Source: Planctomycetota bacterium | Lineage (GTDB): Bacteria > Planctomycetota > SZUA-567 > H5-PLA8 | Reading direction: 5' to 3' | DNA length: 40,010 bases | Assembly: GCA_038227875.1 (NCBI GenBank) | Contig: JBBRPR010000073.1 | Span: 1-40,010, forward strand | Shown: in pieces, positions 1 to 40,010 of the stretch | Numbering within the stretch: position 1 is the stretch's first letter | Layout: every line of letters starts with the position of its first letter | The notes under the pieces: generated by a model | Databases searched by the model: none | What the model was told of the DNA's origin: nothing | What the model saw: only the letters and a program-made list of their open reading frames with translations | Position numbers and translations under genes: made by a program

Positions 1-435
1 CACTTCCACAGTCTGCACAAGGTCTCGTTTAATGGGTGCTACGTTTTTGGACCGCCGATCGGCCCTCCGCCCTCCGCTCCGGTTTTCGACCGCCGTTTAC
101 ATGCGCGGAAGAAATCCGCGGAGGTGCTTGTGGAACAGTTGAATGAAATTCATCCCGGCATGCCCGCGCTGCTGAGCGGCGATTTCAACTGCCGGCCGGG
201 GACCGCTCCGCGCAAAATCATTCACGCCAGTGGAATGTCCGACACGGAGTTCGCATTCCTGGGCAAGAACGAATCGAAGACGTGGCACTTGCGCGGCATC
301 CCGGTGATCTGCCTGGATGGCATTTATGCGAGCAAGCTGTGGAAGGTGCTGGAATTCAGAGCGGTGAAGCCGAAGACGAAAGTGCAGCCGTCGGATCATT
401 TCGGCTTGCTGGCGACGGTGGCGCTCACGAAGTAA
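1..435 (+). CDS. Endonuclease/exonuclease/phosphatase (EEP) family protein, 5'-truncated by the window
   Basis: C-terminal EEP motifs LSGDFN, LDGIY and PSDH; frame is open from base 1 but the first ~100 nt read atypically. Confidence 0.8.
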   Translation, partial: HFHSLHKVSFNGCYVFGPPIGPPPSAPVFDRRLHARKKSAEVLVEQLNEIHPGMPALLSGDFNCRPGTAPRKIIHASGMSDTEFAFLGKNESKTWHLRGIPVICLDGIYASKLWKVLEFRAVKPKTKVQPSDHFGLLATVALTK

Positions 436-442
436 CTGCTGG

Positions 443-583
443 TCTCACGCAAAGCCGTTAAGACGCAAAGAACGGCCCGAACGGATGGGGTCTGGGACCG
501 GGAGTCGGGGAACAACGGAGGTCGTCGCCAACCTCCCCTTCAGTTCGTAGCTGTTCTTTGCGACTTTACGGCTTTGCGTGAGA
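443..583. repeat. 31-bp inverted repeat pair (MITE/REP-like) between convergent genes
   Basis: 443-473 TCTCACGCAAAGCCGTTAAGACGCAAAGAAC matches the reverse complement of 553-583 with 2 mismatches. Confidence 0.85.
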
Positions 584-596
584 TTAGAGACGTCGT

Positions 597-1709
597 TCAA
601 GCCGAATGAACGCTGACGCCCGGCAACTTCGCCAGCGCTGCGATTTTCTCCGCACGCTCGGCTTCGCTGGCGGCGACGATGGTGATGTGCCCGATCTTGC
701 GGCCGGGCTTTGGCGCCTTGCCGTAGTAATGGGCGTGCGCGCCGGGGACAGCGAGGACGTCCTTGAGGTCCGGGAGATCGCCGATGATGTTCAGCATCGC
801 CGCGTGACCCAGCGCGGCGGTGGAACCGAGCGGGAGATCGAGAATCGCGCGGAGGTGGTTTTCGAACTGGCTGGTCACGGCGCCTTCGATCGTCCAGTGG
901 CCGGAATTGTGGACGCGCGGGGCCATCTCGTTGGCCAGCAGCTTGCCGTTGGCTTGGAAAAGCTCGATGGCCAGCAAGCCGACGTAATCGAGACTCTTCA
1001 AGACGAGTCCGGCGATTTCCTCAGCGCGCTGCTGCAACGCCTGCGCGTGCGGCGCGGGGGCAAGCGAGACGCGGAGGATGCCTTCGCGGTGTTGGTTTTC
1101 AACGAGCGGGTAAAAGACGGTCTGGCCGCTCACGGATCGCGCAGAGAGAATCGAGAGCTCGCGTTCGAACTTCACGAAGCCTTCGAGAATCAGGTCGACG
1201 CCCTTGAGCGATTCGAAGACGCGGTCGACATCCGCCTGCGAGCGGAGCACGGCCTGGCCTTTGCCGTCATAGCCCATGCGCCGCGTTTTCAGGACGGCAG
1301 GAAAGCCGATGCGGTCGAGCGCGGCCTGCAATTCGATTCGCGAGACGACGGGGACGAACGGCGGCGTCTCGACGCCGAGCTTGTTGAAGAGCGTCTTTTC
1401 GTTCAGGCGGTCCTGCGCCGTTTCCAGCGCCTGCGGCGGCGGGTAGACGGGGACGTGTTCCTTTAAGTGGCGCGCGGAGACGACGGGGACGTTTTCGAAT
1501 TCGTAGGTGACAACTTTCAAATCCCGGGCGAACGCATCGAGTCGCGGGAGATCGTCGAAATCGCAGTTCTGCAGTTCGGCTAATTGCCCGGCCGGCGCTT
1601 TCACCGACGGATCGACCAGCCGGAAACGCAGGCCCAGCGGATATCCAGACTGCGCCAACATGCGCCCCAATTGCCCGCCGCCGAGAATGCCCACCACGTC
1701 CTGCTTCAT
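597..1709 (-). CDS. purK: N5-carboxyaminoimidazole ribonucleotide synthase (ATP-grasp)
   Basis: GILGGGQLGRML, TYEFENVP, GYDGKGQ, NEMAPRVHNSGHWT, SQFENHLRA, GRKIGH; downstream of purE. Confidence 0.97.
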   Translation of the reverse strand: MKQDVVGILGGGQLGRMLAQSGYPLGLRFRLVDPSVKAPAGQLAELQNCDFDDLPRLDAFARDLKVVTYEFENVPVVSARHLKEHVPVYPPPQALETAQDRLNEKTLFNKLGVETPPFVPVVSRIELQAALDRIGFPAVLKTRRMGYDGKGQAVLRSQADVDRVFESLKGVDLILEGFVKFERELSILSARSVSGQTVFYPLVENQHREGILRVSLAPAPHAQALQQRAEEIAGLVLKSLDYVGLLAIELFQANGKLLANEMAPRVHNSGHWTIEGAVTSQFENHLRAILDLPLGSTAALGHAAMLNIIGDLPDLKDVLAVPGAHAHYYGKAPKPGRKIGHITIVAASEAERAEKIAALAKLPGVSVHSA

Positions 1710-1748
1710 GAAGTCGTCCTGATGATGTGATTGCGAGTGATTCGCCAG

Positions 1749-2252
1749 CTACTTTTTCGTCGCGGCGACTGCCGGGTCGCCGACGTCGAGCACCTTCTGT
1801 GTCTGCGCTTTGCGGAAGGCGTGGAGCGCCTTGCGGAACTTCGCGTACTTGTTTCCGAGCATCGCCGTGGCCAGCAGCGCCGCATTGGCCGCGCCGGCCG
1901 GACCGATCGCGAGCGTGCCGACGGGAATGCCCGATGGCATCTGCACGATCGAGAGCAGCGAATCGACGCCGCGGAGCATTTTGGATTCGACGGGCACGCC
2001 GAGCACCGGCAGCACGGTTTTGGACGCCGCCATTCCAGGCAGATGCGCAGCGCCACCGGCACCGGCGATGATCACTTCCAAGCCGCGTTTCTCGGCCGAG
2101 CCGGCGTACTCAAAGAGCAGATCGGGCGTGCGGTGCGCGGAGACGACTTTGGTTTCGTAGGGAACGCCGAGCTGGTCGAGCATCTGCGCGGCGGCGGACA
2201 TGGTTTCCCAATCGGAAGTCGAGCCCATAATAATGCCGACGAGTGGCCGCAT
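1749..2252 (-). CDS. purE: N5-CAIR mutase
   Basis: [43 protein letters not shown]; start moved to ATG 2252 with AGAGGAG RBS. Confidence 0.97.
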
Positions 2253-2461
2253 TGCATCTCCTCTGAAGTCGTGAAAAATCGCGTCGCCACGTTGTACAAA
2301 CATCGCGGCACGACGGCAACGGAGGAAGTGATGAACTCGGAGAGATCTGAGTGATGAATATTACGTGGATGCGTGTCGTTTAAGATGCACGCACAGCTTG
2401 CTCAGAATTCAGCATATGACCCATTGGTCATATGTCGGCTACCGGAAGACCTTCGAAAAAT

Positions 2462-2668
2462 TTAGTAGTAGCGACCGCTAATGCTGGCGGTGCGGCGGTG
2501 CGCCTGGTGTTGGTGCCGACGTCGGTCGTAGCGGCGCGCGGGCGGCTTCGGTTCGAAAGCGCTCCACAACATCGCGACGGCCAGACCGATGCCCAGACCG
2601 GCGATCAAAACAACCAACCACGGTTCGTTGACCGTGTTCACTGCGTAAGTGGCTAAGATAGTATTCAC
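2462..2668 (-). CDS. Small single-pass membrane protein with Arg/His-rich tail (68 aa)
   Basis: GTG start 8 nt after an AAGGAG RBS; hydrophobic WLVVLIAGLGIGLAVAMLW followed by a basic tail. Confidence 0.55.
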   Translation of the reverse strand: MNTILATYAVNTVNEPWLVVLIAGLGIGLAVAMLWSAFEPKPPARRYDRRRHQHQAHRRTASISGRYY

Positions 2669-3001
2669 GGCTTGCACTCCTTCTTCGTTTACCCCACCTA
2701 ACTATACCTCTTGAAACAACCACTTGCACGTGTGCGTCACGTCTTTTTTCGATTATAAATCATTTACTATTAATGATTTGCATGTGAATCCTAAAATCCT
2801 TGTTAATGCACCACGTTCGCACATGGGGCGTAGTTTTTCCTCCAGAAATTACTGCCGGAATTCGGGATCGCATTTGACTCGTGATGTTGCTTATTAACCG
2901 TGTCTCGAATTCGCGACGTGGTCGGTAGCTTTGAAAATTCTACTAGGGACTTTCGACGATTGGGGTATCTCTTAAACCATCACAACTACTTAAGGAGCTT
3001 T

Positions 3002-3979
3002 ATGAACTACCGCGAACTCGGCACGACTGGCGTCAAGGTTTCGGAGATCAGTCTCGGCTGCTGGACCATGGGCGGATTGAATTGGGTCAACGGCAGCCCC
3101 AACGGCTGGGCCAACGTCAACGAAGACGAGATCGCGGCGGCCATCAAGCTGTCTGTCGACCGTGGCGTGAACCACTTCGACAACGCGGACGTTTACGGCA
3201 ATGGCAAAGCTGAACGGATGCTGGCACGCATTCTTAAAAAGCTGGGACTCGATACGAAGTCGTACATCATCGCCACCAAGATTGGCCATTTTCCGGGCAC
3301 GGCCGAACACGCATTCGAACCGGCGCACATCCGCCATCAGTGCGAACAGTCGCTGATCAACCTGCAGCGCGATTACATCGACATCTACTACTTTCACCAC
3401 GGCGACTTCGGCCCCAACGACCGCTATTTACCCGAGGCGGCGGCGACGCTCGACAAGCTGGTCAAGGAAGGCAAAGTGCGCATCAAGGGTCAGTCGGCGT
3501 ATTCGGCGAAGGATTTTGAGAAGACGGTGCCTGTGGTCAAGCCGCAGGTGCTGCAGAGCTGGGCGCACGCGCTCGACGACCAGTTCATCCGGCCAGGATC
3601 GGTGGTTTCGAACTTGATGGAAAAACACAAGATGACGTTCGTGGCCTTCAGCCCGCTGGCTCAGGCCCGGCTGCTCGACAAATACGATCCGGCCAAGCCG
3701 CCGAGTTTCGAGCCGGGTGATCACCGCCAGAATTCGAAAGCTTTCGGCGCGGAGGCCATCGCGGCGCTCAAGCCGAAGCTGGCGAAGTTGAAGGGCAAAT
3801 TCGGCAGCACCATCGAAGACCTGGCGTCGGTCGCGTTGAACTACGTTCTCGCTCAGCCGCACGTCGCGTGCGTCATCCCCGGCTTCCGCAACGAGAAGCA
3901 GGCGGCGTGTAATCTCGCCGCTGAAGGCCACGCGATGAGCGCGGCAGACGTGGAGTTTGTGAAGGAGGCGTTGAAGTAA
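3002..3979 (+). CDS. Aldo/keto reductase
   Basis: MNYRELGTTGVKVSEISLG, FDNADVYG, IATK, SLINLQRDYIDIYYFH, FSPLAQ, VIPG; TAAGGAG RBS before ATG 3002. Confidence 0.93.
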   Translation: MNYRELGTTGVKVSEISLGCWTMGGLNWVNGSPNGWANVNEDEIAAAIKLSVDRGVNHFDNADVYGNGKAERMLARILKKLGLDTKSYIIATKIGHFPGTAEHAFEPAHIRHQCEQSLINLQRDYIDIYYFHHGDFGPNDRYLPEAAATLDKLVKEGKVRIKGQSAYSAKDFEKTVPVVKPQVLQSWAHALDDQFIRPGSVVSNLMEKHKMTFVAFSPLAQARLLDKYDPAKPPSFEPGDHRQNSKAFGAEAIAALKPKLAKLKGKFGSTIEDLASVALNYVLAQPHVACVIPGFRNEKQAACNLAAEGHAMSAADVEFVKEALK

Positions 3980-3989
3980 CGAACGAACT

Positions 3990-4187
3990 GATGGGATCGG
4001 GGATCGGGCATCAGGCATTAGGCATCGGTTAATCGGGATGCGCGCCGCGAAGTCTGAATAGTCACAACGAGTTGAGGACGTCCACTAACGGAATTTTGGT
4101 GGCACTGCCAACTCGCCGCGGATCGAAAGCTTTGACAACCGGGCATCCCCATTAACCGATGCCAGATGCCCGATCCCCGATGCCATC
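3990..4187. repeat. Inverted repeat element built from heptamer tandem units (GGGATCG/GGCATCA-like)
   Basis: 3990-4041 and 4143-4187 are imperfect reverse complements flanking a ~100-bp spacer, between convergent genes. Confidence 0.8.
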
Positions 4188-4189
4188 GT

Positions 4190-5533
4190 TCAGACGTACT
4201 TCGCGTTCCGGTGCTGCGGGAGGAAGAATTCGTGCAACAGTCGGTCGACCTGAAGCAGGCCGTCACGGTTGAGGCGGAGCGTGTCGCCGTCGATCGTCAG
4301 GAAGCCCCAATCGGAGAGCGTTTTCAGCGGCGCGGCGAAATCGTTCAGGACGTCGGCGCTGAACTTTGTGTTGAAGTAGCTGATGCTCGAATGGCCAAGC
4401 TTGAGTTGAAGAATGAACTCGCGGATCAGGCGTTCCTGTGCCGTCGGCGTGAGCGCGCGGTTGATCGGGAGTTTTCCTTCGGTCAGTGACGCGAGGTAGT
4501 CGGGGAACTGGTCGCGGTTCTGGACGTGCGTGCCGCCGAGATGGCCGAACGAGGCGACGCCCAGGCCCAGCAGATCGGCGCCGGCCCAAAGGCGGTCGCG
4601 GTAGACGAACTTTGTCTTCGCCTTGTTCTTGACCACGGTGTAGGCGCTGGCGACGGTGTAGCCGGCTTTTTCGAATTCGGTGAAGGCGTAGTTCACCCAC
4701 GCGCGCTTGGTGGCCCAATCGGCGACGGGCGCAGTCAGCTTTCCGGCGGCCTTCATCTCCTTGTAAATGGTCGTGTTGTACGGCACTTCCATCTGGTAAA
4801 TCGTGACGCTGTCGGGCGCCATGGCCAGCGCCTGGCTGACGGCCGATTGCCACTTCTCGGTGGTCTCTTCGACCATGCCGGCGATGAGGTCGATGTTGAT
4901 CTGCGCAAAATCCAGGCTGCGCGCGAAGCCGTAGGCGCGGTGGATTTCCTTGGAGAGATGCGCGCGGCCGTTGATTTCCAGAATGTGATCGTCGAAGTGC
5001 TCCACGCCAAGACTTAAGCGTGTGACACCGGCGTCTTTGATCACCTTCAGCTTGTGTTCGGTCAGCGTGCCGGGCTCGCATTCGAAGGTGACTTCCTCGG
5101 CTTCGTCCCAGGGCACTGACGCTTTCATTTTGCTGACCAGCCAGGTCAGCTGATCGGACGAGAGGTACGAGGGAGTGCCGCCGCCGAAATAGACGAAGTT
5201 GGCCTTGCGGCCCGCGACGTACGGCGTCTTGGCGTAGAGTTCCAATTCGTGCGCGGCGGCGTCGAGGTACGCCTTGATCTGGATCGAATCCTTGTCGGTG
5301 TAGACGCGAAAATAGCAGAAGTGGCAGCGCTTGCGGCAGAACGGAATGTGCAGGTAGACGCCCAGCGGCGTGGACGCGGCGGGTTTCTGGTCGAGCACTT
5401 TCAGGGCATCGCCGACGTAGTCTGGTTTCCAGAAGCTGAACGGCGGGTAGTTGGAGACAAAATAATTGCCGACGGTGGTGTCTTCGGAGTTCGGATTACG
5501 CGCCGGAGCGGTGGCGACATCGGTGGCACTCAT
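4190..5533 (-). CDS. HemN-like (class C) radical SAM protein
   Basis: YLHIPFCRKRCHFC, YFGGGTPS, RLSLGV, INIDLIAG, LGLGVASFG; HemN-type C-terminal region. Confidence 0.9.
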   Translation of the reverse strand: MSATDVATAPARNPNSEDTTVGNYFVSNYPPFSFWKPDYVGDALKVLDQKPAASTPLGVYLHIPFCRKRCHFCYFRVYTDKDSIQIKAYLDAAAHELELYAKTPYVAGRKANFVYFGGGTPSYLSSDQLTWLVSKMKASVPWDEAEEVTFECEPGTLTEHKLKVIKDAGVTRLSLGVEHFDDHILEINGRAHLSKEIHRAYGFARSLDFAQINIDLIAGMVEETTEKWQSAVSQALAMAPDSVTIYQMEVPYNTTIYKEMKAAGKLTAPVADWATKRAWVNYAFTEFEKAGYTVASAYTVVKNKAKTKFVYRDRLWAGADLLGLGVASFGHLGGTHVQNRDQFPDYLASLTEGKLPINRALTPTAQERLIREFILQLKLGHSSISYFNTKFSADVLNDFAAPLKTLSDWGFLTIDGDTLRLNRDGLLQVDRLLHEFFLPQHRNAKYV

Positions 5534-5542
5534 GACTGAACC

Positions 5543-6679
5543 TCATTTCCCAGGGGAATCCGACTTTCCGAACGCGTAGAGCAGGCCGTCGCTGGCGCCG
5601 ATCACGAAAATTCCGTCGGCGACAGCTGCGGAGCTGTCAATGGCCGAGCCGATTTCGTAGTTCCAGACTTCTTTGCCGTCGGCCAGAGTCAGAATGTAGA
5701 CGCGCCCGTCGTCTGAGCCGACCACGATCTTGTCGCCGGCGATCACGGGAGAACTGTCGACGCTGCCGCGCGCGGTGAAGGTCCAGAGTTCCTTTCCCTT
5801 CTCGCGATCGAAGCAGTGCACGCATTTGTCGCGTCCGCCGATGACGACCTTTTCCTTGTTCACGGCGGCAGAGGAGAAGAACGGAAACGCGTGCGGATTT
5901 TCGAAGTGCCAGACGATTTCGCCCTTCTTCATGTCCGCGGCGATGACTTCGTTGCCGTAATGGCCGACGTAAGCGATGTCGCCGTAAACGGCGGCGCTAG
6001 CGGCGATCGGGTTGCCGACGCCCACGGCATTGGTTTCGCTGCCGCTCTTGACGTCCACCGCGTGGAGCGCGCCATCGCAGCCGCCGAAGATCGCCACGCC
6101 GCCGGCGATCGCGGGAGCTCCGTTGACGTAATTGCTGGTCGGGAACGTCCAGAGCCCCTTCCCTGTCAGCGCATCCATGCAATGCAAACTGTTGTCGTAC
6201 GAGCCGACAATGATCTTGCCGTCGACGTAATTGGGCGCGCCCTTGATGTCGCCTTGGGCTTCGTAGCGCCACTTTTCCTTGCCGGTTTCCGCTTCGACGG
6301 CGTAGACAAGGTGATCGGAACAGCCGATGTAAATGAGTTTGTCGACGACGCAGGGCGAAGATTCGATTGGGCCACCGGCCTTGAACTGCCAGATCTTCGT
6401 GCCGTCGGATTTTTTCAGCGCATAGAGCGAATCGTCCAGCGACGCCACATAGATGCGGTCGCCGACGATGCACGGCGAGCCTTTGATCGGCGCTTCGGAT
6501 TTGAACGTCCAGAGCAGCTTCGGTTTTTCCGGAAGCACTTCCGTGGTGACGCCCGTCAACGCGGGATTGCCGCGGAACATCGGCCAACTCTGCTTGTCAT
6601 CGGCAGCGCGGCTGTTCTGAGCCACCAGCAACACACACGCAAGTCCAGCCAGAACACAAGAAATGAGGATTCGTTTCAT
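5543..6679 (-). CDS. Secreted PQQ-like/BamB-like beta-propeller repeat protein
   Basis: Signal peptide, WPMFRGN, repeated SSP...G..D..LYA...TG...W blades. Confidence 0.9.
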   Translation of the reverse strand: MKRILISCVLAGLACVLLVAQNSRAADDKQSWPMFRGNPALTGVTTEVLPEKPKLLWTFKSEAPIKGSPCIVGDRIYVASLDDSLYALKKSDGTKIWQFKAGGPIESSPCVVDKLIYIGCSDHLVYAVEAETGKEKWRYEAQGDIKGAPNYVDGKIIVGSYDNSLHCMDALTGKGLWTFPTSNYVNGAPAIAGGVAIFGGCDGALHAVDVKSGSETNAVGVGNPIAASAAVYGDIAYVGHYGNEVIAADMKKGEIVWHFENPHAFPFFSSAAVNKEKVVIGGRDKCVHCFDREKGKELWTFTARGSVDSSPVIAGDKIVVGSDDGRVYILTLADGKEVWNYEIGSAIDSSAAVADGIFVIGASDGLLYAFGKSDSPGK

Positions 6680-6682
6680 GGT

Positions 6683-7915
6683 TCACCATCCAGGTTCTTT
6701 GCGGCGTGACGCGGGCGGTTGAGGTTTGACTTTCAGCGTCTCGCGGCGGGATTTAAACGCGGCTTCATAAAGGGAGACGAAGTCGTCGGCGGTGATCTTC
6801 ACGGGATTAAAATTGGCCGTCCATTGGCGCGCGGCTTCCTGCGCCAGCGTTGGGATCGCATCGTGCTGAACGCCGCAATCCTTCAGGCTGTCGGGAATTT
6901 CGGCGGCGGTCAGCAGTTCGCAAATGCGCGAGAGCATCGCGTCGATGCTTTCGGCCGGATCGTCGTTGCGCCGCGCGAGACCCACGGACGCGGAAAGGTC
7001 GACGTAGTGCTGCAGCGTGCGCGGATCACGGCTGTTGAAGCGGACGACGTGCGGCAGCATCATCCCGACGGCCTGGCCGTGAACGATATTGTAGTGCGCG
7101 GTGAGCGGATTGGCCGCGGAGTGGACGGCACCGAGCATTGACTGCGCGATAGCCGTGCCGCCGTAGGCGGAGGCCAGGAGCATGCGCCCGCGCGCGGGAA
7201 GATCGGCGGGTGATTTCAGCACCGTCTCCAGGCTGCCTTCCGCCAGCTTCCACGATTCGCGTGAGAAGAGCTGCGAGACGGCGGTGTTAACGTTGGTGAC
7301 GTGGGCTTCCAGCGCGTGCGTAATGGTGTCGATGCCAGTGTTGGCGGTGACGCGCTGGGGCTGCGACAAGGTCAGCAGCGGATCGAGCAGCGCTACTTTG
7401 GCGTAGGCCTTGTCGTCACCGCAGGCCATTTTCTGGTGCGTGGCTTCGTCGGAGATCAGGGCGAACGATTGGCATTCACTGCCGGTGCCGGCGGTGGTCG
7501 GGATGGCGATCAGCGGGAGCATCGCCTTGGCGGCCTTGTTGACGCCCCAGTAGTCGGCCATCTTGCCGCCGTTGGTGAGGATGAAATTGGAGCCCTTGGC
7601 GGTGTCCATGCTGCTGCCGCCGCCGAGTCCGACGATGAAATCGATGTCGTGCTGGCGCGCGGCGGCGACGCAATCGGCGACGTGCTGCGTGTTGGGATTT
7701 TCGCGTACCTTGTCGTAAACGAACGCGGCCAGGCCGGCTTTGACGATCGATTGTTCGGCGCGCGCCGCGTGCCCGGCTTTGGCGATGCCCGAATCGGTCA
7801 CGACCAGCGCGCGCTTGCCGCCGTACTGGCGCACGAGTTCACCTAGCGTATCGATCAGGCCGTCGCCGTACATCAGGCGCGTCCGGGAGTGAAAATCGAA
7901 GCGCCTTTCCGGCAT
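6683..7915 (-). CDS. Iron-containing alcohol dehydrogenase
   Basis: GLGGGSSMDTAK, IPTTAGTGSE, GIDTITHALE, GAVH...VHG. Confidence 0.93.
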   Translation of the reverse strand: MPERRFDFHSRTRLMYGDGLIDTLGELVRQYGGKRALVVTDSGIAKAGHAARAEQSIVKAGLAAFVYDKVRENPNTQHVADCVAAARQHDIDFIVGLGGGSSMDTAKGSNFILTNGGKMADYWGVNKAAKAMLPLIAIPTTAGTGSECQSFALISDEATHQKMACGDDKAYAKVALLDPLLTLSQPQRVTANTGIDTITHALEAHVTNVNTAVSQLFSRESWKLAEGSLETVLKSPADLPARGRMLLASAYGGTAIAQSMLGAVHSAANPLTAHYNIVHGQAVGMMLPHVVRFNSRDPRTLQHYVDLSASVGLARRNDDPAESIDAMLSRICELLTAAEIPDSLKDCGVQHDAIPTLAQEAARQWTANFNPVKITADDFVSLYEAAFKSRRETLKVKPQPPASRRKEPGW

Positions 7916-7918
7916 CGT

Positions 7919-9358
7919 TTATCCGCGCCTTTCGCTGACCAGAATCGCCCGCTGGCGGTAAAGAAATTCGAACAGGTTTCCTTCGTGTGGCTGATCCCAC
8001 GCCACCTGGATCGTCGAAATCGGGCCGATGTTCAAGCGGTCCACGAGAGGAGAACACAGCAGCGCGTCGGTAAATTCCGCGTCCTTCGTGATCGCCGTCA
8101 CCACCAGCGAATGGCCGATGGTATTGAGCATATCCTTTTGGGGCACTTCTACAACACTGGCGTAGGGAAACAAAAATTCGCGGTTGGCCAGCGGATGGGC
8201 GAAGTTTTCGCAGTACACGATGGTCGGGCGCATGTACGTGCCGCCGTCGAGCACCTGCTTGCGGGGGCCGCCGCGGTATTCAGCAGTGACTTCCCGCGCG
8301 CCGGGGGTTTTCAGGCCTTCGTTGAGCGTGTCGTCGATCCAGTCGGCCATCTTGACGTTGGCGAAACCGGAGAGCGCCGCCGCCGGATCATCTGGCGTTT
8401 TCGCGCCGACGGGGCCGAGGCGTTTGCCGAGCTCTTCGGCGATTTCGCGGCCGTGGCGCGGGACGATCACCGCCGAGGCATTGACGCAGCTTCGGCCGCC
8501 GTTGCGCGAAATCGAATCGACGATCACGTCCATGTAATCGCGCCATGAATCGATGCAGTCTTCGCCGATGAGGATCTTGCTGCGCCCCGGCCCGTGAATC
8601 TGGACGCTCGGGTTGTTGGCCCAGCGCGCGGTGGTACCTTCATCGCCGAAGAGCAGCGCACGGCCGCAGGAGTTGACGATCTCCGCTGCGCCTTCGTGAT
8701 CGGTGGGATAGAAACCGAAGGCTTCGGCCGGAACGCCGGCCTTGATGAAGGCCTGGATGATGCGGAACGGCGTCCACGGTTCTTCGCGGCCGGGCTTCAA
8801 GATCACGGGAATCTTCAGCGCGATGGCCGGAATCCAGAGCGAATTGACTCCCGGCGAATTGCTCGGCAGGACCGCGCCCAGCGACTGCGTCACGGGAAAA
8901 AAGCTTACCGGTGCGCCGGCCTGTTCGCCGAGGCCTTCGTCGAGCGCGCGGAGATCGAGGCCGCGCGTCAGGCCTTTCAAAATCGTGCGCATTTCGACGA
9001 AGACGTGGTGAACCTTCTTCATGTTCTGCCGAACCATGTTGTGCGGCAGTCCGCTGGAGGCGGAGAGTGTCTTCACGTATTCATCGGGTGTCTGAGTCGC
9101 GCCTTCACCGACGGGCAGCGTGCCTTCCAGGAACAGTTGTCCGGCCTTGGCGCAGAGGGCGATCAGTTCTTCGGACTTCAATTTTCGCAATGCCGCGCGC
9201 GAAGCGGCGTACTTCGGCAGATCGCGCTTCACGATGCCGGCGTTGACCTGGCTCACGGCGGCGAGCTTTTCGCCGCTGCGGTGGTCGATGACGTCGGTGG
9301 TGTCAAGGCTGACGTAAGGCTTGCCGAGGCGAAGTGCGGGGATGCTTAACGGAGTCAT
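7919..9358 (-). CDS. ALDH-fold protein, GriD/EhpG-like acyl reductase candidate
   Basis: LPSNSPG, LKPGREEP, NGGRSCVNAS (catalytic Cys), REFLFP; HGPGRSK replaces ELGGK; start 9358 or 9379 is ambiguous because of the heptamer repeat. Confidence 0.85.
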   Translation of the reverse strand: MTPLSIPALRLGKPYVSLDTTDVIDHRSGEKLAAVSQVNAGIVKRDLPKYAASRAALRKLKSEELIALCAKAGQLFLEGTLPVGEGATQTPDEYVKTLSASSGLPHNMVRQNMKKVHHVFVEMRTILKGLTRGLDLRALDEGLGEQAGAPVSFFPVTQSLGAVLPSNSPGVNSLWIPAIALKIPVILKPGREEPWTPFRIIQAFIKAGVPAEAFGFYPTDHEGAAEIVNSCGRALLFGDEGTTARWANNPSVQIHGPGRSKILIGEDCIDSWRDYMDVIVDSISRNGGRSCVNASAVIVPRHGREIAEELGKRLGPVGAKTPDDPAAALSGFANVKMADWIDDTLNEGLKTPGAREVTAEYRGGPRKQVLDGGTYMRPTIVYCENFAHPLANREFLFPYASVVEVPQKDMLNTIGHSLVVTAITKDAEFTDALLCSPLVDRLNIGPISTIQVAWDQPHEGNLFEFLYRQRAILVSERRG

Positions 9359-9418
9359 TTTCCATTTTCCATTATTCATTTTCCATTTTCCATCGGAGCT
9401 TCATCACGCGAAGCTCCG
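9356..9418. repeat. Heptamer tandem repeat (CATTTTC x5, one variant) plus adjacent 9-bp-stem hairpin
   Basis: 9356-9390 CATTTTC CATTTTC CATTATT CATTTTC CATTTTC; 9394-9418 CGGAGCTTC-ATCACGC-GAAGCTCCG. Confidence 0.9.
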
Positions 9419-9439
9419 GCGGCAACAGATCGTCCGTTA

Positions 9440-10525
9440 TCAGTACACTCCTTCGACCACTTTTTTCTCCAGCATTCCAAATGGCCGAACATCCCGCACA
9501 CCGTCCCACGGATACAGCGTGCAGGGCGGACGGCGGATGCATTCGTCGCGCTCAAGGAAGCGGGGCATGAAGAATTCCTTGGTCAGCGTGGTCAATTCAA
9601 CGCGGCCCCATTCGCCGTAGCCGACGGTCTGATCGGGATTCTTGGGGTCGATTACGCGCAGGACGGCGCGGGGCTGTGGCGCGAAGTACGTGGCGCTCCA
9701 GTTGTCTTCCGGTTCCAGCGGCTTGCTGCAGGCCAGGCCCATTAGCGTGTTGCCGTAGGTCGGCACGAACGCGGCGCGGTTTTCGAGAACTTCTTCAGTC
9801 AGGAAACGGATCATCTGCGGCGTCATCGACGTACCTCCGCAGAAAACGCCTTTAATACCAGCCTCTGTGACGTTGATCTTGTTGCTGAGCGCTTCGAGCA
9901 GCTTGGGCGTGGTGAAGAGGCAGTGGATACCTTTGCGATTTTTAAGCTGCGTTACGGCCTGGTCGATGACGTGTTCCTTGTATTCGTTGGCCTGGTCGAA
10001 TTTCTTCAGCGCCAGCAGCTTGACGACCCAGCGCGGATCGAGGTCGACGTGGTAACACGAACCGCCGCGCACGTTGGCCAGATGTTCGATCGCCAGACGC
10101 AGGCGGCGCGGACCGGTGGGACCAAGCATCAGCCACTTCGAGCCCTTCGGAAAGAATTCGTCGTTGAGTGTCGCGGAGAATTCCGTGTAGTCGACCTTAT
10201 GGTCTTCCCAGCTCACGCGCTGCTTGGGCATACCGGTAGTGCCGCCGGTTTCAAAGATGTGAAACGGGCGTGTCTTGTAAGCGTTGGGCACCCAGCGTTC
10301 ATTGGGTTCGTCGCGCAACCAGTCGTCCTGAAAATGATCGAAGTGCTTCAGGTCGGCGACGGACTTGACCTTCTCGACGGGATTCCAGCCGGCCTTCTTC
10401 GCCCAATCGAGCCAGAACGGCGTTCCGGTTTCAGGCGAAAAATGCCACGCAATGATTTCCCGCAGATGCGCGTCGAGTTTCTGCGAAGCCGTCTGGACGG
10501 CCGATTCCAACCCTGCTGCAGTCAT
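9440..10525 (-). CDS. EhpF/GriC-like adenylate-forming enzyme (short ANL superfamily member)
   Basis: WHFSPETGTPFWL, ETGGTTGMPK P-loop, PTGP, DLDPRWV, TTPKLL, PRFLERD and terminal VVEGVY match motifs I recall from Pantoea EhpF. Confidence 0.85.
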   Translation of the reverse strand: MTAAGLESAVQTASQKLDAHLREIIAWHFSPETGTPFWLDWAKKAGWNPVEKVKSVADLKHFDHFQDDWLRDEPNERWVPNAYKTRPFHIFETGGTTGMPKQRVSWEDHKVDYTEFSATLNDEFFPKGSKWLMLGPTGPRRLRLAIEHLANVRGGSCYHVDLDPRWVVKLLALKKFDQANEYKEHVIDQAVTQLKNRKGIHCLFTTPKLLEALSNKINVTEAGIKGVFCGGTSMTPQMIRFLTEEVLENRAAFVPTYGNTLMGLACSKPLEPEDNWSATYFAPQPRAVLRVIDPKNPDQTVGYGEWGRVELTTLTKEFFMPRFLERDECIRRPPCTLYPWDGVRDVRPFGMLEKKVVEGVY

Positions 10526-10558
10526 TCGAGTTCCCCTGAAAGAGCGTGCCCACTTGCC

Positions 10559-12364
10559 TTAAGCGGCCGGCGTCAGTTCCGGCTGCCCTGCCTTGATCTC
10601 AGTCGTTGCCGTCTTGGAGAAGTACCGTTCGATCGTCGCGGCGCTCGGAGGACGCGTCAGCAGCGATCCGATCACCATGCAGATGGCCGAACCGAAGACC
10701 ATCGGGACGACAGTCATGAAGCCCATTACGCGAATGTCGCCCACGACCTTCGCGGATTCCAGCCACGGCACCGAGGTGGCTTCAGCGCCTGGCACAATGA
10801 CGTCGCCGGTCTTGTAGTGGTATTGCAGATAACCGTAGAACACGAGCGACGCGGCGACGTAGAGCGTCGACGCCAGTGCGCCCCATTTAGTGGAGCGCTT
10901 CCAGAAGAGCGCGGCGAGCATCACCGGCGCCATCGCGGCGAATCCGGAGAAAGCGTAACGGATGGCGAGTTCGAAGATATTCGTCGCCGTCACCAGCGCC
11001 ACGCCGTAGGCGACAAGCGTCAGGACGATGATGAACGCGCGCGCAAACCAGACGCCTCCTTTTTCGCCGTACTTTTTCTGACCGCCGTAGTACTGGAAAA
11101 GGTCTTTCGTGAACATCGTGCTGATCGCAAGAACCTGATGGCAGTCGGAGCCCATCACGGCGGAGATGATGCCTGCGCCGAGGATTCCAGCCAGAACCGG
11201 AGGCGCGAACTGGTTGAGCAGCAGCAGAAGTACGCCGTCTTCCGTACCGGGGGGAACGGGCTGCTTGAGCACCTGCGACGCGATCACGCCGAGGAAAATG
11301 CAGGGAAGCCAGATCGCCATGATCGCCAGCGGGTAGAGCACCACGGTCCGTTTGAACGCGGATACCTTGCGCGCCGACAAACACATGATCGACATATGCG
11401 GGAACATGATCGAGGACAGTGGTATCAGCGTATAGCTCCAGAACTCCCGCTCAGAGATGCGCTCTCGTGTGACGTAGAAGCTCTTGGCCGGATCGTTGGC
11501 CATCTCTGTGAAGTACGACGCGAATCCATTCGGCAACTTTCCGCCGATCACCGCGATGGCGACCGTTCCGAATAAGAGGAAGAGCAACGTCTGGAAGATG
11601 TTCACCCAGACTGTGCCGCGCATGCCTCCGAAGAAGACGATCGACGTCACCGCGATGGCAACAATCGCCGCGCCGATTTCGAAGCTGACGTAGCAGTCGG
11701 CTTCCATCTTCGGAACCATCTTCACGTCCATCTTTGGTGCCAGGACGGGCTTGCCATCGGGCGTAAGGGCGGGCTTGCCGTCCTTGACGACGGGAATCAT
11801 CACCGGCTTGCCGTCTTCACCTTTTACTGGAGTCTTCTGTTCGACCATCACCGGCTGACCGTCTTTCATGACCTGGAGCATGACAACTCTGCCGTCGTCG
11901 CCCTTCTTGGAACTGATGTCGTGAAGCACGCGGCCGCCGCCCATGATGCTGATGATCATGTACGGAACCAGCATCGCGACGCTTAAGCCGAAGATGCAGG
12001 TACCAATCCCCGAACATTCCCAGCGGTCGCGGAAAAACTGGACCTGCGTCATATGGCCGAACCGCTTGCCCAACGACCAGAGGCGCGTGCCGATCAAAAA
12101 GATGGTCAGCGGAATCATGAAGCCGGACGACGAGGCCATTAATCCATACACGCCAACGCCGCGCCGGAAGGCCAGGCCTGAACTGCCGAGGATCGCGAAC
12201 GCGGTCATGTTCGTGGCGAACAACGACATGAAAAAGACCATCGGTCCGATGGTGCGGTTGGCGAGGAAAAAATCCTCTGTGTTATCTTTGGATTTACGGA
12301 AGGCAATGCTGCCAATGTAGAGCGTTACGGCCAGGTAGATGAAGACGACGATCACGGGAATCAT
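10559..12364 (-). CDS. Sodium:solute symporter (SSS) family protein with a large loop insertion
   Basis: EDFFLANRTIG, SLFATNMTAFAILG, FFGGMRGTVWVNIFQ, GIISAVM, LFWKRSTKWGA; many TM segments. Confidence 0.93.
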   Translation of the reverse strand: MIPVIVVFIYLAVTLYIGSIAFRKSKDNTEDFFLANRTIGPMVFFMSLFATNMTAFAILGSSGLAFRRGVGVYGLMASSSGFMIPLTIFLIGTRLWSLGKRFGHMTQVQFFRDRWECSGIGTCIFGLSVAMLVPYMIISIMGGGRVLHDISSKKGDDGRVVMLQVMKDGQPVMVEQKTPVKGEDGKPVMIPVVKDGKPALTPDGKPVLAPKMDVKMVPKMEADCYVSFEIGAAIVAIAVTSIVFFGGMRGTVWVNIFQTLLFLLFGTVAIAVIGGKLPNGFASYFTEMANDPAKSFYVTRERISEREFWSYTLIPLSSIMFPHMSIMCLSARKVSAFKRTVVLYPLAIMAIWLPCIFLGVIASQVLKQPVPPGTEDGVLLLLLNQFAPPVLAGILGAGIISAVMGSDCHQVLAISTMFTKDLFQYYGGQKKYGEKGGVWFARAFIIVLTLVAYGVALVTATNIFELAIRYAFSGFAAMAPVMLAALFWKRSTKWGALASTLYVAASLVFYGYLQYHYKTGDVIVPGAEATSVPWLESAKVVGDIRVMGFMTVVPMVFGSAICMVIGSLLTRPPSAATIERYFSKTATTEIKAGQPELTPAA

Positions 12365-12600
12365 TAGTGTCCCTCCCCGCGGCTCGACGGCACCTGCTCG
12401 GATTCTTCAACTTCGAGATGTTCCGGCCACGCGGTCGCGACCAGGACAAACATCATTACCGCGCAGAGCACGGAAAATCCGGCGTGGTAGGCCAGGCCGA
12501 CCGGCAAAATGCTGAAGAGCTGCGCATTTTTCCAGTTCCAGAAATCCTGGTGCAGACAGTAGACCGCGAGCACCATTAAGACCAGCAGGACACGCTTCAT
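12364..12600 (-). CDS. Small two-TM SSS accessory protein (DUF3311/DUF997-like)
   Basis: LHQDFWNW, LPVGLAYH; two hydrophobic segments; stop overlaps the symporter start. Confidence 0.8.
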   Translation of the reverse strand: MKRVLLVLMVLAVYCLHQDFWNWKNAQLFSILPVGLAYHAGFSVLCAVMMFVLVATAWPEHLEVEESEQVPSSRGEGH

Positions 12601-12626
12601 AAATTGCTCCGCAATGTGGACGGTGC

Positions 12627-14225
12627 TTACTTCTTCTGAATCGCAAACAGATGCGTGTTGGAGACGATGTACAGAACACCATTTGCGACCACTGGCGTGC
12701 TGCGAATGTAATCCTTCAGCTTCACGCGACTGAGAACTTTCGGTGCTTCCTTGGTCGCTTCCATGATGAACGCTTCCTTGCCGTCGTTGCCGAAATAGAT
12801 CTTACCATCGGCAACCATCGTCGAACCCCACATGCGGGCGCCGGACGGGAATTCCCAGTACTTCTTGCCGGTCTTGACATCGAAGCAATGAATGTAGCCG
12901 CTGAAGTCGCCGATGAAGAGCAGATCGCCGACAATAGAAGGTGAAGCGATGCTGCGGTGGATCTTGTCGGTGAACCAGATTTTTCCATCGCCGGTGATGT
13001 CGCCGGTCTTCGTCGCATCCCAGCAGGTGAGGACACCGTCACCGGCGCCGTGTTCGGGATCCTGCCCGTTGGCGACGTAGATGCGGTTGTTCAGGAAGAC
13101 CGGCGTCGAATCAATTTCGCTCGGACCTTTCGGTGAGGCGGGACCGTACGGATAGAAATTGCCGGAGGGCGATTTCTTCTGCTGCGGCAGCACGCCGTCG
13201 CCCCACCAGACTGTCTTTCCCGTTTCAGAATCGAGCGCGTAGAGACAACCGTCGGGGCCGCCGTAGTAGACTTGCTTCTTACCGTTGACCACGCCCAGCG
13301 ACGGATTCGACCAGATGCCGTGAAAGATGCGGCGGCTGATGCCGCAATCTTCGCGCGTGCTGTTGGCGAGGTTCAGTTCGTCTTCCCACAGTTCTTCGCC
13401 GGTCAGCTTATTGACGCAGAAATAACTGGGCGCGAGCGCCGACGGAACATAGCTATGTCCCCAATCGACGCCATTGGAGGTCGTGCAGAAGAGCCGATCG
13501 CCGTCGATCAACACGGAGCAGTTGCTGGCGTTGTGCGGAAACGCGCCGAGCACTTCGGGATCGCGCATGTCCATGCGCCAGATGATGTCGGCTTCGGTGT
13601 CGTCCACCGGCATCGATGCGAATTTGTCGAGTGGTTCGCCGGCAAGCTTGTCGGGATCCTTGACGTACATTCCTTCGTTCTTGAACGGGCCGCGGTTGCC
13701 TTTCTTTAAGCCATCGACCGACAGGCAGAGCAACTCGCCGCGATTGGTGACCACGTAGACGCGATCACCGTCGACCGTCGGTGAAGAACAGATGCCAATT
13801 TCCGGCCAGTCGTTGACGCGCCCTTCCTTGAGCTTCGGCACGGTGAGCTGCCACAAAAAATTTCCGGTCGCTTCGTCGAAGCACATCATCACGCCGCGGT
13901 CGCCGGTAATATTCGGGTTGCGCGGATTCTTGTTATTGGTGCCGACAAATACCTTGCCGCCGGAAACCGTAACATTGCCGTACGATTCCGACCCAAGCTT
14001 CGCCGCCCACTTGACATTCTTGGCTTTGGAAACATCCCAATCGCCCTTCGCCGTCCACTCGCCAGGGCTCCAGTCGTCGGGCAGATTCTTTTCATCGGAG
14101 ACCATGTTGCGGTTTTGCCCGCCACCCCACTGCGGCCAATCGCCCGCGCGAGCCCCCCAGCTCACAGCAGCCAGAACCAAACCCAGCATCACGTTGGAAG
14201 TTGAGGCGATAAATGTTTTGCTCAT
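12627..14225 (-). CDS. Secreted PQQ-like beta-propeller repeat protein
   Basis: Signal peptide then DWPQWGG...RNMVS, multiple propeller blades; ATG 14225 with GAAAGGAAAG RBS. Confidence 0.88.
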   Translation of the reverse strand: MSKTFIASTSNVMLGLVLAAVSWGARAGDWPQWGGGQNRNMVSDEKNLPDDWSPGEWTAKGDWDVSKAKNVKWAAKLGSESYGNVTVSGGKVFVGTNNKNPRNPNITGDRGVMMCFDEATGNFLWQLTVPKLKEGRVNDWPEIGICSSPTVDGDRVYVVTNRGELLCLSVDGLKKGNRGPFKNEGMYVKDPDKLAGEPLDKFASMPVDDTEADIIWRMDMRDPEVLGAFPHNASNCSVLIDGDRLFCTTSNGVDWGHSYVPSALAPSYFCVNKLTGEELWEDELNLANSTREDCGISRRIFHGIWSNPSLGVVNGKKQVYYGGPDGCLYALDSETGKTVWWGDGVLPQQKKSPSGNFYPYGPASPKGPSEIDSTPVFLNNRIYVANGQDPEHGAGDGVLTCWDATKTGDITGDGKIWFTDKIHRSIASPSIVGDLLFIGDFSGYIHCFDVKTGKKYWEFPSGARMWGSTMVADGKIYFGNDGKEAFIMEATKEAPKVLSRVKLKDYIRSTPVVANGVLYIVSNTHLFAIQKK

Positions 14226-14281
14226 GCTTTCCTTTCCCGCAACCGAAGTCCAAATCACACCGTCGGAACTGACTGCCGCGC

Positions 14282-16660
14282 TCACTTATCGTTCGGAGTG
14301 ATGCTGAGGTTGTCGACGTACACGGGCGCTTTCGGGCTGAAACCAAAGATGCCTGGCGTGCCGCTTTCGTTGGGCGTTTTCTGCTCGGCGGTGATCGTCC
14401 ACTCCGCCGGTTCGGCCTCTCCCTTTGGCCAAACCTTGCCGCGGATTGTACCCTTCTTGGTTGCGGGATCGATGCGCACGTCGGTCTTCATCGTGTACCA
14501 GACGCCCGGATCCCATTTAAAGTGCACCGACTTCTGGAAGAGTTCGGCGTTGCTGGTGATGATCAGGCGCTGCGACGTGCCCTGGAGCACGATCATGTAT
14601 CGCTGGTTGAGCAACCCCACGTCCGACATGCTGGAGAGACGTTTCTGGCCAGCGACCGTGCGGAACTTGCCGTCGCTCATCATGTCTGCCTGAATCGTGT
14701 AGTTGGACATATCGGAATGACCGATGAAGGTGAACGCGCGCTGGAAGAGGCCGTCTTCAATGGTCTTCGCCAGAACTTTGCTGCCGCCGACTTCGCGAAT
14801 CTCCCATTTGAAGCGCGCGCCGATCCACGAGAGTGGCGGATACGCGAACGGTACTTTCTGGTGGGTCTCGGGGAACTTCGGATCGTCGGTCTTGATCAGC
14901 GTAAACTTTTCGAAATCTTCCGTCAGTGGAAGTCCGGGCAGGACGCGTCCGCGCGTCGTGCCGGAGATGCCGTCCACCTCGCCTTTGAAAGCGCCGGCGG
15001 AGGGCGTGGTCTTTTCGCCGACCACCAGAGCACCGCCTTCGATTTCGCCATCCAGTTCCGACTTCACCAAAGCGTACGGGGGAATGTAGTGCGCCCACTT
15101 GGCCGCCGCGCCTTCTTTGGACGCGAGCCACTGACCGTTCTTGTCGACTTCGATGATGCGAAGCGGCTGCTTGTCTTTCGGGTGCAGCAGCATGTCGGCG
15201 GGAACGACCAGCATTTTCGCGGGAGCTTCTGGAGCCACCACGGGAGCAGGCGCTGCAGCAACCGGCACAGGTACAGGCGCATCTTTCGCGCCGATGCAGT
15301 ACAGCCGGCGCGTGGTCTGGAAATAAACGCGTCCGCCGAAAATCGAGGGCGCGCCGTAACAGTTTTCTTCGTTGCCCAGTTTTGCTTCGGTCAGCACGTC
15401 GCAGCCCGAACCATCTGCCTTGATCTTCAAGATGAAGAACACGCCGTCCTGAATGGCCACATACAGCTTGCCATCGCCATAGGTCGGAGCGCTGGTGCGC
15501 TGTTCGCCGCCCAGATTTTGCGGCTTGGCCCACAGGTTCTTGCCAGTCTCGGCGTCCAGGCAGTGCAGATTGGCGACGTCGTCGACGAGGAACACCTTAT
15601 TGTCGCCCAGCGCCGGACTCGATGCGAAGCTCAGCATGTCGTCGTTGCGCCAGACTTCCGCCGTGGCGGGAAGTTCCGGCGTCACCGGCGCTTTGGTTGG
15701 ATCCGGCGGCGGCGCCTGAAAATCTCCGGGACGGACGGCGACCATGCTGCCGGTGATGGAGCTGTTCATGTTCGAGTTGCCATGGACTGCGAGGGTCAAA
15801 TCCTTGTACATCAGGAGCGAGGCGTTGATGCCGCCTTCGCAGATTTGACGGCGCCAGATAGGGTCACCCGTGCGTGCGTTAACGCAGTAGACCGAGCCGT
15901 CGCCGCCGCCACAATAAAATACCCGCATGTTTTTGTAGAATCCCAGCACCGGCGTCGAATACGAGCTGTCACGCGGACGCACGCCCGGCTGCGAGGCCCA
16001 GATCAGGTCGCCGGTCTTCTTGTCGAAGCCGTAGAAGCGGTGTGCCGCCGGACCGTGCGCGCCCCAATTCGAGGTAATGCCGCTGGCGATCACCAGCTCC
16101 CCGTCGATCACGGGGCTTGCCGTGCGGCCGTTGGGGAACGTCATGCGGCCGAACTCTTCCATCATATGGTGGGACCAGAGCATTTTGCCGTCGGGCGTGA
16201 ACGCCGCGAGGATGCCCTGCGTGCCCTGCATATAGATGTTGCCAGTCTCCGGGTCGATCGCCGGAGAAGAGCTGGCGTAACGCGTGTAAATGATGTCGCT
16301 GAGGTAGTCGTTAAACAGCGCACGCCACTTTTCTTCGCCGGTATTGGCGTCGACGCAAAAAAGGCCTTCCTGAAGATTCTGCCCCTTGCCGATGTAAGCC
16401 ATGACGTAGAGCCGGCCGTTGGCGATGACGGGAGTCGACTGCCCGGGAATATCCGCCGTCCAGAGCGAGTTCTCGCCATCGGGCGTCCATTTCTCGGGAA
16501 GGTTCTTTTCGTCGCTGGACCCATTCTGGTGCGGACCGCGCCAGCTCAACCAGCCGTCAACGGGTTTGGGTGCCGGTTGTGGATCGGCAGCGAGAACGCA
16601 GCCGAGTGAAAGAATAGTACAGAAGAATGGAACAAGCAGTGGCGTCCGTCGGAGAGTCAC
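14282..16660 (-). CDS. Secreted PQQ-like beta-propeller protein with C-terminal beta-sandwich (lectin/DUF1080-like) domain
   Basis: Signal peptide, WLSWRGP, propeller repeats, Pro/Ala linker, C-terminal WYTMK...GKVWPKGEAEPAEW; GTG start with GGAGG RBS. Confidence 0.85.
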   Translation of the reverse strand: MTLRRTPLLVPFFCTILSLGCVLAADPQPAPKPVDGWLSWRGPHQNGSSDEKNLPEKWTPDGENSLWTADIPGQSTPVIANGRLYVMAYIGKGQNLQEGLFCVDANTGEEKWRALFNDYLSDIIYTRYASSSPAIDPETGNIYMQGTQGILAAFTPDGKMLWSHHMMEEFGRMTFPNGRTASPVIDGELVIASGITSNWGAHGPAAHRFYGFDKKTGDLIWASQPGVRPRDSSYSTPVLGFYKNMRVFYCGGGDGSVYCVNARTGDPIWRRQICEGGINASLLMYKDLTLAVHGNSNMNSSITGSMVAVRPGDFQAPPPDPTKAPVTPELPATAEVWRNDDMLSFASSPALGDNKVFLVDDVANLHCLDAETGKNLWAKPQNLGGEQRTSAPTYGDGKLYVAIQDGVFFILKIKADGSGCDVLTEAKLGNEENCYGAPSIFGGRVYFQTTRRLYCIGAKDAPVPVPVAAAPAPVVAPEAPAKMLVVPADMLLHPKDKQPLRIIEVDKNGQWLASKEGAAAKWAHYIPPYALVKSELDGEIEGGALVVGEKTTPSAGAFKGEVDGISGTTRGRVLPGLPLTEDFEKFTLIKTDDPKFPETHQKVPFAYPPLSWIGARFKWEIREVGGSKVLAKTIEDGLFQRAFTFIGHSDMSNYTIQADMMSDGKFRTVAGQKRLSSMSDVGLLNQRYMIVLQGTSQRLIITSNAELFQKSVHFKWDPGVWYTMKTDVRIDPATKKGTIRGKVWPKGEAEPAEWTITAEQKTPNESGTPGIFGFSPKAPVYVDNLSITPNDK

Positions 16661-16714
16661 GTTAAGTTTTCCTCCAGTGCATCAAAGCAAGGGACCAGCC
16701 ATGTGTCGGAGTGA

Positions 16715-16743
16715 GATTATACCTATACGTACTAATTTCACAA
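16715..16743 (-). promoter_or_regulatory. Putative sigma70 promoter of the 9-gene operon overlapped by a palindromic operator
   Basis: Minus strand TTGTGA-16 nt-TATAAT (16743-16716); 16715-16736 matches palindrome ATTAGTACGTATACGTACTAAT at 17/22. Confidence 0.65.
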
Positions 16744-16756
16744 TGTTTTCTACACC

Positions 16757-17299
16757 ATGAAAAACGACAAAGCAGAGAATTTTTTAGCCCCCGGCGAAAT
16801 CCCACAAACTGGCCCCGTGCGGCGCCTTCCGCCATTATTACGTCGCGCCTGGTACAATTTGAATCAGACTTTCCGCCGCCGCATCGCCCACACCGGCCTG
16901 ACGCCCGATCAGTATACGATTCTCCGCCTGCTTTCTGAAGGCCCGCCCGAAGGCCTTACCCAGCGCGAATTGTGCGAGCGCATGTGCTCGGACCCGAACA
17001 CCATGGCATCCCTGCTGTCGCGTATGGAGAAATGCAACCTGCTGGAACGGCGCACGCACGAAGACGACCGCCGCGCGCACCGCGTCTCCGTTCTTCCCGA
17101 AGGCCGACAGCACTTTGTTGAATTGCGCACGATCGCCCTCGACCTTCAGGAATCGATCCTCGACGCCGTGCCGCTCAAGCGCCGCGAGCAATTTCTGCTC
17201 GATCTTGAACGCGTCGCGGATGCCTGCCAGACCCAGTTGAATGCTGAAACCTCCCGCCAAAAAGGTTTGGGGAAAAAGCGAAAAAACGATACAGTTTAA
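16757..17299 (+). CDS. MarR family transcriptional regulator
   Basis: GLTPDQYTIL, LTQRELCERM, LSRMEKCNLLER, DDRRAHRVSVLPEG; divergent from the operon. Confidence 0.93.
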   Translation: MKNDKAENFLAPGEIPQTGPVRRLPPLLRRAWYNLNQTFRRRIAHTGLTPDQYTILRLLSEGPPEGLTQRELCERMCSDPNTMASLLSRMEKCNLLERRTHEDDRRAHRVSVLPEGRQHFVELRTIALDLQESILDAVPLKRREQFLLDLERVADACQTQLNAETSRQKGLGKKRKNDTV

Positions 17300-17338
17300 G
17301 CTGTCGTCACCCTCCTACATTTTGCAAAGGACGGCAGC

Positions 17339-18832
17339 ATGGCCATCACCATTGAACGGTGCCCGCATTGCGGCGCGCCATACATGAGCGCAATGTTGCC
17401 GGGAGAAAATCCGGCCGAGCGGAGTTGTTCGAGCTGCAATAAGCGCGCCGGCGATCCGCGCGGTACGACTGCGACGTCCGCTCCCCGCCCCATTTCCACG
17501 GCCAGTTCCGACGATGAATTGTCGCTGCAGCCCATCGAGACCGCGGCTTCGGCCGGTGTCATCGTCACGCACAAACAGCCCGACGCCCGCGGACAGCTTG
17601 TGGGACAGATTCAGTCCAGAGGCAACGCGGGAGTTCCCGGGCTGCCCAGCGACGCCCCCGATTACGAACCGCCGCCGAAAGCGCCGCTGTTTACCGTCGC
17701 ATCGACGATCCGGCTGGTGGTCCTGCTGGTTGTGCTGGTGCTCGTTTCGAAATTGGTTTACGGCGTCTACCAACGGGAATTCGACAAGCCGATCGTTCCG
17801 ACCGCTCCGCCGCCGGCCGTGCCGACCGTGGCCGAAATGACCAAGCCGCCGCCGACTCCAATCAAACCAGTGGCCGCAACGCCGCCGCCCAAGCCCGTCG
17901 AGAAACCGCCGGAGGTGGTCGTCAAGCCTGCCGGTCCTCCCGCCAGGCCAAAAGAACTGCTGAACGACGGTGGTGGAGGGAACGAGGATGTCAACGCGCT
18001 CATTGCCGGCGGAAGCCGCCAGAAATCGCGGAATACCGACGACGACGCGCCGGACGTCGAGGTCAAGAAGACTCCGCCGCAGCCGCCGCCCACGGCTGGA
18101 AAAACCGGAACGGTGACGCCGCCGGGATTACCACCCGATAACTCCAAAGACCCCATGATCGCGCTGCTTGAAAAAAACAAGGCAGGCGCGCAACCGCCGC
18201 CAGGTCCGAACCCTCCCGATTCGCCACCCAACACGATCAACAATCCGCCGCCCCCGGGGGGCACGCCACCGATTACGCCGGGCGTCAATGCTCCACCGCC
18301 CAAGACCGGGATGATGCCGGAAGGTCCCATCGTCAGCACGACGCCTGTGGTGATTCTGCCGTTGCCAGGCACCATCCCCGGCGCCTCCTTCCTCCGCGAT
18401 TACAACGGCTGGTTCTGCCGCGATTACGATGAAGCGCGCTCCCTGCGCGAAAATGTCTTTCATGGGCGCAACAACGTCGTGATGTTGAAACCGATCCAGC
18501 GAGGCCCAGCGAAACTCTGTGCGCTGATCGAAGTTCCGAAAGCCTTCGCCAACAAGAAGCCGGAATTGGTTTTCGAAATCACCTCCAAAGATCCCGCTCA
18601 CGTCTGGCTGCTCCACGCCACCATCGAAGGCGCGGAAGTGCTGCGGCAGACGGAAGTGAAGATCACCGACTCCAAACCGTGGATCGAAAACCGCATTGAT
18701 CTGACCAACTTCTCCAACCGACGTTTCCTGTTGCAGCTGGAAATTCTGCCGCCGGCCCCCGGAGGCAAGCCGGGCTCGGACGTGGATTACGCCGGGTACA
18801 TCCGGAACATGCATCTTGTTTGGGCGAAGTGA
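17339..18832 (+). CDS. Hypothetical membrane protein: N-terminal Zn ribbon, one TM, Pro-rich linker, C-terminal globular domain
   Basis: CPHC...CSSC, LVVLLVVLVLV TM, long Pro-rich region. Confidence 0.75.
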   Translation: MAITIERCPHCGAPYMSAMLPGENPAERSCSSCNKRAGDPRGTTATSAPRPISTASSDDELSLQPIETAASAGVIVTHKQPDARGQLVGQIQSRGNAGVPGLPSDAPDYEPPPKAPLFTVASTIRLVVLLVVLVLVSKLVYGVYQREFDKPIVPTAPPPAVPTVAEMTKPPPTPIKPVAATPPPKPVEKPPEVVVKPAGPPARPKELLNDGGGGNEDVNALIAGGSRQKSRNTDDDAPDVEVKKTPPQPPPTAGKTGTVTPPGLPPDNSKDPMIALLEKNKAGAQPPPGPNPPDSPPNTINNPPPPGGTPPITPGVNAPPPKTGMMPEGPIVSTTPVVILPLPGTIPGASFLRDYNGWFCRDYDEARSLRENVFHGRNNVVMLKPIQRGPAKLCALIEVPKAFANKKPELVFEITSKDPAHVWLLHATIEGAEVLRQTEVKITDSKPWIENRIDLTNFSNRRFLLQLEILPPAPGGKPGSDVDYAGYIRNMHLVWAK

Positions 18833-18870
18833 CCGCTGCAAGTTTGCGCTCGCCGGCTCGTTAGCATGAT

Positions 18871-20721
18871 GTGAAGACGAACCGAATCCGGTGCTCCGCC
18901 GTCGGCGCAGCGCTACTGGCGGCGTTGGTTTTCGGCGCCGCGTGGGGTGGCGAGGATGCCCCCGGCGGGGTCTGGTCGTTTCGCAACGGGTTTGGCGGGC
19001 ACTTTCCGGACGCCACGCCGCCTCTGAGTTGGAACGCCACTGAAAACGTCGCGTGGCACCTGCCACTCAAAAAACGAGCGAACGCGTCTCCAATTATTGT
19101 CGGCGACAAAGTCTTCACGCTCGAAGAGCCGAGCACGCTGTTGTGTGTCAATAAAGCCGATGGCCGAGTGCTCTGGTCGCGCCCGAACACGCTTTCGGAT
19201 GTGCTCGGAGAAGGTGCGAAAGATCGCGCCGCTTTGCCGCGCACAGATTGGCTCAGCACGTACGGATACACGACGCCGACACCGGTCTCCGATGGAATGC
19301 ATGTCTGGTGCGTGTTCGGGCATGGCATCGTCGTCTGCTACGATCTTGATGGCACGAGAGAGTGGTTCGCGGAATTCAATGTCGCCGACAAGATCAGTGG
19401 CGTTGCTGTTTCGCCATGCTTGATTGATGGCGTGCTGCTTGTTGGCGGCAAAGGCGATGATCGACTGTGCGGATTCGACGCTGCGACCGGGAAGAAGCTC
19501 TGGCACACCGACGAGGGCACGCAGGAAGGTTCCTGCGTGCCGATCACGCTGAACGGGAAGCATTACGCCGTGGCATCCGCGGGAATCCTGCTGGATCCGC
19601 ACACGGGCCAGATCCTGCAGCGCAACCTGCTCGGGGCGGGATTTCAAGGCGACGGTTCCAAGCTGCCGGTGAACTGGGGACCAACCGTGCTGGTGGATGG
19701 AAATACGGCGTACTTCCACGCGCACTTTCAGCCCAATCAATACAACACGGTACTTCGCGCCGTGAAACTCGATGCCGATGCAGCGCCGCAGCAGCTCTGG
19801 GAATTTTATCCCAACACCCATTCAGACATCCGCGGTCGCATGGGAAATTCGCCGCTGCTGCTCAACGGACTGCTCTACGCGATCAAAGACAGCGGCATGC
19901 TGCAAGTCTTCGCTGCCCCGACCGGCGCGCTCGTATATGAACAGCAATTGCCGCGGCATTCGTATGCCAGCCTCGCGTTGGCCGGGCCGTACATCTACGC
20001 GTTCGGCGGCAGCATCGTCACGATCTTCAAACCCGGCAAAGTCTTCGAGCAAGTGGCGCAGTTCAAACACGGCTTCACGGATTTCATCGCCTCTCCGGTT
20101 TTCGAAAATCGACGCCTGTATTTCCGCGACAGCACCGGATTGTGGTGCATCGAAGCCCCGGCCGCAGCCGCCCCCGTATCTTCGGTGGCATCTACAGCAG
20201 CGCTCAGCGACACCGGTCCCGACCTCGCCGACACCGCGAAGACTGCACCGCTGCTCTCGTATTCGGAGTGGCTGCTGGAGTACGACCAGACGCGCCTGCC
20301 ACTGCGCCGCTTCAGTTTGATTTTCGAATGGTCCTTCGCGGCGCTGGCAATCGTATTGGGCCTCTGGGCCGTGCGACGCGCGGCCGCGCCGCCCCGTTTT
20401 CGCGTGCTGACCGTCTTTGCCATGCTGCTCGCGGGATTGACGCCGTTATTGATGTTCACCGATCGCGTCGGCAATGCGTATTATCCCGTCGGCGTGTGGT
20501 GCGTCGCCGGCGGCCTGATCGCGTGGAAGTACCTCACACAACCCACGCCAGCAGTTCACCGCAAACATCTACGCCCGGCGCAAAGAGAATTTTCGTCGTT
20601 TGCAAAAGCGTACATGCTCTCGTGGGGCTGGCTGCTCGGCGGAGCCGCCGGCCTGGCGATTCACCACATCCCCTTTCAACTCACACTGATGTGGTACGTC
20701 CTCACCGGCTGGCAGAAATAA
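18871..20721 (+). CDS. PQQ-like beta-propeller protein with C-terminal TM helices
   Basis: Signal peptide, WSFRNG...PPLSWNATENVAW, ASPIIVGDKVF, TPTPVSDG; about 4 hydrophobic segments at the C-terminus. Confidence 0.82.
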   Translation: MKTNRIRCSAVGAALLAALVFGAAWGGEDAPGGVWSFRNGFGGHFPDATPPLSWNATENVAWHLPLKKRANASPIIVGDKVFTLEEPSTLLCVNKADGRVLWSRPNTLSDVLGEGAKDRAALPRTDWLSTYGYTTPTPVSDGMHVWCVFGHGIVVCYDLDGTREWFAEFNVADKISGVAVSPCLIDGVLLVGGKGDDRLCGFDAATGKKLWHTDEGTQEGSCVPITLNGKHYAVASAGILLDPHTGQILQRNLLGAGFQGDGSKLPVNWGPTVLVDGNTAYFHAHFQPNQYNTVLRAVKLDADAAPQQLWEFYPNTHSDIRGRMGNSPLLLNGLLYAIKDSGMLQVFAAPTGALVYEQQLPRHSYASLALAGPYIYAFGGSIVTIFKPGKVFEQVAQFKHGFTDFIASPVFENRRLYFRDSTGLWCIEAPAAAAPVSSVASTAALSDTGPDLADTAKTAPLLSYSEWLLEYDQTRLPLRRFSLIFEWSFAALAIVLGLWAVRRAAAPPRFRVLTVFAMLLAGLTPLLMFTDRVGNAYYPVGVWCVAGGLIAWKYLTQPTPAVHRKHLRPAQREFSSFAKAYMLSWGWLLGGAAGLAIHHIPFQLTLMWYVLTGWQK

Positions 20722-20777
20722 TTCAGGCGGCGAGCAATTGCATAACAAAATCGCGCTCTCTTTCGCACATCATAAAC

Positions 20778-20812
20778 ATGACCGATGACCCATGCCCCAT
20801 GACCGATGACTC
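20778..20812. repeat. Heptamer tandem repeat (ATGACCG-like x5)
   Basis: ATGACCG ATGACCC ATGCCCC ATGACCG ATGACTC between convergent stops. Confidence 0.85.
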
Positions 20813-20814
20813 TG

Positions 20815-21765
20815 TTAATTAGTGCCGATGCTCTCGACGCCCAGCCCGTAAAACGTGTATTCGCAATCGGAAATCTGTTCGAGCGCAAACCCCGCATAGC
20901 CGCCTTGCGCGTCTTCCAAACTGCGCGCGTATTTCAGTGCGCCTTCGACGTAGCGCGGGTCGAGTTTTCCGAGCATCTTCAGCGTGAACAGTCCGGTGTA
21001 GGTGCTGAGCAGATCGGCGATCGGCGCGGCTGGTGTGGCGTAAAATCCGCCCTCACCGCTGAACATGCTGGCGATGAATGCCGCGTGAGGTTCGGGATCG
21101 ACAGGGTCTTCAAGAATCACCGAGAGCGCAATGGCCGCCGCGCAACCGTTGGTGCCCGGCCGCTTGCTGTAGCGATTCTCAAGAAATCCGCCGCTGCTCT
21201 GCGTCAGGCTGCGCAGCAATTCGCGTCCGTGTTCGGGCTTGGGCAGATCAACGCCCATCCGCATATAAGCGCAGGCCGCCAGAAAAGTGTGATAGAGACT
21301 GCCGCACGCATCCGTATCCGTCTTGGCCCAGCCGCCGTCTTCGCGACGTAGCGCATCGAGCCGCGAGACCGTGGCGTCGCGCGCCGCTTGCCGCTCCGTT
21401 TCGGAAAGCGCCGCTCCCCCGCCCTCTTCGCACAACGCCCACGCATCCCACCACGATGCCGCCATCACCGCATCGCTGAACGCGCCCTTTGGCTGTCGAA
21501 TGCGCGCCGCCGGTGATTCGTTCAACAACGCGCGGAGGTATTGCTGCGCACGCGATGCGACATCGGACGAGAGCTCATTCAGCGAAGAGAGACTGCGCAG
21601 AGCGAAGGTCGTGTAGTAGAGCTCCGAGTTGCCGCGCCGGTTGGCAAACGCGCCGTCCGCATTTTGTCGCGCGAGAATCCATGCCGCGTGGCGCGCGCGA
21701 TATTCGGCGGGCGTCGCAGCGAGACCCATGCGAACGTCGTCGCGAAGGAGAGCGAGGAAACTCAT
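20815..21765 (-). CDS. Prenyltransferase/squalene oxidase repeat protein (single alpha/alpha barrel)
   Basis: QNADGAF..ELYYTTFAL, DGGW..SLYHTFLA, EGGF..DLLSTYTGL, GGY..SDCEYTFYGLG repeats. Confidence 0.87.
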   Translation of the reverse strand: MSFLALLRDDVRMGLAATPAEYRARHAAWILARQNADGAFANRRGNSELYYTTFALRSLSSLNELSSDVASRAQQYLRALLNESPAARIRQPKGAFSDAVMAASWWDAWALCEEGGGAALSETERQAARDATVSRLDALRREDGGWAKTDTDACGSLYHTFLAACAYMRMGVDLPKPEHGRELLRSLTQSSGGFLENRYSKRPGTNGCAAAIALSVILEDPVDPEPHAAFIASMFSGEGGFYATPAAPIADLLSTYTGLFTLKMLGKLDPRYVEGALKYARSLEDAQGGYAGFALEQISDCEYTFYGLGVESIGTN

Positions 21766-21775
21766 GCGCAGCGCG

Positions 21776-23698
21776 TCAATCGAGCAGCGTCGCAGCCAGG
21801 AACGTGAACAATGCCATCAATCCGTCGTGGTTCACGGACTCCACGGCTTTCATCGCGCGCACGCGCTGATTGTCGGCGAGCAACGCCGCCTGCAGCGGGA
21901 TCTCGTGCTTGAAGTAGATCTCCTTCAGGCGCTCAAGCTTCACAGTTGTTTGCGGACCTTCGCGGGCGGCCTTGAGTAGGTCGGCGCGTTCGGCGTCGTT
22001 GGCGGCTTCAAGCGCGAGCGCGTAGAGCAGCGTCGGACGGCCTTTCAGGATGTCGCCGCAGGCTTCGACCTTATTGCTGATATCGCCTTCGACGTCCTTC
22101 AAGTCGTTCTGGATCTGATACGCGACGCCGAGGTGCTTGGAGAACTCCGAAAGTTCGCGATCCCATTTGCCGTCGCCGCCGCCTAGCACCACGCCCGAAT
22201 ACAGCGCTGCGTCGAACGCCGGTGCCGTTTTCAACGCGTAAAGTCGCAGACATTCGATGCCCTGAATGTTCTTCTCGCCGCCTTTGCGCCAGAGCAACTC
22301 AGCGCCCTGGCCTTCGGAGAGCCGCACGTGCGAGGCGGCCATCTTCTTGAGAATGCGCACAGATTTTTCCGCGCCGATGCTGTCGAGTTCATCGGCGATC
22401 AAGCGGTAGCCTCGCCCGAGCAGGTAGTCGCCGATGTTCAGCGCGATCGGGACGGAGTGCGACTTATGGAGCGTTTCGGTGCCGTAACGGAAATCGTCGT
22501 CGTCTTCGATGTCGTCGTGAATCAGCGACGCTTTGTGAAAAATCTCCATCGCAGCCGAGATGCGTTTGACGCTCATCGGCACTTCTTCTTCGTCGGTCAG
22601 CGCCTGCCAGGCCGCGGCCGTGACGAACGGGCGGAAGCGCTTCCCGCCCTTGCGCATCCACGCCAGCGAAATGCGTTCGGCTTCGGCGACCTTGTCGCCC
22701 TTCGGAGCACTCCCGCGTTCGGACGGCACGATCTCCGCCAGCGGCTTGGGATCAAAGTAGTGGCCGACATCGCGCAGCAGCGGCACGAAACTGCGCGTGC
22801 GTTTCGCGCCGGTCTTCTGATAGCCGATCGCGGAAAGCACCCAGTCTTCGTCGACTTCGGTGTTGTGACAGGTGTCGCGCAGCAGCGGAATCGCCAGCGA
22901 GGGGATGCCAACCTGCAGCACCTTGTCGAATGCCTTCTCGAGCACGTTCAAGCAGGCGATGCCAAGGATGCCGTCGACTTCACCCGTGGCGATCAGCTTC
23001 AGCACAATCGGCGTGCCTTCGGCGACGAGAACGTTGTAGCCCATGCGTTCGCCGACGCTGTTCAAGTCAGCGATCGAACAGAGTCCGCAGTTGTTGCAAT
23101 GGAGCTGGACGTCGTCCATTTTCGCAGTGCAGTTTTCCGCCTGCTTCAGGCAGTGCGGCATCAGGAAGAGGCGTTTTTCAAACGGAATCGCGGCAAACTC
23201 TTCGCGCCAGTACTCGTTGTTGATCAGCACCATCGCAAAACCAATAAAAGTGTGATCGTAGCCGAGCGGCTTAAGCAGTTCTTCGGCGGCCTTGAACAAG
23301 ACCTGCTTGTTCGGCGGCCGGTTGCGCGGAATTTTCGCCGCGACGGCAACGGCCTGTTTGCGGATCAGTTCGCGCTGCTCTTTGGATTCCGGAATGGATT
23401 TGAAATTCTCGCCGGCGGGCCGCCATTCGTCATGGCGGTACGCTACTGGCGCACGGGCTTCGACGGTTCCCGACTCGGGATGACGGATCAATTCCTGAAC
23501 GAGATTCGATTCCGACTGCGGAACGTTGGCCACTTTTTCCAGCACGCCGAAATTACCGCCAGGAAGTTGCACGCCTTTGGCCGCGGCGACCGCAAGAGCG
23601 TCAAGCGGACCTTTTGACGAGACCGGCCGCGCTTCTGGAACGGCAACAGGAGCGGCTGCAATGGGGAGTGGAGTGGTCTGTACGTCGGTGGTTTTCAT
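21776..23698 (-). CDS. DUF116 domain fused to a trans-polyprenyl synthase domain
   Basis: Cys-rich PHCLK..C..HCNNCGLCSI..GIAC (DUF116-like); GGKRFRP, HDDIEDDDDFRYG, GQGAEL, KTA, YQIQNDLKD; ATG 23698 overlaps the upstream stop (ATGA). Confidence 0.88.
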   Translation of the reverse strand: MKTTDVQTTPLPIAAAPVAVPEARPVSSKGPLDALAVAAAKGVQLPGGNFGVLEKVANVPQSESNLVQELIRHPESGTVEARAPVAYRHDEWRPAGENFKSIPESKEQRELIRKQAVAVAAKIPRNRPPNKQVLFKAAEELLKPLGYDHTFIGFAMVLINNEYWREEFAAIPFEKRLFLMPHCLKQAENCTAKMDDVQLHCNNCGLCSIADLNSVGERMGYNVLVAEGTPIVLKLIATGEVDGILGIACLNVLEKAFDKVLQVGIPSLAIPLLRDTCHNTEVDEDWVLSAIGYQKTGAKRTRSFVPLLRDVGHYFDPKPLAEIVPSERGSAPKGDKVAEAERISLAWMRKGGKRFRPFVTAAAWQALTDEEEVPMSVKRISAAMEIFHKASLIHDDIEDDDDFRYGTETLHKSHSVPIALNIGDYLLGRGYRLIADELDSIGAEKSVRILKKMAASHVRLSEGQGAELLWRKGGEKNIQGIECLRLYALKTAPAFDAALYSGVVLGGGDGKWDRELSEFSKHLGVAYQIQNDLKDVEGDISNKVEACGDILKGRPTLLYALALEAANDAERADLLKAAREGPQTTVKLERLKEIYFKHEIPLQAALLADNQRVRAMKAVESVNHDGLMALFTFLAATLLD

Positions 23699-25467
23699 GC
23701 CGCTGTCGCCGCCTCGATGCCATGCCGCGTTTTCGCCAGCGCGCCCAGCCCGCCGAGCGCGTAATAAAGCGGATACAATTCCTCGTAGTACCAGAGAACC
23801 GCAAAGTAAAACCCAATCGGTGCCGGATTCCACGACCCGTCCGCGCGCTGATGTTCGACCAGCCACTGCGCCGCGCGCTGGCATTCGACGTCGTCGAACG
23901 TGTAGCCTTGCGCAACAAGTGCTCGAAGCGCGAGTCCGGTTTCTTCAGCGGTGCTCGGTGCGCTGGATGTGCCGCCGAAACCGCCGTCCGAGTTTTGGAT
24001 GGAGAGCAGCCATTTCAGTGCCCGCTTCTTCATCGCGTCGGCACACGTTACACCGTTACACGCCAGGAGCACATGAACCGTACCATAGGTTTCATTACTT
24101 TCGTGCGAACTGCTTTCGCAACCAAACCACAATGGACGAAACGCACCGTCATCACGTTGAACGCTGGATAAATACGCGTATCCAGCAGTGAATACCTCGC
24201 GTGTAAGCCCGAACGAATTCTGCGCCATCAGTTTGTATTGGTCGGGAAACAGCGCGCGCAAGGCGTGAGCCGTCAAATCCGGAGCGCTACGGTCGAATGG
24301 CAATTTCTCCCAGCCGCGGCAGAACGTAGGCCATCCACCGTTCCGGTTCCGCAATTGAATCAGCCATTCCGTTCCCGAAGCGATTGCTGCGTGATTCTCC
24401 GGCACGCCCAAATGCCGCAGCGCAATAATCGCCCCCGACGTGTCATCCACATCCGGCACGCTTCCCGCGAGGTGATTCCATCCCCACCCGCCCGGCTGCG
24501 TGTCGGAGTACACCGACCGCGTCATGCATTGCTGCTGCAGCAACCAATCGCGCGTCGTCGCGCGTTCAGATTCGCTGAGCGCCGTCTCAAGCAACCCGCC
24601 AGCGGCGAGCGCATCGATGGCGCGCGTCGTGTTCCAGACGGATAGATTCACTTCGACCGGCCAGGATCCATCCTCGCGCTGCGTGCTGATCAGGAACTTC
24701 CGCGCGTTCTTCGCAATCGGATGATCGGCGCGGCCGGCCGACTTCAGGCCGATCAAGCAGAACGCGGTGATCGGAGACGCTTCCAAGTAGCCGCCGCTCT
24801 CTGGCTGCATCTTTAAAATCGCCTCGAGCGCCTGTTCCGTAATGCGGTTCCGCCACCAGCGGATCGGCGCAAACCAACTGGGCGCTTTCGCATGGCGCGA
24901 CAAGCCGACGCAGACTAGCGCCGGCAGCGCGTAACTGACGACCGGCAGCCGCAGTGCACCCATCAACGAGCGCGGCGCCAGTGCAAGTTCAAACGGGAGC
25001 GCATCCACATCGTTCCACGTGAACGATTGCAGCCCTGCATGCGCTGCCGTCATCCGAATCGGAACCTGAAACGTCAAATCGCTGCCGTACACGCGCCGCA
25101 AACCTTCGCGCACGCCGCCGAGCTTCTCCGTGTATGCCAGTCCGCACTTCCGCGCGTCTGCGGAGAGAAACGCGTTGCACGCGTCCGCACAGAGCACGAG
25201 CAGCGACGCGGCGAGATTGCTTTTGCTGATCTCCGTGTCGCCCCAGCCGCCGTCGGCGTTCTGCGTCTTTGAAAGATAAGCGTAAGCGGAAGTCCAGCGC
25301 GCCGCCGGAAGATCGTCGCGATCCAGCGCGCACAGCGCCACGGCTGTTCCCAGCGGAGACGACGCCAGCCGACCTTCCCAATATCCCGCCGAATTTCGCC
25401 CCGCGACCAGCGCGTTCAATGCGCGATCGACAGAAGACGCCAATTCCGTGGGGGTAAAGTTCGCCAT
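23695..25467 (-). CDS. Squalene-hopene-cyclase-like class II terpene cyclase
   Basis: PDVDDTSGA (DxDD), QW repeats QNADGGW, QREDGSW, QNSDGGF, QRADGSW; GGWPTFC, PDLTAH. Confidence 0.88.
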   Translation of the reverse strand: MANFTPTELASSVDRALNALVAGRNSAGYWEGRLASSPLGTAVALCALDRDDLPAARWTSAYAYLSKTQNADGGWGDTEISKSNLAASLLVLCADACNAFLSADARKCGLAYTEKLGGVREGLRRVYGSDLTFQVPIRMTAAHAGLQSFTWNDVDALPFELALAPRSLMGALRLPVVSYALPALVCVGLSRHAKAPSWFAPIRWWRNRITEQALEAILKMQPESGGYLEASPITAFCLIGLKSAGRADHPIAKNARKFLISTQREDGSWPVEVNLSVWNTTRAIDALAAGGLLETALSESERATTRDWLLQQQCMTRSVYSDTQPGGWGWNHLAGSVPDVDDTSGAIIALRHLGVPENHAAIASGTEWLIQLRNRNGGWPTFCRGWEKLPFDRSAPDLTAHALRALFPDQYKLMAQNSFGLTREVFTAGYAYLSSVQRDDGAFRPLWFGCESSSHESNETYGTVHVLLACNGVTCADAMKKRALKWLLSIQNSDGGFGGTSSAPSTAEETGLALRALVAQGYTFDDVECQRAAQWLVEHQRADGSWNPAPIGFYFAVLWYYEELYPLYYALGGLGALAKTRHGIEAATAA

Positions 25468-25562
25468 TCCGCCTTTCGCCTTACTTCACTTCACCTATAC
25501 GACGATCAACCCACACCATGGTTGAATTTGAGACTTTTCGAGCCGATTCCTGAAGCCGTCCG

Positions 25563-26756
25563 CTATCCCAGCGCTGCCATTCCAAAGAACACCTGTTTCT
25601 TCAAGAACCGGTAGACCCAGTAGTCTTCGGGAATTTCGTGGTCCGGATTGTGATGGCTGTGCCGCGGCGTGATCGCGTTCAGTTCCTGAAAGGCCGTGTT
25701 GCGCCCGGAGTAGTCCGCCGCGCCCGACGTCTTGATGAATTCGTGGAGCTCCTGCGGATGCTCCAGGATCACGCAGCCTTTCGTCCGCTTCTTCACAAAC
25801 TTCGTGAAGCCGCGGAGGTACTCGCTTTCGTTGATCGTCTTGTACAAGTCTCCGCCATTATCGCTGACGCGTTCCTTCGCGAACGAAAGCGCGGGGCAGA
25901 TTTCGATGCTGCCCTGCGGCCCGATGTGATACCCCAGCCCCATCGCCGCGGGGCAGAAGGCCTCGCCTGTCGCGGTCCAGTAGGTATCGATGATCAGGAT
26001 CGGGTGTTTGCGGCGCAACTCCAGCAATCGCTTGCGCATCCACACCAATTGCTCCTTCTTGACGCAGTATTCCGGATGCGGCGGCGTGCCCATCGGGCGG
26101 TAGACGTAGTACCAGATGTACATCGCGCCGCGGTCGATGAAGTGCTGTACGTATTCATCGCTCATCACCTCCGCCATATTACTCCCAGTGGCGGTGCAGG
26201 CGGTTCCAAACAAAATGCCCTTTTTCTTCAGGCGCTTCATGCCTTCGTCGGCGGCTTCGAACACGCCCTGACCGCGGCGCAGATCGTTCTGCTCCTTGAA
26301 ACCATCGATGCTGATCAGCGGCGTGACGTTGCCGACTTCGGCCAGCCTCTTCACGTTCTCTTCGGTGAACAGCATGCCATTGGTGATGGTCTGGAAATAA
26401 CAATCTTTATGGCGCGCGAAGACATCGAAGATGCCTTTGTGCATGAACGGCTCGCCACCGAGCAGCGTGTAGTAGAAGGCCTTGTTCTTTTTACCGGTGT
26501 TGATGATGCCGTCGAGATTCTCCGGCGTCATGTAGTTGGCGTTGCCTTCTTTTTCGACCCAGCAGCCGTGGCAGCGCAAATTACAGGTGTTGGTCAGCGC
26601 GATGAACATGAACGGCGGGTAGAGCTCGTCGTTCTTCATGCGTTTTTTGTATGCCGAAATAGCACGCATGCCCTTGAACGCATAGAGGTACCCCGCTTTA
26701 AGCGCCAGCCGGGGCGAGAGTTCAGTGGCCAGTCGATAGGCATAGCGGGTCAGCAT
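25563..26756 (-). CDS. Radical SAM protein with C-terminal Cys-containing (twitch/SPASM-like) extension
   Basis: TNTCNLRCHGC, LGGEPF, TNG, ISIDG, FCPAA...IEICP...GCVIL. Confidence 0.9.
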   Translation of the reverse strand: MLTRYAYRLATELSPRLALKAGYLYAFKGMRAISAYKKRMKNDELYPPFMFIALTNTCNLRCHGCWVEKEGNANYMTPENLDGIINTGKKNKAFYYTLLGGEPFMHKGIFDVFARHKDCYFQTITNGMLFTEENVKRLAEVGNVTPLISIDGFKEQNDLRRGQGVFEAADEGMKRLKKKGILFGTACTATGSNMAEVMSDEYVQHFIDRGAMYIWYYVYRPMGTPPHPEYCVKKEQLVWMRKRLLELRRKHPILIIDTYWTATGEAFCPAAMGLGYHIGPQGSIEICPALSFAKERVSDNGGDLYKTINESEYLRGFTKFVKKRTKGCVILEHPQELHEFIKTSGAADYSGRNTAFQELNAITPRHSHHNPDHEIPEDYWVYRFLKKQVFFGMAALG

Positions 26757-26768
26757 GTTTTTACCTAA

Positions 26769-26790
26769 ATTAGTAAGCTTACGTACTATT
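26769..26790. promoter_or_regulatory. Putative MarR-type operator upstream of the terpenoid operon
   Basis: ATTAGTAAGCTTACGTACTATT, 18/22 to the same palindrome as 16715-16736; 12 bp upstream of the ATG. Confidence 0.6.
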
Positions 26791-26915
26791 TCCTACACTC
26801 TTTCCGCCCGATGTCCTTAAAAATTTGCAAAAATCCTTATTCAGACTAGCCTCTGCTGCCTTCCGGTCAATGGTTCGATGGAAACTAGCGCCGTCCTGGC
26901 CAAGAGGTCTTCGCG

Positions 26916-28505
26916 ATGCCCGCTCGCTCGCCCCTGAAATTCGCACTCTCCGACACGCTCCGCCGCATCTTTCCCCATTCTAAAGTCAAGCCGACGGACC
27001 GCTTGACGCTCGATGCCGCGCGCGGCGAGCGCGTCTCGTTTCAGGTCGCCGTCCATAATCCTACAGAAAAGGCACAGACGGTGGCACTCACCCTGGCCGC
27101 GCCGGCTGGAATTGTCACACGGGTGAGACGCGTGGGCTACATTCCCCTGCCCCACGGCAACACCGATACGCCGGAGAACGAATCCGACGGTCCCGGGAAC
27201 TTTCCCGGCTACGCGCCCGATCCGCTGTACGACGATGCCTCACTGACGCTCGGCCCTTGCGAGACCGGCGCGTTCTGGTGCAACGCCACGGTCGCGACGT
27301 CAACGCGCGCAAAGACGTACGCGATTTTGGCGACGTTAAGCACCGATGGTAAGCCAGTCGGCGACTTGAAGACCAGCCTGGTCGTCCACGACATCGTACT
27401 GAAGCCACGCCGGAACTTTCCGGTCGTGCAGTGGTTCTATGCCGATGCGCTGTGCGATTTTTACAAATGCGAGGCGTTCGACGAAGCGTTCTGGAAGATC
27501 GTCACGCCGTACATGAAGAATCTGGCGGAGCATTTTGAAGATTGCATTTACGTCCCGATTTTCACGCCACCCACCGACGGCGTGAAACGCCCGACACAGT
27601 TGCTCAAGGTTTCGAAATTCGGGAAGCGCTACAGTTTCGACTGGTCGGCCGTGAAGCGCTGGACGGATCTTGCGAAATCGGTGGGATTGACGCACTTCGA
27701 ATGGACGCATCTGTTCACGCAGTGGGGCGTCAAGCACGCCATCCGCATCTACGACAACGCTGGCGAACTGCTCTGGGATCCGGAAACCGGCGCGACGTCC
27801 GCCACGTACCGAAATTTCCTGGCTCAGTTCCTGCCGGAATTCAAAGCGTTTCTCGAACGCGAGAAATTACTTGAGCGGAGTTTCTTCCACGTCTCCGACG
27901 AACCGCACAAGGATCATCTCGAGAATTATCGCAATGCCCGCGCGTTGCTTAAAGAACTCGCACCGTGGATGAAGAGCATGGATGCGCTCTCCGAGATCGA
28001 CTTCGCGCACGAGACGGACCTGCCGATCCCGGTGACCAGTTCCGCGCCGCAGTTCGCCGCGCAAAAGATCGAAGCCGGCATCTACTACTGCTGCTCACCG
28101 CGCGGCAAATTCGTCAACCGTCTGATGGACACGCCGCTGGCGAAGATCCGCATGAATGGCTGGCTCTTTTACCGCTTCCAGCCGAAGCTGTTCCTGCATT
28201 GGGGCTACAATTACTGGCATCGCTCGCAGACCCGAGAGTTGCTCGACGTTTTCAAGGAAAGTGCCGGCGGCAAATGGCCGGGCTGGCCGTACGGCGATAC
28301 GTTCTGCGTTTATCCCGGACCCGACGGCCCGATCGATTCCATCCGCTGGGAAGTCTTCGCCGAATCGCTGCAGGACTACGCGCTGCTGCAGACGCTCGGC
28401 GTCGACCCGAACGGAAAACTGCTGTGCAAATGCAAGGACTACGCAGAGTTTCCGAAAGACGCGAAGTGGATCACGCAGACGCGAAAGAAATTATTGAAGC
28501 GATGA
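26916..28505 (+). CDS. DUF4091/GH123-like glycoside hydrolase
   Basis: ARGERVSFQV, HVSDEP, FLHWGYNYW, GDTFCVYPG, SIRWEVFAESLQDY; no signal peptide. Confidence 0.8.
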   Translation: MPARSPLKFALSDTLRRIFPHSKVKPTDRLTLDAARGERVSFQVAVHNPTEKAQTVALTLAAPAGIVTRVRRVGYIPLPHGNTDTPENESDGPGNFPGYAPDPLYDDASLTLGPCETGAFWCNATVATSTRAKTYAILATLSTDGKPVGDLKTSLVVHDIVLKPRRNFPVVQWFYADALCDFYKCEAFDEAFWKIVTPYMKNLAEHFEDCIYVPIFTPPTDGVKRPTQLLKVSKFGKRYSFDWSAVKRWTDLAKSVGLTHFEWTHLFTQWGVKHAIRIYDNAGELLWDPETGATSATYRNFLAQFLPEFKAFLEREKLLERSFFHVSDEPHKDHLENYRNARALLKELAPWMKSMDALSEIDFAHETDLPIPVTSSAPQFAAQKIEAGIYYCCSPRGKFVNRLMDTPLAKIRMNGWLFYRFQPKLFLHWGYNYWHRSQTRELLDVFKESAGGKWPGWPYGDTFCVYPGPDGPIDSIRWEVFAESLQDYALLQTLGVDPNGKLLCKCKDYAEFPKDAKWITQTRKKLLKR

Positions 28506-28507
28506 TT

Positions 28508-28664
28508 GTGTGACAAGGAGCAAGCGGCTGTTTGCTTGCTCCTTGCTCAACGCGTATCGGTTGAAAAAGCGTGCTATTGACAGCGATAATTCCGAACCGC
28601 TTGCGCGAAAATCTAGAGCACAACAGCAAGGAGCAAGCGAACGGCCGCTTGCTCCTTGGCACAC
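28508..28664. repeat. REP doublet (REPIN-like): two inverted 40-bp units, each self-palindromic
   Basis: 28508-28547 versus reverse complement of 28625-28664, 3 mismatches; internal stem CAAGGAGCAAGC/GCTTGCTCCTTG. Confidence 0.87.
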
Positions 28665-28704
28665 AGACACGCCCGTCTTCGACATTCGTCATTTCACCAT
28701 ACCG

Positions 28705-31700
28705 TCAGTCTTTCACATTCAACTTGATCTCATCCGAGTTCGCGCGCAGTTCCGGTGCGTACATGCCCGTCGCCTTCGTCGGCAGCGCGTTGAATGAGCC
28801 CGGGATCTCCGCGCGCATCCGGTAGGCGATGCTGTTGTTGCCGCGCGGCAACGTGCGGCAGAAGAAGCAGACCCGTTCGTCGCGCAATTCCATATACGCC
28901 TGGAAACCCTTCTTCGTGTAACCGCTCTGCACGTCCACCGGCTCGAAACCCGCCGGCTTCATGTCTTCGAACAGGATGTATTCGTAGTCGTTCTTGCTCT
29001 CGAAGCTCAGTTCCACTTCGACCAGGTCGCCGCTCTTCAGCATCGACAGGTCGGGCAGTTCCTGGCGTTCGTACTTTTCGACTTTCTGATCGACCGACTG
29101 GCCGCGATCGCCTTCGGCCTTGATCTTCTTGTCGACGGGGATCAGCTTGTAGTACTTGCGATCGACCTTCACTTCCAGACCGGCCTTGGTGATGTGGTCT
29201 TCCATCGTGAAGTTCGTGACGTAGGCGTTGAAGTAGATCGGACCCTTGCCGGTCTTCTTGAATTCCACCGTGTGCTTGCCGGATGTGATGTTCTTGCCGG
29301 TGATCACGAGCTTGTTATCGAAGCTGAAGAGATTCGACGCGTTGATCTCCACCTCTTTGGCCTTCTTGCCGTCGACGAGGATCTCCAGTTTCATGTCCGG
29401 ATTGTCTTCGCCGCTGGCGGTCAGGTAATCGGCGAGCGCTTCGACGCAGATGGCCGTGTCGCGCGTGCTGTTCCAGTACGTTGCGTGCTTGCGGTTGTTG
29501 ATGACGTACTTCACCAGCCGCGACGTCTTTTCCGACTTCGGTTCTGAAGCGGCCAGCAGCTTCAAGTAGTACCCTTGAGCTTCGAATTCGCTGCCGTACC
29601 AGTTCCACCACGGATTGTCCTCGGGCAATTTCAAGTATGCGGTCTGGTTCTCTTCGTCCTGCGTGAGGTACTGGTCGAGATTCTTCAGCACGTCGCCCAG
29701 ACGCGCGGCATCCTTCTGCTTGCTGAGAATCAACCCGAGTACCGCCTTGCCGTACGCGGTCAGGAAATTCTTGTCGGTGTACAAGCGGTCGATCATTTCC
29801 TTGTTCGGCGCTTTCGCGTCGGTCAGCACCATCGCGACAAAGGCGTCGAGATTATCGGCGTGCAACTTGTACGGATGCGTCTCCGTCGCCGCGTTTCGCA
29901 GCAACTGCATCTGACTGGCTTCGTAATTCTTGAGCCACTGTTGGCCGCGTTCGAGCATGTTGGGATCGATCGCCACGTCGTTGCTCTTGCCAATCTGCAG
30001 GCCGTGGACGACGTACGCCGTTTCGTGCGCCGACGCATATTCGCCCCAGCCGCCGAACCAGCCCCAGCCGCCATCAGTCAATTGCAGACTCTGCAGGCGC
30101 GTGATGCCAGCCTTGACGCGGTTCTTCAGTTCTTCGTCATCGAAGACGGGATTGATCTTCGCATGGCTGACATCCTTCACGTAATCTCGGCCCCATTGCG
30201 CGGCGCGCTTTTCGTCGTCGCCGATTTCCTGAGCATTGAGGTTGGTGATCTTCGTCTTGATGTCCTTGAGGTCCAGATTCATGCGCAGCAGCACCTTCTG
30301 CGTGATCACCGCCGGCAGGAAGCGCGAGATTGTCTGCTCGGTGCAGCCGTACGGATAGTCGACAAGATACGGAATCGCGTCGACCATCGCGCCCGCCAGA
30401 GTCGGCGAGTAGCGCACTTCCACGCGACTGTCTTCCGGACGGCGTTCGGCCGGAACGGTGAACGCCAATGAAGCGGTGGTGTTCTCCGGACGAATATTTC
30501 CAGAGAACGACTCGACCTTTTCCATGCCGTGAATGTAGGCCGGGAAGACCATCTGCATCGCGTCGGATTCTTCGTCGGTCAGCGCCTTCACGAGGACCAT
30601 CGCCTGGCCCGAAGCAATCACTTTCACGCGCCAGTCGATGCGCTTCTCGCCGGTCGGATCGATGTCGACGCTTTCCTGCAGACCACGCGCGCCGTCCACG
30701 GGGTCAAGCACGCCACCTTCGATCTCCAGCGAGACCTGGACGTGCTTCTTGGTCTTGAGGTAGTTGTGAACGTTGGCCGAGATCACCACTTCGTCCTTCT
30801 GCGTGAAGAAACGCGGAGCCTGCAGTCGGACGAGCAGATTCTTGGTCGTGACCGCTTCGGCTTCGCCCTGGCCAACGCGAGTGCCCATGCCCATCGTCCA
30901 GACTTTGAACTTCCACGTCGTCAGATTCTCGGGCATGGTCAGTTCCGCTCTCGCGGTGCCGTCGGCGCCGACCTTCAACGCCGCGCCCCAGTACGCCGTG
31001 TCGGCAAAATTCTTGCGCACCGTTGCTTCGACCATCGCCGGCGGTGCTTCACCGGGGTCGCCGGCCGAGTCGCCATCGGCTTCATCGCGGCGGGAGGCGC
31101 CGTTACTGGATTTCTCTTCTGCGGCATCCATCGCCATCGCCTTGCTGGCAGCCATGGGCGCTCCAGGTGGCGATCCGGCCATCCCGCGTCCTCCGCCAAA
31201 TCCTTCGCCCTTCTTTCGGTTGGCGACAGCGTTGCCCGGTGCGCCACGGTCCTTGTTCTTGGCTAAGGCTTCATCCTGCATCAGCATGTCGCCGAAGACG
31301 CCAAGGAATCCCATCGGCACTTCGCCCTGCTTGAGCAGCAAATGCGTGTAGTGCGAGAAATTGGAAATGGCGCCGGGCTGATGCGTGCGCCGCCATTCCC
31401 AATAAAATTTCTTGATGTCCGGCACCTTCGAGCCCCCGGAGATGTACTCGACGGCCTTGTCGTAGACCGTCAGCACCGCGGAACCCGAAAACGGTTCGCC
31501 ATTCTGTTCGGTGACCTTCACGTCTACGGATGCTTTCTCGCCGGGCTTGTAGCTCGTCGCCGTCGGCTTGACTTCAACATTCAGCACGCGGCTTTCCGGC
31601 GGCACGATGACTTCGCGCATTTCCGTGTGGACGCGCGCATCGGATACCGTCAGCGCTTCGACGAAGAAATTCGGCATGTCCTTTTTGATGACCGCGATCG

Positions 31701-34700
31701 GCTCAATCACGCTCTTGCCGGCCATGCGCAGTACTTTCGGCGCCAGGCAGACGCCACTGCTCGGGCGAATAAACAACAGTACCGTCGTGTCCGGGCGGTC
31801 GGTGTTGATCATCAACTGCACCGTGTCGCCCGGTTTGTATTCGCGTTTGTCAGTCACCAGTTCCAGATCGTTGAAGCGGAACTGCGATCCGTTGAAGCCC
31901 GCGCCGATCACCGTGAAGACATAACCACCTTCAATCGCGTGTCCCTTTTCATCGGTCACCGTGTAGCTGACGCGGAACTGCCCACCCTCCGACGCTTTGA
32001 GCTGCTGATGCGCCTTGCCCTGTGCATCGGTGTTCAGATCCCACGACTGAACTTCCTTCTCGATCGGCTCGGCCTTCTCGCCTTCCTTCGCTTCGCCGTA
32101 GGTGACTTTCAACAGTTTCAGCACGCCTTTGCCCACGACGGGCTTGTTGTCCAGCGTCTGCGCGGAAAGTTCCACGCCGATGTCATCGTTGGTGTGGTAA
32201 TGGCCGCGATCGAGCCACGCATAGACCTTGAACGGCTGGCGCGCCACCATAACCGTGCCCGTACCGGTGATCGTGCGGCGCGACGCGTCGGTGACTTCCG
32301 CGCTGATCTCGTACTTGTGATCGGTGTTGGCATGAATGGCTTTCGCCAGGCCCGTATCGATTTCAATCTTCAACGTGCCGTCGGCGCCGATCGCCGTTTC
32401 GCTTTCCATCACGATTTCCGGCTGCTCGAAATTCTGGCCCCACCACCACGAAAAGTGCGGGCGGTGCATGCCCCAGCGGCCGAAGCCGGGATACCAATCG
32501 TAATCGTACGCGAACCACCAGTAGCCGGGATTGAACAGCCAGTCCCAGCGGCCTTGCGGATACCAGTTGGCCGAGTAGCTCGTGCGTGAGACCTTGTACT
32601 TCACCTTCGCGTCGGTCACCGGCGCGCCGAAGTAGTACTTGGCGTTGAGCGTCGCGGTGATTTTCTCGCCGAGCATCACCGGCTCCGTCGGCGCGTCGAC
32701 CTTTACTTCGAACTCCGGCTTCTTGTATTCTTCCACGCGGAAGCCGAACTGGCTCAGGCCCGGGACCATGATGTAGTACTCGCCCAGGTCCGCGTCCTTC
32801 GGGAGCTGAAATTCGCCGTCGAAGCCGCCGAATTCATCGGCGGTGAACTGCTTCTCGAAGATTTTTTCGTTCTTCGGATTGTGAATCTGGACGTTGTATT
32901 GAAATCCGGCGGAGGCGGCCTTGCCTTCCAGATCGTACTTCGCCTGTCCGACCCACAGCTTGAACTTCACCGCCTGATTCGGGCGGTACGCGGGCCGGTC
33001 GGTGATCGTGTAAACCTTCGTCTGGTTGTATTCCTGATCGTACCAGGTGCCGAACCAGACACCGTTGAAGCCCGAGTACGCGAAGCGCCCGTCGGGCGTC
33101 GTCGCCGTGATCAGCCAGTTGAACCCTTCGTTGGTGTGCAGGTTGTGCTTGGGAATCAGCTGCCCATCGGCATCAGCCGTTTCGGTGAACGAATCGGTCA
33201 GCGTTTCGACTTGGTTCTGCTTGATGTAATTCTGCCGGTAGCCGAAGAATTCCACCGTCGCGTTGGGCACGGGCTTGCCGCTGGCCGCATCGGCGATGAA
33301 ATAATACGCCGACTTGTCCATCTGCTTCTGAACCAGCGCCGTGTCGTCGATCCACAGCAGCACGCGGGAGACGTTGCCGCCTTCCATTTTGGCTGTCAGC
33401 AGGTAGGCGCCGGCTTTTTTCAGCGGCGTGATCACAGAGACGCGCCTGTCGAAATGCTTCTCCAGCGGATCCAAATCCATCGTCCATGCAGCAGCTTGCG
33501 CGCCAAGATACTGCGCCTGATTTTCCTGAATCAGCCGAGAGCCAATGTCGCTGAGGTTAATGCGCTGCCAGTCGAGATTGTTCTGCGGCTTGGTGTTGAG
33601 GTACGCCTTGACGTCGTCGAGCAGCTTCTTGACGTTCACGTCCTGCGCTTCGAACGCAACCTTCTTGCCGTTGCGGAAGCGGAAATCGATCTGCGCCGCG
33701 ACGCCGGACGCATGCGGCTCGGAGCCTTCGAACATACCCCAGTTGCCGATGATCTGATTGAGCTGCGCCTGCTTGTAGCCCTGCCCGCCAAATTCCTTGA
33801 TGCTGCGCTGCCAGTAGTCCGCGGCCTTTTCATACTGCTGGCGATTGGTGAAAATCTGCGCGAGCGTATTGAGCGACGCTTCGCTCATGGGCCCGCGTTC
33901 GTTGGCGTTCTGCTGGAAAAGCTTGATGAAGTTGTATTCGTCCGGCAACGCAAAACGCTTCACGCCCGTCGCCAGCTTCGCGATGGTCTCCGATTCGCTC
34001 AGCGAACTCAAGACGAACGGATTGGCCGCGTCCTGCTTGGCACCGTCTTCTTTGTACGCGCCAAAATACCGCGCGTAAGTCGCGGCCGTCTGGACGTCAA
34101 ACTGTCCCATCAGGAACGACGCGAACTCGAAGCGGACCTGCTGAACCATGGCCGGGTTCAATTCCTGCGCCTGGATCAGGCACCAGCGCCAGCGTTCGCC
34201 GTCGCTGGTGCTCGCCGCGAACGACTTCGGCACCACGTGGTAGACGGGGGTGCCGTCGGCATTCACCGGCGCGCCACCGGTACTCCCGCCGTAGTAATTC
34301 CAGCCTTCTTCCGTGTCCGGCAGCACGGTCAAGTCGGTCAGATCCTGCATCCGCCATGACGGGTAGTAGCCGTTGCCCTGCTGCCAGGCCTTGGCGAACT
34401 CAAAATAGAAGTTTGCCAGCTCTGATTTGTCCGTTTCATTCTTGCTCTGAGCGACGGCCGCCGTCATCAACTGCAGGCTCCGCACGCGGTCGCGCAACAT
34501 CGAATTGACGTACTGCCCGCCGCCGCGGTGGTTGCCCCGGAAGAACTTCCCGGAGACCACGTAGCCAAAGTGCTGCAACGTGTTGATCGCCTGCGCCGCT
34601 TCGCGCTGCAGCCGCCAATTGGCCTTGTGTATCTCGACGACTTTCTCGAAGAGCGGATCGACTTCGTCTTCGCGGCCCAGCCGCTGAAGTGACGTGAGCG

Positions 34701-34929
34701 CGTTTTTCAAATCGCCGCCGACCAGCTTTTCTTCATCGGTCGGATCAAGCGCGAGTTTGCTGTAGGCGTCAAAGGCGTCGCGCCAGTTTCCCTGCTTGGT
34801 CAGAAGGTCGGCTTTAGCGCGTTCGGGCGCGTGCGATTTCGGAGCCGTCGCATCCTCGCCGCACACCGCCGCCGTACTCAAAAAACCCAGCAGCGCTACC
34901 CCACAGATGGACGCCAGAAGCTTTCTCAT
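28705..34929 (-). CDS. Bacterial alpha-2-macroglobulin family protein
   Basis: Signal peptide, TDRPAYRP, FRVEEYKKPEFEV, VRKNFADTAYW, MPENLTTW, thioester PYGCTEQ, WNSTRDTA, MYAPE; start set at ATG 34929. Confidence 0.95.
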   Translation of the reverse strand: MRKLLASICGVALLGFLSTAAVCGEDATAPKSHAPERAKADLLTKQGNWRDAFDAYSKLALDPTDEEKLVGGDLKNALTSLQRLGREDEVDPLFEKVVEIHKANWRLQREAAQAINTLQHFGYVVSGKFFRGNHRGGGQYVNSMLRDRVRSLQLMTAAVAQSKNETDKSELANFYFEFAKAWQQGNGYYPSWRMQDLTDLTVLPDTEEGWNYYGGSTGGAPVNADGTPVYHVVPKSFAASTSDGERWRWCLIQAQELNPAMVQQVRFEFASFLMGQFDVQTAATYARYFGAYKEDGAKQDAANPFVLSSLSESETIAKLATGVKRFALPDEYNFIKLFQQNANERGPMSEASLNTLAQIFTNRQQYEKAADYWQRSIKEFGGQGYKQAQLNQIIGNWGMFEGSEPHASGVAAQIDFRFRNGKKVAFEAQDVNVKKLLDDVKAYLNTKPQNNLDWQRINLSDIGSRLIQENQAQYLGAQAAAWTMDLDPLEKHFDRRVSVITPLKKAGAYLLTAKMEGGNVSRVLLWIDDTALVQKQMDKSAYYFIADAASGKPVPNATVEFFGYRQNYIKQNQVETLTDSFTETADADGQLIPKHNLHTNEGFNWLITATTPDGRFAYSGFNGVWFGTWYDQEYNQTKVYTITDRPAYRPNQAVKFKLWVGQAKYDLEGKAASAGFQYNVQIHNPKNEKIFEKQFTADEFGGFDGEFQLPKDADLGEYYIMVPGLSQFGFRVEEYKKPEFEVKVDAPTEPVMLGEKITATLNAKYYFGAPVTDAKVKYKVSRTSYSANWYPQGRWDWLFNPGYWWFAYDYDWYPGFGRWGMHRPHFSWWWGQNFEQPEIVMESETAIGADGTLKIEIDTGLAKAIHANTDHKYEISAEVTDASRRTITGTGTVMVARQPFKVYAWLDRGHYHTNDDIGVELSAQTLDNKPVVGKGVLKLLKVTYGEAKEGEKAEPIEKEVQSWDLNTDAQGKAHQQLKASEGGQFRVSYTVTDEKGHAIEGGYVFTVIGAGFNGSQFRFNDLELVTDKREYKPGDTVQLMINTDRPDTTVLLFIRPSSGVCLAPKVLRMAGKSVIEPIAVIKKDMPNFFVEALTVSDARVHTEMREVIVPPESRVLNVEVKPTATSYKPGEKASVDVKVTEQNGEPFSGSAVLTVYDKAVEYISGGSKVPDIKKFYWEWRRTHQPGAISNFSHYTHLLLKQGEVPMGFLGVFGDMLMQDEALAKNKDRGAPGNAVANRKKGEGFGGGRGMAGSPPGAPMAASKAMAMDAAEEKSSNGASRRDEADGDSAGDPGEAPPAMVEATVRKNFADTAYWGAALKVGADGTARAELTMPENLTTWKFKVWTMGMGTRVGQGEAEAVTTKNLLVRLQAPRFFTQKDEVVISANVHNYLKTKKHVQVSLEIEGGVLDPVDGARGLQESVDIDPTGEKRIDWRVKVIASGQAMVLVKALTDEESDAMQMVFPAYIHGMEKVESFSGNIRPENTTASLAFTVPAERRPEDSRVEVRYSPTLAGAMVDAIPYLVDYPYGCTEQTISRFLPAVITQKVLLRMNLDLKDIKTKITNLNAQEIGDDEKRAAQWGRDYVKDVSHAKINPVFDDEELKNRVKAGITRLQSLQLTDGGWGWFGGWGEYASAHETAYVVHGLQIGKSNDVAIDPNMLERGQQWLKNYEASQMQLLRNAATETHPYKLHADNLDAFVAMVLTDAKAPNKEMIDRLYTDKNFLTAYGKAVLGLILSKQKDAARLGDVLKNLDQYLTQDEENQTAYLKLPEDNPWWNWYGSEFEAQGYYLKLLAASEPKSEKTSRLVKYVINNRKHATYWNSTRDTAICVEALADYLTASGEDNPDMKLEILVDGKKAKEVEINASNLFSFDNKLVITGKNITSGKHTVEFKKTGKGPIYFNAYVTNFTMEDHITKAGLEVKVDRKYYKLIPVDKKIKAEGDRGQSVDQKVEKYERQELPDLSMLKSGDLVEVELSFESKNDYEYILFEDMKPAGFEPVDVQSGYTKKGFQAYMELRDERVCFFCRTLPRGNNSIAYRMRAEIPGSFNALPTKATGMYAPELRANSDEIKLNVKD

Positions 34930-35060
34930 TGCCACAGACCTCGCCCGAGAAGAATTGTCGCTACCCAACATAAATCCAGAACTGACAGAGCATTAGACAC
35001 CCGCACCGGCCCCGCACCCGATTAGACTACGCCCATGCGCAGAAGTTTCACGAAAATACT

Positions 35061-35139
35061 GTGCAGGTGGGACACCCGCACCACAATCGTGAAAAGCACC
35101 GACCGCGTAGAAATTGTGGTGCAGGCGTCCCACCTGCAC
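35061..35139. repeat. REP-like inverted pair (27 bp)
   Basis: GTGCAGGTGGGACACCCGCACCACAAT (35061-35087) versus reverse complement of 35113-35139, 2 mismatches. Confidence 0.85.
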
Positions 35140-35186
35140 TGGTAAGTCTCTTGCATCCCTGCGTGGTGCTACTAAATAGGTTACCC

Positions 35187-35876
35187 ATGAGTCTCAGCAA
35201 CCGACTGCTGGAAGAACGATTGCGCGCGGTCAGCGACACGCTGGATGCGCTGGCCGCGGGCGTGGACGCCAATCTCCGCCGCGTGCACGGCCGTCTGCTC
35301 TCGGAAAACAAGGCCGTCAATCCCGATCCGCTGCAGTCCATGGACGACCTCGCCCGCACCGCGCGGTCGGCCGCATTTCTGCTCGTCGCCCGCAGCCAGC
35401 CGCTGGCCCGAGACCTGAAATTCGCCATGGGCGCGCTGCGCGTCGCGCACGATTACGAGCGCATTCAGGAATTGACGCTCGCCTTCAACGAACGCATCAA
35501 CCGTCTCGCCAACACGCCTGTCGAAACCTTTCTGGCAGACATGAGCGGCGTAGTCGGCCAGATTCTCGAAATGCATTCGATCGTCAGTCGGATTTGGCAC
35601 CGCACGGCTCCGACGGCCACCGACACGACTACGGGTCCGGTCTCGACGAGCTCCGAGACGGCCGTGATCCATCCCGAACCCAAATCGCGCGTGCTGGCGC
35701 TGATCGCCGCGACCGAAGCGGAACTCGCCGAGATCCAGAATTCGATCGTCGAAGCCGTGGCCAAAGGTTACGGCAGTCCGGAAATGCTGGTCGAACTGGT
35801 GCTCTCCTGCCGCCACCTGCAGCGCATCACGCAGTTGATGGAAGGTATTCCCGACGACGCGCATTCGTTCGACTGA
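35187..35876 (+). CDS. Divergent PhoU-domain protein
   Basis: LLVARSQPLARDLK...RVAHDYERI resembles the PhoU QPxAxDLR...DLERI motif; second repeat RHLQRI. Confidence 0.7.
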   Translation: MSLSNRLLEERLRAVSDTLDALAAGVDANLRRVHGRLLSENKAVNPDPLQSMDDLARTARSAAFLLVARSQPLARDLKFAMGALRVAHDYERIQELTLAFNERINRLANTPVETFLADMSGVVGQILEMHSIVSRIWHRTAPTATDTTTGPVSTSSETAVIHPEPKSRVLALIAATEAELAEIQNSIVEAVAKGYGSPEMLVELVLSCRHLQRITQLMEGIPDDAHSFD

Positions 35877-36059
35877 GGATGGTATGGGATGAGATGGGGA
35901 CAATTGTCCCCATGCTGGCTTTTGACCAGGTAACGAATTTGTTATAAGATTACGTCTATAGACGTGGTTGGGGACTACAGTCCCTAACCCCTCGCAATCC
36001 TGCCACAATTCTTGCCTAATTCCAAGCGGAGCGATCACCCCTTATATAGGGAGACTTCC

Positions 36060-36599
36060 ATGTCGTCAGACGGGCGCCGCGCGGAACTCAGGCTGATTGA
36101 GATTCTGACGCGCTATCAGATCATGATTCAGGCGTACGCGCACGCCATCGTGCAGGATTTTCAGTTGGCGGAGGACGTCTACCAGGAAGTCGGCGTCCAC
36201 ATCGTCTCCCATCCCGACGACGTGCCGGTTGGCCCCGGTCTCGAACCGTGGCTGCGCGAAGTGACGCGGCGCAAGTCGCTGGAAGTCCGACGCCGCTCGC
36301 GGCGCATCCAGCCGCTGCTGAGTGATGAAGCGCTGGAAGCGATCGCGCCGTCGTTTGCGCCGCCCAACCGCGAAGGCCAGGACCTCCGCGACCGCCTGAT
36401 CGATTGCACGAAAAAACTCCAGACGTCCGCGCGCGCCGTAATCCACGCACGCTATGCCGAGAATCTGGCCTGCGACGAAATCGCGCGGCGCACGCAGCTG
36501 TCGATCCAGAGCGTCTACGCGATCCTCAAGCGCGCGAAAGTGGCGCTGCATGAATGCGTCGAACGCGGTCTCGCCGCCGAGCACGGAGGCGCCACGTGA
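36060..36599 (+). CDS. ECF sigma-70 factor (Planctomycete/Verrucomicrobia type)
   Basis: IQAYAHAIVQDFQLAEDVYQEV, WLREVTR, region 4 RYAENLACDEIA...LKRAKVALHECV; GGGAG RBS. Confidence 0.92.
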   Translation: MSSDGRRAELRLIEILTRYQIMIQAYAHAIVQDFQLAEDVYQEVGVHIVSHPDDVPVGPGLEPWLREVTRRKSLEVRRRSRRIQPLLSDEALEAIAPSFAPPNREGQDLRDRLIDCTKKLQTSARAVIHARYAENLACDEIARRTQLSIQSVYAILKRAKVALHECVERGLAAEHGGAT

Positions 36600-37972
36600 G
36601 CCCGCTACCTGACGATTTTGAGCTGCTCGTCGCGTCGTACTTGGTCGCTGATATCTCCGACGATGAGGTCCAACGGCTGGACGGATTGCTGCGCGAGAAC
36701 GATTCGGCGCGCGCGACGTTCGCTGCGCTGGCGGCCGAGGACATCGCGCTGCGCCAGGCGCTGCGGGTCGGCGTCGAGTCGGGAAAGCCGCAAAGTGATT
36801 CGGTGCAGCGCATTCTCAATCCTCTCCCCGCAAGTAGCGGTAAACGGGTCAACGAGGCTTCGGTGCGCGCGTCCGGACACGCTCGATCCCCCCACCCCCC
36901 CCTTTTCAAGGGGGGGAGAACTGCGGCTGCGGCGTTCGCCGCTTGTTTGTTGATTGGGGCGGCGACCTTTTATTTATCGAAGGTCCGCGCGCCGCGAAGG
37001 CTGGCGCATGTGGCGACGCATTCGCTCGGCGTCAGCTTGCACCGGGATGGCACGCCGGACGTTGCTGTTGGCGTGGACACGGACGTGAAACTTGGAGACA
37101 CAATTTCTACCGGTGCCGACGGCGAGGCGCAGCTGTCGTTTGAGATGGAGCCGACACAGTTCTTTCTGAAGAAAGAGACGACCTTGCGCCTTCTCAACGG
37201 AACAGTTGGAAAACAATTCGAACTACTGCGCGGCTCGATCGATTGCACGGTCGCCAAGCAGCCTGCGGGAGCGCCGCTACGCATCACGACCGCGCAAGCG
37301 ATCGCCGAAGTGGTGGGGACGAAATTTTCGCTCAGCGCCGACGAAGAGCTCACACATCTGGACGTCAACGAAGGCAGCGTCAAAATTGCGCGCCGCTCCG
37401 ATAACCTGACTGGCGTCGCCGCAGCCAATCAGCAGATTGTGGTCGGGCCGCTGGAATCCATGAAGCCGATGCCCACCGAGGCCAGCCTCCTCGCCGCGGG
37501 TTGGAAACCGCTGATTGGCGCGGACCTACAAGGTTGGAAAGTCATGCAGGGCCAGTGGCACATCGAACGCGGCCAGCTCTTCGGCGAATCTCACGGACGG
37601 TCGCGACACGATTCGGCGCTGGTGCGAACGACCGAATCGTGGGCCGACTTCGAATTGACCTGCCAGGTGCGCGTAGACTCCGGCGGCTACAGCGAATTTC
37701 AAGTGCGCGACGACGACTGGCAGTTCCAGAATCCCGCCGGCCAGAAGGTGGGCATCTGGCGCGACATTTACATCAAGGCGCTGGGGCCGACGGTGACCTG
37801 CACGCTGGACGGCGAGGCGGCTGAGCTGGACGAGGAGCTGAGCAAGAAGCTCAACCGCAGCGGCTGCATGGGCTTTTACGTCACGCGCAGCGGTTCCGCG
37901 CGCTTCCGCAACATCTACGTCCGCTCCATCCTCGATCCAAACGCCGGCCGCAGGCCCGGCCAGGATTTCTAG
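36596..37972 (+). CDS. FecR-like anti-sigma factor with C-terminal DUF1080-like domain
   Basis: GTGA overlap with the sigma gene; N-terminal anti-sigma helices, TM, AEVVGTKF...LDVNEGSV, GWKPL..DLQGWK..W..DFEL. Confidence 0.87.
   Translation: MSPLPDDFELLVASYLVADISDDEVQRLDGLLRENDSARATFAALAAEDIALRQALRVGVESGKPQSDSVQRILNPLPASSGKRVNEASVRASGHARSPHPPLFKGGRTAAAAFAACLLIGAATFYLSKVRAPRRLAHVATHSLGVSLHRDGTPDVAVGVDTDVKLGDTISTGADGEAQLSFEMEPTQFFLKKETTLRLLNGTVGKQFELLRGSIDCTVAKQPAGAPLRITTAQAIAEVVGTKFSLSADEELTHLDVNEGSVKIARRSDNLTGVAAANQQIVVGPLESMKPMPTEASLLAAGWKPLIGADLQGWKVMQGQWHIERGQLFGESHGRSRHDSALVRTTESWADFELTCQVRVDSGGYSEFQVRDDDWQFQNPAGQKVGIWRDIYIKALGPTVTCTLDGEAAELDEELSKKLNRSGCMGFYVTRSGSARFRNIYVRSILDPNAGRRPGQDF
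36886..36918. repeat. C/G-run palindromic short dispersed repeat inside the anti-sigma gene
   Basis: ATCCCCCCACCCCCCCCTTTTCAAGGGGGGGAG, stem C7TT/AAG7. Confidence 0.65.
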
Positions 37973-38080
37973 TGTACATGTCAAGTGGAACACGCATCCA
38001 ACGCATGTTCGCTTGAACGCCGGAAGGCAATGTGATAAGAGCGTGCACGTTCATGACGATTTCTTAAAGCTCATGCACAC

Positions 38081-38152
38081 GGCCCCGTAGCCAAGTGGTA
38101 AGGCGACGGTTTGCAAAACCGTTATACGCCGGTTCGACTCCGGCCGGGGCCT
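38081..38152 (+). tRNA. trnC: tRNA-Cys(GCA), CCA not encoded
   Basis: Acceptor GGCCCCG/CGGGGCC, anticodon arm ACGGT-TTGCAAA-ACCGT, T arm GCCGG-TTCGACT-CCGGC, U discriminator. Confidence 0.97.
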
Positions 38153-38182
38153 TTACAGAGTAAAGACTTACAAGAGTGACTT

Positions 38183-38242
38183 TATACTACACCTATACTA
38201 CGCTCTAGTTGACCTGTAGTATACTACATGCTATGCTACACC
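38183..38242. repeat. Putative integrase arm-type sites (TATACTACA-like repeats)
   Basis: TATACTACACC, TATACTACGC, TATACTACAT, TATGCTACACC plus palindrome TGTAGTATACTACA at 38215-38228. Confidence 0.7.
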
Positions 38243-38270
38243 TCACTTGAAACCCTGTGAGGACTCCCAA

Positions 38271-39854
38271 ATGAAGCTCAATCCTGTACGTCAAAACAAC
38301 GGTGGATTCATCGTAAAGTTCAGGCATCCGATCTTAAAAAAGCCGGTGTCTTATGGCCTTGGAACGCAAGACGAAACTGTAGCTCACGAAATCTGCAATG
38401 ATGCCGTTCGACTCTTGGAAAATCCAAACCTCAAGGACACAGACTTAACAGGGTACTCAGCAAAGGCAGTACAGATTGCTTACGGGGACCAGAAAGCTAG
38501 TGAGTTCAAGGACACCAGTTTAGCACTTCAAAAACCGCTAAGTACAGAAGACGTTCAAGAAATCAAAAAGCGAGTCAAGCTAGTTGAGGACTGGCAAACA
38601 ATCCTTCAGACTTCAGGTGCGGAAGATGTAGACAACTTTAAAGAACTGGGTTTACAGAAACTTCTTGTAGATTTTAACCCAAAAAATCACTCTCTTTTAC
38701 TTGGCTTAGCTAAATCTCAAGGACGCAAAATTGCAGAAATGCAGGACGAAATTAAGTCCTTAAAGATTGAACTTCAAAAGTTCAGGCAGATTAATAACGC
38801 TCATGCAGACGTAACAATCCTACAGGCTTTTGAAGCATTCAAGAAAGTCTACAATGGCGCGGACAGGACTAAGAAGGAAAATTATAGATGGATAGAGCAC
38901 TTTATTGAATCCCTGCAAGACAAGGGAAGTACTAAAATTAGTACCGTGTTCAAGAGTGACGTTAAAAAGTGGCTAGAAGCAATGGGAAAGCTAAGTGAGC
39001 AAACTTTAAAGAATCGAAGGAATTCAGTAAGCACGTTTTTTTCGGATGCCATTAACAGGTATGAACTTTTTAGTAATCCAGTCTCAGGACTGAAAACTAA
39101 TGGGACTAAGCGAGATAAGAGCATCATAGCTATTGATCGTATCTCAGAACTGCAAAGCCTTATCAAATCTCTTGAGGGCAACCTGTACTGGCAATGCTGG
39201 GTAGCTCTTGCTTGTCTTATGGGCCCACGTTGGAAAGAACAGGCCACGATTAAAATTCAGGATGTATTGCTAGGGACGGAAGGGAATCAAGTTAAACTTA
39301 TCGGAAAGAAAACACGCCATAATCGACTAGCAAAAATTGAAAAGACTACTCTACTACCGATTCTTACTAAATTTTTAGAATTAAGAGTTAAACAACAAAA
39401 ATCATCAAACGTTAGTCCTGAAGAGAAATCTGATTATCTGTTCTACAGTCTTGCAAAACGTAATCCCAAAAAGGACTCTAAACTCTGTGGCCTATGGCGT
39501 TCTAGTAATTCATGGTGGTTAAAGTGGGCAAAATGTGTTTCTGAGTACGGATCTAATGAAGCTAAACTAGTAGCATCAGCTTACATCAGTACGCGTAAAG
39601 ATGATTTAAGGCAGATGAAAGAGCAGCGATCTAAGGGACTCAAAGTTAAGACTTCTAAGGTTCCAAAGTGGACTACTACCGATCAATGGAATTTTGGCCC
39701 TAGAGAGTGGAGACATACAGCAGGTACAGCTATGGCAAATTGTGGATTGACGGCTATTGATATTTCAAGACAGCTAGGCAATAGCGCAGTGGTAGCCGAA
39801 AATCATTACATTTCTAGAACTTCTCAAGATAAAGTTTGGCCGTTCAAGTGGTAA
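38271..39854 (+). CDS. Tyrosine recombinase/integrase
   Basis: N-terminal arm-binding-like region (KPVSYGLGT), GPRWKE, GKKT, REWRHTAGT, ISRQLGNS...ENHY; GAGGA RBS before ATG 38271; adjacent to tRNA. Confidence 0.88.
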   Translation: MKLNPVRQNNGGFIVKFRHPILKKPVSYGLGTQDETVAHEICNDAVRLLENPNLKDTDLTGYSAKAVQIAYGDQKASEFKDTSLALQKPLSTEDVQEIKKRVKLVEDWQTILQTSGAEDVDNFKELGLQKLLVDFNPKNHSLLLGLAKSQGRKIAEMQDEIKSLKIELQKFRQINNAHADVTILQAFEAFKKVYNGADRTKKENYRWIEHFIESLQDKGSTKISTVFKSDVKKWLEAMGKLSEQTLKNRRNSVSTFFSDAINRYELFSNPVSGLKTNGTKRDKSIIAIDRISELQSLIKSLEGNLYWQCWVALACLMGPRWKEQATIKIQDVLLGTEGNQVKLIGKKTRHNRLAKIEKTTLLPILTKFLELRVKQQKSSNVSPEEKSDYLFYSLAKRNPKKDSKLCGLWRSSNSWWLKWAKCVSEYGSNEAKLVASAYISTRKDDLRQMKEQRSKGLKVKTSKVPKWTTTDQWNFGPREWRHTAGTAMANCGLTAIDISRQLGNSAVVAENHYISRTSQDKVWPFKW

Positions 39855-40010
39855 ATGGCATATGAATTTGGGGTATTGTCAAATCTTGTGGATTGGGCGG
39901 GAGGAAAAGTGCGGCGTATCCTTGGTGATCTGTCAAAGGAACACCAAAGCCCCCACAGCGGGGCAGAAAGGATACGCCACATGGGAGAGGTTACGGCAGC
40001 GGAGTTTTGG

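Follow-up and report, generated by a model that had tools for sequence, protein, structure and literature searches.

Carboxylic acids can be reduced to aldehydes by two-component enzymes, of which GriC/GriD (grixazone, Streptomyces griseus) and EhpF/EhpG (D-alanylgriseoluteic acid, Pantoea agglomerans) are the closest described examples to the locus reported here. EhpG is the ALDH-fold reductase partner of EhpF. In the LuxC/LuxE fatty acid reductase, an acyl-activating enzyme likewise hands the acyl group to an ALDH-fold reductase, which releases it as an aldehyde by means of an active-site cysteine. In the grixazone pair, GriC makes an acyl-AMP that GriD then reduces to the aldehyde (PMC10179220).

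Class II DxDD cyclases are encoded with the radical SAM protein HpnH in the hopanoid core. Other cyclases of the SHC superfamily, in the Bacillus sporulenol pathway (heptaprenyl diphosphate synthase, YtpB, SqhC) and the epoxy-polyprenyl cyclases Lon15 and AtoE, take a head-to-tail polyprenyl-derived substrate and not squalene. Santana-Molina et al. 2020 (PMC7306690) and a triterpenoid cyclase preprint (PMC12324236) report no function for an orphan 'SHC-like' clade found in Planctomycetes, Verrucomicrobia and Acidobacteriota.

Here we analyse a window of 40,010 nucleotides, the whole stretch of DNA under study, from a Planctomycetota MAG. A nine-gene operon A (minus strand, 16660 to 4190), marR and a four-gene operon B (minus strand, 26756 to 20815) lie in it side by side. 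The initial annotation regarded this gene set as possibly new, and no characterised pathway with it was found in the literature searched; the link between SHC-like cyclase and polyprenyl synthase, for its part, is already in print (PMC7306690). In the one supplement file of that paper that was searched, 'radical SAM' and 'DUF116' have zero occurrences. The GcvH-like, CobW, Fer4 and radical SAM partners of the SHC-like cyclase and the link to an acid-reduction operon come from the present analysis.

Operon A resembles an acid uptake and reduction operon

Gene families were called with Pfam (E 0.001) and NCBIfam profile scans, to which PDB matches were added; the scans bore out all 13 gene assignments made initially. 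A separately assembled Logan contig, drawn from what is probably the source run, spans 15869-21500 with zero differences, so the A-marR-B4 adjacency is no artefact of one assembler. Operon A comprises:

14282..16660, minus strand: A1, secreted PQQ_2/BamB-like propeller, first gene of the operon, 792 aa (PQQ_2 3e-26)
12627..14285, minus strand: A2, secreted PQQ_2/BamB-like propeller, 552 aa (PQQ_2 6e-25)
12364..12600, minus strand: A3, two-TM small symporter partner, 78 aa (DUF3311 22.2 bits, cut-off 30 not reached)
10559..12364, minus strand: A4, sodium:solute symporter (SSS) family transporter, 601 aa (SSF 1.6e-34)
9440..10525, minus strand: A5, EhpF/GriC-type stand-alone adenylating enzyme, 361 aa (PDB EhpF 3hgu/3l2k, E 5e-45)
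7919..9379, minus strand: A6, ALDH-fold reductase, partner of A5 (GriD/EhpG/LuxC-like role), 486 aa (Aldedh 4e-15)
6683..7915, minus strand: A7, iron-containing alcohol dehydrogenase (Fe-ADH), 410 aa (Fe-ADH 8e-51, ADH_Fe_C 2e-39)
5543..6679, minus strand: A8, secreted BamB/PQQ_2-type beta-propeller, 378 aa (Beta-prop_ACSF4 279 bits, cut-off 133; PQQ_2 1e-46)
4190..5533, minus strand: A9, HemN-like (class C type) radical SAM enzyme, 447 aa (Radical_SAM 9e-20, HemN_C)

A1 and A2 keep first and second place in the A operons of other genomes. The SSS transporter does have a small partner, as was first proposed; it is the 78-aa two-TM ORF with its weak DUF3311 match, and the 91-aa ORF originally named was rejected. 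The stop of A3 overlaps the start of A4, and A3 lies upstream of A4 in other genomes as well. A Lys/Pro/Val-rich insert occupies about residues 150-225 of A4. The A8 N-terminus carries a hydrophobic, signal-like segment, judged by eye.

A5 aligns with EhpF over its full length (residues 10-361), its Pfam AMP-binding match being weak. The catalytic-Cys segment of A6, NGGRSC(V/I)NA, retains the cysteine in 21/21 homologous segments. A7 reaches no NCBIfam equivalog cut-off, and A9 stays below every NCBIfam cut-off (best HutW, 189.6 bits against 400, and HemN, 179 against 325); A9 matches PDB HemN 1olt at E 3e-33 and keeps CxxxCxxC in 26/26 and GGGTP in 25/25 homologous segments. The proposed succession from carboxylate to aldehyde to alcohol is consistent with the homology of the EhpF-like, ALDH-fold and Fe-ADH proteins.

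As in GriC/GriD and EhpF/EhpG, a stand-alone ANL-type enzyme lacking the usual C-terminal subdomain adjoins an ALDH-fold reductase. Unlike in those systems, A5-A6 belong to a nine-gene operon with an SSS importer, three secreted propellers, an Fe-ADH, a HemN-like radical SAM enzyme and an accompanying MarR, and phenazine and 3,4-AHBA genes are absent. A5/A6 would work like LuxC/LuxE, but Pfam (E 0.001) gives AMP-binding as the sole family for A5 and Aldedh as that for A6, with no Lux-named family, and neither LuxD nor luciferase genes are present. With its importer and secreted proteins, module A looks more like an uptake/conversion operon than a biosynthetic sub-cluster.

Operon B pairs an SHC-like cyclase with radical SAM and DUF116 proteins

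Operon B consists of four genes:

25563..26756, minus strand: B1, radical SAM enzyme with MoaA/NifB/PqqE/SkfB-like core, 397 aa (Radical_SAM 2e-19)
23695..25467, minus strand: B2, class II terpene cyclase of the orphan 'SHC-like' kind, 590 aa (SQHop_cyclase_C 7e-45, SQHop_cyclase_N 9e-19)
21776..23701, minus strand: B3, DUF116 + polyprenyl_synt fusion, 641 aa (polyprenyl_synt 1.3e-43, DUF116 6e-37)
20815..21765, minus strand: B4, prenyltransferase/terpene-cyclase alpha-alpha-toroid protein, 316 aa (Prenyltrans 5.5e-13)

B1 falls under all NCBIfam cut-offs and keeps the radical SAM CxxxCxxC in 30/30 homologous segments; its N-terminus is about 36 aa shorter than those of its relatives, the protein aligning to residues 37-432 of the G010 ortholog. 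B2 has DVDD at residues 339-342 and matches SHC in the PDB at E 1e-23, with the D-x-D-D-T core present in all 75 itemised segments (76 examined). A second, more distant cyclase homolog lies elsewhere in the source genome, on C4. In B3, a Cys-rich alpha/beta domain (DUF116; structure model pLDDT 86.5) is fused to an isoprenyl-diphosphate-synthase-like (IDS-like) domain, in which DDIEDDD is invariant. Its second motif is NDLKD; since the canonical DDxxD is absent there, a role in chain building is only presumptive. Position 23701 is its most likely start, a start at 23884 having been rejected. B4 weakly matches the Rab GGTase beta subunit (E 4.5e-4). The Pfam scan found no gene for a recognised joining enzyme of the UbiA or ABBA prenyltransferase type.

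In other genomes, B usually adds three genes, for a GcvH-like protein, a GTPase of the CobW type and a protein with a ferredoxin domain (Fer4); the conserved unit has seven genes, and these three are scattered in the source genome.

Operon B shares with the hopanoid core a class II DxDD cyclase encoded with a radical SAM protein, here with a MoaA/NifB/PqqE-type core. It differs in score (B2, 126 bits against the hopene-cyclase cut-off of 431; B1, 50 against the HpnH cut-off of 225) and in having as neighbour a head-to-tail IDS-like enzyme and no squalene synthase. The sporulenol and Lon15/AtoE systems are alike in combining an SHC-superfamily cyclase with a head-to-tail polyprenyl-derived substrate, but neither a YtpB-type synthase nor an epoxidase nor a UbiA-type transferase was seen in this case. 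B2 is likened to the 'SHC-like' clade of PMC7306690 and PMC12324236 by taxa, length (550-700 aa), DxDD and a nearby polyprenyl synthase. Its Fe-S and radical SAM partners suggest oxygen-independent chemistry.

MarR accompanies operon A

Between the operons lie marR and two further plus-strand genes, M2 and M3, which the initial annotation did not contain:

16757..17299, plus strand: marR, MarR-family regulator, divergent from operon A, 180 aa (MarR_2 1.8e-12, MarR 1.6e-11)
17339..18832, plus strand: M2, no family, N-terminal CxxC pair, one hydrophobic segment, Pro-rich linker, 497 aa
18871..20721, plus strand: M3, secreted PQQ_2-type propeller, 616 aa (PQQ_2 5e-19)
16716..16743: candidate MarR operator ATTATAC-N6-GTACTAAT, core TACGTA
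26766..26793: operator-like site AAATTAGTAAGCTTACGTACTATTTC, 10-37 nt upstream of the B1 ATG

M2 has no match in Pfam or NCBIfam; M2-like genes are convergent to B4 in G009 and G015, and M3-like genes adjoin marR in G006 and G014. The nearest named relatives of MarR are the aromatic-acid pathway regulators HpaR and Saro_0803, all below NCBIfam cut-offs. In 7 family loci, and likewise in G171, G052 and G413, A1 and the marR ortholog are divergently oriented. MarR goes with A and not B, standing beside A even in genomes where B was not found, and no match to it (E 1e-6) turned up in the retrieved portions of A-B clusters from other families. MarR is the ancestral regulator of A.

Within the window the 9-base motif TACGTACTA has just two copies (16726 and 26780); both fall in promoter regions, each inside an imperfect palindrome. 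Its expected count is 0.02, and none of 100 shuffles held two or more copies. An upstream motif common to both operons, as initially noticed, is real within the window. The box at A spans the interval from 41 to 14 nt before the marR ATG and overlaps both the -10 and -35 hexamers of a promoter-like site for operon A on the minus strand (TTGTGA-16-TATAAT, 10/12). Its left arm falls on the -10 hexamer position. Homologous boxes stand at A/marR in 7 family loci and in 3 loci of other families, conserved across four families.

The B site sits in the divergent region common to B1 and a GH123 gene and is a partial match only, with a 7-nt instead of a 6-nt spacer and a poor left half. Its right half, GTACTAT, is identical to a half-site of the MarR box in G171, and by hand count 21/22 of its bases are identical to the site heading the extended B operon of G014. 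The 14-mer TACGTACTAWTTTC, with at most one mismatch, has 4 matches in 9.3 Mb, two of them the A and B sites (control pattern, 1). Genome-wide, the B site is outside the top 40 matches of a matrix built from the A boxes, and TACGTA-type palindromes also score well elsewhere, for example beside an ArsR-family gene on C48. A site precedes B in 4/8 family genomes, being common to G014, G002 and G010; the regions upstream of B in G006, G004, G009 and L047 yielded no operator. An operator is evident at A, and MarR may also control B; one fixed MarR regulon of 13 genes, as first proposed, is not borne out.

The two modules recur together and apart

Among 401 Planctomycetota genomes sampled, A5 and B3 occur together in 62, A5 alone in 17, B3 alone in 38 and neither in 284. 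B3 is thus found in 62/79 genomes with A5 vs 38/322 without it, counts that are not phylogenetically independent. The two genes share a contig in 23 genomes and are less than 25 kb apart in 10 of these. At least five families besides that of the source genome have A genes next to B genes, divergent from them or interleaved with them in single arrays. GcvH-CobW-Fer4-B1-B3... is divergent from A1-A5 in f18 (G112, G271, G392) and from A5-A6 in f71 (G141). A co-directional single array, Fer4-B1-B4-B2...B3-A1-A2-A3-A4-A5(-A6-A7), is found in f29 (G384, G215), and f87 (G390) has a contiguous A5-A6-A7-A8-A9-GcvH-Fer4 with B1/B2/B3 alongside. In G222 the order is B2-B3-A3-A4-B4, which places the SSS pair between B3 and B4. 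An A gene is present in 18/80 DUF116-IDS loci from named genomes, and in 8 of those 18 A9 immediately precedes GcvH-Fer4-B2-B3. The Gemmata-like locus L096 has the order A6-A7-A8-A9-GcvH-Fer4-B2-B3. Clustering that recurs in reshuffled arrangements supports functional coupling of A and B, in agreement with the co-occurrence anticipated at the outset.

The locus is nonetheless two separable modules rather than one fixed 13-gene unit: A5 lacks B3 in 17/79 genomes and B3 lacks A5 in 38/100, contrary to the single regulon first envisaged. Module A gene order is conserved across several families, A1-A9 being kept in 7 family loci and in G191, G205, G171, G052 and G413. Five genomes of 94-100% completeness have the full A1-A9 operon and no DUF116 match (E 0.001), Fer4-partner match (E 1e-5) or B2 ortholog, their cyclase matches being weak (24-33% identity) or none. 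B also occurs without A: the complete genome G353 has B1-B4 and no A5 match at E 1e-20. A and B were never found together in any examined relative from the source genome's own family, where two near-complete genomes put 160-177 kb between them and the others place them on different contigs. Among the f10 genomes, each of the 7 that are complete or near-complete separates A5 from B3 by 0.5-4.7 Mb, as do G048, G209 and G222.

A proposed modular pathway

Tentatively, and with a little less than even confidence, we propose that A and B are two autonomous, individually conserved Planctomycetota modules which act as sub-modules of one modular terpenoid pathway where both are present, and which have been re-joined here. 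Substrate, joining step and product are as we infer them. The secreted beta-propellers of A would work outside the cytoplasm, and the SSS symporter with its DUF3311-like subunit would bring in a carboxylate. A5 would activate it using ATP, A6 would take the activated acyl group to the aldehyde via its conserved cysteine, A7 would yield the alcohol and A9 may tailor substrate or product. MarR would repress through the palindrome overlapping the operon A promoter, just upstream of marR. On the B side, B3 would build or present a polyprenyl chain, B2 would close it into rings by protonation, and B4 and B1 would transfer or tailor the cyclised chain, assisted in relatives by the GcvH-like carrier, CobW GTPase and ferredoxin-domain protein. 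A's alcohol or aldehyde would then be joined to, or modify, B's cyclic polyprenoid.

Unlikely, yet the most serious alternative, is a purely physiological coupling with no common intermediate. A would be a self-contained operon that takes up and reduces, and so detoxifies or assimilates, an aromatic or aliphatic acid from the environment, with MarR as its sensor; B would make a membrane lipid, a hopanoid-like cyclic polyprenoid. Clustering and co-regulation would serve one stress response, for instance to membrane-active weak acids or anoxia. Each module is indeed found alone in high-quality genomes, A has its importer, secreted proteins and a MarR nearest to aromatic-acid regulators (below cut-offs), and no joining enzyme is evident in the Pfam scan. 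Membrane lipids are, moreover, the usual products of SHC-type cyclases, and novel polycyclic triterpenes are proposed for the 'SHC-like' clade in PMC7306690. Against this stands the interleaving in co-directional arrays, with the SSS pair between B3 and B4, A9 immediately before GcvH-Fer4-B2-B3 and B3 immediately before A1, an arrangement more usual for a single pathway than for co-regulation alone.

It is improbable that the modules have no functional relation, their proximity being a chance rearrangement here and inherited synteny elsewhere, and the motif a generic promoter element or that of another regulator. The constant separation in the family's other members, the well-scoring palindromes elsewhere and the coincidence of the box's left arm with the -10 hexamer would fit; the B3 frequencies with and without A5 do not, and clustering in at least six families, in varied orders and orientations, interleaving included, is not explained by passive inheritance. 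The least probable reading, an obligate 13-gene MarR regulon that converts an imported acid into one hybrid meroterpenoid or cofactor, accords with the shared 9-mer, the recurrent clustering and the strong co-occurrence, but fails on the separability of the modules, a MarR that follows A and is undetected (E 1e-6) in the retrieved portions of A-B clusters elsewhere, a conserved B unit of seven genes and a B operator in only half of the family genomes.

The same two gene sets are neighbouring or intermixed in many other planctomycetes, which points to a common product.

Gene layout of the contig

The window is the entire 40,010-base contig C73 of a 9.3 Mb parent genome (176 contigs, 88% complete), which the names attached to close homologs assign to Planctomycetota. 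Pfam and NCBIfam scans upheld every gene family named in the initial annotation, and none of its 13 proteins reached an NCBIfam equivalog cut-off. Two plus-strand genes absent from that annotation, M2 and M3, lie between marR and operon B.

Features of the window discussed in the text
Operon A: 16660 to 4190, minus strand; genes A1-A9, tightly packed or overlapping
A1 and A2: operon A, minus strand; PQQ_2-type propellers
A3: 12364-12600, minus strand; 78 aa protein with two transmembrane segments
A4: 10559-12364, minus strand; SSS symporter with an SSF domain
A5: operon A, minus strand; EhpF-like protein, from its match to EhpF crystal structures
A6: operon A, minus strand; ALDH-fold protein, catalytic cysteine kept
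A7: operon A, minus strand; Fe-ADH
A8: operon A, minus strand; BamB-like propeller
A9: operon A, minus strand; HemN-like radical SAM enzyme
marR: 16757-17299, plus strand; regulator gene divergent from A1
M2: downstream of marR, plus strand; 497 aa, no family assigned
M3: downstream of marR, after M2, plus strand; propeller
Operon B: 26756 to 20815, minus strand; genes B1-B4
B1: operon B, minus strand; radical SAM enzyme
B2: operon B, minus strand; SHC-type cyclase with a DVDD motif
B3: start most likely at 23701, operon B, minus strand; fusion of DUF116 and an IDS-like domain
B4: operon B, minus strand; prenyltransferase-fold toroid

The N-termini of A1, A2, A8 and M3 carry signal peptides, as judged by eye. 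A Logan contig of the probable source run bridges 15869-21500 with zero differences; its data are the same and hence not independent evidence. The adjacency A1-marR-M2-M3-B4 is therefore not peculiar to one assembler.

Several other genes share the contig. A GH123 glycoside hydrolase (26916-28505), whose divergent promoter region is common to operon B, adjoins the gene of a 2088-aa bacterial alpha-2-macroglobulin (28705-34971, minus strand) with MG2, A2M, TED and bMG10 domains. At 36012-37972 (plus strand) lie an ECF-type sigma factor (Sigma70_r2/r4_2) and, after it, a FecR-domain protein that also has a 3-keto-disaccharide-hydrolase-like domain. A tRNA gene (38081-38152) precedes a phage-integrase-family ORF (38247-39854), and GC content drops from about 0.62 to 0.43 across this stretch (38081-39854), which probably marks where an integrated element begins near the end of the contig. 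The Rfam scan of the window returned tRNA only, with no riboswitch.

Module A, a putative route for carboxylate import and reduction

Along its full length A5 matches the EhpF structure 3hgu (E 5.2e-45, query residues 10-361 on residues 14-369), and this structural match makes it an EhpF-type truncated ANL adenylating enzyme. A6 scores 55.7 bits with Aldedh, and the cysteine of its GGRSC segment is kept in 21/21 homologous segments. The A5-A6 neighbourhood is conserved across loci. According to PMC10179220, GriC/GriD convert an aryl acid through an acyl-AMP to an aldehyde. Module A is like the GriC/GriD and EhpF/EhpG types in having the same truncated adenylating enzyme and an adjacent ALDH-fold partner with its cysteine. 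By this likeness, and together with the Fe-ADH, module A should therefore yield R-CH2OH.

The symporter A4 is well supported (SSF, 119.9 bits against a cut-off of 22.8). The small partner of this SSS importer announced in the initial annotation is probably the 78-aa A3 with two transmembrane segments. It is not the 91-aa ORF at 12407-12682, whose translation is Arg/Pro-rich and not membrane-like. A3 scores 22.2 bits with DUF3311, below the cut-off of 30, and its place directly upstream of A4 is conserved. Between transmembrane regions, at residues ~150-225, A4 contains a repetitive insert (~70 residues) with a high content of Lys, Pro, Val and Asp, where tblastn alignments to many orthologs are interrupted.

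A9 keeps the CxxxCxxC motif in 26/26 segments (CRKRCHFC at position 66) and YFGGGTPS in 25/25; we take GGGTP to be the mark of a second SAM site. Assignments of A9 to HemN (179.2 against 324.95), HutW/ChuW (189.6 against 400) or HemW (165.3 against 205.4) were rejected, all scores lying under the equivalog cut-off.

The window genome also has a second EhpF-like gene on another contig (G000:C5:91664-92692), ~30% identical to A5. Downstream of it come genes for an alpha/beta hydrolase and for a class III aminotransferase (L127:7644-10731, its fetched locus). No ALDH-fold gene stood beside the second EhpF-like gene among the ORFs scanned. This locus could encode a route from acid through aldehyde to amine.

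Module B, an SHC-like cyclase and its partners

B2 carries DVDD at residues 339-342, and the D-x-D-D-T core is present in all 75 segments itemised, of 76 examined. It is not a squalene-hopene cyclase equivalog: its scores are 126 bits with TIGR01507 (cut-off 431.1) and 141 with TIGR01787 (322.7). Compared by description, it fits the published orphan SHC-like clade in length (590 aa), taxa and polyprenyl-synthase neighbour.

The first motif of B3, HDDIEDDD, is invariant in 12/12 aligned proteins and found in the commonest variants of 105 segments. Its second motif is NDLKD, not DDxxD; the asparagine is invariant in 12/12 proteins, with ND in all listed variants of 101 segments. Since NDLKD replaces the second DDxxD and the best NCBIfam match, IdsA, reaches 127 bits against a cut-off of 468, we term B3 IDS-like and not a proven chain-elongating synthase. 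Its DUF116 half was modelled with a pLDDT of 86.5, as a helical cap and an alpha/beta domain with conserved cysteines. Foldseek found no match of this model in the PDB at E 0.001, the weak top rows including B12-binding-type domains, and VIA-align gave designed Rossmann folds as its best match (Z 5.5), a generic alpha/beta arrangement. DUF116 has been predicted to be a flavodoxin-like, Cys-rich electron-transfer domain, and Psta_0175 of Pirellula staleyi carries a DUF116 fusion (PMC5898192); the predicted model is in line with that assignment.

B1 keeps CxxxCxxC, as A9 does, falls only in generic radical SAM clusters of the protein atlas, and is ~36 residues shorter at the N-terminus than in relatives. 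HpnH, the adenosylhopane synthase, was rejected for B1 (TIGR03470, 50 bits against 225, over the radical SAM core alone, residues 34-197).

In relatives, three co-directional genes precede B: a GcvH-like gene, a CobW-family GTPase and a ~320-aa protein with two 4Fe-4S motifs (Fer4). The GcvH-like protein has the lipoyl-lysine segment ESTKA, seen by eye. The 161-175-aa ORFs beside B in relatives were discarded as antisense artefacts of the GcvH-like gene. In the window genome the three genes are dispersed over contigs C27, C22 and C29, the displaced GcvH-like gene (G000:C27:83241-85206; L125:6242-8206) being flanked on the same strand by genes for a GH44 glycoside hydrolase and for a 481-aa DGC-domain protein (PF08859). 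In one relative, G006, B1 and B2 are separated by an inserted GNAT acetyltransferase gene (L005:7881-8339).

Modules A and B stand apart in close relatives

At E < 1e-100, 41 related genomes, the unpublished G017 included in the tallies but not used for any individual claim, gave B3 in 19 and A5 in 12, with B3 but no A5 in seven. We fetched 20 loci from relatives. A1-A9 and the divergent marR form one conserved block, marR being visible in seven loci; one locus (L015) stops at a contig edge, and another (L011, G001:C61) holds A1-A5 only, A6-A9 not being matched in the 8 kb downstream of A5. B1-B4 are a separate second block, 160 kb off in G006 and 177 kb off in G014; in the other genomes the two blocks are on different contigs. 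M2-like genes are convergent to B4 in G009 and G015. With A and B apart in relatives, the partners of B scattered and M2-like genes beside B4, the window appears to have arisen when an A-marR locus was secondarily joined to an M2-B locus.

Each module also occurs alone. Five genomes of 94-100% completeness (G191, which is one contig, G205, G171, G052 and G413) have the full A1-A9 set, and three of them marR. The nine genes are contiguous in four of the five; in G191, A9 is displaced upstream of A1. In these five genomes the DUF116-region query returned nothing at E 0.001, the Fer4-partner query nothing at E 1e-5, and the B2 query weak matches (24-33% identity) or none. The GcvH query gave a single match per genome (30-38% identity), presumably the housekeeping GcvH. 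The reverse case is the complete genome G353, with B1-B4 and no A5 match at E 1e-20. In seven complete or near-complete genomes of family f10, A5 and B3 are both present, 0.9-4.7 Mb apart. The modules are autonomous. Since A exists without B, the substrate of A cannot be the product of B.

The two modules are recurrently linked across the phylum

Across 401 evenly sampled Planctomycetota genomes (A5 orthologs at E < 1e-100), A5 occurs in 79 and B3 in 100: both in 62, A5 only in 17, B3 only in 38 and neither in 284. The Fisher odds ratio of co-occurrence, inflated by relatedness, is 27. A5 and B3 share a contig in 23 genomes and lie ≤25 kb apart in 10 of these, which fall in six families: f1, the window genome's own family and represented by it only, f18, f29, f71, f87 and f91.

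The arrangement differs between them. In f18 and f71, A and an extended B operon are divergent; f29 has a single co-directional array, Fer4-B1-B4-B2...B3-A1-A2-A3-A4-A5-A6-A7. Genome G390 has a contiguous A5-A6-A7-A8-A9-GcvH-Fer4, and in G222 B3 and B4 flank the symporter pair A3-A4.

We also inspected 80 named DUF116-IDS loci from Gemmataceae, Pirellulaceae, Planctomycetaceae, Isosphaera, Gimesia, Verrucomicrobia and Acidobacteriota. B2 is adjacent in 55/80, and Fer4 and the GcvH-like gene are neighbours in 33/80 and 29/80. An A gene is present in 18/80, or in 11 of the 37 loci with full flanks. A9 stands directly before GcvH-Fer4-B2-B3 in eight loci, and one Gemmata-like locus reads A6-A7-A8-A9-GcvH-Fer4-B2-B3. 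An A8-like propeller appears in seven loci, directly before the GcvH-like gene in six; four of the seven are titled Verrucomicrobia.

A candidate MarR operator

The marR product has a winged-helix MarR domain (MarR_2, 47.6 bits, cut-off 27; MarR, 44.3 bits, cut-off 24.6). The motif TACGTACTA has two copies in the window, at 16726 and 26780, with 0.02 expected by chance. Over the whole genome, TACGTACTAWTTTC with ≤1 mismatch has four matches, against one for the reversed control pattern: the A site, the B site, a position just upstream of an M3-like propeller gene (C6) and one between convergent genes (C47).

At the A/marR site the motif forms part of a palindrome, ATTATAC-N6-GTACTAAT. Between marR and A1, a palindrome of this 7-6-7 type (ATnrTAC-N6-GTAynAT) occurs in the window, in seven further loci of the family and in three loci of other families (G171, G052 and G413), all of which keep marR beside A. 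A minus-strand promoter-like match, TTGTGA-16-TATAAT (10/12), falls exactly over the A/marR box; a box over the predicted promoter is the classical layout of a MarR repressor. Part of the conservation in the left arm of the box reflects its identity with the -10 hexamer.

The B site, AAATTAGTAAGCTTACGTACTATTTC, is a partial match, with one perfect and one weaker half-site and a 7-nt spacer. By our own count it is identical in 21/22 bases to the site at the head of the extended B operon in G014. G002 and G010 have similar boxes in the gap between their GcvH-like and CobW genes, and upstream of B no box was found in G006, G004, G009 or L047, so that the B-side box is present in 4/8 family genomes. 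A position-weight matrix of six A boxes, scanned over the genome, ranked the A site first and left the B site outside the top 40 hits. Other high hits adjoin unrelated genes, an ArsR-family gene (C48) and, by eye, an MFS-like transporter (C7). Two more hits stand ahead of M3-like propeller genes on C6 and C40.

TACGTA-type boxes similar to the MarR operator were also noticed at G000:C6:131645 and G000:C40:57390, each directly upstream of a secreted M3-like propeller gene (27% and 24% identity to M3, respectively). These two genes may be further regulon members.

Altogether, this gives a likely repressor together with its operator. Control of A by MarR is predicted as very likely; for B in the window genome, the prediction is finely balanced and leans slightly against.

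Proposed pathway and competing readings

In the proposed scheme, A3/A4 would import a carboxylate, and A5, A6 and the Fe-ADH would take R-COOH to R-CH2OH. Where a genome has both modules, the alcohol or aldehyde derived from the acid would be joined to, or would modify, a polyprenyl chain cyclised by B2. B4 is a candidate transfer protein, and B1 and A9 may act as oxygen-independent tailoring enzymes supplied by the Fe-S partners.

Metabolic coupling of A and B, which we tentatively favour, stands a little short of an even chance. It is somewhat unlikely that the modules, autonomous and yet recurrently linked, are coupled only through a shared stress response. The absence of any relation is improbable. 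A and B occur together in 62/401 genomes and interleave in several families, with each module also found alone, and such interleaving, in arrays of differing gene order, is difficult to account for unless the two are functionally linked. The strict 13-gene regulon of the initial annotation is about as improbable. Its shared palindrome holds in so far as the motif stands at both promoters, with a weak half-site and a 7-nt spacer at the B site.

A fuller reading is that A and B, with the GcvH-like, CobW and ferredoxin-domain partners, form an oxygen-independent pathway of PVC bacteria and Acidobacteriota. It would join the reduced imported acid, as an alcohol, to a chain cyclised by the SHC-like enzyme, giving an undescribed class of cyclic non-squalene polyprenoids. 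As a whole we consider it unlikely.

The enzyme families here are all known, and PMC7306690 has already reported the pairing of SHC-like cyclases with a polyprenyl synthase, in its main text and supplement. The claim that no characterised pathway has this gene set held: in the literature searched, bioRxiv supplements being outside its scope, we found no description of the seven-gene B unit, of operon A as nine conserved genes with a MarR operator, or of the recurrent, reshuffled A-B linkage.

PMC7306690 and PMC12324236 present the SHC-like cyclases found in Planctomycetes, Verrucomicrobia and Acidobacteriota as an open problem in triterpenoid evolution, of unknown function, and as possible sources of undiscovered polycyclic terpenoids; PMC12324236 terms Gemmata obscuriglobus genetically tractable. 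The present analysis defines conserved partners of these cyclases, namely the DUF116-IDS-like fusion, the toroid, a radical SAM enzyme, the GcvH-like protein, the CobW GTPase and the ferredoxin-domain protein, and shows that the cyclase unit is recurrently linked, physically, to the nine-gene operon that would import and reduce a carboxylate. It thus gives the openly stated cyclase question a concrete and testable gene set in cultivable planctomycetes. If true, the fuller reading would answer what the SHC-like cyclase clade makes and would offer a candidate source of orphan terpane biomarkers.

Follow-up and report, generated by a model that had tools for sequence, protein, structure and literature searches.

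A conserved 22-bp palindrome that occurs twice in the window (the whole 40,010-nucleotide stretch of a Planctomycetota contig, JBBRPR010000073.1, that was analyzed here) is, on comparative sequence evidence, likely to be the operator of a MarR-family repressor and to define an undescribed regulon. The motif is conserved, is placed at promoters, and co-occurs with this particular MarR. We consider it probable that these two copies of the conserved palindrome are bound by a dimer of the MarR protein encoded alongside, which would repress operon A from site 1 and, more weakly and in some lineages only, operon B from site 2; site 2 would bring an operon for a squalene-hopene-cyclase (SHC)-like protein and a polyprenyl synthase under control common with operon A, and MarR may be released by an aromatic acid, e.g., 4-hydroxybenzoate or one of its halogenated or reduced derivatives. 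Repression by a MarR protein at a palindromic operator is commonplace; literature searches found no paper describing this MarR regulon.

Site 1 (16715 to 16736) lies in the divergent gap between marR and operon A, where its dyad reaches approximately 16711 to 16740, and site 2 (26769 to 26790) lies between operon B and a divergent GH123 gene; neither is assigned a strand. A recount reproduced the 17/22 and 18/22 matches to a perfect palindrome given in the original prediction, and the exact 9-mer common to both sites, TACGTACTA, has two copies in the window against 0.02 expected, a count reached in none of 100 shuffled windows. Throughout the 9.34-Mb genome (59.6% GC), a match of at least 17/22 to the palindrome occurs at 7 positions only, and TACGTACTA occurs in 9 copies. 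A search of the window for the perfect palindrome with up to three mismatches returned no match, because both sites carry four to five. The gaps that hold the sites have GC contents of 42% and 45%, in agreement with their description as AT-rich sites in a high-GC genome. Site 1 is 54 bp from the GTG of operon A and 20 bp from the ATG of marR, and it lies, as had been claimed, over the -10 element and spacer of a putative operon-A promoter (sigma-70-like TTGTGA-16-TATAAT, minus strand, 16743 to 16716). An AT-rich palindrome of approximately 16 to 22 bp that overlaps the target promoter is the form expected of a MarR operator. The 12 bp between the end of site 2 and the ATG of the radical SAM gene of operon B were also confirmed; the GH123 gene is 125 bp away on the other side, and no consensus promoter was seen around site 2. 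No Rfam family was matched at site 1 or site 2.

Across species, 49 distinct sites give the palindromic consensus AATAATACGTATACGTATTATT, and none of the 49 distinct operon-A sites, read towards operon A, departs from its TACG and GTA. Site 2 has one perfect half-site, while the other (right) half is changed at the invariant G. With a matrix built from relatives only, site 1 ranks first in the genome (28.3 bits) and site 2 ranks 12th (16.4 bits); a further matrix scan gave 29.3 bits for site 1 and 13.8 bits (rank 14) for site 2, which by this score alone is near chance. Column-permuted matrices produced 3 to 15 matches of at least 12 bits per 3 Mb, compared with 6 for the real one, and a score as high as that of site 2 was found in 15 of 5,957 gene upstream regions. 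The original prediction would have failed had the motif been common in AT-rich intergenic DNA and not conserved in orthologues; the genome-wide scan instead gave 20 matches of at least 12 bits, 18 of them intergenic (intergenic DNA makes up 19.5% of the genome), and the site is present upstream of all 11 marR orthologues of the family. A loose pattern searched over 50 genomes was uninformative, with control counts similar among the matches listed.

The likely binder, judging from Pfam, PDB matches, and motif co-occurrence, is the MarR-family regulator encoded at 16757 to 17299 on the plus strand, which contains MarR domains above cut-offs (PF01047 [MarR], 44.3 bits; PF12802 [MarR_2], 47.6 bits) and matches 52 PDB sequences at an E value of 1e-8 or lower, nearly all of them MarR family (best E value, 3e-14). 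Named MarR equivalogs in NCBIfam were not reached: HpaR scored 40.5 bits against a cut-off of 121.2, and four other models were also below cut-off. Operon A, on the minus strand, is headed by a gene for a PQQ-like beta-propeller with a signal-peptide-like N terminus (14282 to 16660), which is the operon-A head in relatives too. It continues with a second beta-propeller protein (12627 to 14285), a sodium:solute symporter (10559 to 12364; PF00474), an EhpF-like adenylating enzyme (9440 to 10525; full-length match to EhpF, PDB 3l2k/3hgu, E value of 5e-45), an aldehyde-dehydrogenase-fold protein (7919 to 9379; PF00171) that is predicted to be the GriD/EhpG-like reductase partner, an iron-containing alcohol dehydrogenase (6683 to 7915), a third beta-propeller protein (5543 to 6679), and a HemN-like radical SAM enzyme (4190 to 5533; HemN 1olt, NocN 9p2u). 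In relatives, ubiC-like, halogenase-like, GT4, and thioesterase genes come after the HemN-like gene.

Of the 16 family relatives, 11 hold marR, the EhpF-like gene, and the motif pattern together, while the other 5 hold none of the three. Among 301 sampled Planctomycetota genomes, the operon-A head gene was found in 57 and this MarR in 14, all within those 57. The site precedes the operon-A head in 6/6 marR-positive loci and in 0/34 marR-negative loci, the latter being 34 of the 43 marR-negative genomes with the head gene, scanned over approximately 2.4 kb upstream, with the propeller gene not first in its operon in some. Scores with a family-only matrix were 14.8 to 26.4 bits versus at most 6.0, and the contrast includes a same-genus pair (G115 with and G178 without marR) and a same-family pair (G359 and G231). 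Outside the family, where marR locus counts come from 80 of 324 loci, 69 were evaluable among the matches listed: the site was found in all 30 loci with operon A divergent and, within 400 bp upstream of stand-alone marR, in none of 39, so that MarR autoregulation of the usual kind was not observed and would be possible only in the divergent layout. In genomes with marR detached, 24 of 30 operon-A loci still have the site, and 2 of those lacking it are truncated. These genomes are related, and the counts overstate independence. A division into two MarR subfamilies of differing DNA specificity was rejected, as proteins from loci with and without the site are intermixed on the tree (9 changes) and have a common recognition-helix consensus.

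Beyond the two operons of the original prediction, the regulon extends outside the window. On contig C5, an operon with a chorismate-lyase-like and a halogenase-like gene, followed by GT4 and thioesterase genes, is headed by a site of 27.5 bits (C5:48921), stronger than site 2. The halogenase-like protein has the GxGxxG and WxWxIP motifs and matches PDB halogenases (E value, 1.6e-60), from which its activity is predicted. The chorismate-lyase-like protein had no sequence match in Pfam, NCBIfam, or PDB; its language-model neighbours (0.94 to 0.98) include some clusters with 15 to 19% Chor_lyase or Rv2949c members. Where the ubiC-like gene is detached from operon A, it has its own site (5/5 genomes), and where it comes after hemN, it has none (0/6). 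Several propeller genes are preceded by weaker sites, and sites of at least 12 bits occur at 3 of 11 WRGDG-type propeller paralogues versus 25 of 5,963 other genes, which is suggestive of their membership. DAHP synthase was rejected as a core member, as only 2 of 12 genomes have a strong site at this gene.

Operon B, also on the minus strand, encodes a radical SAM enzyme with a CxxxCxxC motif (25563 to 26756), an SHC-like protein with an intact DVDD motif (23695 to 25467), a fusion of DUF116 and polyprenyl synthase (21776 to 23884), and a prenyltransferase alpha-alpha toroid protein (20815 to 21765). The site was not found immediately upstream of the radical SAM orthologue in any of 14 family relatives, and scanning further up the longer operon located a leader site in 3 of the 14 (G002, G010, and G014; 18 to 21 bits); that of G014 is identical to site 2 at 19 of 22 positions and has the same variant base. 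No leader site was found at 33 more distant radical SAM loci, some of which are truncated and many of which are approximately 40% identical and without cyclase neighbours. In three genomes (G003, G008, and G011), operon-B genes are present and no marR, operon A, or motif was found, and in other genomes (e.g., L199 and L202) genes of operons A, B, and C are neighbours. It is unlikely, though worth weighing, that site 1 is the only true MarR operator and that site 2, whether a decayed copy, a chance resemblance, or a site for the GH123 gene, does not control operon B. The score of 13.8 bits with a broken invariant base, the lack of a site upstream of operon B in most relatives, and the occurrence of operon B without MarR would fit a look-alike; against this stand the small number of upstream regions that score as high, the position 12 bp ahead of a gene that is elsewhere clustered with operon A, and the leader sites of three relatives, one near-identical. 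The divergent gap and its 125-bp distance would suit control of GH123, but GH123 was not found beside any of the three leader sites. The sequence link between the operons that had been claimed is supported here, although site 2 proved weaker and lineage-restricted; we regard control of operon B through site 2 as probably real in this genome. If MarR bound, both sites would tie aromatic-acid operon A to terpene-cyclase operon B.

That MarR instead activates from the palindrome, recruiting RNA polymerase from a position immediately 5' of the -35 element, is quite improbable. The 63 operon-A flanks contain 45 TTG(A/C)(C/A)-type hexamer matches at offsets 20 to 28, directly after the site, and stand-alone marR has no site, as an activator might have it, but the site-hexamer spacing ranges over 8 bp, site 1 covers the predicted -10 in the window, and only 12 bp separate site 2 from a start codon. 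The site lies over the -10 here, and in many Verrucomicrobiota it either overlaps a TTG(A/C)(C/A)-type -35 or precedes it by 0 to 6 bp; because these distances vary, while a fixed activator geometry predicts otherwise, repression is the preferred reading.

Binding by a different, unlinked regulator, or recognition of the palindrome by an alternative sigma factor as a promoter element, is very improbable. Binding of MarR to the palindrome is itself predicted, and co-occurrence was compared for MarR among the regulators, which leaves some room for another protein; the presence of the site in 6/6 loci with this MarR and 0/34 without it, paired contrasts included, argues for MarR, and a 22-bp dyad with invariant half-sites is unlike a sigma-type element. 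Dispersed REP-like palindromic repeats or RNA hairpins are hardly credible and largely refuted by the marR contrast and the sites of detached ubiC-like genes: REP/BIME elements have hundreds of copies, mostly after genes and species-specific, whereas the 20 matches of at least 12 bits are mostly just before genes, at orthologous positions conserved across two phyla, and the modest plus-strand fold of site 1 (z score, -2.2) has no counterpart at site 2 (0.8 and -0.2), where a hairpin is unsupported.

An aromatic-acid ligand for the putative repressor is suggested because the regulon has chorismate-lyase-like, flavin-halogenase-like, EhpF/GriC-type acid-reduction, and symporter genes, and because DAHP synthase is also in the regulon of two relatives. 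The regulon reaches across two poorly studied phyla, Planctomycetota and Verrucomicrobiota, and its operator would show which genes act together, bringing the split-off chorismate-lyase-like/halogenase-like operon back together with operon A and attaching, in this lineage, the SHC-like cyclase operon. It is conceivable, though rather doubtful, that these genes form one undescribed pathway in the two phyla, marked by the operator, to a halogenated, reduced, glycosylated hydroxybenzoate-derived meroterpenoid. Its aromatic head would come from chorismate via DAHP synthase, the UbiC-like protein, the halogenase, the EhpF/G-type reductase, and a HemN-like methylase; the DUF116-polyprenyl synthase, toroid prenyltransferase, and orphan SHC-like cyclase would build its ring system, and MarR would sense the aromatic intermediate. 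If true, this would give the SHC-like cyclases of Planctomycetes and Verrucomicrobia (PVC) their missing substrate. As a practical handle, loss of marR from a carrier grown in culture is predicted to turn the pathway on for metabolite discovery.

HosA, PcaV, HpaR, and CouR are MarR-family repressors that bind palindromic operators and respond to aromatic acids. The system described here resembles them in a winged-helix MarR encoded divergently from its target, an AT-rich dyad of approximately 20 bp over the promoter, and target genes of aromatic-acid metabolism, and the PDB matches of the MarR include all four (8aga, 4fht, 7el2, and 6c28, respectively). It differs in that the similarity is distant (best E value, 3e-14; HpaR model, 40.5 bits versus 121), the operator sequence is another, the targets look biosynthetic, and stand-alone marR has no operator. 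EhpF and EhpG of griseoluteic acid biosynthesis form a two-protein carboxylate reductase. GriC and GriD of the grixazone pathway are described as adenylating and reducing an aryl acid (PMC10179220). The order of a full-length EhpF match followed by an aldehyde-dehydrogenase-fold gene is alike in operon A, which is likened to GriC/GriD by description; in contrast to those systems, neither the window nor the other loci examined yielded phenazine or grixazone core genes, and the pair is coupled here to the iron-containing alcohol dehydrogenase, symporter, and propellers. In Planctomycetales strain 10988, baaAB, for 3,5-dibromo-p-anisic acid, are described as adjacent chorismate-lyase-like and flavin-halogenase genes; the main text of that paper does not contain the term MarR (10.1101/723874). 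By that description, the same gene pair lies under the motif in the C5 operon, with GT4 and thioesterase genes following, unlike in baaAB. The SHC-like cyclases of Planctomycetes and Verrucomicrobia have, according to the excerpts available, an intact DxDD motif, an adjacent polyprenyl synthase, and a product that was not identified (PMC7306690, PMC12324236). The 590-amino-acid SHC-like protein of operon B resembles them in its intact DxDD and adjoining polyprenyl synthase. In these excerpts, the descriptions include no regulator, operator, or link to an aromatic-acid operon.

Two imperfect copies of a 22-bp palindrome were found in the window, at 16715 to 16736 (site 1) and 26769 to 26790 (site 2), which match the perfect palindrome at 17/22 and 18/22 positions, respectively, exactly as the original prediction had held. 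The window holds two copies of the 9-mer common to both sites where 0.02 would be expected, and only seven positions in the source genome (9.34 Mb, 59.6% GC, of which the window is one entire contig) match the palindrome at 17/22 or more. Site 1 lies between marR (16757 to 17299, plus strand) and operon A, where it overlaps a match to a promoter (TTGTGA-16-TATAAT) for the operon-A strand and covers the predicted -10, while site 2 ends 12 bp before the start of operon B; both placements had been predicted, and the same distance was measured. According to gene calls and family matches, operon A (16660 to 4190, minus strand) encodes two beta-propellers, a sodium:solute symporter, an EhpF homologue (full-length similarity, E value of 5e-45), an ALDH-fold protein, an Fe-alcohol dehydrogenase, a third propeller, and a HemN-like radical SAM protein. 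Operon B (26756 to 20815, minus strand), identified in the same way, carries genes for a radical SAM enzyme, an SHC-like cyclase whose DVDD motif is intact, a polyprenyl synthase fused to DUF116, and a toroid prenyltransferase.

Conservation of the motif among orthologues, on which the prediction had been staked beforehand, was found at the marR locus, with a site upstream of the MarR orthologue in all 11 family relatives that have one. In a genome scan with a matrix built only from those 11 relatives, site 1 is the top hit at 28.3 bits and site 2 is the 12th at 16.4 bits. The MarR orthologue family occurs throughout the Planctomycetota and Verrucomicrobiota (324 loci), and on the protein tree the window MarR groups with Planctomycetota proteins. 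Among 80 of these 324 loci, less 8 family duplicates and 3 short of upstream DNA, the site was present at 30/30 marR loci with a divergent operon A and before marR at 0/39 loci lacking one, so that autoregulation is not a conserved feature; none of 72 downstream control stretches held a scoring site. The consensus of 49 distinct operon-A sites is AATAATACGTATACGTATTATT, in which TACG and GTA are invariant.

Three natural experiments favor this MarR as the candidate binder. Where no site precedes marR, the operon-A head gene was found elsewhere in 37/40 genomes, and 24 of 30 detached head loci from those 37 genomes carry a site of at least 12 bits, the remaining six being cut by contig ends (two) or scoring 3.5 to 9.0 bits (four); MarRs with and without an adjacent site have their recognition helix in common and form no separate clades. 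Across 301 Planctomycetota genomes, the head gene occurs in 57 and this MarR in 14, all inside the 57. The operon-A site was present in 6/6 marR-positive genomes (all those outside the family) versus 0/34 marR-negative genomes (from 43 with the head gene), a count drawn from related genomes over about 2.4 kb scanned, with the head gene sometimes not first in its operon. Because one positive site was identical to a site of the second training set, the scoring was repeated for all sites using the family-only matrix, giving at most 6.0 bits for marR-negative and 14.8 to 26.4 bits for marR-positive genomes; the same-genus pair G115/G178 and the same-family pair G359/G231 obey the same rule. The ubiC-like gene has no site of its own in the six family genomes where it follows hemN inside operon A, versus 5/5 (18.6 to 27.5 bits, source genome included) where it is detached.

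That detached arrangement in the source genome is operon C (G000:C5:45289-48942; loci L082 and L288), encoding ubiC-like, flavin-halogenase-like, GT4, and thioesterase proteins 25 bp behind a 27.5-bit site; its genes form the operon-A tail in several relatives. The source genome holds 20 hits of at least 12 bits, 18 of them intergenic, compared with an intergenic share of 19.5% by crude gene calls, an excess somewhat inflated by AT-rich gaps. Five weaker copies (11 to 20 bits; C6:131644, C11:96652, C40:57389, C34:44007, and C14:67272) lie about 18 to 42 bp ahead of genes for propeller-like secreted proteins. A site also precedes a secreted DUF6600 protein in the source genome (C26:58220) and in G001 (L055), and other relatives have sites ahead of genes for comparable small, secreted-looking proteins. 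Strong sites of 24 to 30 bits in G016, G013, and G009 (L067, L074, and L081) each precede the same membrane protein gene, whose product, judged by sequence alone, looks like a cation:proton antiporter. Sites of 21 to 23 bits lie near an MFS-transporter-like gene (C7:43636), near an ArsR-like gene (C48:40611), and in a divergent gap (C23:81197).

Site 2 is the weak point of the two-operon reading. No site directly precedes the radical SAM orthologue in any of 14 relatives. In 3 of the 14 (G002, G010, and G014), operon B is longer and its leader bears a site of 18 to 21 bits, that of G014 being identical to site 2 at 19/22 positions and sharing its departure from the invariant G; 33 more distant radical SAM loci (some truncated, many without cyclase neighbors) all lack such a site. 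Scored with the wider matrix, site 2 reaches 13.8 bits, which permuted matrices also attain by chance, yet the upstream regions of only 15 of 5957 genes score as high. Three family genomes in which neither marR, operon A, nor the motif was found have operon-B genes; in favor of the link, genes of A, B, and C adjoin each other in several other genomes. The proposed interpretation is supported, but the A-B link is patchy, with leader copies in three relatives only; site 2 is probably a functional, lower-affinity, lineage-restricted operator.

Among neighboring genes, the operon-B 5' genes of relatives (L045, L046, L049, L199, and L205), encoding GcvH-like, CobW-like GTPase, and ferredoxin-like proteins, are dispersed over contigs C27, C22, and C29 in the source genome. 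Directly after marR, 17339 to 18832 encodes a Pro-rich 497-aa protein without a Pfam or NCBIfam family, whose C-terminal domain has homologues adjoining operon B in G009. A bacterial alpha-2-macroglobulin gene (2088 aa) occupies 28705 to 34971, and at the end of the contig a tRNA gene and, after it, a tyrosine-integrase gene (38081 to 39854, in low-GC DNA of 42 to 44%) mark the boundary of an integrated element.

Beyond the observed motif, position, conservation, and co-occurrence, a MarR dimer on the dyad would block RNA polymerase. In other genomes the site abuts a -35-like hexamer (45 matches among 63 flanks) at a spacing that varies over 8 bp. Repression fits better than activation, given this variable spacing, the covered -10 at site 1, and the 12 bp to the start codon at site 2. 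Most family members also have another short element, TACACC (16749 to 16756 in the window; read as GGTGTA on the operon-A strand), at about 14 to 17 bp from site 1; it is possibly the true -10 region, in which case the operator would fall just past the operon-A start site. Aromatic acids are typical releasers of MarR proteins. A hydroxybenzoate-type ligand is suggested by the tentatively chorismate-lyase-like gene and the halogenase-like gene of the regulon (the halogenase-like flavoprotein having GxGxxG and WxWxIP motifs), its EhpF/GriC-type reduction set, its symporter, and its DAHP synthase, the last in 2/12 genomes.

The window MarR falls below the cutoff of every named MarR model that it matched, and no published account of this regulon or motif was found in searches confined to non-subscription full-text papers. 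Among related systems, baaAB of a planctomycete is described as chorismate lyase plus halogenase (10.1101/723874), and EhpF and GriC/GriD are treated in PMC3175449 and PMC10179220, respectively. Planctomycete SHC-like cyclases are described in PMC7306690 as keeping catalytic residues and lying near a polyprenyl synthase, with products unknown, and PMC12324236 gives the function of such cyclases as not demonstrated. A single aromatic-terpenoid pathway spanning the regulon is rather doubtful; if true, it would explain the orphan SHC-like cyclases. The mechanism proposed here is of the familiar MarR-operator kind.
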